The notes beneath the pieces were generated by a model, which was not told the origin of the DNA, made no database searches, and saw only the letters and a program-made list of their open reading frames with translations. Both the position numbers and the translations under genes were made by a program. DNA of 64,000 nt from Zancudomyces culisetae HAW-14-8 (lineage: Eukaryota; Fungi; Kickxellomycota): contig JBNJNM010000021.1 in the NCBI GenBank assembly GCA_052426225.1, forward strand, positions 1,984,001 through 2,048,000. Reading direction: 5' to 3'. Shown here piece after piece: positions 1 to 64,000 of this stretch; positions within the stretch are counted from its first letter, which is position 1; every line of letters starts with the position of its first letter.

Positions 1-2685
1 AAAATCTTGCAAAAGGTTTCATAGTCCGCTCGAAATCACCTGCTGGAGCCCCTGTATTCTTCACAGGTAAAAATGATGGCTCTTTAAGACTAGTTGTGGA
101 CTACAGAGCTCTAAACAAAGTCGTTAAACGTAACCGGTATCCTTTACCGTTGATGACTGAGCTACTGGAACGAGTCCAATCTGCTAAAGTATTCACCAAA
201 CTTGATCTGCGTGGCGCGTACAATCTGGTACGCATAAGGAAAGGCGATGAAGAAAAAACGGCTTTCCGAACACAGTATGGTCAGTTTGAGTACAAATTTA
301 TGCCATTCGGCCTGGCTAATGCTCCTGGAACCTTTCAATCATTTGTCAATGACGTTTTTCGTGATATCCTAGACGTATATGTTGTCATATACCTTGATGA
401 CATTCTGGTATTTTCTGCAACACCTGAAGAACATACTACCCATGTTCGTACTGTTTTAGAAAGACTAATCGCTCACAAACTCTACGCCAAACTTGAAAAG
501 TGTGAGTTTGACAAGAAAGAGTAGAGTTTTTAGGCTTCATAATCACACCTGCAGGCCTAGTCATGGATCCGTCTCGTGTATCTGCAATATTGGATTGGGA
601 TACACCAAAATCAGTCAAGGACATCCAATCCTTCCTTGGATTTGTTAACTTCTATCGCCGTTTTATCCAAGACTTTTCACGTATTGTAACTCCGATTACC
701 TCCTTACTCAAGAAAAATGCCCAGTTTATCTGGGGCTCAGCACAACAATCTGTGTTTGAAAATCTCAAGGAACAATGTACCACAGCTCCCGTTCTCTCAC
801 ATCCTGACCCAGAAACTCAGTTTCTCCTCGAATGTGATGCATCCAACTTTGCTCTAGAAGCTGTGTTATCTCAGAAAATTAATGGCGAAACTCATCCTGT
901 AGCTTTCTATTCCCGAACGCTGAATCCTGCTGAAAGAAACTACCACATCTATGACAAGGAACTACTAGCCATCAAATGTGCCCTCGAGCAGTGGCGACAT
1001 CATCTAGAAGGTGCCTCTCATCCGGTTTTGGTCATCACCGACCACAAGAATCTTGAGTATTTCCGCTCCGCCAAGATTCTCAATCAACGCCAAGCAAGAT
1101 GGGCACTGTTCCTAACCCGGTTTGATATCGAGCTTACTTACTGTCCAGGATCACAAAACGGTAAAGCAGATGCTCTATCTAGGAAGGATGAGCATAAGGA
1201 GGGGGTGAATCATGAAGATAGACCTATCTGGCAACCCAAGTTTGTAATTGCAGCTATTGACACCAGCCAGGCTGGTGATATCATTTCTCAAATCAAAGCA
1301 ATTACTGAATCTGATACTCAAGCTCAAGAACTTCTAAACAACTCAAAAGTCTCCTGTTCTGATAATATCTTAGTGTACAACAATAGGATGTTTGTTCCTG
1401 AATCACTGCGTCTTCAAGTTCTTGCCATGTGTCATGACACACTGCCAGCTGGTCATTTTGGTCACGCTAAAACCATGTCCTTGGTTTCACGTCAGTTCCG
1501 GTGGCCAAACATGAAAGCCACAATAAAAGACTACATTGACTCTTGCGATACCTGCAACCGAGCAAAACACATCTCTACTAAGCCATCAGGACTCTTAATG
1601 CCATTGAATACTCCCAATCGTCCTTGGGAATCAGTATCAATGGATTTCATTGTGGAACTACCACGTTCACAGGGCAACACTGTTGTACTGGTTGTTGTGG
1701 ATCGTCTCACCAAGATGGCTCATTTCATCCCTCTCAAAAGTACACCATCTGCTTCTGATACTGCTACTAGCTTCATGGATAATGTATTCAAGTTACATGG
1801 ACTTCCCAACAGCATTGTCTCCGATCGTGGCCCACAGTTTGTATCCAAGTTTTGGACCGAACTCTCTCGACTTCTAAACATCAAACTTCATCACTCTACT
1901 GCATACCACCCACAATCTGATGGTCAAACTGAACGCATCAATCAAATATTTGAATAGTATTGAGGTGTTTTGTTAACTATCAACAAGATAATTGGTGTCA
2001 GTTGCTCCCAATGGCTGAGTTTGCTTACAACAATGCAACTCACGCTATTACCAAGGTTAGACCATTTCATGCTATTATGGGTATGATCCCCAGTTTATTA
2101 TTAGCAACCTCAATGATTCCAATGTACCAAATACTCAGGAATTTGCTAGTCATCTACAAACTATTCAACTGAGTTAAAACTACACCTAAGTAAGGCCAAG
2201 GAGAACTACAAGAGGTTTGCTGATCGCAATAGAAACCCTCTAGTTACATTCACTGCTGGTGATTAGGTTTGGTTATCACAAACCAACCTTAAAACCATGA
2301 GACCATCTCAAAAACTGGATTTCAAATACATCGGACCATTTGAAATCATTGAGATGGTTAACCCAGTAGCTGCAAGACTCAAACTCCCTGCAACCATGAG
2401 AATACACCCTGTATTCCATGTATCACTTCTAAACCTTATGAATCTAACTTACTGTCCAATCGTCTTCAAGAACTTCCACCACCACCTGTTATTGTTGATA
2501 ACCAAGAAGAGTACGAAGTAGCTGCTATACTCGACGCTAAAATATCCAAAGGTAAATTGAAATATCTAATCGACTGGAAAGGATACGCACCTGAGGATAG
2601 AACATGGGAAGACGCATCAGATGTCCACGCCCCTGAAATTGTAGCCGACTTTTACAACCAATATCCGAATTAGCCAGGTCCTTGA
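1..2685 (+). pseudogene. Retrotransposon pol (RT-RNaseH-IN-chromodomain) interrupted by frameshifts and stops
   Basis: ORFs 96-524, 563-1957, 1960-2172 and 2297-2521 are colinear pieces. Frameshift near 520, in-frame TAG at about 1956, 2263 and 2671, further frameshifts near 2070 and 2430. Confidence 0.93.
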
Positions 2686-2694
2686 GTAGGCATT

Positions 2695-2706
2695 AGAGGG
2701 GAGTGA
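2695..2706 (+). other. Polypurine tract of the retrotransposon
   Basis: AGAGGGGAGTGA directly before the TG start of the LTR. Confidence 0.85.
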
Positions 2707-3097
2707 TGTCATGATCCATTCATGACATTATTGCTATTTATAATAACATATTTAAAATAGCAAATGTTAAATTTATTAACGTTTTCTCCGCTTTAATTCT
2801 TACTCCATAAATTATTAATTATGGAGTAAGCATTAATATTTATAATAATTAAGGTTTTACCCCAAATTATTAAATTGTTAACTGTGAAGTTGACAGTTAA
2901 TATCATTTAGTTAAAGTTATAGTTTAAGTATAGTTTTATAATGTTATACAAGTAATTTTGTATATTGTAAAACTATATACGGACAAGAATTATTGCTTTA
3001 GGAAACTTTAGCAATAAAATACTTTTTCAGCTCATAGTATTTTATTAAATAAATCATAGCCAAGTAAACTAATAGTACTTAGTGTCAAGTCCTGACA
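2707..3097 (+). repeat. 3' LTR (391 bp)
   Basis: Starts TGTCA after the PPT and ends TGACA at 3097; AATAAA at 3013 and 3048. The partner LTR is not in the window, so the right boundary is inferred. Confidence 0.8.
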
Positions 3098-3149
3098 GTT
3101 TGGTTTTGCCATTTCACTTTAATCTTCAATGTTCCTAAATAAATTTAAA

Positions 3150-3750
3150 CGATTCCACAGCAAACTAAACTTGAATATTTGCGATACGTCTTATTAGATG
3201 AATTATCATATGGTTTATTCATTACAGCTTGCCTAATGCTACCCGTTTAATTGAAAGGAGCGGTGTGGGGAGGTCCAAATAGAAGTTCCAAAGACTAGTA
3301 TTTAATAATTTGGTGTTTGAGTACATTCACCACAACAGCTTTTTTACTGTACACATCAGTAGTTTTCTTTTCTAACAGTGGTGTTAAGGTATTGTTCTGA
3401 TCTGCCTGGATTTTGTTGAACACTGATATTTTATTATTTGGAGTTCATCCATGACTGCACCAGAGAAACGATAATTCGAAAATATTTTGGTGTGCAAGAT
3501 TTAAAATTTAGCATTTACTGGAAACGTGGCAACTACGGCCTCAAGAAGTGCTAGTGTTGACTTTACCGTATTTGATACTTGATTTTAAATATAATTTTGA
3601 CAAGGTAATATACTGATGCAGTATGAACATGAATATGACAATCACAATGACCTGTTATGCTTTTTTATGAAATTCAACTGTTGATGTACATTTTCTAAGT
3701 CAGTAGATATGTTGGGCAACTTATACCTCCCCCTATCCGACTTTTTTGTA
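3150..3750 (-). pseudogene. Possible highly decayed retroelement integrase remnant
   Basis: Minus-strand fragments in different frames read SCSYC, PGRSEQ..NTTVRK and LELLFG, in integrase order; no intact ORF. Confidence 0.3.
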
Positions 3751-5987
3751 TAGTAGCCTTCAAATCGTATTAATGGTATCCACCTGTATTATTCTCATCT
3801 ATTTTTTAGTAGTATTCTAATTTTAGAAGGTCAAGAATGCATCTTGACTTCAAAGTATTAGGCTGAATCAAAGTGTATGAAATTTGTTAGTTTAGGTGTT
3901 ATGTATTAAACATTTTCTATTTTAATCTTTGACAGTTTTTCAATAACTTTTAGTCACACCCAGAAAATGGTAGTGTACTAGAACAAGTGTACTTTCTATG
4001 ATACTTTAGTAAATTTTTCTCCTAATAGATATATCCTATCGTAACTGGAAGTTTAAAATAAATTCGTAACTAGTTCCTAATAAAGTACTAACTCTGCACC
4101 TTTAAAACACCTAATCCCAACACGTAAAAAAAATTATTAATTAAATTAAATTATACAAATCGATTTAGTATTTTAGAATCTTGATCTAGATTGATATTAT
4201 TAGTTAATCTAAAAATAACACAATTGCACAACATTCCCATTAAACAGAGAAAACAGACCCACATACCATTAGATGTTCTTGAATAAGTGTAAAACAGAAA
4301 AAATAATCCGTTCCTGCAATTTTAAGGAATACTATTCCCTATTTCCATTCTTCCCGACAAGAGCCAGTCATTGAGTCTAATTATTAGATTGGTAATAATT
4401 ACAAATCTGTTATAAACCTAGAATTACGTTTTTAAACCTCTCACCAAGGAGTACACCACGTACCTAACAAGGCCTAGGGGTATTCTAAAAGTCGAGTAGC
4501 AACTTCAAGTTACCAGTCTCTAGGAAGGCAGCACTTACACTCATGGGTAATTCAAAAGTGTATTACTATTAATTAACTGAGTAGTAATAGACCCATTTCT
4601 AAATCAAAGTGTACTATCATAGTCTTTTATAACCCGATAACAAGCTATATGAAAGCTAAATTTCGTGTAAAACAACATTCAAAGTAGAATAAAACATAAT
4701 CACATTATTTTGAATGTCTAAATAAAAGCTATATGAACAAATATCTACAAGTTTCCACCAAAAAATTTACTTCTGGCTTATAATTATAAACAAACAAACC
4801 CATAGAAAATTATTTAATTATTAGTATCATAGTATGGTCAACCAGGAGACAACACTATTATCATATTTTTTATACTCTGTTTATTTAATATGTAGATAAT
4901 AGGTGTTTCCATAATAATAGCTCGAATTTATTGATTCGATAAGTCGTAAAATTGCGAGTTTTTAGTTTTTTTATGCTTTATCCTCAAACACCTAAAAATA
5001 ATGTAAAAAAAATTAATTCTAAATTTGAGTTAAAGATTTAACTCATTATTGTTCAAGATATTACATGAAAGCTTATAAATTATATATGATATATTACCAT
5101 AATTGGAACCATGAGCCTCCTAGTCTTGAAATGAACGGATAGAATCGCATAATTGTTATGTCAATGATCTCCAAAGGCTCAAATACAAATTCGTAAATTA
5201 ATCCCGAAGTGAGTTTAATAACCTTACTAGCTTAAAATCAGCCAATAAATTTATGCTTTAAAACTTGAATGATACTTCCAATCAATAAGGGATTAGACAC
5301 CTCATAAGTTAATAAACCTTTGTATCACAATTACGTTGGTATATGTAATATGTTGAACAAATTATATTGCTGATTACATTTTAATTTAAAATAGAATTAA
5401 CAAATTAGCAAAACTGGTGCACTTCGGGTCATTTTGTCCATTTTGAAATGATTTACGAACCTTGAATGCCACCGGTACCATCTATGCTGTGATATCGATT
5501 GCTTTTTTTTTCTAGAAATTGTGCTTGTTGTGCGATAAAACTACTACTTAGCCTCATCAAAACATTACTATTTTTATAATTCACGTGTCTCTCAAAAAAC
5601 TGATATTGAATTACTAAAAATAATATTTTTTCTGTTTCTTTCACATGCAAAAGACCAGAAATATTCATTCTCTGGGTAGAAGCTTTAGATTTTCTAACCT
5701 TAGAGAAAATACTAGAGAAAGATTATTAAATTAGGAATCATAAAACAAGTTAAAACCCATTACATATTAACTCTTATACTTATTAATCAACTTATAAATA
5801 GCTTGAACTAAATATAGGTCTAATAATTTGAGTGAGCTATTGGAGAATTGGGTTTGCAAGTATATCGGATATATTGAAAATAGTTCTAGTGTTCATGGCA
5901 TATTAGTTATCTAACTATTTTGACTAGTAACTTTTAATTCGATAAACCATTTAACCTTATGATCAAAACAGTAACTACAAAAAAAAG

Positions 5988-5994
5988 TATATAA
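5988..5994 (+). promoter_or_regulatory. Putative TATA box of the secreted-protein gene at 6100
   Basis: TATATAA about 105 bp upstream of the ATG at 6100. Confidence 0.35.
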
Positions 5995-6099
5995 TGTCCA
6001 AGTTTTTTTCAGAATCCCATTCTCTACAATTCAAAATCGTTTAGAATTTTATCCCAGTTAAAAGGTGTATAGCTTGAAATAGTTAAAAACTAAAGTAAA

Positions 6100-6522
6100 A
6101 TGGTAAGCATTTTGTTGACAACCGCAGTTTTGATTGCCTCAAAGTTTGTAGCTGGTGCTAGCATCCCAGACACCCAGACGACCATTGCAAAAAGACAAGA
6201 TGACGATAATCGCAATATCTGCTATTGAGACAATAAAAAGCAATACCCTGACAAATTTCTAAATATTGAAATGTTTGCACAAAGATCAAGGAAAAATAGA
6301 ATCGGTACAAAGGTGATTAATTCAAATCGTTATTACATCATACCAACTACTGGTTCTTGCTTGCTTAATGGTGGCACGCCTGGTGAAGGCACAATAATGT
6401 TTTGCACTGGAACTAATTGCGATGGTTACTGCCGGGCTGGGCCAAGACAAGTCTGGTATACCCCCGGAGATATGCAGAAAGTTATTGGAGGGCTTGCAAA
6501 TTCAGTTTATTGGACAATTTGA
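6100..6522 (+). CDS. Small secreted Cys-containing protein (140 codons) with in-frame TGA at 6226-6228; pseudogene or recoded
   Basis: ATG at 6100 gives MVSILLTTAVLIASKFVAGASIPDTQTTIAKR-QDDDNRNICY*DNKKQYPDKFLNIE, continuing in frame into ORF 6271-6522. Signal peptide, KR Kex2-type site, 5 Cys. Confidence 0.7.
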
Positions 6523-9445
6523 TAAGCTGATGAAAGTGCATTACTTCACGAGCCGTCTAAAAAATGAACTTAAATTTGCATAGTTACTCTTATTTTCATT
6601 ATATCAATCCTATTTAATTTAGCTACTATTTTTTAGCTTGGTAAAAAAAGCCAGCTTTGGGATAATAAATTCTATTGGTTATTATTTTTATTTATGTTTC
6701 CAACAATATATGTTTATATTATATTAAAACATGATATAAAGATATTTGCAGCGCAGGTTGAATTTTGTGAGCTATATGCTGAAAATGTTAAAATATACTC
6801 AAAATAGCTATGGAAACTGCAAAACGCAGGTTTTTTAGGATTGAGGTGACAAAAAATAAATTTAAGTGTACTCGACATCATTTCGTCAATTTTCTTCATT
6901 TCAACTTTCAATTAGTTGTATATTCTTGCAATTGTCGTGTATTCTAGGTTATAAGACCTGAATGTTTTAATTTCTTAGTAAACTTGAAGCAATTATTAGA
7001 AAGAATAATATTTCAAGTCTGAAATTCATTTTATTCATAATATTAGCAAGAAAGTTTTGAATTTTATTTCCGATCACAAAATTAATTTAATTCTCGGATC
7101 AAAAAATCCAAGAAAAATTACAAAGCGAAATAAGAACAGAGAAAGAATTTATAACTGTTATATTTAATCAAGTTAAAATGTATTTAATCGACTATGAAAA
7201 ATGAGATAGAATATGAAGATGATGGTAAGCTTGTATAAAGTATTAACTGCTATAATAATTATTAACCTGATAAGTATTTTATTAGTTTTAACAGAGCTAT
7301 AACATATTTAAATGCAAAGAAATCTTTTTATGAGTATATTTAGCTCTTTTAGTAGTTTTAATGTATATAGTAAACAATGAAATTATTTGAGTTAGGATTT
7401 TTTAATAGTACAAGTCATACGAATAGTTCTAAGGCTAGTTTTGAAAGTTAAAAACAATATTTTAGAAAAACTGAAATCTCAATGTCAGGTTTATAAATCA
7501 ACTTTGTTAGGCAATCATCCAACAGTTCCGGGGTTATGACCGCTACTCTTGCGATAGTGACATATCAGACGTCTCGTCTATGAATGTAAAACCCGAATCG
7601 GCACGTGACCCGTTTAAAAATTGAAAAATGATAAATCAGGTGTTTCTATCCGTCAGAAACTCGACCAACGAACGTTAAATATCCGGTCACGTCCGACAAT
7701 ATGTTAATTACTGTATCCGTTTGTTGTATACCACATACACGAAAAATTCTACCTCTGAAAATGCTTCCTGCAATTTTTCTCAAGCTCAAACCAACTTGTC
7801 GAAATTTGATAAACAATCGAGTGAGAGTTTGAGTATAAATAAGCTAAGAAGGTTAAACAGAGTTTGTTTGAATTGTGTATTTACTTCAAATAATTTCAAA
7901 TAAGCTGTAAAATTTCTAAAGACTGGAGATTATACTATGTATCAAAGTATTATGATCTCGATACCTCAATACTTAGTGACTAAAATCTCAATCTTGATCT
8001 CTGAAAGATTTATCAAATGAATCCAAAGACTTAATTATATCCAATCCTCTTGATGAACACCCGCTATATCAAAAATATAGAAAATAGATTCTTAGTACTA
8101 GCACAAACATAATTTCTTTTTCTTGAAACTATCGATTGATTTTATAAATGTTTCAATTCCTACTGTTTACTTACACTAATATCAGAATATTCTAACTTTT
8201 AAAACTGCAAATCTCCAAGTATTCAAAACTAAATATCTTCTATACTTGGTAATTGAAGTTGATACTTCTGGGGATTTACAATTATTAATCTGTGAAGCAC
8301 TACCTTTGTCTCTACTACAATGCTACGTCTGAAAATCCAAAGATCATTATCCTGCCCTTATAAACATTCTTGTTTTAATTTGCTGTTTATCCCTCTATAC
8401 TCATTAATTATCTTATTCATTAAATTAATTTATATATCTTTTTATCAAATACATTTACAATTGAATAAATTAGCAATAAATCCCACAACTTTAGCACTTT
8501 ATCATTATTTAACCCAGCTACTATAAATAAATACCCCTTTCTCACCCGCGCACATAACATGTTGTTATGATCCATAACCCAATTATTATAGATATTATTC
8601 ATAATCCTTTATTTAAACAATAGATTTCCCGTAGTTTTGATACCCTAAGTTTTCTAACCTGTTTAATAAATCACGTATTATCCTAGCCTTAACACACACT
8701 CACTAAAATCAATAGGTATAAATATCGAGTATGGGTAATTGGATCTAAATAATTTCTTATTATCTATACGCTAAAGCTGAGACTTATTACTATAGGGAAA
8801 CTAAAAACAGATCAGTTCTAGTCAGTAGATAGGCTAGTAAATATGGGACTGATGTATAGAAAAGTCGAAACCCCGAGTTTATTTTACAATAAGAGCAGAA
8901 TAGTGACCATTACACATATTTTTTTGAACTCAAATACTGCGCCTCAGTTCAGAATCGTTTCTAAGACGTACATCACATTTATTTAATTCAGGGAGCGATG
9001 AGAAATTAAGAGAGATGTGTGGATAAATTTTTTTTAGGTAGATTCCGTGACAGCGAGTCGCAAGATTGGTTTCTCTATTTGTATAGTGGAGGAAAACCAG
9101 TGTACTATTCTGGCTTGCACTGGAAACAGGAAAATTTTTAGATATCGTCTGTCAAACGAAGATAATAATCTTAGATTGACACAGAGCAGAAAAGACCTCT
9201 TTGAACCAACGAACGGTAAGTATGAGGTCTCTACAATATGGAGTGGAATTGGTTATGTATATAATATGTAGGTTTATTCTTTTAGTTATTTTATGCGATG
9301 TTTATTTAATAAGCTAGTTAACTTAAAACGAACTATTTTACTAAATAGAGGATAAAATTAAGACTGTAATATCAATACAGCTGAAGAAGGGAAAATGATT
9401 ATATCAAGAACACACTTTTGGCTTAGGTTCACTTGAGCCTAGCAA

Positions 9446-10210
9446 TTATTTTCCACCAGCAGTTGGCTTTGGGGCGGCTACTGGGGCTGCTGCAGCTGCT
9501 GGTGCTGGTGCTGGTGCTGGTGTTGCGGCAGCTGGTGGTGTAGATTCCTTAATTGCTTTTCTCAATTCTTTGTAGCTTTCCAAAGTACCTCTACTTTTAA
9601 GGTTGGCAAATGCCTTCTTGAGTTCATCAAATACTGGATCGCTGAAAAGCTTGTTTACACGTGCTCTCTTGGACTCAAGGCATTTGCTGCACTTCTTGCA
9701 TGCCTTGAAGCACCTCAATGGTCTGGTGCGTTTCCAGAACGTCTTAGCAGTCATCTTTCTGCATTTAACTTGGCACTCATTAGTGCACTTCTCATACTCA
9801 GGACCTTCAAATTCAGAGCACTTTCTTTCACATTTTATCATGCATCTTCTTCTGGCTACTCTGAACAAGCACTTTCTGAATTTTCTCTTGCATCTTCTAA
9901 CTCTTCTTGATCCTCTGCGTTTTCCAGCAGCCAACTCATTTCCCAAGGTTCCATCGCAGGACTCGTTTGAATACTCACCATTGTTCTCAGCGTAGGTTAG
10001 GTCACCCAGGTTTTGGATCCAGTCCCCATTATTGTTGTTGGTGTTTTCGTTTTGGTTGAAAGCAATACCTTCATTTCCAGATTCATAAATTTGGTTATCA
10101 TTTTGGTGTACTGAGTTTTGATACACATTGCTTTGTGCCGATTGTGAAGAAGCGGATACGCTCAAGGCGTTTAAAGCGAGGGTCAGTAAACTAAGGGTAA
10201 AGGTTTTCAT
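9446..10210 (-). CDS. Secreted precursor with N/Q/acidic pro-region, cationic Cys-rich domain and Ala/Pro tail
   Basis: ATG at 10210 gives MKTFTLSLLTLALNALSVSA (signal peptide), KRR site, 12 Cys in CxxxC patterns and a PAAA tail; codon usage looks like a highly expressed gene. Confidence 0.88.
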   Translation of the reverse strand: MKTFTLSLLTLALNALSVSASSQSAQSNVYQNSVHQNDNQIYESGNEGIAFNQNENTNNNNGDWIQNLGDLTYAENNGEYSNESCDGTLGNELAAGKRRGSRRVRRCKRKFRKCLFRVARRRCMIKCERKCSEFEGPEYEKCTNECQVKCRKMTAKTFWKRTRPLRCFKACKKCSKCLESKRARVNKLFSDPVFDELKKAFANLKSRGTLESYKELRKAIKESTPPAAATPAPAPAPAAAAAPVAAPKPTAGGK

Positions 10211-10337
10211 CTTTAGTGTATTTTCTAACAAGGTTTTTTTTAGTGAAGTCTAGCTGAAGGGTTGAATGATTATAGTTTTTCTTCTATTAGAGTGCGATGA
10301 TGATATAGAAAACTCAGAATATGGCCGAATTTGAAGG

Positions 10338-10345
10338 TATTTATA
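10338..10345 (-). promoter_or_regulatory. Putative TATA box of the 9446-10210 gene
   Basis: TATAAATA on the minus strand about 130 bp upstream of the ATG. Confidence 0.4.
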
Positions 10346-10451
10346 CTTTTTTTATGCTGATAAAACTACTCTCGCTTGAGTAAACACTTACTATATTAAA
10401 CTGTATTGAATTAAGACGTGAAACAATTTGATACTAGGTATGTTTTTGATA

Positions 10452-10486
10452 TGTGTGCGTGTGCGTGTGTGTGTATGTGTATGTGT
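10452..10486. repeat. (TG)n/(GTGCGT)n microsatellite
   Basis: tgtgtgcgtgtgcgtgtgtgtgtatgtgtatgtgt. Confidence 0.85.
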
Positions 10487-10779
10487 ACACAAATATAGTG
10501 TGGTCATATTTGATTTTATCTAGATTTAAGTCAAGTCCAGATCTCATCTCGAATTAAAGTTGCGACTGCGTGATTACAGCAACATATCAGGATGTGTAGT
10601 ATTTACTCTGGAGAATAAATTTATATTAGTGAGCACTTTCCTTATAAAAAATATATATCTTATAAAGTGGAATATCACTTTCTATTGGTATATTCATTTA
10701 AAAAATGGTGAAATGAAATCAAATCCTGAACAAAAAATAAGCACTAATAAGAAAAAAAATTAATACTGAGAATAAAGTT

Positions 10780-12120
10780 CCAGAATACTTGGGGGTGCAA
10801 GATTCTAGAATTTTAATAATACTATTACAAATGTGTTATATTTAATTTATACCGGAAGACTAGTCAACAAGAACAATCTCCACTATGAAATAAAAACTTT
10901 TTTCCAAATTAACCAATCAGGTTATAGTTATTTAAAGGTATTGAACAGTCTTTTAAGAAAAGAACCTGCAACAGTTGAGAGGATGAAAAAACAACAGTTG
11001 AGGAAGCCAATACCAGAAGCGTCGACTAACAACTACTGATAGATTACCGCCAAGTTTCAAAGCGGAATGTGAGCAATCATCAATTTTATGGGCCCAACCA
11101 TGAGTGACCCTTTACTGCCGAAACAGGCAGGCGCAAAAAGCCCTACAAAGCTATTCAATAAATGACGCAATAAGTTCGCAAAAAGATCTACTTTTCACAT
11201 ACTCAGAATTGGAGACAAAAAAACCTGTTTGAAAACTGACTAAGAGACGATCTGATTACACTCTCAGTGTAACTTGAGCTCAATTCGGGAATTACCACCG
11301 CCAAGACGTTTTAAAACTTTTCAGCCATATGAAGGGCTACCTCAAATTTGTGGAACATAATAAAGGACAGAATAGCTTATTTTACTTTCTAATAAGGAAA
11401 CAACTAAGTTGATATACAAGCCATTTTTATTGCTTATTAAAAAGTAGAGTTTTTTAAATCAATGAATATGACAGGAAAGTGACAGTGACCAACATTTCCA
11501 GATTTTGAGAAACAGTACTCTTTCTGTTGATTCCCAATATAATTAAAAAGTGGGAAAAAACGAAGTGACACTAATGTAAAAGACTCTTTTGTGGAAAAAA
11601 CACTTATAATGGATCAGAACGACATAAAGATAATATTCGTGAATAAAAACATAGGGATCCCTAGAACGTTATTTGTTGAAGTACTGATGACTATTTTCTG
11701 GGAAGGCTGCAACCAGATATATAATTTCAACAAACAAAAATAACACAGAAAAAATGTTTGTCACGAGCTTGAGAAGAGTCAGGAGGAACAGCTGCGACTA
11801 AAACCCGAGAGGATAAGGAAAAAAAAATTCATCAAGGAGTATAAAACTAAGATAAAGGTACGAATCAACGTCTGAAAAACCAAGGATGGATATCATAAAG
11901 GGAGCATGATGCAACCCATTAGAAAACTGACGAACATCACGGAGCCATGGATCAGTAACCAGTATAAATGCACTAGCCGCAACAGTAGAACAACATCAAC
12001 AACAACATGGGGGAGAGGGGGCTGCCCCCAATCTAAGCTCAGATCCCTTTGATGCTTGTATCATTGGTTTTAATGCTACTATAAATAATAAACCAACTGT
12101 GGTTTTGAAGTAAACATAGT
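10780..12120 (+). mobile_element. Probable ancient decayed LTR-retroelement remnant
   Basis: Integrase-like fragments (..NSLLRK, PYEG.P), a G-rich PPT-like run GGGGGAGAGGGGG at 12009-12021, then a TATA-containing segment. Confidence 0.3.
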
Positions 12121-15100
12121 TTATGAACAAATTACTGCCAAGAGTGAAATTGAAAGGATGGACAGCAAAGAACTTGAGACACACATTGCACACATTGGGT
12201 GGGGTCGGGTCCAATTAAATCTAGTAAAACAAGAAAAATTGAAAAAAATAAACAGAAAAGTCCTTAAACAAAACCACATAGTCACATGATCAGGACACCA
12301 ACTCAGCCAAATTTCAGATCTGAATCTCGAAACGACGAGAAGACAATAAGCACGAGTGTAAAGGTATCCATACCTAAACACGCTAGAGCTACCAATTTTG
12401 ACCCAGCTAACTGGGGGGAGCATCAAGACGCTGGTGGCAATTCCATAACGAATTATAAAAAAAGTGGTCAGGAGGGGAATAAAACTCACGATCACACTCA
12501 GCAAAAACTCTGGTACGCTGACTTGATACACTGAGACTAGCGATGACAATGTGTCGTGATAATAAATAATGTTCAGAAGTCGGTACATCGATCGTATCTT
12601 TTACTCTGTAGAATCTTTTATACATTATTGAATAGTTTTAGTATGTAAACATTTATCTAGGTATATGTGTATTAACAATACTTTCTATAGTTAGATTAGG
12701 CTTTATTAGGATAAAAAGTCAATGGATGAACATAGGATATATCAAAAATAAAAGTTATAAAGATAATAGTTTGGAAATAATTTTCAGTAGACTAATTATA
12801 AATAAATAATACAATTATATTTATGCGTAAGAATTAACATTGGAAGGTTCTTGCAACAGATGAGAGTGGTATTGGGAGCATTTAGCTACCAAATCTTGAT
12901 TCAACATGAAGAATTGACTCACAAATGAACACTTGGTAACTTTCAAACATATTTCTAGAGTACATCGAAAGAAGTAATACTGGCTCTAGCTACAAGAAAA
13001 TAAACCTAGTATCAGTTAAATATTTCTACTTAGTAATACCAATGAGATGGGCTCAAGTCAATGAAGCAGACAATATTGTGTCAAGTAGGAACCAGTCCCT
13101 AATCCTTGCTAATAACAGAGAGAAATCATCTAAACAAGCAATGAAGGTACGAAAATGATGTAAAAGATATAATCTGGAGATTAGTTACGTCAGAATAAAC
13201 CAACCGACAATGGCATTGAAGATTAATAGAGAGATAGAATTATAACTGTAGAAATGAATACAGATTCAGGTCTAGAAAACATATGTTAAACGGTGGATAA
13301 AAACCGAGTATAAAGATCTATAACGTAAGCGGTATAAACTGATTTAAGGCAAACTATATTATAAATAATTCATGCTATTATCGCCAGGCATATTGAAGGT
13401 AAATATTTTCACATTTTATTATATTCGTTCCACATATTATCATATCTAAATAGATTTAATTACTAGTACTAAAAACATTAAAAAAGGTTAAATAGATCTT
13501 TTTACTATATTTGTAATAAATTTTTACTGATATTATTGAAAATATAGTAATAGATTGTGTAGAAATATACTACTGATACCCACCCATTCCACCCATATTC
13601 CTATTCAAAATTACTTTGAAGTAAATAGAAATTCGCGTAGAACAGTAGTGGGGCTCAGCATGGTAATCATTCAGAATTCAGTACTCTAAGCGATCATTTT
13701 AAAAAAATTTAGTTGATTTGATTGTTATTTCAAAAGTTTGAAAATAGCATTCACACATCTAGCGTATTAATCTACTCAGACGTTTGTAGTTTTATGTGAT
13801 ATTTATTTAAAATATTCTAAATCTCAAAAGCTAGTTCACTTGGCCAAACTATCTCATTAAGAAACTTGGAAGTGTAGAAATAGTTATGAGAATCTAGATC
13901 GTGAAATTAGTAATATGAACTGAAGAGGTTGTAAGTTCTTGTTTATAATATAAAGGAAGGTAAATTTAAATTTAGAAAAATGTTCAATTATAAGATTTAG
14001 CTATTAATACAATGATGTATACTTTTAATTAAAAGTTGTTGTATATGTACATATGATATTAATGCCATGACAGAGAAAGAGAAAATTCAATAACGATAAA
14101 TTTAAATAGTTCTTTTAATTTAAAAAGGTACTAATTAACTTTTAAATATGTTTAGTTGAATAGAATGTAACTTATTATTATTATCGAATATTCAGAGACA
14201 AGTATGTTCCACTCAATTCCCACTCAACTCCCACCCATGTCTAGCTCAAACTGTGGTAAAGATTTAACAGAAAGCAGGGAACATCAATTTATATTCGGTT
14301 TAAATTCAGTTATAAGAATTATATTGTAATTTCTGTCATAAATACATCATTCAGTATAAAGTTTCTGAATTTAAACGCTTTATATTTATATAACTACTAC
14401 CAAATTTAATTCCAATAGGTTCGATAACAATCTTTGTCTAGGAAAAAATTTTCGATTTATGTATAGATTGGTAAAAAATAATTGCATCTGGATAAGTGAA
14501 TCATAATGTACCTAAGATTAATATATAAATGTTTAATTGCTGATTAAAAACCTGGTGCTACTAACTAGTATCAGATAAAATTTGCTGAAGTTTTAAATAA
14601 ATTTTAAAACTGATAGATAGATGTAGTCAAATTTTTTGAATGAATAGTATAGAATGTTCATTGTGGAATGAAGAGAACAAAAAGTGAATATTTAAGAATT
14701 ATATGCTATAGATAACTGGGGCCTTCTAATACTGAAATTGATACAATATACACAATATTCTTAAACAGCTTTCAAATAAACTATAAGTGAATTTGCTTGA
14801 AATATACAGAAAAAAATTCAACTGATGTTTTTAATACTAGATCGGGTCTTATAAATTAAGGTTTACTTGATCTTAGATATGTCAGATTGTGGAATAGTCC
14901 AAAATAGCTAGAAATATAACCGAAAATTAAAAAGCAATATTAGGATGCTTTTTCATTTTCATTTTAGTTAGTTTGAACTTTATACTTTGTTTTTTTATAG
15001 CTCGAGTATTCTGAACTTTATGTGAAGTATTCTACAATATTTGTAGAGATACAAACAAAGAATATTGACAAAACAACTATCACGAAATATAGCTTAGCTA

Positions 15101-15364
15101 CTTTTGGAGATATTGGAGTTTTTTGAATGGAAAAATATCCTTAAAATATTCAATTATCGGAAGTTCGGCAGTTTTAGAATATATACATAGTAAATAATTT
15201 CAACAGATGGTGGTGAAAAAACTCATCACAAAACTAAAATAATATTAATAATCCAATACATTTTCTCTATTCTAGTATCTATCAGTCCAGCTTGAATTAT
15301 TTTCGTACAGTATCTTATCATCTAAGCTTGAAAACAAGAGTAAATAAATTCTATTCAAAACATA

Positions 15365-18300
15365 ATGAAAAAAAACAGTAGCAGTGCTTTCAAAAAACTT
15401 CCAGCAAGTATACCTTCAACCATATTTGTACTTGCTCAGAACTCTCAACTATCGCTCGTGAGCAGAAATATGTATTATGCCTCGCAACAAGTAAATACCA
15501 TTAGCAATTATATACTTAGATATGTTCTATCCAATACAAAAGATAGTTAAAGTCTGATTTAATAAGAATATTTGAGAGCTATACCAGAATAAACATGAAT
15601 GAAACCGTTGGAATACTGGTATTTAGAAACATCAAGAACCTAGACTACGAAATGGCTCTAGATATGGTAGTCAAGTATAAGGGAGAAACGTACTGAACAA
15701 ACCGTTTAAAATGTATGTAATGATCAACAGAAACACTTCAGCAGTTGTATACATGGGTACTTTATTTATCAATGAGGGTGAGTATCTAGATGTTGATATT
15801 GAAAAATTGCTTTCAGAAGATAACGAATCACGGAGCGAACTCACAGGCATCAAAATATTCAAATTCCTTTATTTAAGGCCGCTAATGACTATAAGGTGGA
15901 TTTATTCATCACAGGAGCTGTACAAATAAAGTTTCGATATGGCCACAGAGTTTGAAAACAAGAATTTTGAAGCGTTAATAGATGGCTGCAATAGCAAAAT
16001 TGTGATTCCTAAATAATTTATTGATAGCAGGACGATTGTATACTATTTTTGTGTTGTGTAAGTGAATGCTGTCGCTTGAAAAACTTTGAATTGCTCAAAC
16101 GGATTTTAGAGTCAAAGATCAAAAAAAAATTATTTTGAGGAATTGGATTCACATAAAAAAAAATGTGGTGTGTTAACTTCAAGGATTCCAACCGATTTTA
16201 TTGAAAGATATGGGTATAAAACTAGAATAAAACTATTGGCGTATTTGGCATGCTCATACTACTCAATTTATTTTGATAAGAACGAATTGATAAAATTCCT
16301 TGAAGATAACTATCCTGATATCACAAGTCGTCAAATATTGTATGATGCAGCAGTACATTACAATAGGATGATGATGGTGATGAAATACTTTTTTCAGGGC
16401 GAATTAAACTACAAAAATATAATTAAAACGGCATGCGTGTATGGTAATGTCGATCTCCTAACATTTTTTTTAAAAAAAAGTAATAAACTGGAGGAGGCAC
16501 TTGATGAAAATGCATTGAAAGCTGCAATAAAGAACAAGGATCACGAAATTCTACAAGATAATATCAGCAAATATCCAAACATTGTGAGTATTTCCTGTCT
16601 AGTGGAGGCAGTGCAAAGTGGAGATATCAGAAATATCAAACTACTCATCGAAGCTGGAGCGGATTTAAAATTATCTGAGTTTAAGGAAACAATTATTGCA
16701 ATCGGAAATAGAGATATGGGTACGCTACAGATGTTATTGAAAATTGGTGCTTCGGTTGGGACAGCGGATAGACATTTTATTGCAAATCTGCGCAGCATAT
16801 ATAATTATAAAATAGCGGAACAATTTTTAAAGTTCCCAGCTATAGATGAAGATGAATACATAGATAAATGTAAGGTTAAATTAAAAAAATTAAAAGCGAG
16901 AGTCAAAGTTGGGACAGGGCTGAAATTTAGTAGAACTATGTTATGCCTTATTGAAGCAAACAAATTTTTTAATCGACGTTTCTTTGGCTACACTGTTGGA
17001 AATGAAGGTTTTTTGGAGCATAGTGATTTATTCGAAAAATTAGCGGCGATTATTAACTCAAAAATATAGATATCGCAAATGCATGTGCATTGTATTTTGT
17101 AAAACCTTCAAATGGCTCTAGTATCGATAAAATCACAAAATACTCGTGTAATAAATTGATCAAAATCATCGAATACATTGTTGAAAATGAATTGCAAAGC
17201 ACATCCAATGACACTGGATATGATGAAACTAGTACAAACGAATACAAAAACGATGTAATAGTTTTGAATGATAGGCATTATGAGCTGATAAAATTGGAAT
17301 TATGCGGTTCTAAAAATGCTGATTGAGCATGAAATGAATATCAATTGAGCCGACGGTTTGATCTTAAAACTGCATATAAGCAGGTGATATTGGCTGGATA
17401 TATTACTTTATAAGTATAGATGAAAATTAAAAAATGAATCTGATGGATTTAAAGAGGCGATAAAATCAAATAAAGTTAAAGTTTTGAAACACTGAATGAA
17501 GAATAGTGGTGTTGTACCCAAGAATCTTGAATATCCTTGTATCAACATGACGTGTTTACTGGGGGACTTTGGTATGGTTAAATTTTTATGTAGAATATGG
17601 TGTTGATTTCAGTGAACCTGAATGAATTGGAATCAGGGTTTTGTGCAGATTGGGTCATAAGAGGACATTAGAATATCTTTTGATTAACAATACTGTGATC
17701 GAATATGTTTGTCATGACTAATTAGAACGGGCATACTTAATTGGAGATATTGAGCTTGTAAAAATTATTCTTCAATATTATAGTAGTTTTGAAATATTGA
17801 AAAAAGGGTATAGCTCAGGTTCGAGAGGAAGAGAGGAGTCACAAAATCGTCTATTTTGGAGCCATAAAACCACTGCCTATCCAGAAAAATACAAACTTGT
17901 CAAAACTCTGCTTGATAGCGGCAAGCCCATCGAGAATGGCAATCTGTTGGATGGGAAAAAGGCAGAAGTTGCAGTAGTCAATACTGAAATATTAAAATTA
18001 CTGCTAACTTATAGGATTGATCTCGATTATAATTATAAAACTCTTAGTTATGCCGTACAATTGGTAAACATTGATGTGGTTGAGGTGTATTTGAAAAATG
18101 GACTAAGTGTTAAAATTAATAATTGTCTCCTAGAAACAGTACTCAAAACAAAAAATACTGAAATAGTTTGGCTTTTTCTACGGCATGGTACAAAAGTGAA
18201 AAGAGAATCGTACGAGATTACAAAATATTTTGATCCAGATGATATTGAAACGCTGGAATTGATTTTGAATTGCTGTCCTGGGATTGGCAGTGATTCATAC

Positions 18301-18725
18301 TTACTTCAATGTGCTATAGAAAAGACAAGGTAGCAGTTAAGTTGCTTTTGAAGGATACTACACATATAAAAAACAGTACTAGAAACTACGTTTTCCAGGC
18401 TTACAAGAGTAACTACATGGGGATTTTAAAACTGTTATTTGAAAAGGGAGAAAAAATAGAAAAAGAATATAGAAGTGGAGTGATCCAGGCTTGCTAAAAC
18501 AATAATTTAGAAATGTTGAAACTACTGCTGGAAAGAAACCCAAACTTGGTAGTAAAAAGGAATTATGTATTGAAGGAGGCTATCGAACATAAAAATGTCG
18601 AAATTATAAAACTGTTGATTAAACATGATATTGACACAAGTAGGCATATTGAATTGATCATAAAAGTTGCGAACAATCTAATAGACAAAAATCTAATTGT
18701 GCTTTTTCAAAATGTAGCAATCTAA
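15365..18725 (+). pseudogene. Large F-box-like N-terminus plus ankyrin-repeat gene, fragmented by many stops and frameshifts
   Basis: Colinear ORF pieces 15365-15550, 15711-15929, 16143-17069, 17090-17326, 17797-18333, 18309-18497 and 18513-18725 with ankyrin motifs (ACVYGNVDLLTFFL, AVQSGDIRNIKLLIEAGAD, AIEHKNVEIIKLLIKHDID); N-terminus similar to the 42908 gene. Confidence 0.85.
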
Positions 18726-19923
18726 AGTAAACATTCTGGAAATTTGTGAATGTGAGCAAATTCTAGTAGAAAATAAATTCTGACACACCTATGGTTTTTT
18801 AGAATAGTGAAATAAGTCAATATACTGTTAGAAACAATTATCTAATAATATAATCAATAAGTCACTCGTTATTATTGATTTTATTCGGGTTATAAAGTAG
18901 CAACCCTGATTCAACTCTGCTATGAGTTGGTGGTTCGTCTATCTTTTAGCCACCTTGGGCTATTACTTGTTTGTTTTTGACTATTTTATTACTAATTGTT
19001 TTTCTGTTAGATAATATTAAAAAACAATATATCAACCTTAATAATTACAAAAAAAAATAGGACTAAACAATTGAACTAATAGTCACTGATGAACAAGGGA
19101 TTTTGTGTATTCTAATCATTATCTTTAGCATATTGATTTACAACGTAGAAAATCATCACAAAATAAATGGATACCATGATTGGATGCATCAAAGTCAGCT
19201 ATTTTACTAAACCTCTCAAGTGTTTTGAATAAGGACAATATGTAAAAATTAAAAAGTTGACACTGGAGCTGTTTTATTAGATATATTCCTCAATTAGTTA
19301 GAGCATTTTCAAAAGGAAATAGTGTTGTATTACACTACTAATCAGAAAATGCGAAAATCAGGGAAAAAAGTTTTTGATTGTAGATATTAATGGCTAAACG
19401 ATCACTCAGCCTAGAACTTAGTTCCCAGTTCAATTCCATTTTTCAAATATCTAAATCTCTTGACAATGATCAACAATTCAACAAATATCTAAATGTCTTG
19501 ATAACAAGGCCAATAAAAATTGTGGGAATTATACCAATATCCCAATTGTAAATAAGAACAAAATTAATTGAAAAAAAAGTAAACCCACTCATAGGCTCAA
19601 CTGAACATCTTATATAACTTGCGACCTTTTCAATTAATTTCACAGTTACTCACACTTTCACCTAGACCCTAGTTCTTTATATAAACTTACTAATTAATGA
19701 CCAAAATAGCTCTATATTATTAAACTTGAATACTATTCGTGGAATTTTTTGATTGTTTTATGCATTAATTTTACAGTTAAGTGATTTCAATAAAAAATTT
19801 TGCTCATTTTTGTAAAAGAAAAAAAAGGCCAGGAATAAATAAAGCATAGGTATTTGAGGAATATTTATAATACTAAAAACCCAACCAGCTTTTAAGCTGA
19901 GGCTATAAGCGGAAACTTCAGGG

Positions 19924-19930
19924 TATAAAA
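19924..19930 (+). promoter_or_regulatory. Putative TATA box of the P450 gene
   Basis: TATAAAA about 75 bp upstream of the ATG at 20006. Confidence 0.4.
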
Positions 19931-20005
19931 TAGATATATCAACCCTGTTGGTATTTATTGCACAATCAGCAATGATTGTTGGAAAAATAAAACACGCAAG
20001 CTAAA

Positions 20006-21682
20006 ATGATATTTCTACTAATTTATATACTCAACACGGTCAATTGGGTAATTGGGACCATAGATTTTGTGGGAATAGTGAGAGAGAGCATATTGGACAA
20101 CGTTTACGTTCATATTTCGATAAATCTAATCGTAATCATTGCAGTGCTATATGGCTTAGATCCAGTCTTCTTCTTTGGCGATATTTGGATATGGAGGCTT
20201 GTGTTCGCTCTGCTACGAGCTAAATTTGTGATATCTGTGCTTTATACTGGTGTAATTGAGAACTTTAAAACGATTCTAAAAGAGCTTGCGATTCCATATG
20301 GAATTAAAAAAGTGTATAGTCCTTTTTGTGATACTTCAAAGCTTAGCATGGATTCAAAAAAAGCGAGAAAACATCTTTTGGGAGAAAAGATGAACAATAG
20401 TATAGTCACTTTATCCGAAAATTCGAGGTTTCTGTTAATAGGTGGTAAATTTTCAAACGAGTTCACCATGATTCCTGATGAAACATTCAATATCAACCAA
20501 GCGAGACCCATGATATATCACAAGTTAATAGCTATGACAAGGGGAGGGCATGCAAGAGAAACATTGCTAGCGAGATACTTGACATACTTTACGTCGTATG
20601 TTGACCTGCCAGAATCGATTTCTGCAATACAGCCGAGCTTAGAGGAAGTAATAATTAGGGGAGTGCAGGATTCGGGAAAAAGATATAAGGATAACCAGAT
20701 TGAAATAACGAGTCTAGAAAAGTTGACGTGTGTAATAATGGAGTACGCGGTCATATTTAGATATTTGGGACCATATGCGATTAAGGATAAAGAGCTAGTA
20801 GACTGTTTCTTAAAATCGATGGATCGTACTTCTCCTGATCCACATAACGCAAAATTTTATACCATATTGTTCAAAAATGGCGATATAGGTCAAAACTACA
20901 TATACGAATACATTGAGCTGGAATCAAAGCGTAGGAAATATTTGCCCGAATTTGGCAAACCCATGGATATAATTCAGTTCTTGGTGGATAATAGCAATTA
21001 TGTAGAGGAGGATGTAGTGAAAATGGGATTCCAACTTCAACGTGTTATAGAATCGGGGATAATGATAATGGCGAATAGGTTATATAGTCTGATAGTAGAG
21101 CTGAGTTTACGACCCGACGTGTGCAAGGAGTTACTCAACGAACAACTTTCACTAATTGAGATGAATAATGGATCCACACATATTCCGTTTGAGATGCTGG
21201 ATAACATGGTATTGCTTGATGCGTTTATCAAAGAGTGTTTCAGAATGTCAGGCGCAAAGGTATTTATGCTTCGTATTTCAACTCAAGATGTGGTAATGTC
21301 GAATGGTGTAACTATCCCCAAAGGTGGATATATCGGCTTTAACATCCAAGCACACAACAGAAACCCAAAACTATTTGGACCCAACGCAAATAGCTTCGAC
21401 TACAAGCGGCATATTCGTCTTGGAATGAAGCTTTCTGATGCCTCATTGGCCAATTTGATTTGGGGTGCCGGAGGCCGTATTTGCCTTGCTAGATTGTATT
21501 CGGTGGCCATAATCAAGTTGGTGATGGCCATCCTTATACGAAACTTTGAATTTTACCCAAACTACCGTCCTCAGGGGGATTGTAACTCTGAAGATTTTGA
21601 TACCTCGCATTATACGATCTTTTCTGATCGCAATAAAACATCAGGTCTCTATGCTGTCCAGCGGTCGTGGAAACACTCATAA
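20006..21682 (+). CDS. Cytochrome P450 (divergent), intronless
   Basis: N-terminal membrane anchor, K-helix ExxR (KECFR), heme motif WGAGGRICLAR, meander FDYKRH. Confidence 0.92.
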   Translation: MIFLLIYILNTVNWVIGTIDFVGIVRESILDNVYVHISINLIVIIAVLYGLDPVFFFGDIWIWRLVFALLRAKFVISVLYTGVIENFKTILKELAIPYGIKKVYSPFCDTSKLSMDSKKARKHLLGEKMNNSIVTLSENSRFLLIGGKFSNEFTMIPDETFNINQARPMIYHKLIAMTRGGHARETLLARYLTYFTSYVDLPESISAIQPSLEEVIIRGVQDSGKRYKDNQIEITSLEKLTCVIMEYAVIFRYLGPYAIKDKELVDCFLKSMDRTSPDPHNAKFYTILFKNGDIGQNYIYEYIELESKRRKYLPEFGKPMDIIQFLVDNSNYVEEDVVKMGFQLQRVIESGIMIMANRLYSLIVELSLRPDVCKELLNEQLSLIEMNNGSTHIPFEMLDNMVLLDAFIKECFRMSGAKVFMLRISTQDVVMSNGVTIPKGGYIGFNIQAHNRNPKLFGPNANSFDYKRHIRLGMKLSDASLANLIWGAGGRICLARLYSVAIIKLVMAILIRNFEFYPNYRPQGDCNSEDFDTSHYTIFSDRNKTSGLYAVQRSWKHS

Positions 21683-22282
21683 TGTACATGGGGGTCACTT
21701 GATAGTTATAATTTGTAAAGTTATTCATAATATAGCGTTTAATGATTTTTGACTGGTTTTTTGTTTGTGTATTATAAAAACTCCTCCTTTGCTAGATAAA
21801 AAAGAAAATCGTAGATGAAATTGTACTTTACTGGAGTTTGACTAGACTTTGATAAAACGAACAAAAGTGAGGGTGAAAATTTGGGGGGAAGTGCGTATAG
21901 AAATACCACCAGGGTTCTGATTATGTGGTTGAGTATATCTAAATTATTTTTGTTTATTGTAACTTTAATGAAATGGCGATATTGATAACAAACAAAATCC
22001 CTGTACCAGTTATCAAGATTTTAAGGTTTATACATTCGAGTCCAGTATTACTATAATAATTTAGAAGAGGTAAAAAGAATCAATTTTCAATCATGAAATA
22101 ATGATTAATAGGTGCAAGGAGGGGAGGAGGGCGAACGAGAAGATTATAATGAAAATTGATTGAATTTATTACAAATTGTTAAACGATACAATAGAGAAAA
22201 TATAATGATAGTATAGAGAAAAACATGATATAATAAATTGATAAAACAACACAAGTAGGAGGGGGAGAAGGAGAGAGGGCTA

Positions 22283-23689
22283 CTATTTTCCAGATTTGGA
22301 GGATCGTCCAGACCGGCCATATGATTTGACAAGAGTAGATCGATATTTTGAATAAGCATCATCATTAGACTGTGAAGAAGTCGAAATGGAAGGTCTGTGG
22401 CGTTCGTTACGATTGTTTGAATTGGAAGTTCTGGATGATGATGAAGTAGATACAGAAGCAGATACAGAAGCAGAAGCGGAAGCAGAAGCACCTGAAGAGG
22501 GCAAAATCGGATCAACAATGCCCTGGAATGTGGAGCCGAGTGACTGGCCTTTGGACCAACCAAACTTTTCAAGCAATTTGTAGCCTACGTTAGATGATGC
22601 AATGTGAGTATTCACATTTGCACCAGTAGCTGATGTGGAAGCAGAAGCAGAAGTGGAGGAAGGGTTTTCTAGTAAAGAATAATTAAAAGGAATGGCAGCA
22701 GATTTTTTGGGCTTGGATGAAGATTGTGATGATTTTGACTTTGACTTTGACTTTGACTTTGATTTTGATCTATATTTTTGACTAGAATGTGATCTATGTG
22801 GAGATACAGAGCGAGAGGAAGAATAATAGGAGGAGGGAGGTGAAGAGGAGGAGGGGGAGGAGGAGTAAGATGGAATAATTTGATATAAAGTTTCAAGGTC
22901 CCAACCCTCTTTGTCGTATATGAGTTTTATATCTGATTTTGGATCATCAGAGTCTTCTGGCTTTCGAAAAATAAGGTTAACGTCAGAGTAAAACTGGTCA
23001 AGAGCAGCAGTAAGTTCAACAGAGAGTGGTTGAGATTCAATCGATTTGATAGTCGATACATCTTCAATGACTTTGGGATCAATAGGAGTATAGCGAGAGT
23101 TGGATGAATTTATGGATGGAATCATTAGAGCGGCAGGTAAATCGTGGTATTTTTTAGTAGGAATAGGAGGAGGGGGCTGTAGTGAAGGTGGTGGTGGTGG
23201 TGGTTGAAGAAGTGGAGGATCTATAGGTTGAGAAGGAAGATAATGATGAAGAATGTGAGGAGGAAGAGGAGGAGGGGGGAACTGTAAGTGTGGGGGTGGT
23301 GGTGGTGGTGGGTGAAGGGGTAGAGATGAAGGAGGCGGAGGAGGGAAAGGAAATGGAGGAGGGGGAGGAGGAATTGTCTGATGGTGGAGAAACGGTTGTT
23401 GTTGTTGTTGTAGGTTTGGGTTTATAACGGTTGATTTAAACCTAGCTGGAGGTAAATCTATCAGATTTGGAGTCAATAGATTGGTACTTAACCGAGCCAC
23501 AGTCTCTGGAGCAAAGTTGTCTAGTAATAAGCCAACATCGATATTAAATGACTGGAGGGCAAGTAGTAGTGGCAACATACTTTCTGCAATTCGTGAATTG
23601 GGGTTTGGAGAAAACAGATGGATTCTATAAAGTTATGTCATGTTTAGTTGATGTTATTTCGTAAAATAAAGTGTTGAAGAGTCAAAATA

Positions 23690-23720
<31 letters not shown>

Positions 23721-24697
23721 AATAAAAGTAGTTTATTAGATGGGTTACATGTGACAGGTTACAGAAACCACAAACTCTGAAATTAAGGTGGTATTTGTTA
23801 CAGAAGTGTTGGTGCTGTTAGCACTAGATTCGGTGTTCTTCCATGATAATACACAGGCAATGAAATACAATAAACAAACATACTCGTCTTCTTGAAATAG
23901 AGTGGATTGGATTAAAGAGAGGATATTCTAGAGTTACAAATACATTATTTTGTTTAGTGAGAAGTATTAGTATATGCTAAGAATTATCTTGATATTAAAA
24001 ATTCAACGCAAGCAAATGTGAGAGAAAATAAAACAAGAGAAGAGAAAAAAATATAAAATGAGGTTACCTGTACTATTTCGGAATCACTAGCAGTATCAAG
24101 CTTTGGATTCAAGTTAATCACAAAAGTTAGAATTGAATTAATATTTAATTGTTGTTGTTGTTGTTGTTGGTTCGGTGGATAAATGGTGTGGTAAGAAGAA
24201 TAGAAATTGACTAGTTTGTCGAGACAATGCTTTGGGTTAATATTGATAAAATCGGAATAATAGTACAGTTGAGAATTAAAGTTTTGAAGTTTGAATAGGT
24301 AGAGTTTATGATATTTGTTGTTTGGATAGAGAAACCGGAATTTGGGGTTGTCCTTTTGATGATGCATAACCTTTTTGGTGAAATCATTTATTTTTTTTGT
24401 TAGTTAAAAAAGTAAAATAAAAGAATAGAAATGAATAGAAAGCTGTTAGTGTTAGTGTTTGTGTTGAAGTGAATGTGTAACAAGATTAAAGTAAAAAAAG
24501 AGAAATAAACAAAAACAAAAACAAAAACAACATTGATGAAGAGAGGAACAAAAAGGAAAAGGAAAAGGAAAAAGTAGAAATTTTACCATTGAAATCAAGT
24601 CGGGATTAGTATGGTGTTGAAGAACCATTTTATCGATAACAACCAAATCTTCGGTCTCTGGGTAGTCTTCATTTTTCAAGTCTGATATACTCAACAT
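22283..24697 (-). CDS. CHERP-like splicing factor (SURP, CID-like, Pro-rich, RS, G-patch); exons 24697-24587, 24370-24068, 23927-23749, 23624-22283
   Basis: SURP (VIDKMV..NPKFRFL), YHDLPAALMIP..YTPIDP motif typical of CHERP, G-patch SNVGYKLLEKFGWSKGQSLG; GT-AG exons sum to 645 codons. Confidence 0.82.
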
Positions 24698-24789
24698 TTT
24701 ATTTGATTAAAGTAAAGAGGAGAAAAGTAATTTAAAAAAAGAACAATAATAAATAAATAAAAAGGAAAGGAAAAGGAAAAAGGGAGAAA

Positions 24790-26595
24790 TTAAGCGGTAG
24801 AAGAAGGCAGTAGATAATTGGATTCAAGGTTTTTGACAAGATCACCGATTTTGGCGGAATTGCGAATAAACCAATCAGCATACTTTCGACCAACTTTGTT
24901 TTCAGCAATATAAACAACATCATTATCAATGGCAAAGCCCAAATCACCAATGCTGGAGGGAAGGCCATCAAGCAAGTTGGGGCCACCAGACCATTTTAGC
25001 TGGGAGGCACGTTGCTTGAAGACAAGGAGTTGGGTGTGGAGTTCGGCAGGAGAAATGTCAAGGAAAGAGGCCAGCTTGTCGAGCTTCATAGAGGTGTAGA
25101 GACGAAGGAATGAGCGAAGGGTGGGGACAATGAGTTGGAGACTGACTTCGTGCATAAAGATTTTCATTTGGAATTCCTGAAGTTCAAAGCGATTGAAAGT
25201 TTGATTGGCATTGGAATTTGGATTTGAAGTATCAGGATTTGAAGTAGAAGTAGAGGTAGAGGTAGAGGTGGTTGGATTTGGATTAGCAGTAGAAGAAGAG
25301 AGAGAAGAAAGATAAGCGTCATAGTTTGGAGGATTTGGAGAAATGAATTTGGGGCAGGCATAGAGGAACAGTTCCTGGAAAGTGGCTAGAGAGTCATCGC
25401 CACCACGCTGCATGCGAGACTGTTGCTCGCCATACTTTTCACGGAGATGAGAGTGGATTTGTTCGTCAACACGAGTAGGCGAGAGAGCTAAACAGATAGC
25501 CATAAGCGCATACATCTGGTCAGCCTTCTTGTTGACAATGTCGAATTGGAACGAGCGGGTCTGGTACTGGCGAGTACGCAGAATAAAGGTAAGAATGTTG
25601 GCAAAGATGCGGGTGGCGTCGGAGTAGCGGCGCATCATCAAGTACGAGAAGCCGACGTAGTAATAGAGAGTCACGTGACAGGCTGGAACGCGAGTAAACA
25701 GCGCACGGTGGTTTCCAAGCTCAATGTTCTCCAGGCTCTGCAGCGCAAGGGTGTAGTCGCCCATCATGCAGTGGACACGCAACAGCCCAACCAGACTGAA
25801 GTATCCCAGCATTTTGTACAGCGAGCAGTTTCCGTACTCGCCTGCTGCCACTGTTGGGTCTTGTCCATTGACGCTTGCTTGCAATTGCTCGCAGATTTTC
25901 GACTTGGCTACCAAGCTGTACAGCACATTCAACACGCTGTGTGTGTTCCATACTGCCGTGTTGTTCTTCAACACCTCGATAGTATCTGCTGCCTTCTTGC
26001 TCAGGTTGCTTCGGTACGTGCAGAAGCTCTGGAACTGGTAAATAAACTCATCAATAATGTCCCACAGCCATTTGTTTGGCAGCTCCAGCTCTACCGGCTT
26101 CTCCGAGTTCAAAATGTGGTTGAACAAGTCGCAGTAGTTGTCAAACGACATGATTCGCTCCTCCAGGCTTGGCTGCAGATGTGAGTATATATGTCTAAAG
26201 TACATTTCCTTGTACAATATCAAAAATATCTCGTTTCCCTTAACTAGCTCCCCAATGTATTTTGCCTCTGGCCACGATGTTTTGCTATAGAATTTTTCGC
26301 TCATCTTGTTGAATTGGTACTCGTATATATGCGTAATCTTCCCTATATTGCTCTGGTCAATTGTTCGGCTAAAGTACTGTATAAAATCTCGAACTTGCGC
26401 TGGAATCTGCTCTACTCCCTCCTGCAACTGTTCCTGTGCCTTTTCATATCGCTGCTGTTTTTGTTGTTTCTTCATTTCCTCGAGCTCCTTTGCTACCTCT
26501 CCATCAACATATTCATCCATCGCTGCGTATGAATCTGCCACTACATCTACGTTGATGTATCCCGTAAGTTCGTCTTCAAAATTGTCCTGATACAT
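24790..26595 (-). CDS. EIF3L: Eukaryotic translation initiation factor 3 subunit L
   Basis: FLILYKEMYFRHIY, LELPNKWLWDIIDEFIYQFQSF, YKMLGYFSLVGLLRVH, ACPKFISP. Confidence 0.96.
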   Translation of the reverse strand: MYQDNFEDELTGYINVDVVADSYAAMDEYVDGEVAKELEEMKKQQKQQRYEKAQEQLQEGVEQIPAQVRDFIQYFSRTIDQSNIGKITHIYEYQFNKMSEKFYSKTSWPEAKYIGELVKGNEIFLILYKEMYFRHIYSHLQPSLEERIMSFDNYCDLFNHILNSEKPVELELPNKWLWDIIDEFIYQFQSFCTYRSNLSKKAADTIEVLKNNTAVWNTHSVLNVLYSLVAKSKICEQLQASVNGQDPTVAAGEYGNCSLYKMLGYFSLVGLLRVHCMMGDYTLALQSLENIELGNHRALFTRVPACHVTLYYYVGFSYLMMRRYSDATRIFANILTFILRTRQYQTRSFQFDIVNKKADQMYALMAICLALSPTRVDEQIHSHLREKYGEQQSRMQRGGDDSLATFQELFLYACPKFISPNPPNYDAYLSSLSSSTANPNPTTSTSTSTSTSNPDTSNPNSNANQTFNRFELQEFQMKIFMHEVSLQLIVPTLRSFLRLYTSMKLDKLASFLDISPAELHTQLLVFKQRASQLKWSGGPNLLDGLPSSIGDLGFAIDNDVVYIAENKVGRKYADWFIRNSAKIGDLVKNLESNYLLPSSTA

Positions 26596-27143
26596 CTTGT
26601 TCTCGTTTTTCTAATCCAATTGTTCAATGGTTCTTGCGTTTTTCTATTCAATCTTGAATTTACAATTTGATTACAATATTTTTGATTTGTGGTCCTTTTT
26701 CTTTTTACTCTACAACCTTTATTTACTAGTTTGGTTGATTAATTTTAGCAGGGTAACAAAGAAAAAAAATTTTTTTTATTGTGCCTTTAAAAAAAAAAAT
26801 TAAAAACAAACCCCTTGGTTACTTTGGTTGAGTTTGGTTGAATTTGAATTTTTTTTATTTTTATTTTTATTTTTATAATTTATTTTTATAACTTAATTAT
26901 TTCATAATATAAATCCAAATAAACAATATATACAAGAGGATCACGTTCTTTCATCTTTTAGTTTATACATTATAGAAACTTTTATAATCTTTGACTATAT
27001 TAAAACACCACAAGTCTAACTACAAATCCAAGTTACAGCTTATTTATTTTCATAATAAAAACAAAATGTCAAAAAAAAAACAAAGACAAACGTCAAAGTA
27101 GATATTTCAAAACTAAACCAAAATTTCCAGTTTTGAAACTGTA

Positions 27144-28812
27144 TTATTTTTCCTGTATCTCCATATCCTTCATTAGCTGTTGCAATTGCCTTTGTTTATC
27201 TTGTTGTTCTGCCTTTTCCTATTTCAAACACACGTACACACAATTATAAATATAAAGTAAACTCATATCACCATTTAGGAATCCAAAAATGTTTCAAAGT
27301 TTCTTACCCTTTCTTCGATTTTCTTTAATAGACTTGGTAGATAATCACTAAGTATAAATACAAATATAAATACATTATTAAATGATACATGCCGCTTTTA
27401 GTATCTCTCACAAATACATAATAACCCAATCTATCATTGTGAAATGATACAAAAAGTATATAGAAAAAAATAGAAAGTAAAGAGGAGAGATAAATACCTG
27501 AAAAATTCGTTTCTTGCCACATCAACCTTTTCAAAAAACTCATCAATACCCATCCCTGTATGCGAAGATACTCCAACAACATTCAAATTGTTGTAAAATT
27601 CTTCAAGGACTAGACACATGGAATTCATCAACGAATTCAGATACGATTCCTCTTGCATTTGCAATGCCTCCTGGAACTTTTCAAAGTCGCGCAGCCATTC
27701 GACATATGTATGATGCGAAACTATGTCCGTCTTGTTGAACACCAATATAAATGGAAGCTGACTCTTATACAATATGCTACATTTATACATTACATTTATT
27801 ATTTGTACATTTATTACCACTTTTTTGTAATTTTGTTACAGTTTGTGCTTAAAAGTGTTATTATCGACCAGTTTTTACCTGCAAGCATACAACATGTTTG
27901 ACATGAACGTCATTGGGTTTTCCGTTCTTGTCGTATCAACTATATACACTACTACCGTGGGATAGCTCGATGCCAATGTATCCGTTATAATAGACCCTGA
28001 AGCCGACCATGTAAATATTTCTATCTGTCCTGGTGTATCAATAACCACATTTCTATGTTCAAAGTAACATGCACAAGGGTTAAATTCCAATTTCTCAGAA
28101 AAATATATAAAAATAAAAGCAAACGAAAATAGAAGGTGGTGGTGTTAATGATAATAAATATATCATGTGTAGGTATAATACTTGCTTTAGTTCGGATGCC
28201 TTTTTATCAACAATATCCAAAACTTGATCAAATTTGGTTGTAAACAGATTCAATGAAGTCATAATTGCTCCATTTGGTCCCAAATCAAATCTATAAAATT
28301 TATCATTTAGCTTTGTTTTATTTTTGTTGCAATATTGAAGTAGGGGAAAAGAGGGGGGCGTGTGAGGTAGGGTGTTACTTGATGAAAGATTCGGGTAGGT
28401 TTTCAAGAACAAGAAATTTAAGAAATTATACTTACTCATTCATAACATTCTTATAATTGACTGTTTTTCTAATATCGATATTTGCTGGGTATGGCACCTT
28501 GGTAACTGCGGGATCAAGATTGATCAAGTATGGTGGGGTTTTCTGTTGGCTCAGATATGAGTTTATTCTCTATTGAAGTATTTAGCAAGTTCTTCAAGTT
28601 ACCTTTAATATCATACTTGTATATTTCAATTGTAGATATTATTTATACATTTGGTTTAGTACACATTCTTCATTTATCAATGCAAAAAGTATATATAACG
28701 AAAAAATAAAGCAAATTACTTGAACAAAGGTCGTCTTTCCGGAACCAGCCATTCCAATGACAAGCAACACTGTCGGCTTCTTCTTGATGTTTGCTTCGAA
28801 TTCCTCTGACAT
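27144..28812 (-). CDS. GPN1: GPN-loop GTPase 1 (RNA polymerase II biogenesis), multi-exon
   Basis: ATG at 28812 gives [17 protein letters not shown]; [54 protein letters not shown]; TAA at 27146-27144. Confidence 0.93.
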
Positions 28813-29288
28813 TATTGTGTTTATTTATACGGGTTATTATATTGTAATATTTGGAAACAAGTCGAGTTGAGTACAAAAAAAAATAATTAGTGGAGCTATT
28901 AAAATGTTCCTAGAATTTAAAATTAATATTGCAATTTTGATGAGTTTTGGGAGGAAGGCATTTTAAGGAAATAATGATAAATTTGCAGGAGTATTCGCCC
29001 TGGACAAACTTGGTAAATACAATTCAGCTGATTTCTTGCTAAAACGCAAAAAATATAGTTACGATTTTTGTTGGTAATACTTCCTATAACACTAAAAAAA
29101 AAAAAAAAAAATTTTTTTTGTCTCAACATTAACAAAATTACATGGTTAATAAATATGATTTATACTTGGATCAAATAAAAAATATTAAACATCACAAATA
29201 CAATAGCAAAATAATATATATATAGTAAATAGCTATTTAATTAGAATAACAGTAGACTTAGCTAAAAACCTTGTTTGAGAAAACCAAA

Positions 29289-31129
29289 ATGAAGAAAAAG
29301 ATACTTTTGAAAAAGCTGGCAGAGGTTGATGTCGGTCCAAAAGGTGAGCCATAAGCAGCTACAAGCCCTTTATAATGTTATTATATTTTTCAACCAACTT
29401 GGTTGTCCAAAAAAATTGAATAAATGATTTTATTCATTCTAAACCGGATATTCATGATTAAAATAAAATATATATAAAAATAGACGTGGATATTGAGGGT
29501 CTAGATATAGATAATGTAAACGATTCACAAAGTTCGGAATCAGGCTCGGAAATTGATGAGAAAAGGGAAAGAATATTGCAAAAAAATAGGGCTCATTATG
29601 TAAAAGTAAATGAAAGCAAGTTGAGAAAAGATTTGGATTTGGAAATCACAGACAAGAAGTATATGGGGGTTAAAGGAAGTCGAAAGGATATATACGGGGG
29701 GATGAATGAAGATTCTGAAATGATACAGAGTGACGAGGGAGAAGAAGGAGAAGATAGTGACGAAGAAGATAGTGAGGAAGAAGATAGTGAGGAACAAGAG
29801 GAAGAGGAAGAAATGGATAGTGATGATGAAAACGATAGTGAGGAAGAGGAAGATAGTGAGGAGGAGGAGGAGGATAGTGAGGAGGAGGAGGAGGATAGTG
29901 AGGAGGGGGAAGATAGTGGTGATGAAAACGATCGTGAGGCGGAAAAAATCAAAAAAGAACTCGAGTTTATTAGAGAAAACGAGGAAAAACAAAGAGAGGA
30001 AAGCAGGAGAATGGCAGAATCAGATGTTACAAAGGGAGAAAACATTATTAACCAGATAAAGTTATGGGAAAGTTGTTTGGATTTGAGAATTCGAACACAA
30101 AAGGTTGTCAAGATGGCAAATGAACTTCCATATAAACCTAGTGGAGAAGAAAAAGAGGATAGTGGAGCAAAGAAAGTGATAAAGGAGAAGAGTGAAGCGA
30201 TCAAGAGTATTGGACAGTGGGTAAACCAAATAATTGAAATCCAAGAAATGTTGATGGACAAGGATAGTGGCGTTGAAAAGATGAACAAGGAAGGTAGAAA
30301 ACGACCAGCTAGTAAGCAAGTTGTAGATATAAATGAAAGTAGTCAGAATGTGGATGAACTGGTAGATGATTTATGGGGGCGAATGGAGTTCAACAGGAAG
30401 AAATTCAAGGGGTATCGGGACGAATCGTTGATAAAATGGGATAATCGAGTGCAAATATCGTCAGGAGTTTTAAACAACAAAAAGCTCAAAGTGTTTAACC
30501 AAAACATAGTAGCACAAATCAACCAAGTTTTAACAGATAAACAAAGATTAGTAGAACGAACAAGAGTAGCAAGAAGTGATTATGATTTTGTTGAGACCAA
30601 AACCGAAATTAAAAATAATAAAGGAGATTCAGAAGAGACAGAAAACGCTGAAAGTGGCAACAATACCGGAATATTTGATGATCTTGATTTCTACCAATCA
30701 ATTCTGCGTGAACTTATTGACAGCAAGACAAACAATTCAGAAGACTCGACATCAAACGCACTGGCATTGCACGGGCTTGGGTGGGTTGCAGCAAACAACA
30801 AAAACGATGGGAAAGCCAAGAAAAAAAACAAAAACGTAGACACAAAAGCTTCGAAAGGAAGAAAAATCAGATATCACGTTCATCCAAAGCTTGAAAGCTT
30901 TATGTCACCTCAACAAGGTCCCTATCTTCTTGCCAGCACTGCTGGAACTAGTGAATCAGCGACAGCAGCACCTACTGCTGCATGGACGGAACTGCAGATC
31001 AGTGAGTTGTTTTCCACTCTTCTTGGGCAGCAACGATCCAGCTCGGCTTTGGCATCAGCACAACAAACTGCATCGAATGCCAACGTTGATGATACTGTTA
31101 GAGTTGATGATGGATTTAAACTTTTCTAA
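29289..31129 (+). CDS. BFR2: Bfr2/AATF nucleolar SSU-processome protein; exons 29289-29343 and 29484-31129
   Basis: Acidic tract, LWESCLDLRIRTQK, IFDDLDFYQSILRELI, VDTKASKGRKIRYHVHPKLESFMSP; frame-consistent GT-AG intron. Confidence 0.93.
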
Positions 31130-31761
31130 GTTTCTCTTCTCTCCTTTTATTTTTACACTCTACATTTTACATGTTACATTTTACATGTGTAAATATTTTG
31201 TTTTTCATTTTTATCCTTTTATATAATTCTATATTAACTAGAAGTGTTTATTTTCTATTTGTAAATCAAACACGGCACGTATCAAAAAAAAATATGAAAA
31301 GAAAAGGAAAAAAGGGTATATTTCTTATTAGGTAATATATATCATTTACATAAATTCCTTCTTTATGTTTATTGGTTGATAATCACACGTAGATTTTGTT
31401 TTTGGTAAATCACAAGACATTAAAAAGATAAACAGTAAAAGAAAAAAAGAAAAAGAAAAAGAAAAAGAAAACGAAAAAAAAATTTTTTTTCTCATGTTTT
31501 TCTTGATTGTAATTGACTTGAGGGGGTTGGGGGGGGTTTTAATAGGCATTTATGGGAGAGAATGAAAATGTAGTAGTAATAGTGATTTAATGCAAAAGAC
31601 TTGTACAAAATAGAAATAATTATAATAATACATATAATTATAATATAAATACTAAAAATAAAAAGTAAAACTTTTTTATACTTGTGATTATATATTTAGG
31701 TGATTTTGCAAACAAGAAAAATAGTAGAATCGATAAATAATCTAAAAGAAAAGAATAAAAG

Positions 31762-33784
31762 ATGCCAGGGGAATATAGCGCGGTACCACCACCAGATACA
31801 TTGAACCGGGTAGAAAAACCCGTAGATATCAAAGATGCAGTAGCAAAGGCCAAGCTTTTGGCAGAAAAAATGAAGCTAAAGAGATTAGAACAAGGTAAGA
31901 GATTGATGAGGTTATATGTGTATAAGGATGTATTTATTGATATGTATAAAAATTTTAAATCAAAATAGATCAAACAGAAAGTACGTCCAGTAATTCCAAT
32001 GGAGGAAATAAACGTAAATTGGATGAAGATGAAGGTTCAGAGGAAGCACGAGAAGAGCGAGAAAGAGATAGTGCAGATTATTATGAACGAACAAAGAGGT
32101 CAAAGACAAGCCAAGAAGAATACAGAACAGATAGTGAACAGCGAGATGAACAAAGGGAAGAGGACAGGAACGAAAAACGAAGAAGAGAAGGAGACCGAGC
32201 AGGCCGAGGAGAGGTCAAGTTGATAGTTTCGGTTGCGGAAGATAGACTTGCGGAATTGGTTGGTGGAGAGGGAGAAGAGAGTAAAGGAGAGAAAGTAGAA
32301 GAACTTGAAAAGAGATTTTTAGTAGAAATTGTAGTGGGTAAAGAAAAAGAAAAAGGGAGAGAGGGAGAGGGAGAAGAGGAAGAAAGAAGAGTGACAATAA
32401 TAGGAACAAGTACAGAGCAAGTGATGCAAGTCAAAGACGAAATGGAAAGGGTAGTTGGAGAAATCAAAGAAATCGAACTTTTAAAAGAAGAACGACAGGA
32501 TGAAAGAGAAAGAGAAAGAGAAAGGTATGAATCAAATAATAATGAAAGTAGAGCTACAGAACAACAATACCAACAACAATACCAACAACACTATTCTCAA
32601 CAACAACAACAGCCACAACATTATTCTCAACAACAACAGCCACAACACTATTCTCAACACCAACACCAACATCAACATCAACAGCAATACCAGCCACCAC
32701 CAATTCATGAATCAAGCAGAGGACCAAATTCACAAGGTGGATATAGAGGAGGAGGAGGAGGAGGAGGAGGATACAACAATGGACCAAACCAACAGAATGG
32801 CGACATAGTGACGGAATCATTAGAAATATCAGCGAGCATAGTTGGACTGTTAATAGGAAAAAGTAAGTTTTTTTAATTTAATTTTATATTTGTAAATATT
32901 AAACTAACCCAAGATATAAAAATAATAATAATAATAATAATAAAGGAGGAGAAAGTATAAACCAACTGAAAGCACAAGCAAACTGTCGAATGTATTTCAA
33001 CCAAGAACTCAACACAGTCACAAACACAAAGACGCTCCACGTCAGCGGCTCACCTTCTGCTGTTGCTCTTGGCAAGACGTTGATAGAAGACCGAATTATG
33101 CAGATTCCTAATGTTACTCCAGCCATTAAACAACAGTTTTATAACGACAATAATATTAACAAAACTGTTCCTCCAAATCTTGCAACCTCTCCATCATCTT
33201 CATCTTCTTATCAACAAAATCAACAACATGGTCATCATCATCATAGAAATAATTATAATAATCGTTCTCAAAATTATTATTCTCATCAACAAAACCAACA
33301 ACAACATCATTATCCTCAACAACAACATTACAATTATAATTATCAACAACAACAACAACAACAACAACAATATCCTTCTAATGATGCTGCTTGGGCTGCT
33401 TATTACTCTCAATATTCTTCAAATCCTCAACAACAATCAACTACTTCTGTTGATTCAAACAATCCAAACTCCACTGTCTCTGCTACCACTACCACTGCCT
33501 CTACTACCACTGCTGCTGCTGCCTCTACTGCTGCTGCCTCTGCTACTGCTACTCAATGGACAAATAGTCAATACGCTGCTTACTATGCTCAATACGCTTC
33601 TTATCCTGAATATGCTCAATACGCTGAATATTACAAACAATTAGCTCTTTCTGATCCAAATGGTTATCCCCCTTCCGCTACCACTAACACTAACACTAGC
33701 ACTGCCGCTACTACCTCCAACTCCAACTCTAATACTAACTCTAACTCTAATACTAATACTACTGGTGAGAATAACCAAAACTGA
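31762..33784 (+). CDS. KH-domain RNA-binding protein, FUBP/KHSRP/PSI-like; exons 31762-31894, 31969-32862, 32946-33784
   Basis: Spliced KH motif VGLLIGKRGESINQLK, an upstream degenerate KH, and C-terminal AAWAAYYSQY/YAEYY motifs as in the FUBP family. Confidence 0.8.
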
Positions 33785-34006
33785 TTTTAATTCTTTTTCC
33801 CTTTTTTTTTTCTTGTTTATTATATTATATTAATTATATTATATATATATCAAATCTATATAATTTAAATCTATATATATTGAAATCTATATATATCTAT
33901 ATAAATATATATAATATTATTATTATGAATATGAATATTTATTATTATCATTATCATTATAATCATTAATATTAATATTAATACTATCCTAATCAGTTCC
34001 AGTTAT

Positions 34007-36718
34007 TTATAAATCTAAAATCAAACAAGGCCAGTATCTACTATAATTATTATCCAATCTAACAATATCCTTCTTCCTATTCTTCTCCTTATTCTTCTTC
34101 TTTTGTATATTCGCTGTATTGGTATTATAAGTATCTAGCAATAAAGTTACTGCTTTTACATTGACTATACATGTCTTTTTTATTCCAAGTCCTATTCTAA
34201 CTTTTTCCTTTAAAATATCTCTTACTCCTACTCCTGCTCCTACCCCTACTCCTGCTCCTCCCAATTCAAATATTCCTTCCTTTGAACTTATCAAGTTACT
34301 CAAATGGTTTCTACAATATTCTAATAATTGTGATGGTTCGGATTCTTTATATAAATAATTGTAATCTGCCATATATTGTTGATACCTTGGAACAATATTT
34401 ATGTTTATAACTGAATTTGGAATTGAGTTTGGAACTATAATTGGTGCTGGGTTTGATAATGTAATAAAGTTTCGAAACCGTAAATAAAATTGTGACTTGT
34501 CCAACGTTTCCTTGTTAATACTTTCTTGACCCACAATTAATGTTGGTGGATATGGCGGTAGAATCATCTCGAGCCTTTCAAGAACCAGAAACATTACCAT
34601 ATATACACTCGACAGAATATAATACGTCTTTGTTTCCTCTACATATCCATAATTGCTCTTTTCTCTTGGATTAAAACTACCACTACCACTACTATTATTA
34701 TTACTATTACTATTACTAATACTATTGCCACTGGCTATCATGTATATCGTATTATAGTTCATATTTAAATACCAAAATATCTTGAAATATTCGTATTCCA
34801 TATACAACTCCAATTCTATCCCTTCCAGCATTACTTGATTAATCAATTCAACCTCCTTTACCAACAAATATTGCTCTACTAAAATCTGTCCCATATCCTG
34901 TCCACTTTCTCTTTCTCTTTCTCTTTCTCTTTCTCGTTCTCTTTCATCATTACCACTTTCTACCAAATTCGCCAAATTACTCTTTATAAAATCTATTTCC
35001 CCTATCAGTATATTCTTTACCCTTCTTTGCCGACTCGAATTGTGAACATACACCTTTAAATTCCCCACTATTGCCTGCGAAATTATCGGAATATACCGCC
35101 CAACCATCTTCACCAACTTTACCAGCCCCATTTCTTGCCCACCACCTGACCCTGTCCACTCCAAATACTTGCTCATATCCAGCTTCTTTATCATATCCCG
35201 AATTATATACTCTGTCACACTATACTTTCTCAACAACATTCCATTTGCATCTTCCACTTCCTGTTTTCCTCCTGGTCCTCCCCCGTACCCGTACCCGTAC
35301 CCGTACCCTTGGTTATTATTGTTCTCACCATTACTACTACACATTAAAATGGACTGCATTAGCGATCTACAATACCTATTCTTATCGTTGATTTTCCCCA
35401 CCGTTCCAAACCTCTTGTAATATTCCTCTATTTCCTCAACCCTCACTTGCATACTATTTATCACATATTGAATATCCTCCATCATCACTTTGTACTTTTC
35501 ATACGCCTCTGCACTCTCTATTTCTTTGATTTTCTTAATTGGCGAATCAATATTCAATATCATCTCTACTCTTCTATTAAGTACTCCTCCCCTTAAAGCT
35601 ATCCCCTTTTTATCTCCATCTACACCTGCTTCGTTGAATTTGTAGTATACCAACCCATCAATCATCATCATCACTCGCTCAATTCTTTGGTTTATAAGTG
35701 TCCATCGCTCTCGTGCTATTATCTCATTCACCAATCCATAGTTTTCCTCAAATATCTTGAGCGTCTCCAACTTTATCTCCAATCTTTTTATTATTTCCTT
35801 GATCATTTTCTCCTCCTCTTCCTCCTCCTCTTCCTCCTCCTCCTCCTTCTCCTTCTGCTTTTTATAATCACCCATACTACCAGCTGTAGTAACCCCACCA
35901 ACAATATTTTGCATACCATCCTCACTCAGACTCAAACTCTCAACCTCCAACCCTTCGTACTCGGATTTTCCTGCTCCCTCACTCTCAACTACCCCTTCAT
36001 CCTTATCATTACCTCGGTAATTCACCCTTTTGTCCAATAACTTATTCATATACTCGAGTGCTGCAAGTATCGCCGTTATAACCCGGGTCTGTGGCCGCAT
36101 TTCCTTCCAGTACGGCATTTCGTACCGGTGAACACTGAAATCTTCCTCTTCATATATGTTGCGCTTTTCCAGCTCGTCAATCACCATGTTCACACAATTG
36201 GCTGTTGCCAGTACAAATCCTAATAGCACGATTTTCAACAACGGATCGGTTGAGTTTACAAAGTCTGATTCGCTACTCCGGTAATAATCACACTTGTACA
36301 ATGTCTGTGCCAAGCTATCTCCATAATAATATTGCATCTCTAGCTTTGTCAATTCGTCCATAATATATAGCACTGTTTTAACATCCAAAGCCTCCCCATT
36401 TCCAGAATCATTGTCTAGTATACTCTGATCCTCAAACCTTCCTTGATTTTGATTTTGATTTTGATTTTGACCTTCGCTTTGATTGTAGGTTGTGTTTTTG
36501 TCGGTTGTACTAATTCTGTTGGTCAACCTGCTAATATGAACAGAATCGCTCGGCTTGGTTAAACCCGTATCCATTTTTTCATGCATGATTTCAATCGCTG
36601 AAGATAAGCTCAAGATGGATGTAGTCTTTTTCAGAAGAATTTCCTTGGGTCCCAAAATATGCCCCACCTGTGTAATAAACTCTGTAATATCTATCCAATT
36701 GGTATCCCCACGAGACAT
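34007..36718 (-). CDS. MAK10: NatC auxiliary subunit Mak10/NAA35
   Basis: WIDITEF, SAIEIMHEKMDTG, GDSLAQTLY, IYEEEDF, HNSSRQRR; first ATG at 36718. Confidence 0.9.
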   Translation of the reverse strand: MSRGDTNWIDITEFITQVGHILGPKEILLKKTTSILSLSSAIEIMHEKMDTGLTKPSDSVHISRLTNRISTTDKNTTYNQSEGQNQNQNQNQGRFEDQSILDNDSGNGEALDVKTVLYIMDELTKLEMQYYYGDSLAQTLYKCDYYRSSESDFVNSTDPLLKIVLLGFVLATANCVNMVIDELEKRNIYEEEDFSVHRYEMPYWKEMRPQTRVITAILAALEYMNKLLDKRVNYRGNDKDEGVVESEGAGKSEYEGLEVESLSLSEDGMQNIVGGVTTAGSMGDYKKQKEKEEEEEEEEEEEEKMIKEIIKRLEIKLETLKIFEENYGLVNEIIARERWTLINQRIERVMMMIDGLVYYKFNEAGVDGDKKGIALRGGVLNRRVEMILNIDSPIKKIKEIESAEAYEKYKVMMEDIQYVINSMQVRVEEIEEYYKRFGTVGKINDKNRYCRSLMQSILMCSSNGENNNNQGYGYGYGYGGGPGGKQEVEDANGMLLRKYSVTEYIIRDMIKKLDMSKYLEWTGSGGGQEMGLVKLVKMVGRYIPIISQAIVGNLKVYVHNSSRQRRVKNILIGEIDFIKSNLANLVESGNDERERERERERERESGQDMGQILVEQYLLVKEVELINQVMLEGIELELYMEYEYFKIFWYLNMNYNTIYMIASGNSISNSNSNNNSSGSGSFNPREKSNYGYVEETKTYYILSSVYMVMFLVLERLEMILPPYPPTLIVGQESINKETLDKSQFYLRFRNFITLSNPAPIIVPNSIPNSVININIVPRYQQYMADYNYLYKESEPSQLLEYCRNHLSNLISSKEGIFELGGAGVGVGAGVGVRDILKEKVRIGLGIKKTCIVNVKAVTLLLDTYNTNTANIQKKKNKEKNRKKDIVRLDNNYSRYWPCLILDL

Positions 36719-37514
36719 TTTCTCTTCTCTTCCTTTATTCACTTGTACACGTACGTTTTTATGTATGTATTTATTTATTGTTTATTTACGTTCTAATATT
36801 ATTGTTCTATTATTTTGTAAATATATTGTAAAGATTGGTCACGATTTACAAGGAAATTTAAAACCAGCTATTTTTATTATCATTCCTTTGTAGATAATAA
36901 TATACCAACTACAAGTTTGGGTTTTTCTTTTTATTTTTTTTATTAATCTTATTGTTGTTGTAACATTAACTTTTTGATTATTTACCTCTATTTTTATTAT
37001 CCCATCTCTATTTTTATCCAGCGTTTTTTAAATTTTTTTTACTACTTTCTTGATTGCGATTTTGTATACTTGAGTTAATAAACTAACATCAGGTGTTTTT
37101 TTTGACAATTCCGCATATCCCTCAACCCTAGACAGTTGAAAAAAATATTTTTATTTGTTACATTCCAGTGTACACATAACCAGTTGGATCAACTGGACAG
37201 ACTCATTCGCCTCATCTAAAATGCACATTTTGGTTTGTACACTCAGTATCTCTGTACATGCTGTATTATTTGCACCTGTTTCAAGCATCAGAATAAGAAA
37301 ATAACTATACACTAACTACAGTTACAAACTCCTACTTACTGTGCAAATATGATCAGAATTAGAATACACAACGAAATATACATTCTTGAATCTGTACATA
37401 CAATATTAAAATATAAATATAATGGCGCATTCTCAAACTTCAAGTGTACTTTAATTAGGCTTAAAAATAATGATAATAAAAAACATGATAAATAAAGAAA
37501 AAAAGATGCAAAGC

Positions 37515-38794
37515 TCAGGATGACAAAGCACTGGCATAAGAAGGACGTGGCTTGCCGCGAGTCTTGTACCCACCAGAGCTAGAATCCTGACCTCGAGGTC
37601 CAGAGCCTCTGTGATATCTTCCGCGAGGATAGCGTGATGAATCAAAACGAACTGAAGACTGGCCAAAAGTTTCGTAATTTTGGCGACGTTCTTCATTAAT
37701 TCGTTCGCGGCGAGGATGAGGTGGCTGCGTTTGAGTATGCGACCGCTCCTTTGTTTCGCACGAAATGTCATCGAAAAACGACTTTTTCCTATCATAATAC
37801 TCCTCCGGCTTCTTCAACAAGTCCTTCAAGTCCTCGCTTTCTTTGACTTCGACTTCTTCATCTTCAACCGTTAGCTTTGAAAGCTCTTTCAACAACTCGC
37901 CCTTGTCGAATTTCGAATTGCTGCTCTCAAAGTCGAAATCCGATCTCGGAACTGCAACTCTGCTGCCGTGGTATCCTCCTCTGCCTCTTCCGCGGAAGTC
38001 TCCCCTGCCTCTTCCCCTACCTCTTCCTCTCCCTCTGCCTCCTTCTGCCCGTTGGTACTCTCTCCCCTCTGGCCTTTTGTGTTGCTCTCCCTCTGTCTCC
38101 TCTTTTGTCTCTGCCTCTCCTTCTTTTTTCTCCTCCTTTTCCTCTTCCTTTTTCTCTTCTTGCTCCTTTTTATCGTCTTCCTTTTCCTCTTCTTTCTCGT
38201 TGCTGTCCTCAGCTACTGCTTCTTTCTTTGGTACACTTTCTGTCTTTCCTTGGATCTTTTCTGTCTCTGACTATTATTGTTTTAGTTCACTTTTTAGTAT
38301 TCATTTTTCTTATTCAGCTCTCTTCACCTCCCTACCTCCTACGCCTTACACTCTACTTTCTACTCTATACTCCCATCTCCGTTATTTCATACTTACCCCC
38401 AATATTGCTGGATCTTCTGGAAGTGTTGGTAAATGTGGCGGTGGAATATCGTTTTCAAACTGCACACTAATCACATCAGTCGCCTTAAACTTTACAAACT
38501 CATACACCTGGTCGTACGGCTTGACTTCTTCTTTGGGATTCCCTTTACGCCCCTCGGTTCCCATCGATTTTACTATTTCATCATTTTTCACAATATTTTG
38601 GTTTTTGTCTGCTAACACCCACCTCCCGTACCTTTTGTTTGCTACACTCATATTTAACAATCTATGCTCATCTTACCTTGTACAAGCGAGATGGATTGTT
38701 CCGCCTCATTCACATCCTTGAGAATCCCAACATACCGAAATCCGCTCTTTGAGATTAGGCTTATTCGATTACCAAATTGCGATCCCCCACTCAT
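37515..38794 (-). CDS. SCD6: Scd6/Lsm14 (P-body mRNA decapping activator); exons 38794-38677, 38572-38397, 38270-37515
   Basis: Lsm domain (ISLISKSGFRYVGIL, SMGTEGR), RGG, FDF (DFDFESSNSKFDK), FFD (SFFDDISCE) and TFG (NYETFG) boxes; frame-consistent splicing. Confidence 0.92.
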
Positions 38795-40835
38795 TTGACT
38801 TGGTCTTCTTTTGTGTGTTCTACCCTTATCTCTTGTTTTAGATTTTGGAGCCTAAAGAAAAGTGTACAATCTAAAGGTATTTTGTTCTATAATCTATAAA
38901 ATAAATTGGATTCTGTAGAAACCCTGTGGTCCTTATTCTGTATCTACTTTTACTTTATAAATTCAAAACAAAAATATCAACAAAAAAAAATGGAGCAGGC
39001 TCAGTAATATTTTGGTACGCAAGCAATTGACTAATACAAAACACCGACTTTTCTTTTTTTTTCCCAAAGTCAAAGTGAGTTGTGTGCTCATTTGCAAATT
39101 TTTTTTAATGACTTTCTCTTTCATAAATCCCAACGCGCCCCTTCATTTTATTTGTCGTTTTTTCCCTCTTTACTTTTGTCCCTGTCCCCGTCCACACACT
39201 ATGAATATTTGCTATTTTTTGTCCGCTTTTATCATTTTATTTTATTTTTGGTTCTGCAAGCATTCTTTACATTCCACAAAAAGCTTGAAAAATTTTTTTT
39301 CCATTCATTCTAAACTTGCACCTACTCTCCTCTCCTCTCACTCCCTCCCCACAGTATTTCAGACCTATTTTTTTCTCTTGCCCAATTATTCTTGCAGAAT
39401 TCGTAAATCACCGACTTGCACCTATTTTCTGCGTCATTGGCGACACTTGCACCTTGCTATTCCTGCCACGCATATTTTGGACAAGATCAAAAAATATATA
39501 ATAAATAATAAAAACTCGAGAAAATGCCAACATTAAAAGACCAACCTGTCCATTTGAGATATACACCACAAAACTAGGTGGAAACGGATTTCTGCATCTC
39601 TCATTTCGGCAAACAAGGCTATTCGTTGTACACCAGTCTAATTTGAACTCTTCATAATTGGCTCGAGTCTAAGCATATCAATGAGCTTGTATGGATCATA
39701 CATATTTCTTGTAGAATATACTGAACTGCATCATGGTCGTTTTCATCAAATTTTATTTTATACTACATTTTTTCCAATACTAGGGAAAATAGTATATTGC
39801 TTTCTAATTCACTCATCATAAATCCCATGGTAAAATAGCACCATTGGAACAGGTGTAAATCGTTTATAAAAAGGATATATATACTCCGCTGATCACGATA
39901 TCAACAAACGCCTTACTAAGTAACCAACCAACTAGCCACACATGTCTTCCATTTTATGATAATCAAGCTAAACATTTCAGCCAAACTATTTGTAAAGTAA
40001 ACACGTTTTCAAGTGAGTATATGACCTGAGCCACTACAATGCTTTTCGACCATTTCTGGAAATATCTTTAATAACTTGTATTTACCAAGTACGGTTTCTT
40101 TTTATAGTGCTGGCTCACCTTCTCCAAAGTCATCTTTACAATTACCGCCTACTGGTCTTTGCTCATGCCTCACTTTGTAAACAGAAAGCTGTGACCATCC
40201 CGCTTTTTCATTCACCATTAAAAGCCCTTCAGAAAAAGCATCTATAGAAAAAAAATAATGTGAACCAGCAGCCAAAACTGAATTTTTCACAAATGATTTC
40301 TCGACCAACCATTTATTTTTATTATTTGCTGTTCTCAATTGTACAAGAAATAATCCTTTATTTTTAGCTTTATTCCAATGAAATCACTACATTTCACATA
40401 TTGATGGAGTTTTTCTTGTTTATTTATTTGTTTGCCCCAATTTATACTTATTTTACCATTGATAAATTAATTACTGGCAAAATCCTGAGAGCGAACATCC
40501 AAAAAAAAATTTAAAATGAGAGAAAAGTTTAGCTATCATTCTGCCTTTTGTATGTTTTTTGGAAACGAAATAATATTTGATTGTATATTACCGACTTTTA
40601 GAATCACAGGCAATAGCAACAGAAACTAGTATTTCACAGCATTTATCAACCCTAACACTATTCTCGATAATCTCTGAACGAAAAAACATTACCAGCGACG
40701 ATTGATAAATCACTATTTGGGACACTACCTTTTCAATACCTCTGAAAAATATCGATTCTATATTACAAGCTATTACCAAACGAAAAATCATTTACTTTAC
40801 CCTCCCACCCCTTTCCTCTGAGAAGCGAATAAACA

Positions 40836-42119
40836 ATGGCTAAACCAAAGACTAAAAAGAGCAGGAGGCCAGCTAGTAAGTTTTAGCAATAATATTTTCA
40901 TATTTTGAATCCTACCGACCAAATCATCCCTATACAATAACTCGAATTGTTTCACCATTCCAACTAAGGAAAGTAGAGAATGTTTCGTTAAATTAAATTC
41001 CACGCTTACCAAATAGACACGGCATTTAAACAGCAGAGATTAAGGGCATGGCAGCCGCTGTTAACGCCCCGCTCAGTTATCCCAATGTTTTTTGCGTTCG
41101 CCATGATCTTTGGCCCAATTGGCGGAATTCTCTACTATTTCTCCTCTAGAGTTTTTGAAATGACATTTAACTATACAAACTGCAAATCAACCGGCATCGA
41201 CTATAGTCCATTCAAATTGGAAGACTATCAAATCAAAGTTAAGGGTGCATCGCCACAGGCATCCTCTGTCCCACAAATGAAATACAATCCCGAAACGAAT
41301 TTGTGTACAATTCAGTTTCAGCTCCCCACTGCTCTGAAACCCCCGATCCTGATGTATTATAAACTCAACAATTTTTATCAAAACAACCGCATGTACGCCA
41401 AAAGTTATAACACGGACCAACTCAAAGGAGAGGCATTAACCATTTCCCAACTTGCTGATGGTGACTGTGAGCCTCTCGCCTCTAGAACAATTAACAATCA
41501 AACAAAGCCAATCTACCCCTGCGGATTGATTGCAAACTCGCTTTTTAACGATACGTTTTCCAGTCCGATTCTGACCAATCCCAAAGGACAAGATTCTTCG
41601 GCAGAATATAAAATGTCCTCAACAGGGATCACTTGGAGTTATGACAAGGATAGATATGGCAAAACATCTTACAAAAACACCGATGTATTCCCACCACCGT
41701 TCTGGGATGCCAGATACCCCAACGGATATAATAGCACAAATTCCATTCCAGACCTAAGCCAGGACGAAAACTTTATGGTGTGGATGCGTCCTGCAGCCTT
41801 TCCTTCGTTCCTGAAGCTCTACTCGCGAAACGACGTTGATACAATGGAGACTGGTGTCTATCAAATAAATATCGAAATGAATTTCGATACCATTCCCATC
41901 AAGGCTGAAAAATTCCTTGTTTTATCCTCTAGTAATTTCCTTGGCGGTAGAAATCCGAACCTTGGTATTACCTATTTTGCGTTTTCTGGCATATGTATTT
42001 TGCTGGGTATTTTGTTTATTGTTAGGCACCTTTACCGGCCAAGAAGACTTGGCGATCACTCGTACTTGTCGTGGAATCAGCAAATCCAGTCTGGCCTTGT
42101 CAACAACATTGTTTCTTGA
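40836..42119 (+). CDS. CDC50: Cdc50/Lem3 family P4-ATPase flippase subunit; exons 40836-40875 and 41017-42119
   Basis: RRPANTAFKQQRLRAWQP, YYKLNNFYQNNRMY, YPCGLIANSLFNDTF, FMVWMRPAAFP, GGRNPNLG, PRRLGDHSYLSWN. Confidence 0.95.
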
Positions 42120-42907
42120 GCATTTATTTAGATTTTACTTAATTTAGTTTAGTTTTGTTTCGTTCTACTTTATTTTATTTTGCAATAATTTTGTAGTATC
42201 TTCAAGATATTATGCTTTGTATGTCTATATCACTTTAATCAATAGTCCTATTACATGTTCACGGCTTGCAACACTAGCACTGTTGAGTTTTTGAAGAAGA
42301 TTTTTGCCCTCTACCTCTCTCAATGATAACTACAATACTCTGATGCTAATTTTGGGTAAAACAGTAACCAGTTTAGTTTTTTTATTTTTCCTGGAACTAG
42401 TGCTTAGTAATTTACATGTGTGTGCTTATGAATAAAACTCCGCAGCACTGCTACTAATTCTATATACGCTACATTTTATTTTTTTATTTTCTGAAATTGT
42501 GTGTTTACTAAATTGGTGTTTTGGTTTGAGATGTGATAGCTGCGGAATTCATCAATAATGTTTCTCTATCTTCATCTCTATAATTAGTGCATTTGGGTTT
42601 TCCAGTAAGTAAAGCGGGAGAAGTACATCCATGCATCACTTGGTACTGTCGGCTCTATTACTTAATCCATGCAATTTTTTATACACATTAAGCAACGAGA
42701 CATACTGCCCTGTATGGTATATTTTCTTTATGTTTCTTTGCTGCGCTGCTTTATGGTTGATAAAATGCAATAGTTTTGGTGCAATAAACATGTAGGTGCA
42801 AAGATATTTATAGGCGAGTAAACGAGTTTGATAAATATCACAACATTTCAGAATAATAACAGGTGGTTATACAAACATTATATCCAATACTCAACAACTT
42901 TATCAAA

Positions 42908-44944
42908 ATGGACCCACAATATCAATATGGTACAATCAATGACATACTTGAACGAATTCCAATTGATTGTCTATCTGCTATATACATGTTAGCAGAAAAC
43001 CAAAATGTTAAAATGGTATCAAAAGCTTTTTATTGTGCCTCAAAACCCTGTTTTGATGTCTCATCTTATATTCTCAACAAATTCACTGGTAGTGATGTTA
43101 TTTGTGATATTATGCGCTCACGGCTGCCATTTTATACCAATATGCTGCGAGATCAAAACGTGTGTATTTCCTTGATAGCAAAAAGTAAAAAAAACAACTA
43201 TAACACAATATTTGATCTAAGTTTAAAATACAGTTTTGAACAAGTTATGGAAGGATTAATTGGAATGTGTGTGGTTGAATGCACTACCAATGGACAAAAA
43301 GAAAGAGCCTACTACTGCAAATTTGCCGACAAAGTTGTAAATATTGGCTCTTTTGGATGGAGTAACCATGCTTACCAAACAATAGAATTGGAAGGGCGCA
43401 CAATAGAGCTGAAAAGACCTCAGGGAAACTATGAATACCAATTGCGTGATCAGATATCTAGGTGGCGCATACATAATAACCAACATGTAAAAGACTATAG
43501 TGAGATCTATAGCTTGAACTGTTTGCTGCTAAAACTAAAAGATAAAAAGGTATCTGTTGCTCTGGATAGTGGGTTTGTGTTTGAATCAAAGTTGATGAAC
43601 CTGAGTGTATATATATACCTAATAGAGGTTATTATATCATTTGCTGCACTAAAAGGTCATATAGACATTATACACATGACTATTGAGAGTGGCATCAATA
43701 TTTCGCAAGCTTATTTAGATGAATACAGACATACCACGCGTGTTCATTCTAAACTCAGAGACTATCTGACAAAAATTCTGAATGGTACGCTACATATCGA
43801 TATTTTCAAATCTACACAGCCGAAAAAAAAAACTCTCAGAAAGGGTACCACCATTCAGAAGTCAGTTCAAACCTCATCCGCATCCACCCTGCCCTCTACA
43901 GTACCTCTAAAAAATTTTACCATCCTATTCACCATAGGATGCCTAGGTTTCAAGCAAAAAAAAGTATTCAACTACATACTCAAACGAGATCTCCATGAGG
44001 TTGAAGCTGCGTTTCTATTATTCCACACTATTTCACTAGGAACTTGGGGCCATGTAAATGAAGTAATAACCCGGAAAAACATTGACATTACCAAAATAAA
44101 TGATTTAACAATCGATATCTGTGCTCGATCTATCAGTTGTAAAAGAACAGGAATAATCAACATTGTTCAAACACTCATTAATCATGGTTTAAGTTTAGAA
44201 AAGTATGGGTATAGGCTTTTGGTTTCAGCTGTATCAAGGAATGCGTATGCTCTTATCGATTATTTGACGAGAAATAATATAGATAGTAGCTATTTTCTAG
44301 GAAGACCCAAATCCAGGTGCCTACCAAAAATAAAGCCTGAATGCGTACCCAAAATCAATATTAAGCTGCTCGAAGAAAACGGACTCGATACTTCAGTATT
44401 TTTTAATCATACAAATACAAGAATGCTTTTGTATCTGCTCGATCTCGGTGTAAACCCCGCCGCCAAGAACTATAATTTAATAAGATATTTTATATGGAGA
44501 GGCAGTTATAAAGTGTTGTCCCATATTTTTAACTACAAAATCCAAGTAAAGAAAATCCCCCCATCCGTTAACATACTTGGAATGTCTGAGAGTTGTTGCA
44601 AAAACAAAAGCAAAATGATAATGTTTCTGATAAATTTGGGAATCGATCCGTCTTCTTGTAACAACTGGGCTTTGAAGTATGCCTGTAAGGAAGGGGATTA
44701 TGAGTTGGCTAGGTTTTTGGTTTCAAAGGGCGTAAAAATCAAAAAAACCCAGAATAATGGTATTCAGGATCTGTGCGAAAATAGTGTTTGGAACGGTAAA
44801 ATTTTTCGATTTTTGGTAAAAAATGGGGCTAGTGAGGACTCGCACAAGAAACTTGCTCTAAAAAGGATTAGTGAAGAAAACGACACTGATTCTATAAAGT
44901 TTGTTGAAAACATAAAAAAGAAAAGGGCCAAAACGTGTAAATAG
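42908..44944 (+). CDS. F-box-like N-terminal motif plus ankyrin-repeat protein, intronless
   Basis: ATG at 42908; LERIPIDCLSAIYMLAENQNVKMVSKAFY; ankyrin repeats (FAALKGHIDII, NNWALKYACKEGDYELARFLVSKG). Confidence 0.85.
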   Translation: MDPQYQYGTINDILERIPIDCLSAIYMLAENQNVKMVSKAFYCASKPCFDVSSYILNKFTGSDVICDIMRSRLPFYTNMLRDQNVCISLIAKSKKNNYNTIFDLSLKYSFEQVMEGLIGMCVVECTTNGQKERAYYCKFADKVVNIGSFGWSNHAYQTIELEGRTIELKRPQGNYEYQLRDQISRWRIHNNQHVKDYSEIYSLNCLLLKLKDKKVSVALDSGFVFESKLMNLSVYIYLIEVIISFAALKGHIDIIHMTIESGINISQAYLDEYRHTTRVHSKLRDYLTKILNGTLHIDIFKSTQPKKKTLRKGTTIQKSVQTSSASTLPSTVPLKNFTILFTIGCLGFKQKKVFNYILKRDLHEVEAAFLLFHTISLGTWGHVNEVITRKNIDITKINDLTIDICARSISCKRTGIINIVQTLINHGLSLEKYGYRLLVSAVSRNAYALIDYLTRNNIDSSYFLGRPKSRCLPKIKPECVPKINIKLLEENGLDTSVFFNHTNTRMLLYLLDLGVNPAAKNYNLIRYFIWRGSYKVLSHIFNYKIQVKKIPPSVNILGMSESCCKNKSKMIMFLINLGIDPSSCNNWALKYACKEGDYELARFLVSKGVKIKKTQNNGIQDLCENSVWNGKIFRFLVKNGASEDSHKKLALKRISEENDTDSIKFVENIKKKRAKTCK

Positions 44945-47900
44945 TCACAAAAAAAACTTGGTTTACGTCGATGGTTGAGTGGCCAGTAATGTATGCTATG
45001 CTGCATTGTGGCAAAACGTGAATATGTTTTCGTTTCTAGGCAAATCTACTGTTTGAAGATTGCAAGGTGTCACAATGGTACTGTATTAACATTAATCTGT
45101 ATTTCAAAGTTAGTGTTGTTTAGTAAAGGGCATAGAGATACTAACAAAAAATATATGAAAAGAAAATAATCTCAGATTGCCTGTTTTAGTTTTTTTCAGC
45201 ATTGTTTGTTTGAAACCATAGCCGCATAATAGATTACAAACAAAGTCTAGGGAAAAGATACAAAATTTACAGAGATGGACGGAACGACGAATTTTTTGAA
45301 ATCAATTTTTTATTCAAGATGGTTTGATGTTCTTGGCAAAATCGTTCTAAATCAGCTAACCTTTTTTTTCTATATTTCCACCTGACCAATAATATACAAA
45401 TATCAAAAAAAATACATGAAAAAAAAACAGAACAGAAAATAAACAGAAATAACAAAAAAAAAAAGGCAAGAAATCACACTTATGTTGATTATCGCTAAAA
45501 CAAATACCATCATGAGTTTTCTGCTCAATGCTGATTTTTTGCTTGAGTACTAGTATATTTCCAATTTTTGTTTCTGGTACTTGAGGCAAGATAATATTCC
45601 CAGAAGTGTTTGGGGTAGTGAGTCGGCATCACCACTTACCCATCCACTCCATAGGATAACCCATTGTGCAACTTTGCGGCCGAATGTGTGGATAATGACT
45701 AACGCTGTATTCCTATAAAATAGGAATTTGATACCTGTTATGGCCCACAGACTTTTTCTTCGGCATAAAAAAGCAAGGTAGCCAAATAAACACCTTTATT
45801 CGGTCGAGGATGTTTCAGAAATATCGAAGGTCCTCGGATGTGCCATATATCCCCTCCATCTCCTTATTCGACTTCATCTTCGAAAATGAGTTCTGGATAG
45901 TCACGCTCACAAAAGACACTTCTCATATTTTTTTATACCTAACTTGGGGGTGTTGTCGCAACGGGTCAGATTATTATCCGCTCGTGGTGCAGAACAGGAT
46001 GGTGTGTTCTATAATCGAAGTTCAGGTCCGGTGTATCTGTATTATTTATTTCAACAGGTGTTTTTTGAGTGTTGGTTTGAATTAATAGCATTAGAGAAAA
46101 AAGGCAGTCAAGCAGTTCATGTTGATATTTGAAGTCGTCGTCTTTGTAGGTATTTATATATTTGGCGATTTCAATTTTCAAGCAAAGATGGTTCGGTTTG
46201 GCATAGACAAAATGACGCAAATGAAAGCTAACACAAATGACTAGTCGATCATTGGGCATTTACAAGTATTTATTACGAGAGGGAGCTTCGGGATGGATTT
46301 TTTATGCATTTTTTCCTTTTATTTCATTACGTTATTTTATTTTAGATTTATTTGATGAAGTCATTCAGGGAAGGGGGGAGGTGATGGATTTTGAGCAAAA
46401 ATGGAATTATTGAGAAAAGGTATCAGCTGCAACAAATAAACTCTGCTGAAAAAATAAAAATGATGCTACTTTGTTTTTTTGGAAGAATCGCCAAACCTTA
46501 TTTTTCATCAAAGTAATCGAGCTGGACCTTGAATTAAAAATGCTCCATATTGGTAATGATGCTAAGTAACTTGTAAATTGATTGTGGCATTTGTGAGTGG
46601 CAATATGAATTTGTGCTCATTTTTAGCGTTTGAGAGGTGCGATCCTCTTGGTTGTTGTTTTCTGTAAATTGTGAAGCAGTTCATTCTTAATTGACAATTA
46701 GTACATATTACTTTGGCATGTTTGTTATCATGGTATCTTGTGAACAATTGTAACAAAAGAGTGGCATTCAATTTACCTAACTTGGATATTGATATCCGCA
46801 GTACTCGTGATAGACAGGACAGCCTAGATTGTTTTAGTTTGTATTAAAAGCAAGATAGGGGTATCCAAAGAGAAACCTGCATCTTGAATTTTTTTCAGTT
46901 ACAGTTTACCCAACAATAATAATGGATATAGTTTGCATCTGGACTTACCAAAAGAAATTTAAATATCTACACAAATGTGAGAAAAGTGGAAAAGTGGCAC
47001 AATGCAGTAAGCTAGAGTAACTTGAATTCACAAAAATATTATTCTATCTAAAGACAAAACAATAAAATACACATTTGCTGCGTATCTTTTTCAAATGTGA
47101 TCGTTGGTTAGGTATTCAAAAATAGACGTGATGAAAAGTAATATTTCCCATTCCTATTATCAAATTTCTGATAATAAAATGTTGCGCGATTCTGTTTGAA
47201 AGCATTATCACCAATTATATCCGCAATATTCGCAAACTTTACTGGCATAGAAAAAAGGTTCTCAAAACTACAAAAGCCTTCAAACAGTCACAATGTAGTG
47301 TGGTTGGGGCTGGTAGCAGTCACTATGATAACTGTTTTTCTTATCTTGCTGTTGTGTGAACCACTTGTTCGTTGGGTGTGTGTATGTTGGTTTCAGATAA
47401 GAAAAAAAAAACACACGGTAGAACAACCCTGCGACAGATCCAAGCATCATGAAATTAATCACAATTTCATGATCATCAAGAAGGCAAAGCTTGCATTCAA
47501 ACTCAACACGATAGTTGTCATTTTTTCTATTCAGAACAAGGAGGTGCAATGACCTTCTGGCTTTTATTATAAATAATATTTTATTTTTGCAAAGGAAATG
47601 AGATGAACAAAGCGAGCCATGTGAATTCTAAACAGAGTAACAAAGATGCAGTTGATTGATAATTTTAAAAGATCATTAGATGGTGAGGCTTGGAATTGTT
47701 TCGCACATCTTACAATCTATCCAAATATAAAAGTGAACCAAGTAAACATAACATGATTACAACTGTTCACTGATTTAGATATAATATCACATTATTTTTA
47801 CCATTTTAGTTACCGATTAAATTGATTTTCAGGTGGCATGATGTTTTTAGTAATTATCTTTAGCGTTATGGGCTGATAATCTCGGACATGCTAAAGATGA

Positions 47901-49269
47901 TGTCATTGATTTATCCACAAAGCGCGAATAGAGATCAACCTTCATAATTGATAAATTATTTTACAACAAATGGCTCACAGATTAATACTGATGGTGCCAT
48001 ATTTATTCATCATCGCAGATCTACTCTATAGTGCATAGCACTTGAGAAATAATCAGTTTAGCTCCAATACAGTCAAATAAATGCAAGTGAAGCTGTCAAA
48101 AATAAGCAACATGTACCAGAAATGTATAGCTTTTACCTTATTACTCTACCTCGATCACATTGTAGTGCATATATGGTGCCTAAATAGGTAATGATAAAAT
48201 CGGCGGCGAATATATCTCCTGGAAAACTATATGAAAAAGATAATTGCGCTAAAAATAACAAAAATTGAACCCCAATAGGCTCACTTGGGCTAAATACTTG
48301 AATCTCCGTTCTTGGTATAAGCATATTCACAGAGAAACAGAATATATGAAAAAGATAATGTCACTGCTATTTCTGCTTCACCAAACTACAGAGTAGCTGG
48401 GTTGGAAATCCGGTTTCAAAGTCGTGTGACTGGTTTTAGTAGTCTTGATGGGTGTTTCACATAATGTAAATCCAAGCAGTAAAAAACGTGCATAAAACAT
48501 CCGGTTGTAATGGAAGAAAAGTTTTGTGACCACAGTTGGCTTCGGGAAGTAACAATGGTTTATGATATATGATGGTCGCAAATTGCACCAACAGAGAGAT
48601 ACATGTGCAAAACACCTTATCCATAAGTAGAATACAAATGATTTCAGATATTCACAAAGCACTCAAACCGCAGGAATATTTTATACATGGGGTTTAATTC
48701 AGTACTAAATTTAATTGTCTAAAAATAACACGGGGTTAGTTTGATGCAACACAAACAAGATCAGTGCAGAGCCTAAGACTGGCGTTTTACTAGTGCACTT
48801 TCAAATATATGTACAAAATTGTACAACCCCGTTTATTAAGGTGGTTTTTTATGCCGAGTGAGTTGGTTGGTTTGGTTTTAATTAGGCGTTTTTAATCACA
48901 ATTGAGTATTGATAGTAATGTTCAAATATGGCTATATTAGATTAAAGTGCTATCCTGTATTCTGTGATACAAAAAAAATAATTTAGAAAAGAATGTTTAA
49001 AAATAAGCACAAGTGCAAATACAGGTGTCAGGTCATAGATAAATCATTCTTTCACACCTTTTAGCAAAGTTGTTGTATTTTTTTTTAATATTCTAAAAAA
49101 AATGCGAAATGTGGGTCATTTACATGATAAAATAAATTATTTTAACAACACAATACATCAATAGTACTGGACAACATTATAGTAGACAAAGTATTCGTAA
49201 AAATCATACTAATTGCATAAAACAAGAGCGATTCCGAGCTAGAAACAACGAAATTTGGTGGGAAAAGAA

Positions 49270-50317
49270 ATGGAGAAAAACTATCTTTTTGGAAGGTCTT
49301 CGGCGGTGATGCTCCCAGCTACGTTCGAAAGGGATACGTAAGTAGTAACTTGACACGATTTTAGTTTATATTTTTAGGAAGAGGATGGTGTTGCATTTGT
49401 AATTGTTTTGTAAAACAAGATTTGCGAAAAATGCAAAAAAAAAATAGTAGTAGTTTAAGATTAAACAATTTTACGGGCGGACGACATGGAGGAGATTTAA
49501 GGATGCTAATAAGCAGTGTATGTATAATATAACATCAGGAAGTTAGTTTTTTTAAATTAAATTTTGAAATCGATGATGTAGGATGACGCAAACAGCACCG
49601 CATATTGAAACATTTATCGAGGACGAGGGCGATATCGTGGTGGAAATAGCGCAGTACAACAGCAATGAAGACGAAGAGGAGAATATAGCAAGGTAAACAC
49701 CAAGCCGGATACATTGTATTTATTGTACCATGTGTATTGTAAGTATGAATTAAAAAAGGCAGTCTAAAACGAATAGGGGCTACTTTGTGGATTTGGTAGA
49801 GCTTCGAGAAAACATAGAGGCGGATATAATAGAGGCAGGAAAAATACCCGACGAATTGGTGCCTAACTTGCCGTTTTCAGCGGGGGCATACTATATAATT
49901 GGGGATCTTTATAGCGAGGAGAAGAGCCTTGAACGCATACTTTCTGAGGCACAGGATGTCAAGAAAAACGACGAAAAGTCGCTGCGGACAAAAGTTTTGA
50001 TAGCGGCGTTTAGAATATTTGAGTATCACGTAGATATTGTGGTGACTGTACAGCAGCCAATCGAGTCGATACAGCATGACGGAACTGATAAGAGCAATAC
50101 ACAGGGGCAGTGGCATCAAGTATCACTGCTTGATGAAGAGCATGAGAATGAATCGGAAAAGGAAAAGGAAAAGGAAAAAGGGGATTTGGATTTGAATAGG
50201 GAAAATGGCGGTAAAGTTGGGAAGATCCGGAGGAATGATAAGGAGGTCAAGTTGATGAGACTCTTTAAGAGTATATTGGAGAGCTATGACATTATCAATT
50301 TTGGAAAGCGACTTTAG
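49270..50317 (+). CDS. Mog1/RANGRF-like Ran guanine nucleotide release factor; exons 49270-49337, 49582-49692, 49777-50317
   Basis: Spliced product MEKNYLFGRSSAVMLPATF..APHIETF..DIVVEIAQY..YFVDL..IAAFRIFEYHVDIVVTVQQP follows the Mog1 motif order; frame-consistent splicing. Confidence 0.72.
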
Positions 50318-50842
50318 ATTTGAGAGGTTTGTATATTCGGCAGAGGATGAAGACGATAAGGAGAAAAATGGGTGTACAAAAAGGCGGGTAAAACAGGAAT
50401 TCTGAATAAAGCTCCTACAAGGCATGTACATATGTTTCCATTATACTTTTACATTTAATTAGCCGTTACTTTTTTTTTTTACTCGGATAGTGTTCTTGTT
50501 AGTGGGAAATGAGGGGGGAGGGGGGAGAGGGGGGGAGAGTGGAAGATGATGTACTAAGCTTGATTTAAAGAATAAGTTTGGAATTTGTTTGGGATGATTT
50601 GTGTAACATTTGCGAGATAAATAAACAACACTACCGAATAAACTATTTAGAATAAAAAAGAATCAATAAATAAATAAAAAGGGAAATCAACTTGAACGTT
50701 ATAGAAAGAGGATTTCGGATATATTTAGTTATAACTGCGTGTACAAAATTGGAACTAATATAAAGGTAAAAGATTTCTGGAGTAGAAAAAGAAAAAAATA
50801 TATAAAGTCGGGAACACACAACCAAAAGTAGAATATTGAAAG

Positions 50843-52278
50843 ATGTCCAGCAAATCGAAGGGAAAGGCAAATGATGGTAAGGATAATTTGGGAATTTGGC
50901 AGATATGGCTTTAAATTTTCTAAATTCGAGAAATAACTGCAAGTATTGTAAGAAAAGTAAAGAAAGGAGCAGATACTGATGAAAGTATTATGGTAAATAG
51001 ATGTGGGAATGGTTCTGGAATATATGAAAAAGATCAATAGACCGATAAATCTAAGTAAATATAAATACTCTTTAGTTAAAGGAATAATAAGAAAGAAAGG
51101 AATGAATGTGTTTAATTATGTTTAAAAATATGAATTGTTTTTTAAAGAAAGGGCAGTTAGTGTATATAGGAAGTAAAATTAGAGATAGAATAGAGGTATA
51201 TAAAAGTGAGTGTTCTGAATAAATAGATGATTTGGTGAATAATATGCAGGGCAAGTTGGGAAAAAGCGGGATACAAAAGGCACTTGTAACTTTGGTAAAG
51301 GACGAAGAGGTAGTAGAGAAGATGTATGGGAAACAAAGTATATTTTGTGTTGATCAGGCAAGTCGACGATAATATCTTTTTATTTAAAAGTAAAAAAAAG
51401 TGAAAGTGTATACAGGAAAGAAAAGAAAAGGAAAGGAAAGGAAAGGAAAGGAAAGGAAAGGAAAGGAAAAGGAAAGGAAAAGGAAAAGCTAATTTAAGAG
51501 TATATGAAAATAGGAGAAAATTGAAGTTCCAGGGATAGAAATTGCGGAGGAGCAGGAGCAAGAGATAGTGGAACTTGAAGAAAAGATAAAAATAATAAAG
51601 GGCGAAATATCGGGCAAAGCTGGAAGTAAGTGTGATGATAATAGTGTAGAATATGAGGACGAGGGGAGGGGAAGAGAGAATAATATATTTGCAAAAAAGA
51701 TACGGAATAAAGTAAAATAAAATAAATGAAATAAAACGTAGAGCTACAGGGAATCAAAAAAGTCAGAACAGTCCCAGAGATTAATGAACGAATTGCATAT
51801 CTAAAGCAACAGGTAAATACAAGTCTAGTGTTTGGTACATTTTCATTTTAAATAAAAACTGGAGGCGAGGTTTTAGAATAGAGAAAAGAATAAAAAGCAA
51901 TAATGTAATGTATGTATGTGTATAATGTTTGTGGTGGTGGTAATGAATAGAATGAGATGAATAGAGAGAGGATAGAAAAGCTAAACAAGGGGGAAATAAT
52001 AACAGATGAGGAAAAGAAAAAGATTAATGAGGAATATGAAGCAATGAACAAGGCGAAGAACCAAAGAAAAAGAATGTTTAAAAACATGTTTGATTTGATT
52101 GCAGAAAATTACCCAGGCAAGCCGCAAAAACTAAAGGTAAAAAATTGAGGGATTTTATTCAATACAAGAGAAATTATTACAAGATAAAAACAAAAGTCAA
52201 AGCTTTTTAATAAATTATAAATTAAAAATAAAAAATAAAAAATAGGAGGAAATGGGGATAGAAGAGGTAGAGGAGTAA
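50843..52278 (+). CDS. HOP2: Meiotic recombination protein Hop2 (TBPIP/PSMC3IP); exons 50843-50876, 51001-51054, 51227-51357, 51514-51625, 51742-51812, 51951-52136, 52246-52278
   Basis: VLEYMKKINRP, IQKALVTL..EKMYGKQSIF, coiled coil, RKRMFKNMFDLIAE..EEMGIE; exons sum to 621 nt in frame; intron 3 is GC-AG. Confidence 0.88.
51419..51487 (+). repeat. (GAAAG)n purine pentanucleotide microsatellite in HOP2 intron 3
   Basis: gaaaggaaaggaaag... array. Confidence 0.9.
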
Positions 52279-55200
52279 TTAGAGAGGAGAGGTATGAACC
52301 ACATCGCCAGAGACAGAAAAGACGGCGTAAGCGGAGGAGGTGGTGGTTGGGAGGATGGAGCAGGAGTCGATAGACATGGCAACGAGGGCATTTCCATTGA
52401 GGGCCATGACGTGGGAGCGCAGAATTGCAGAGTGGGATTCATTAACAAAGGAATGGACAAAGTCGGGTAGAGACAAGTAGTCGGACTCTTTGATGAAGTG
52501 GAGGGAAAGACGGCCGATGAACTGAGAGATTTGGTGGCCAGGAAGACAGTTAAGAGAAGTTAGATAGATTTTGTCTTTATTGATGGAGTTTTGTTTGGAT
52601 AAAATTTTGGATTTTGAATTAGGTTTTTTGGGTTTTTGGCTGGGATTTAAACTGGATTTGAATTTGTAGTTTGGATGCGAGTTGGAAAAGGAGACAGTGG
52701 TGGCAGAAAGAAGAAGTTGGACAGAGTCATAAGAGGAAGAAGTAGTGAAGGAGTTGTCGAGGCGCAAGTTGGGCAAGATGGAGTAGGAGATTCCGCAGAT
52801 GGATTGAGGGATGGATTGGGAGGAAAAAACAATGTTAGCAAAGATTTCCTTGATGGACAAATCCAAAAAGTTTAGATCGGAGGAAAACGAAGAGGAGAGG
52901 GAGGAGGGGGAAGAGGAGGAAGAGGAGGAGCAGGAAAATGAAGGAGAGGAAGAGAAGATTGAGGTTGGGATTTGTTTGAGAAGAGTAATGTTTTGGATTT
53001 CCAATTGATTGTTACTGCTTGAAGTAGATGGAGAATAGGTAGATGGAAGTAGAGTGTTGGACAGCGAAAACTGGTTGTTGAAGAAGGGTAGCATGTCAAA
53101 CAGCGACAGTAGCTGTTGCAAATCCGACAAGTCTTCTAGCTGGATGGTGCCGTCCATACCACCGCTGAGGTTGAGTGGGGCATTCGATGGTGTTGTGCAA
53201 GTATCTACCAGTGGTTTCAGGATGCTCAAGTTGTGAGAGAGATTTGAAACAAACGAGTTGTCTAGATTATTTTGAGAAGTCATTTGTTGTTGTTGTTGTT
53301 GTTGTTGTTGTTGCTGCTGTTGCTGTGAAAAGTTTTGAAGGTTATCGATATTCAAAAGTTTGGGAGTAGGAAGTGAGGGAATAAAAATGGCAGTTCCAGT
53401 GACACAAGCCAGAATAGTGATGGATTCTTGAGGTTTACTCTTATTTTTATTCTTAGACTTTTGCTTTGATTTGCCAATACCAGTACCAATACCAGTACCA
53501 GTACCAGTAGTGGTAGCGGTAGCGATAGTATTAATAATATTAGTAGTATTAGTGGTAGTATTATTATTAGTAGTATTAATATTAGTGGTGTTATTAATAT
53601 TAGTAGTATTAGTAGGAATCTCCTTTGCTTTCAAGTTTAATAATGGGTCATTGGGAGTAGTAGAAGAAAAAGTTTTGGATTTGTTCAAGGGTTTCAGATC
53701 AGAATTTGGTTTAAGTCCTGGCTTTATAGGCTGTGATTTAAAATATGATTTCTTTTGAGTGGTACCAGGTTGAGTATCAGATGCGAGTGGCGTATTTGCA
53801 CCATAAAATGAAGAAGTTGTGGAAGAAGTTGGCTGAGGATACTTATGTTGATTTTGATTCTGATTCTGATTCTGATTCTGACTCTGCTGGTGATCTGGAG
53901 AGTTTTTCAACACTGTAATGTTGTATTTAAGACCAAATACCGCGTTCATCTGGTACAACCGAAGTTTATGGAGTAATTGACAGTGTAGATCGTACTCAAT
54001 AAACGGCAACGAATCGCTGAGAAATGAAGCAATGGTTTCGGGATCCAAGTCATCGCTATCATTGTCAGTATCGGATGACGATGACGACGAGTACGAAAAT
54101 GACGACGACGATGATGATGAATTGTTGCGGCTTCTGTAGTATGTAGTGTGTGGTGCTCTTTTGGACTTTCGTTTCTTTTTCTTCATTCCCGTAGATGCCA
54201 ATGAAGTAAGTCTAGTCAAATTGAGCAGTTTACTAAACTGGTTGAATGTACTGCTAGTTTGGTTTATTGGCGTTGGTTTCGAAGTAGTTGGTTTATATTT
54301 AACATTACCACTTCCTTCATCGTTAATATTGGCATTGGCGCTGGAATTGACATTGGCATTGGCATTGGCATTGACATTGAAGTTGACATTCGAGTTTATA
54401 TCTTCTTTGTCCGTAGCAAGAGTTGCATCGGCAAAATTAATCGCATTGTTGCCCAAACTCGTACTATTGATACTTTCGTTAATGTTGTAGTTACTGTTTT
54501 CTGTCCCCAGTGTCTTGTAGACTTGGGCGTTGATAAGCATGGTTTGCTGTTGAGGATGTTGTTTTGATAATTTTGGATGTGATTCTGGAGTCCTTTCGAG
54601 AGCTTGTAATAGTTCGTCAGGTATTTCCATGGTTGTTAAAAGAATTTGGGGAACAGTTGTATCACTGTCGCAAGTATTGCAATTATTAATGGCTGATGGT
54701 GAGGTGTTTCTATTTTTGTTGTTGATATCATTATCCTTTCCAACATTGTTGAAATTATTATTATTATTATTATCATCATTGCCAGTGCTTGTGTTAGCAT
54801 CATTGGTTGTATTTGGATTTGTATTTGGGTTTTCAATAGTTGGATCATCATGAATAGAAGCATCCAGAGGTAAATTATTGGTTGTTACTACATTTGCTTT
54901 GACAGATTTTTTCCTTTGGTTGCTAGAATTATCAAGACCACCAAGATCTGAACAATCAGAAACTGAATGAAAGGCTCGACAAATCGAGTTCATACCAAAC
55001 CCAGGATTGCTACTACCGAGATAGCCAGCTCTATCACCAACATCCGACAAAGCGTGACCACTTGCAGAAAGCAATGATTGAATGGGTGGAGGAGACAAGA
55101 TGACGGCAGTGCCATATACAGTAAGCACGGCTACATTGTCGCAAATGGCCATGGATTCGGAATACCCAACGACATGTGTGCAGCCCATGGTGGTTGCGTG

Positions 55201-57057
55201 TGAACGGATTTCGGTGCGCAGTTCATTCCACCACATCTCGCGAGACTGGTACGAGTCATACTCAATGAGTTTGACAGAGTGTGCGAGTACTGCACCACCG
55301 ATTTTGGAAATTTCATACGATAGTGTGGAATGTGTTGTGGTGGTGTGTGGGTGGTGGTGTAGTTTTAGTGGAAATTTGGTGAGTGTTAGAATATCTACAG
55401 TTCCATAGTCCAACCGATAGTCACGCTGTTGTGGATAGTTTTTACTTGTTTCGCTAGCTGTTTCCAAGTTTGTGGCGTCTAGTTCATTTGCAACATTCTT
55501 TGCCAAGTATTCGTCGCCAGTTCCGCGATTACAAACATCTTCTGGATTAGATTGGTCGTAAGTATTCGCGCTAGTGTTTGCATTTATATTTATATTTGTA
55601 TTTGTATTGATATCATTTGTATTATTTGTATTTGTGTGTAATAAAGAATCAGTATTGTCACTTCCGGGGTGGGTAGTAGGTAGCGATGCAACAGGCAACC
55701 TAAAATTCTTGATAGCAGTACCAATGGCACGAGCAGTGATCGATTTAGTGGCCGTTTCAAAGTCAAAGAAGTGGCGGTAGCCAAAGATAACATTTGCACC
55801 ACGTTCGGCTGCCAATTTGCCCATTTTACGCCGCAGTTTACCGGCAAGCTGGAAGAGTAAACGTTGACGACTCAAATTGGATCCGCGAGCTGTACGGAAA
55901 TTGTCGCGCCAGTGGTATTCAGGATCTGCGGCCGTAAGAAGTATTGAAACCAAGGAACCGCATGAAGGAATGTCTGAAAATGAATTGGTGGTGGAAATTG
56001 TAGTGTCAGCAGTAGAAATTTGTGTAGGATTTGGATTAGTGTTAGTGTTAGGGTTGGAATTAGGTTCGGGATTAGATATTGAAATAGAAGTAGAAGTAGG
56101 AGTGAGGGTAGGCATAGGAGTGGGAGTGGGAATGGAAGCAGAAACAGGAGCAGAAATAAAACCAGAAAGTGTGGAAAAGTTTGACATTGATGTTGGTGTG
56201 ACAGTAGATGAAAATATTTGAATTTTATTACTGGCTTCGGCTACAGGATTGATGTTTTCAAAAAAAATCAACTTGATTGAAAGATAGATTTCACCGCGCA
56301 GTCCAGCTATTACGTCGTAAATCGGAAACCATCCTGCCATTAGCTTGGTGGCGCTGGTGCCAACCGGGCTGGACGGTTGGGCTGCTCTAGATGCAGATGT
56401 AGGTGCTGATGCAGCAGCATTGGTTGCAGCAGTGGTAGTAGCAGTGGTAGTAGCCATTTGTGTATTATCAGGATCTTGAGAATCGGCATTTGTATTTTCA
56501 AATGTTGTAAGATTGAATTGAGTAGTGGTAGTGGTTGTAGTAGTGGTAGTATTATCAATGGCAGCAAGAATGCTAGTATCAGTATCAGTACCAGTACCAG
56601 TACCAGTGTTATTATTATTATTATTAGTAGTAGTAGTAGCGTTTGTGGTAATGTTAGTACTTTGTTGACAAGAACTCGATGGAATGTCATGGGATTGTGT
56701 TTGCCTTTGATTTCGCTTTTGGTTTCGTGAACGAGTGCCAAGATCATATTGGGGAGGAACAGCGAGCATAGCGTTGAGATCGACAAAGGTAGAGCCAATA
56801 ATGTCGTCGGCAGTGATCGAGTCGTGGTCCACAACCCGGAATTCAAGGGGCTCATTGTGGAGCGAGGCATCGTTGCCGATTTCGAGTCGGAACGATTGGT
56901 TCCACACGGGATTGAGTGACCGCCACACAGTGTCTGTACGCAAAACATCGCAGTCGGCAAACCGGACCTCAACATACGCATCTGCGGACAAGGTTTTGCG
57001 ATCCATTTTGGGGAGATTGCGGGCGCGGAGTACTTTGATTTTCAGTGTGGTAGGCAT
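52279..57057 (-). CDS. C2CD5/CDP138-like protein (N-terminal C2 domain plus YbjQ-like domains) with long low-complexity insertions
   Basis: C2: LKIKVLRARNLPKMDR..DAYVEVRF..SLNPVWN..VDHDSITADDIIG; GWFPIYD..GLRGEI; DPEYHWRDNFRTARGSN..RQ; REMWWNELRTEIRSHA; LPFIEYDLHCQLLHKL. Confidence 0.88.
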   Translation of the reverse strand: MPTTLKIKVLRARNLPKMDRKTLSADAYVEVRFADCDVLRTDTVWRSLNPVWNQSFRLEIGNDASLHNEPLEFRVVDHDSITADDIIGSTFVDLNAMLAVPPQYDLGTRSRNQKRNQRQTQSHDIPSSSCQQSTNITTNATTTTNNNNNNTGTGTGTDTDTSILAAIDNTTTTTTTTTTQFNLTTFENTNADSQDPDNTQMATTTATTTAATNAAASAPTSASRAAQPSSPVGTSATKLMAGWFPIYDVIAGLRGEIYLSIKLIFFENINPVAEASNKIQIFSSTVTPTSMSNFSTLSGFISAPVSASIPTPTPMPTLTPTSTSISISNPEPNSNPNTNTNPNPTQISTADTTISTTNSFSDIPSCGSLVSILLTAADPEYHWRDNFRTARGSNLSRQRLLFQLAGKLRRKMGKLAAERGANVIFGYRHFFDFETATKSITARAIGTAIKNFRLPVASLPTTHPGSDNTDSLLHTNTNNTNDINTNTNININANTSANTYDQSNPEDVCNRGTGDEYLAKNVANELDATNLETASETSKNYPQQRDYRLDYGTVDILTLTKFPLKLHHHPHTTTTHSTLSYEISKIGGAVLAHSVKLIEYDSYQSREMWWNELRTEIRSHATTMGCTHVVGYSESMAICDNVAVLTVYGTAVILSPPPIQSLLSASGHALSDVGDRAGYLGSSNPGFGMNSICRAFHSVSDCSDLGGLDNSSNQRKKSVKANVVTTNNLPLDASIHDDPTIENPNTNPNTTNDANTSTGNDDNNNNNNFNNVGKDNDINNKNRNTSPSAINNCNTCDSDTTVPQILLTTMEIPDELLQALERTPESHPKLSKQHPQQQTMLINAQVYKTLGTENSNYNINESINSTSLGNNAINFADATLATDKEDINSNVNFNVNANANANVNSSANANINDEGSGNVKYKPTTSKPTPINQTSSTFNQFSKLLNLTRLTSLASTGMKKKKRKSKRAPHTTYYRSRNNSSSSSSSFSYSSSSSSDTDNDSDDLDPETIASFLSDSLPFIEYDLHCQLLHKLRLYQMNAVFGLKYNITVLKNSPDHQQSQNQNQNQNQNQHKYPQPTSSTTSSFYGANTPLASDTQPGTTQKKSYFKSQPIKPGLKPNSDLKPLNKSKTFSSTTPNDPLLNLKAKEIPTNTTNINNTTNINTTNNNTTTNTTNIINTIATATTTGTGTGIGTGIGKSKQKSKNKNKSKPQESITILACVTGTAIFIPSLPTPKLLNIDNLQNFSQQQQQQQQQQQQQQMTSQNNLDNSFVSNLSHNLSILKPLVDTCTTPSNAPLNLSGGMDGTIQLEDLSDLQQLLSLFDMLPFFNNQFSLSNTLLPSTYSPSTSSSNNQLEIQNITLLKQIPTSIFSSSPSFSCSSSSSSSPSSLSSSFSSDLNFLDLSIKEIFANIVFSSQSIPQSICGISYSILPNLRLDNSFTTSSSYDSVQLLLSATTVSFSNSHPNYKFKSSLNPSQKPKKPNSKSKILSKQNSINKDKIYLTSLNCLPGHQISQFIGRLSLHFIKESDYLSLPDFVHSFVNESHSAILRSHVMALNGNALVAMSIDSCSILPTTTSSAYAVFSVSGDVVHTSPL

Positions 57058-57523
57058 GTTGTTTCTCTATATCTTTTTTTTTTTTATCGTTTCCTTTTGC
57101 TTTTTATTTTTTCCCACTTGATTGTTATTAGTTGTTGTTGTTGTTGTTGTTATAGTGGAATAATAATATACTTAATTATTTAATGGTGGAGGGAGAAGAG
57201 TAGAGAGTGTTTGATTTGAATACTTAATAGCTCATTTCGCCATATATTAAATTTATACAAAAAAATTGCAAAATTGTAATATTAGCAAAAAGAAAAAAAA
57301 TATATGAATAAATATTAATATACGATTTAATATTTATTTTCAGACTTTAAAAGAGAGCCAAAAAAATAATAAAAATAAAGTAAAAAACTATTTACAGAGT
57401 TTGACAAACAAATCAAAATTCAGAAATAGAACAAAATAAGCGATAATTGAAATTATATAAAAAAAAAAGGTAAAAATAAAAATAAAATAAAAAATTATAA
57501 AACATAATGAATTGGGAAAGAGT

Positions 57524-60500
57524 TTAGTGCGATTTAGGTTTTTTGGAGAAAGAGGAAGAAAGATCCAGGTCAGGAGAATAATCAGGATTGGAACGTTTCT
57601 TGGCCTTTGATTTCTTGAGCAACAGTTTGTGTTGTTTATGTTTGGCAAAGGCAGTAGGATTTTCCAATTTGAAAGCAGCGATTTTTGATTTTCTGGAAGA
57701 AGACTTGAGTTTGATTTGGAGAGAAGTTGAGTGAATAATGGAGTTGTATACAGGAGGCGTAAGGGTAGATTTGAAGGAATCGAGAAGTTCTACCAAGAAT
57801 TTGTAGCTGGCATCAAGATCAGCATCAGCACTATTGACATCGCCATCAGTATTAGCATTAGCACTGGTATTGGTATTGGTATTGGTATTGTTGTTGTTAT
57901 TAGATGAAGAGTATTTTTTCTTGGAAATAAGACCGAGATGTTGAGGAGTCTTTTGGGAAATGTGATGATCGAGGGAAAGGAACGATTTGTAAATAGGAGT
58001 GATTAGAGTATTGTTGAGGTCAGGAGTGGCAGGGTTGACAAAAGGAGAAAGAAGTTGGAACGAGTAGTACCTGAAGGAAATAGAAACAGGAGTTTTATAA
58101 AGTTCAGATAAAGAGAGCTTGATGAGTTTGTTGATATAAGAAAGGAAAGAAGGAGAATCAGTAGAATGATAGAGGGAGAGAAGAGAGGAGAGGAGGGTGT
58201 AGAGAGGAGTAATAATGTTGATGTTGTCATTGCTTTCGGCAAACGGAGAGGAAAGAGAAGCGTAGTGTTTGAGGGCATTGATTGATTTGATGGAAATGAA
58301 ATTGAGAGTATTGAGATTGTAGTAATAAAGAGGGGAGGAAGATATTGGTTGGTAGATAGCAAAATGTTTTGGATTTTGTGAAGAAAGAGTGGAAAGGTAA
58401 GAAAGGAATTGTTGGCTGGTAAATAGAGAATTGAATAAAGAAGTTGAGGTTGAGTTTGAGGTTGAGGTTGAGGTTGAGAGAGGTTTTAAAGGTGAGGAAT
58501 TAATTGGAGAGCGAGAATTGTATTGAAGTAAAAGAATGTTTGCAACAATAGTCTTGATGTGGATGTTGGGGAAATCCAAATGTAGAACTATGAGTTGGTC
58601 AAGTCGAGAAGAGTTTGTATTAGGAGATAGAGAAATGATACTGTGGATGATTTTGAGAGCAGTTAGAGAGTATACTGACCAAAATTCGAGAGAGATAAAA
58701 GGATGCAAGAGAGGATTAGCAGTAGCAGTAGCAGTAGCAGTAGCAGTAGTATTGTTGGTATTGGTGGTATTATCGAGATCAAAATCAAAATCAATATTGT
58801 TGTTGTTATCGTTATTGGCGTTACTGTTATTAAGAGTGTGTTCGTAGAGGATAAAAATCGAGACAGAAAGAATGTCAGTTAGGAGGTTGAGAATATATTC
58901 AAGATATTCTTGGTTATTAGGAATGTTGTTGACAAAGATAGAAAATAGGTTTGGAGAAAGCAAAACGTTGAACGATTTCAGAGCGACCAGGAGGAATTTA
59001 AGGTCGTTTTGGATGTTGTGGTTTGAGGGAGCAGTAAAGTTGGAGGACGACCACAACTTGAGGAGTTCAAAGCAGTGAGCAAAGGCCGAGTTTTGATCTT
59101 GTTTTTTAAGCAGCACATTGTTGTAGAAATAAGAAAGAGTGTTTGTAGGAATTGCGGCAGAATCAGTTAGTGACACATTTAGAGATACAAACAGGACAGA
59201 GCAGATATCGTTATTGGCAAGAATTGATGAAGGTAACAGTTTGATTAGTTGGTCAAGTAATGACAGAGACGACAGTCGGCCTGCTGAGAGCGAATAATCA
59301 ATGAGGTTTTGGCATAGGAAGGATAAGTGGTGGGCAATAAAGTCGGCGTGGGAAAGTAAATTGGAATGATAGAAAAACAGAGTCAAGTAAGAAATGTAGA
59401 TAGATTGACATTTGGCACGGAATGAGGCATTGTGGTTGGCTATACAATTGGGTTTGACAAAATCATTGATGATAAGGTTTGCTTTGGCTAATAAAGGTTT
59501 GTATTTAGACTGTTGTTGTTTTTGTTGTTGTTGTTGTTGTTGTGATGATGAAGCAATAATTGCAAGAATGGCATTAAACAAATTAAGATTGATAGATAAA
59601 AACTCGACATTTACATTAGTCGTACTAATCGTCGAATTATTCATTATTATAAAGTCTAGCAGGAAATCCAGTGATGCTACATTAAGCATTGACGATGTCA
59701 ACAATATGTTTGTAAGCAGTCTGAGAATCGAAAAATTCGTTTGATTGGTTGCTGAATTCTTGAATGTCTTGAGTAACTGAATACATCGCTTCACTATCAC
59801 TGTGATATACTTGTTTGTTGTATCTTGTTTAATACACTTGTTGAAAAAGCTCGTCGATAGCAGTTTGAGTGATTGGTTGATAACATTGTCGAATTTGCTA
59901 AACAGACAGTTGCCCACTATCTCTAGTCGCTGGATTCCTTTTTCGGTGGTTACATTGTCCATAAAATCATGAGACATCAATATGTTCAATCCAAACTCGG
60001 CTAATAGATGTAGCTGGTCGTTGTTGTAGTTTTTAAAGATTAGTGAATATACGAATCCACCAACTGTAGAATTTATATCTACTACATTATCTACTACATT
60101 ATCATTATTATTATTATTATTATCGGTATTCATATCGACATCAACATCAACATTAGTAATAGTGTTGGTGTTGGCCAACTTGGAGGTGATTCCAACTGTC
60201 AAATGAGTCAAGACCTTTTCAATAGTAATAGTAGTATTTCTTCTTGAAGACAACAAAAACTCGTGCAAGACAGGCAACAAGTTGTTGAACACAAGGCGTA
60301 AATCACAATGTAATGGCAAGTACTCAAATGTAGATAGGAGTTTAGGATAGTGGAAAACGTTTGTGGTGAGGATTGGAGTCAAATGGTCAAAACAATAGTC
60401 CAAATCGCCAGTGTTGGGTTTCAGGTAGAACAGGAGTTTGCTGACTAGATATATAAACTCGTGTTTTTGTTGGCTTCTCTTGGCCGAATCCAGATTTGTT

Positions 60501-63500
60501 TGCAGGTTGGAAATTAAAAACCATAGATATTTCGGACCCAAAAATGCTGAGATTTTGTATAATGGCTGTCTCAGCTGTTTGATTACTGATTTTTCGCGAA
60601 TGTACGTCTTGAATAGTGATGAATACTGCATCAAGAATTTGCCTAATTCCAAATCGCTATCTTTTCCATTAACAGAAAATGTTACCGAGGTTTGGATAAC
60701 TACATAGTAGTAACAGAATGGAATTTTGTTTGGTTCGGTTACTTGAATTCCATTTTTGCTAAATATCAGTTGGTTAATTTTCCGCAAAATCACATGGTGT
60801 GAATTTACAATTGCCCTTTCTTTCTCCTTACTAGTCTCGTTTTGAATTTCCCGGTTAGAATTGGGTGTATAATTATCCAAAACCTTGTATACCAAGCGCA
60901 AAAAGGTACCGTTATTGACATTGTTGGGCAGTGCCAGTTGGAATAAGAGAGAAGTAACAAGACGAAGATAGGCAGAGAATGTCAAAGTAGTTGAAATGAG
61001 ATCAAGATTCTTGATTAGTTCGTTGGTTAAATCGACATTGTTGCTAGTAAACAACAGAGCCTGATGCAAAGGAATGAAAACAGTCTGCAGTACTGAATCG
61101 ACATTGTTGTTTGGAGAAAGAAGAGAATTGAATTTGGACAAGGCTCTGATTTTTCGGTAATGTTGGATATGAATGATATTCTCGAAATAATACTCGACGT
61201 CGGTATCTGAGCTTCCAAAGTATTCATAAATTCTTTTGATTTGTTCAATCTGTCGATATTGTTCATTCAAAACTAAACTCTTTACAATTTTGACAAATTC
61301 GTTTCTAACAACACTGCTTTTGTTACTTATTCCACTGCTAAATACAATCTTGCTCAAAAAGTACTTGGCAACAAATTCCACGTCCAATCGATTCGTTTCT
61401 ATAAACTTTGTAACTATCAAATGTCCAGCATTCGTTTTAAACATTGAATTGTCTCCCAAATCCACTTTTATGTCCAGTTTGCCTCCTCCTCCTCCTGCTC
61501 CTCCTCCAATCATATTACTCTCGTCATCAACCCTTTCATACGCCAACATATACACCAACGTATAAAACACTGGAACCAACGTCTCTGTAATACCATCGGC
61601 AACACTCATGACGTCTTCAAAGCCTGCTGCACGTTGTTCATAATCCAACATTACCCGCTTACCCTTTATGATCACCGCATTAAGTTTGGTTAGCAAATCA
61701 ATAGTGACTTTGTGGTCTGGATTCAGTAACGCATATATTTTAACCAGCGTCATACGGTCCTGCTTGTTCTGAAGCAAACTAAACATATCCTCAGCCAGTT
61801 TGTTTGCTTGATCGCGTAAATACAGATCAGCTGCCACAAATCCTGCGACATTGACATAGTAGTTGTAGATACAAAACACCAACTCAATGGCTTCTGAACT
61901 CATTTTTTCGGCATGAGTTACTCGGATCACCAGCTCCAAACCCGTGTTTATCGCGTCCAAATCTATCACTGCCAAATTCGTCTCAATACTATATCTAACT
62001 ACCATCGTCATCAGCCGAATCAATCGCTGCGCCATCGCATTTGTACTTAGGTTTTTAGCCTGAATTGCCGTAATATATATGTTGATGTTTGCCAAAAGTG
62101 CATTGATGTTGTTGCTATCGAGATTATGCAGCATTAGCTCTGTAATGTTCACAACTATTTGTACTACTGCTGCATTGACCTTGACTCCACCAATCAGTGC
62201 AATCAGCTTGTTTACTACTGTTGTGTCTCCAATAAGCCAATATCTACTTTGCTTGTTGTTATCATCATCATCATTGTTAGTATTATTGCTTTCCAGGATT
62301 GGAATATCAATGTTTTCTATAATACTCTTTATCAATTCCAATAAACTAGATTCGTTTTGAGTATTTTCCAATTCAAATCTTGACATTTTTGGCATAATCA
62401 CTTTTTGTACAACACAATCTTTATATTGATCAGTTAATCTATTCTGCAATATCAATTCTGTAAATATCCGGTGTATCATTTTACTATTTTCTTTTTCTTT
62501 CTCCTTTCCGTACATTTGCACATCTCTTTCAATAATTTCAACCATAAACTCCATAATCATCTCTATCGTACTATCGTCCATTTTATTCCCTAGTTTTTCC
62601 ACCATTATATAAATATTCTTCAATTTACTCTCATCCTGTTTCTTGTTTCCTTCAACCATCAACTCTATCATCTTGCCTACATACACTCCCGCAAACTCTT
62701 CCATTCTCAAGATAAATCCTACTATTGCACTACGCTTGATCTTGGTATCGCTTTTGTTGGTCCGATTACCTTCTCGAGATACCAATCGACCAAACAATAT
62801 TCGACAAACAATCTCAACCACTATTTTTCCTCCATACTCTTTCTCGTCCTCCTCACTGTCTACTGCAATTTCTTTTGGCTGGTACTTTTGTAGCTCTTCT
62901 TTCATTGTCTTGATATCCAAAATTCGCTTCATCGATTCAGTTTGTGAACTTCCCAAATCATAATATTCCGTCAAGTACTCAAAACTTTTTTCTTGAACTT
63001 CTTTATCTCCATTACTCAACTTGTCCATTGCCAGTCTTCTTATCTCGACTTTCTTTATCTTTGCCAATCTAAACATTTCTATATACATGGCTATCCGCCG
63101 ATTGTTTCGCTCAACTGGCAAAAACTCTTGCTCGATTTCGCCCATATGTCCCTTGACCATTGGAATATTCTCTCTTAGCAAATCTATTACACTATCGATA
63201 ATCACATTTTCTTGCTTATCTCTTTCTTCTTTTTGTGTCTCTCCCATACTTTCTCTCCAGTTACTAGCATTCTTGTATACTTGTTGGAATTTATTTTCAT
63301 ATCCATCATTATACTCGTGGCCCTCCAAGTATTTTTTAATTTTTTTAACTTTTAGTTGTATATTCTCCACTTGTTGTTCTTGTTCCTCTTTTTCTCCTTT
63401 TTCTTTTACTTCTTTTTGTTCAACAACAACTTGATCCATATCTACATTCATATTTACATCTTCATCCTCATCTTCATTCATATCCATATCTATATCTATA

Positions 63501-64000
63501 TCCATATCCAAACCTAATTGGATTTCTTGTTCTTTTTGTAGTGTACTCTCCTTAATTCCATCATAATATCCTTTCAATATATTATACATCTGCTTATACA
63601 CACTCTCTCGTACCTGAGCAAATCCACTCTGATCTGTTGCTAAAAGTATCTTTACGATTCCCGAAACTTCTTTACGAATATACATCAAATCACTATTAAT
63701 CATTACACAAATCGCACTTGCCACCACTTGTTTAACCATTTCATTGACCTTTTCTCCTCCATTTGCTTCCTTGTTCCGGGAATCTTTTGTTCCAACAACC
63801 AAACTTTTTGCTCTAACTGCCATTCTCGTCATCAAGTTTGTCTTTTCTTTTGATGTTTCCACCTTGTCTCGCATCTCCAACATTTCTTCTGTCTCTTCAA
63901 TCAACTTTTTCGCCTCTCCAAACTGCTCAAACTGTCCCTGTACCAATCCTCCATTTTGGTACTCTCCTTCCATCATTTCCTTAATTATCCAAACCAACAC
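57524..64000 (-). CDS. UTP20: U3 snoRNP-associated HEAT-repeat protein Utp20, 5'-truncated by the window edge
   Basis: Very long helical ORF; FENIIHIQHYRKIRAL, RILFGRL, C-terminal ENPTAFAKHKQHK. Confidence 0.85.
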   Translation of the reverse strand: MLVWIIKEMMEGEYQNGGLVQGQFEQFGEAKKLIEETEEMLEMRDKVETSKEKTNLMTRMAVRAKSLVVGTKDSRNKEANGGEKVNEMVKQVVASAICVMINSDLMYIRKEVSGIVKILLATDQSGFAQVRESVYKQMYNILKGYYDGIKESTLQKEQEIQLGLDMDIDIDMDMNEDEDEDVNMNVDMDQVVVEQKEVKEKGEKEEQEQQVENIQLKVKKIKKYLEGHEYNDGYENKFQQVYKNASNWRESMGETQKEERDKQENVIIDSVIDLLRENIPMVKGHMGEIEQEFLPVERNNRRIAMYIEMFRLAKIKKVEIRRLAMDKLSNGDKEVQEKSFEYLTEYYDLGSSQTESMKRILDIKTMKEELQKYQPKEIAVDSEEDEKEYGGKIVVEIVCRILFGRLVSREGNRTNKSDTKIKRSAIVGFILRMEEFAGVYVGKMIELMVEGNKKQDESKLKNIYIMVEKLGNKMDDSTIEMIMEFMVEIIERDVQMYGKEKEKENSKMIHRIFTELILQNRLTDQYKDCVVQKVIMPKMSRFELENTQNESSLLELIKSIIENIDIPILESNNTNNDDDDNNKQSRYWLIGDTTVVNKLIALIGGVKVNAAVVQIVVNITELMLHNLDSNNINALLANINIYITAIQAKNLSTNAMAQRLIRLMTMVVRYSIETNLAVIDLDAINTGLELVIRVTHAEKMSSEAIELVFCIYNYYVNVAGFVAADLYLRDQANKLAEDMFSLLQNKQDRMTLVKIYALLNPDHKVTIDLLTKLNAVIIKGKRVMLDYEQRAAGFEDVMSVADGITETLVPVFYTLVYMLAYERVDDESNMIGGGAGGGGGKLDIKVDLGDNSMFKTNAGHLIVTKFIETNRLDVEFVAKYFLSKIVFSSGISNKSSVVRNEFVKIVKSLVLNEQYRQIEQIKRIYEYFGSSDTDVEYYFENIIHIQHYRKIRALSKFNSLLSPNNNVDSVLQTVFIPLHQALLFTSNNVDLTNELIKNLDLISTTLTFSAYLRLVTSLLFQLALPNNVNNGTFLRLVYKVLDNYTPNSNREIQNETSKEKERAIVNSHHVILRKINQLIFSKNGIQVTEPNKIPFCYYYVVIQTSVTFSVNGKDSDLELGKFLMQYSSLFKTYIREKSVIKQLRQPLYKISAFLGPKYLWFLISNLQTNLDSAKRSQQKHEFIYLVSKLLFYLKPNTGDLDYCFDHLTPILTTNVFHYPKLLSTFEYLPLHCDLRLVFNNLLPVLHEFLLSSRRNTTITIEKVLTHLTVGITSKLANTNTITNVDVDVDMNTDNNNNNNDNVVDNVVDINSTVGGFVYSLIFKNYNNDQLHLLAEFGLNILMSHDFMDNVTTEKGIQRLEIVGNCLFSKFDNVINQSLKLLSTSFFNKCIKQDTTNKYITVIVKRCIQLLKTFKNSATNQTNFSILRLLTNILLTSSMLNVASLDFLLDFIIMNNSTISTTNVNVEFLSINLNLFNAILAIIASSSQQQQQQQKQQQSKYKPLLAKANLIINDFVKPNCIANHNASFRAKCQSIYISYLTLFFYHSNLLSHADFIAHHLSFLCQNLIDYSLSAGRLSSLSLLDQLIKLLPSSILANNDICSVLFVSLNVSLTDSAAIPTNTLSYFYNNVLLKKQDQNSAFAHCFELLKLWSSSNFTAPSNHNIQNDLKFLLVALKSFNVLLSPNLFSIFVNNIPNNQEYLEYILNLLTDILSVSIFILYEHTLNNSNANNDNNNNIDFDFDLDNTTNTNNTTATATATATANPLLHPFISLEFWSVYSLTALKIIHSIISLSPNTNSSRLDQLIVLHLDFPNIHIKTIVANILLLQYNSRSPINSSPLKPLSTSTSTSNSTSTSLFNSLFTSQQFLSYLSTLSSQNPKHFAIYQPISSSPLYYYNLNTLNFISIKSINALKHYASLSSPFAESNDNINIITPLYTLLSSLLSLYHSTDSPSFLSYINKLIKLSLSELYKTPVSISFRYYSFQLLSPFVNPATPDLNNTLITPIYKSFLSLDHHISQKTPQHLGLISKKKYSSSNNNNNTNTNTNTSANANTDGDVNSADADLDASYKFLVELLDSFKSTLTPPVYNSIIHSTSLQIKLKSSSRKSKIAAFKLENPTAFAKHKQHKLLLKKSKAKKRSNPDYSPDLDLSSSFSKKPKSH

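Follow-up and report, generated by a model that had tools for sequence, protein, structure and literature searches.

Compositional strand asymmetry in nuclear genomes is usually faint, and it has to be averaged over hundreds of loci to show. In a 64-kb stretch of DNA from Zancudomyces culisetae, a mosquito-gut fungus of the Harpellales, a first-pass annotation described kilobase-scale domains in which one strand is rich in purines and the other in pyrimidines. We asked whether these domains of the analyzed stretch (the window) are real, and what kind of process makes them.

The domains were confirmed, and they extend past the window. The standard deviation of 1-kb GC skew between 21.8 and 64 kb was 0.32, against 0.05 expected by chance, and the domains lie 11-25 standard deviations away from G=C. 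AT skew has the same sign as GC skew in the domains. Thus, the asymmetry is a purine skew, in which G goes with A. As the annotation had stated, the + strand was G/A-rich at 21.9-25.3 kb (GC skew +0.43, z=+15), 29.3-32.9 kb (+0.31, z=+11) and 49.3-59.5 kb (+0.40, z=+25), and C/T-rich at 33.1-39.5 kb (-0.38, z=-18) and 61.4-64 kb (-0.41, z=-13). For the additional C/T-rich domain placed at 26-27 kb, the sign was right and the strength was weak (-0.15, z=-2.8). Four 60-base counts quoted for the KH and UTP20 genes were exact on recount, and the accessory regions at 1-21.8 kb, described as little skewed, had a GC skew of +0.03. Over 264 kb including the window, a 3-state HMM found 26 blocks of at least 900 bp; when the sequence was permuted within 20-kb chunks, 4-5 were found. 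Because the independent Illumina assembly of strain COL-18-3 aligns at 97.3% over 21.8 kb, an assembly artefact is excluded. No paper mentioning this pattern in Z. culisetae was found in the published literature, and we know of no nuclear genome in which a skew of comparable strength has been described.

Table 1. Skew domains and related features of the window
Feature	Position	Purine-rich strand	Basis
Unskewed accessory/TE-rich reference stretch	1..21689		GC skew +0.03 over 21.8 kb
Ty3/gypsy pol ORF, inside the flat accessory stretch	563-1957		Pfam
Purine-rich + strand lobe	21690..25393	+	HMM blocks, GC skew +0.45, +0.53
eIF3L switch point	25680..25776		Fourfold step model and cumulative GC skew
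Purine-rich - strand lobe	25777..28100	-	500-bp GC skew -0.14 to -0.28
Minus-to-plus transition, intergenic, joining two adjacent units	28101..29445		Cumulative skew minimum at 28096
Purine-rich + strand lobe	29446..32553	+	HMM blocks, GC skew +0.60, +0.50; AT ~+0.36
Purine-rich - strand lobe	32554..40818	-	HMM blocks, GC skew -0.33 to -0.72
Flat stretch separating two units	40820..49249		HMM flat, GC skew +0.03
Long purine-rich + strand lobe	49250..59571	+	HMM, GC skew +0.48, +0.47
Patchy transition zone in UTP20 ORF	58900..61300		Fourfold track
Purine-rich - strand lobe, UTP20 5' part	61212..64000	-	HMM, GC skew -0.41, AT -0.21

The accessory stretch was flat in the HMM except for two short blocks of 0.6-0.75 kb, and it also holds ankyrin ORFs and a P450 gene (Pfam). 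In the first + lobe, the G-patch gene, a small ORF and the 3' half of eIF3L all lie on the - strand; therefore, their coding strand is pyrimidine-rich. The fourfold GC skew of the 1.5-kb bins from 22.0 and 23.5 kb was +0.64 and +0.79. The adjacent - lobe, with the 5' half of eIF3L and a GPN-type GTPase ORF (-), is weakly skewed over all sites and strongly skewed at fourfold sites. The + lobe beginning at 29446 contains the 5' kilobase of AATF (+) and the 5' part of the KH-domain ORF (+). The 3' part of this ORF falls in the following - lobe together with the next ORF (+), NAA35 (-) and two more + ORFs (fourfold GC skew -0.74 and -0.43 in the bins from 34.0 and 35.5 kb). A CDC50 gene and an ankyrin-repeat gene (Pfam) occupy the flat stretch from 40820. 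The long + lobe is composed of two sub-blocks (49250-53856 and 55964-59571) and spans + genes at 49.8-52.2 kb, a C2CD5-like gene (-) and the 3' part of UTP20 (-). Its fourfold GC skew was +0.70, +0.55 and +0.60 in the bins from 52.0, 56.5 and 58.0 kb, with a dip to +0.22 in the 53.5-kb bin that separates the sub-blocks. The intergenic gaps within this lobe have a GC skew of +0.47, and the region at 50.5-52.0 kb, annotated as a putative multi-exon HOP2 with short introns, has +0.52 to +0.67. The last - lobe continues beyond the window end. The identities of UTP20, eIF3L, AATF, NAA35, the G-patch gene and the KH gene were confirmed by Pfam.

The skew was then compared between site classes. In skewed blocks, 72-78% of fourfold sites are purines on the purine-rich strand, whichever strand codes. 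The lobe composition on this strand is A.44-.47, G.25-.32, C.07 and T.17-.21; it is mirror-imaged between genes on opposite strands, and approximately symmetric in flat regions. The shift in the lobes amounts to A +.12, G +.12, C -.10 and T -.14 with GC unchanged (fourfold GC 0.32-0.39 in lobes versus 0.33-0.34 in flat DNA). Codon positions 1 and 2 are less skewed than fourfold sites. The annotation had allowed that the skew might vanish at fourfold-degenerate sites; it was looked for there and persists. Intergenic gaps inside the blocks are also skewed, with GC skew of +-0.41 to 0.67 in seven of eight and -0.15 in the remaining one, and their skew equals that of the adjoining coding DNA. Thus, synonymous and noncoding sites follow the skew as had been claimed, with a purine share of.8-.9 at fourfold sites versus.55-.67 in nearby noncoding DNA. 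Low-complexity or amino-acid-composition skew was rejected, since fourfold sites are the most skewed and the conserved domains of eIF3L and MetRS switch. Gene orientation and amino-acid content are not the source of the skew.

These results show that a regional, strand-asymmetric substitution bias acting on the DNA itself makes the domains. Because one strand gains A and G and loses C and T while GC content stays constant, the bias is of the pyrimidine-to-purine transversion type. It reaches silent and intergenic sites and, via those, amino-acid-changing sites. Amino-acid usage changes several-fold between the two block orientations (Glu 11.2 vs 1.6%, Pro 1.4 vs 8.6%, Ser 6.6 vs 16.0%).

The sign of the skew changes inside single genes, and the cleanest case is eIF3L (24790-26595, - strand), which switches within its conserved Paf67/PCI domain. 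At the switch, the purine share of coding-strand fourfold sites drops from 0.88 to 0.17, and codons 0-270 have purines at 79 of 96 fourfold sites on the coding (-) strand. The step model placed the switch at codon 277 (2-lnL support interval, codons 273-305; 2*dlnL = 127), and the cumulative GC skew has its maximum at 25759. In both eIF3L and MetRS, the share falls from ~0.8-0.88 to 0.17-0.25 within 30-40 codons (~100-250 bp). Thus, the skew is visible in one gene, as a change of silent purines from ~0.85 to ~0.2 over this distance. The conserved domains of both genes are repeat-free, yet fully skewed at silent sites. The flip claimed for UTP20, a single ORF at 57524-64000 (- strand) with its 5' end outside the window, also held. 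Its fourfold track is purine-rich at codons 0-900, patchy at 900-1600 and pyrimidine-rich from 1700; a single-step fit places the change at codon 1638, and the peak of cumulative GC skew is at 61177. The switch at 32553/32554 in the KH ORF is the sharpest in the window (D = +0.83). As an example it is partly confounded by the composition of the encoded tracts, since at the flip a Glu/Lys/Arg-rich tract gives way to poly-Gln encoded by CAA. Read 5'->3', all strong fourfold steps in genes pass from purine to pyrimidine, and the per-gene skew slope was < -0.3 in 17 genes and > +0.3 in 3. No fourfold step was found in the eIF3L and MetRS orthologues of Smittium and Furculomyces or in the eIF3L orthologue of Coemansia. 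This comparison of orthologues supports the view that the skew is specific to the Z. culisetae lineage.

Over the 264 kb, the skew is organized as discrete units, each composed of a + lobe followed by a - lobe, which is a new observation. In each lobe, the purine-rich strand points 5'->3' at a narrow switch point. Sharp plus-to-minus steps numbered 7, versus 1 minus-to-plus step (D = -0.56), which is the intergenic transition at 28101..29445. The six plus-to-minus gaps were all 0.4-1.7 kb, and the minus-to-plus gaps were 1.1-29.8 kb. Unskewed DNA, in flat stretches of 8-30 kb, is confined to minus-to-plus transitions. All eight plus-to-minus switches lie within ORFs; direct minus-to-plus transitions are intergenic. 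Switch points are spaced 7-35 kb apart in gene-rich DNA, and lobes measure 1-6 kb, some 8-12 kb. The fourfold profile consists of plateaus (purine share 0.8-0.93) and steps as narrow as ~100-250 bp. The sign was kept across 9 of 10 strongly skewed gene junctions, tandem or convergent. Block edges showed no enrichment at ORF starts or stops and were no closer to them than random positions.

The skewed units contain constitutive genes (EDC3, VPS18, AP-mu subunit, BBP, CAND1, MetRS, eIF3L and UTP20), and the flat stretches contain MFS transporters, GALT, desaturase and TEs. These gene lists support a concentration of the skew in constitutive housekeeping genes and its absence from TE-rich and accessory DNA. 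The fourfold and intergenic sites agree with the position-fixed, regional strand bias in housekeeping genes that the annotation had proposed. Its statement that the skew ignores transcription holds for the sign, yet 7516 block codons have a purine-rich coding strand versus 3882 with the opposite (2:1). The coding strand is purine-rich in ~55-66% of block codons and pyrimidine-rich in the others, with equal amplitude. In our reading of the gene map and the HMM, the genes at the outer edges of units mostly face inward.

As for the cause, our best guess, at a little less than even confidence, is a process that follows the direction of DNA synthesis, replication being the probable one. The two-lobed geometry would arise if two processes tracked along the DNA, either away from fixed sites or towards them. 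The likeliest tracker would be the replication fork, with leading and lagging synthesis having unequal error or repair spectra. If C>A and T>G were both favoured on one strand, that strand would become richer in A and G and poorer in C and T at constant GC. Housekeeping clusters would be replicated in a fixed direction and flat regions in either direction, and the switch points would be fixed origins, with the GC polarity of yeast origins, or fixed fork-meeting points. In the C>A/G>T and T>G/A>C classes, Pol epsilon and Pol delta make errors with opposite strand biases (PMC5538550). In POLE/POLD1 tumours and yeast mutator alleles, the two classes are biased to the same strand (PMC5538550, PMC10830898), and this combination is the one needed for the rise of A and G at constant GC in Z. 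culisetae. C (and also A) is over-represented on the leading strand of S. cerevisiae and K. lactis, which gives a downward GC-skew step at origins (PMC3459929). The GC skew at the plus-to-minus switches of Z. culisetae also steps downward; thus, the sharp switches have the GC polarity of these origins. As in the replication skews of yeast origins, human N-domains and bacterial replichores, the skew is found at neutral sites, does not depend on transcription direction, and changes sign at fixed points.

Several observations stand against replication. The plateau-plus-step profile with long flat stretches fits poorly, since replication skews show an origin jump followed by a fork-merging ramp or N-shape. 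The placement of every plus-to-minus switch in an ORF also fits poorly, being unusual for fungal origins, and ordinary termination would not give steps as sharp as 100-250 bp. The sign of the AT component is opposite to that of the yeast replication skew, in which the leading strand is A-rich: G goes with A here, whereas G goes with T in bacteria and human, and C with A in yeast. To our knowledge, the amplitude is ~10-50x, or one to two orders of magnitude, above any known nuclear replication skew. The stronger skew of fourfold sites than of nearby noncoding DNA counts against replication, as do the differences between strains HAW-14-8 and COL-18-3, since in-block substitutions were mainly transitions (two strains, unpolarised, without a close outgroup). 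The intact repair genes count against it as well. The genome has six MutS_V loci, MLH1, one MutL_C-domain gene, OGG1 and UDG. It also encodes an exact FDIETTK, the Exo I motif of Pol epsilon, 3.9 kb upstream of the DUF1744 domain of that polymerase. The annotation had suggested a check for loss of mismatch-repair or proofreading genes; no loss of mismatch-repair genes or of this motif was found in a genome search. Therefore, a mutator genome arising through such loss was rejected, and Z. culisetae differs in this respect from the somatic and laboratory POLE/POLD1 mutators. In broader terms, we consider it possible, with confidence clearly short of even, that Z. culisetae carries a very strong directional mutational process with ~100-250 bp switches, in the form either of domains of replication or repair synthesis in a fixed direction, or of a self-propagating strand bias of a kind not yet described.

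A transcription-linked origin is fairly unlikely. The non-transcribed strand of constitutive genes would become purine-rich, for example through abasic-site bypass when exposed, and pyrimidine-rich coding segments would reflect read-through or antisense dominance from inward-facing neighbours, so that lobes would be transcription-like units colliding at the switch point. The constitutive gene content of the units, the 2:1 codon excess, the inward-facing edge genes, and the genic plus-to-minus and intergenic direct minus-to-plus transitions are all in its favour. However, pyrimidines make up 75-87% of the coding-strand fourfold sites in the C2CD5-like gene (4.8 kb) and the G-patch gene over their whole length, and in the 3' halves of eIF3L, MetRS and UTP20. 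Antisense transcripts of up to ~9 kb would have to outweigh sense transcription, and neither the block edges, unenriched at ORF ends, nor the constancy of sign across junctions is in agreement with it. Selection on proteins, codons or mRNA (charged versus Ser/Pro/Thr-rich tracts, codon regimes, or a need for purine-rich mRNA) is extremely improbable. The large differences in Glu, Pro and Ser usage and the flips at low-complexity tracts, as in the KH ORF, would suit it, but the skew at codon positions 1 and 2 is weaker than at fourfold sites, intergenic gaps carry the skew equally, the skew tracks the DNA strand rather than the coding strand across convergent genes, and conserved orthologues of related genera lack it.

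The geometry bears on two further explanations. Self-reinforcing purine tracts, whose runs would grow at the 3' end via slippage or context-dependent misinsertion, would meet as stable sharp walls at plus-to-minus switches and leave widening neutral gaps behind them at minus-to-plus transitions. The plateaus, the narrow steps in the sharpest genes, the restriction of flat DNA to minus-to-plus transitions and the excess skew of fourfold sites in skewed coding context are as this explanation predicts. Inter-strain indels, which cluster in blocks and are simple repeats of the local skew ((AAAAGG)n, GAGGAG, CTCCTCCTCTTC), also favour it. We nevertheless regard it as unlikely: we know of no polymerase or repair mechanism that extends purine runs at the 3' end, the repeat-free domains of eIF3L and MetRS are fully skewed, and the flatness of TE-rich DNA and conditionally expressed genes is left unexplained. 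Recombination at fixed double-strand-break hotspots is distinctly unlikely. Two-sided resection and error-prone fill-in, with the single-stranded strand running towards the break as template, would give an opposite bias on each side. The bipolar units, with a narrow centre, 1-6 kb lobes and cold flat DNA between them, fit this geometry, and the GC polarity agrees with C loss from 3' tails; in yeast, strand-coordinated mutation clusters switch strand at a break. However, damage to single-stranded DNA predicts T over A on that strand, and A exceeds T here. The fourfold GC is not consistently raised in lobes, giving no clear signal of GC-biased conversion; some lobes reach 8-12 kb, and fungal hotspots are usually sited at promoters whereas the centres here are in ORFs.

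The pattern was also compared with two other known asymmetries. McLean and Tirosh (2011) described an intragenic GC-skew gradient in unicellular fungi, in which C prevails at the 5' end of the coding strand and G at its 3' end, and proposed a mutational cause (PMC3315797). In both systems the sign changes within genes, and fourfold sites, amino-acid usage and flanking noncoding DNA are affected. In contrast to that gradient, the 5' end in Z. culisetae is the G/purine-rich one and the 3' end is C/pyrimidine-rich, AT skew flips with GC skew instead of being uniform, and the plateaus and steps are not anchored to gene ends and span several genes of either orientation. The amplitude, seen in the eIF3L fourfold shares, is far above theirs. 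A mild gradient of the McLean-Tirosh type was present at the MetRS fourfold sites of Z. culisetae relatives. Human CpG-island promoters have bidirectional, promoter-centred strand asymmetries (PMC2817419), which are similar in being bipolar around fixed sites near housekeeping genes. These asymmetries are reportedly weak. Z. culisetae differs in having tight intragenic switches, with flat DNA on the promoter side.

If such a very strong directional process is at work, the direction of a DNA-tracking machine would be readable from eukaryotic sequence alone, and the same mutational asymmetry would reshape single proteins, favouring Glu, Gly and Lys on purine-rich coding strands and Ser, Pro and Thr on pyrimidine-rich ones. 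If fork direction is the cause, the replication programme could be read from the sequence, and the units would be a natural experiment on how mutation bias alters protein composition. If the cause is another, an undescribed directional mutational process would be indicated. Codon-usage, selection and phylogenetic analyses of Harpellales are distorted by such a skew, and spurious antisense ORFs may occur in skewed DNA.

The statistics cover 264 kb of one contig of the 27.1-Mb, 25-contig genome of Z. culisetae, a gut symbiont of mosquito larvae belonging to Harpellales. This sample consists of the window (C21:1,984,001-2,048,000) and 200 kb upstream of it, and eight loci from relatives were analyzed in addition. 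As coding frames, we used the 55 ORFs of 300 codons or more in the 264 kb, which are ORFs and not curated gene models. Where it aligned (76% of its length), the eIF3L ORF of the window was 100% identical to the Z. culisetae eIF3L protein; its identity to eIF3L of Smittium and Furculomyces was 60-67%.

The SD of 1-kb GC skew was 0.32 at 21.8-64 kb, whereas sampling alone predicts 0.05. The four 60-base counts quoted in the first-pass annotation were all exact on recounting. The purine and pyrimidine domains that it had described lie 11-25 SD from G = C with AT skew of the same sign, except for that of 26-27 kb, which is only weak. The accessory part indeed shows little skew (GC skew +0.03 over 1-21.8 kb). 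A second strain, COL-18-3, was assembled independently from Illumina data, and its sequence aligns over 21.8 kb with 97.3% identity; the skew is therefore no artefact of assembly.

The skew did not disappear at fourfold-degenerate sites or in intergenic gaps. On the purine-rich strand of the lobes (HMM-called stretches in which one strand is purine-rich), the fourfold sites contained A.44-.47, C.07, G.25-.32 and T.17-.21, corresponding to a GC skew of +0.55 to +0.62 and an AT skew of about +0.4. The composition was mirror-image between purine-coded and pyrimidine-coded genes, and close to parity in flat regions. Fourfold sites exceeded codon positions 1 and 2 in skew (slope 1.26). Furthermore, in seven of eight intergenic gaps between skewed ORFs, GC skew was ±0.41 to 0.67 and matched the adjacent coding DNA. 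The fourfold shift was A +.12, G +.12, C -.10 and T -.14, and GC content was unaltered. The bias is of the transversion type, from pyrimidine to purine on one strand. The trinucleotide asymmetry mostly followed how much G:C and A:T each triplet contains; no particular context was conspicuous.

Across the 264 kb, the skew is organized in discrete units rather than in a continuous sawtooth. Each unit is composed of a + lobe followed by a - lobe; therefore, the purine-rich strand always runs 5' to 3' toward the switch point. With 2-kb half-windows, seven sharp +to- steps and one sharp -to+ step were detected, and the latter is the junction between two adjacent units. The six +to- gaps between merged lobes were all 0.4-1.7 kb, whereas the -to+ gaps were 1.1, 8.4, 15.4, 17.3 and 29.8 kb. 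Thus, flat DNA is present only on the outer side of the units. The fourfold purine share in the lobes formed plateaus of 0.8-0.93 that closed in steps without ramps. Within-gene slopes were negative in 17 cases and positive in three. This excess arises because switch-spanning genes in either orientation become purine-rich in their 5' portion and pyrimidine-rich in their 3' portion, so that the polarity rule of the lobes explains it without a link to transcription. Several block edges coincided suggestively with gene starts or stops, yet they were not enriched there over random positions.

Steps within conserved genes were located with a step model. In eIF3L, purines occupied 79 of 96 fourfold sites over codons 0-270 and 22 of 157 over codons 300-602, with the switch at codon 277 (support interval 273-305). 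In MetRS, the step lies at codon 425 (support interval 424-461), and the purine share drops there from 0.78 to 0.24. The fourfold share fell from 0.81 to 0.13 at codon 376 of a 582-codon gene and from 0.75 to 0.19 in a 1177-codon gene, and comparable steps were found in VPS18, a protein kinase and UTP20. The model detected no step in GALT and an MFS transporter.

The fourfold sites of eIF3L are uniformly pyrimidine-rich in S. culicis and Furculomyces, and near even in Coemansia. The MetRS orthologues of Furculomyces, S. culicis and S. mucronatum have only a slight gradient, in the opposite direction to that of Z. culisetae; in these relatives the fourfold purine share climbs mildly 5' to 3', for instance from.27 to.52 in S. 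culicis. Since these orthologues are without the step, the proteins do not impose the steps, which are specific to Z. culisetae. Fourfold sites in the housekeeping genes of the relatives are generally pyrimidine-rich. Strongly skewed blocks occupy 33% of gene-rich Z. culisetae DNA and 0-10% of the eight loci from relatives, save one S. simulii locus (24%). In the S. culicis locus L027, extreme low-complexity tracts lie at 4001-5000 and 14501-15500; one spans 1 kb and has a GC content of 1-4%, and the other has a GC skew ranging from +0.63 to +0.95.

The proteins of Z. culisetae are reshaped by the skew. Between purine-coded and pyrimidine-coded segments, Glu changes from 11.2 to 1.6%, Gly from 7.9 to 2.4%, Ser from 6.6 to 16.0% and Pro from 1.4 to 8.6%. 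Amino-acid content and gene orientation as causes are ruled out by the fourfold sites, the intergenic gaps and the orthologues, and selection on proteins or codons is accordingly given very little weight.

Among described phenomena, the closest is the intragenic GC-skew gradient that McLean and Tirosh reported for unicellular fungi in 2011 (PMC3315797). Like the skew of Z. culisetae, it extends to fourfold sites, to the usage of amino acids and to the DNA flanking the genes. However, that gradient is reversed in sign, has uniform AT skew, is anchored at gene ends and is far weaker; the MetRS gradient of the relatives has its direction, and that of Z. culisetae is the reverse. In yeast, human and bacteria, replication skews are transcription-independent as in Z. 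culisetae, but their base pairing, the shape of their profiles and their amplitude are different. We found no paper tying GC skew or strand asymmetry to Z. culisetae or its phylum, and the paper on the HAW-14-8 PacBio HiFi assembly makes no mention of skew, asymmetry or purines.

The geometry of the units would need two opposed directional processes. Replication is ranked first as a tentative cause, because the skew does not depend on orientation and also appears at neutral sites, because the sharp switches have the GC polarity found at the origins of S. cerevisiae and K. lactis, which have a C-rich leading strand (PMC3459929), and because polymerase errors are known to favour C>A as well as T>G on one and the same strand (PMC5538550). 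Such errors would raise A and G there at constant GC content. Against replication stand the plateau-plus-step profile with long flat stretches, the intragenic switches, an AT component opposite in sign to that of yeast, the enormous amplitude, and the stronger skew of fourfold sites than of adjacent noncoding DNA. The first-pass annotation had also suggested a check for loss of mismatch repair or proofreading genes. Such a loss is not supported: MutS occurs at six loci, MLH1, a MutL_C gene, OGG1 and UDG are present, and the Exo I motif of Pol epsilon, FDIETTK, is exact. The six-frame search (G000:C21:596466-598319 and G000:C8:1603439-1603576) showed the DNA_mis_repair domain in MLH1 only and, elsewhere, just a weak partial MutL_C match; it gave no clear PMS1-type partner, which may be intron-split or diverged.

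Units carry constitutive housekeeping genes, whereas flat stretches carry transporters, GALT, a desaturase and TEs. This content, together with the position of all eight switch points within ORFs and an excess of purine-coded over pyrimidine-coded codons of about 2:1, hints at a link with gene activity. A transcription-linked bias, acting through long antisense or read-through transcripts, is possible but unlikely. Single lobes contain whole genes of both orientations, and the sign was kept over nine of ten strongly skewed gene junctions, tandem and convergent alike. A self-reinforcing purine-tract process, whose tracts would extend 3'-ward until their fronts collide, is distinctly unlikely. 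Between window 14836-36470 and COL-18-3 (GCA_001969505.1), there were 289 substitutions and 86 indels over the 21.8 kb. The indels concentrate in skewed blocks and consist of simple repeats whose skew agrees with that of their surroundings: (AAAAGG)n, GAGGAG, CAA repeats and CTCCTCCTCTTC. The differences in blocks were mostly transitions, and transversions between these two strains, unpolarised, were too few for testing. Asymmetric break repair at fixed hotspots is doubtful and is placed below the purine-tract process. No common motif was seen by eye within ±240 bp of eight switch centres, no tRNA gene lies at centres or edges (the sole one in the 264 kb is located elsewhere), and no TE copies were found within blocks.

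Strongly skewed DNA has no stop codons on either strand, and long spurious antisense ORFs thus face real genes. This is a hazard when the Z. culisetae genome is annotated by ORFs.

Coordinates of individual features in the window and in the fetched loci L023 and L025
Feature	Position	Strand	Remarks
Ty3/gypsy-type retrotransposon, pol part	window 563-1957	+	RT-RNase H, integrase zinc-binding and integrase core domains; unskewed accessory part
eIF3L ORF	window 24790-26595	-	
Spurious antisense ORF	window 29540-30288	-	opposite AATF
Spurious antisense ORF	window 50732-51753	-	opposite HOP2 region
416-codon ORF	L023:8645-9892	-	inverted relative to the L025 copy; near-identical composition profile
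416-codon ORF	L025:675-1922	+	inverted relative to the L023 copy; near-identical composition profile

Upstream of the window by 13-18 kb, a 5-kb island of 13-17% GC (L025:2000-7000; C21 about 1,966,000-1,971,000) is surrounded by TE-rich, unskewed DNA. This island could be a centromere or other structural element. The pair of 416-codon ORFs brackets a region that includes large ORFs (1282, 645 and 323 codons), and probably represents one repeat present in two copies, or else the arms of some mobile element.
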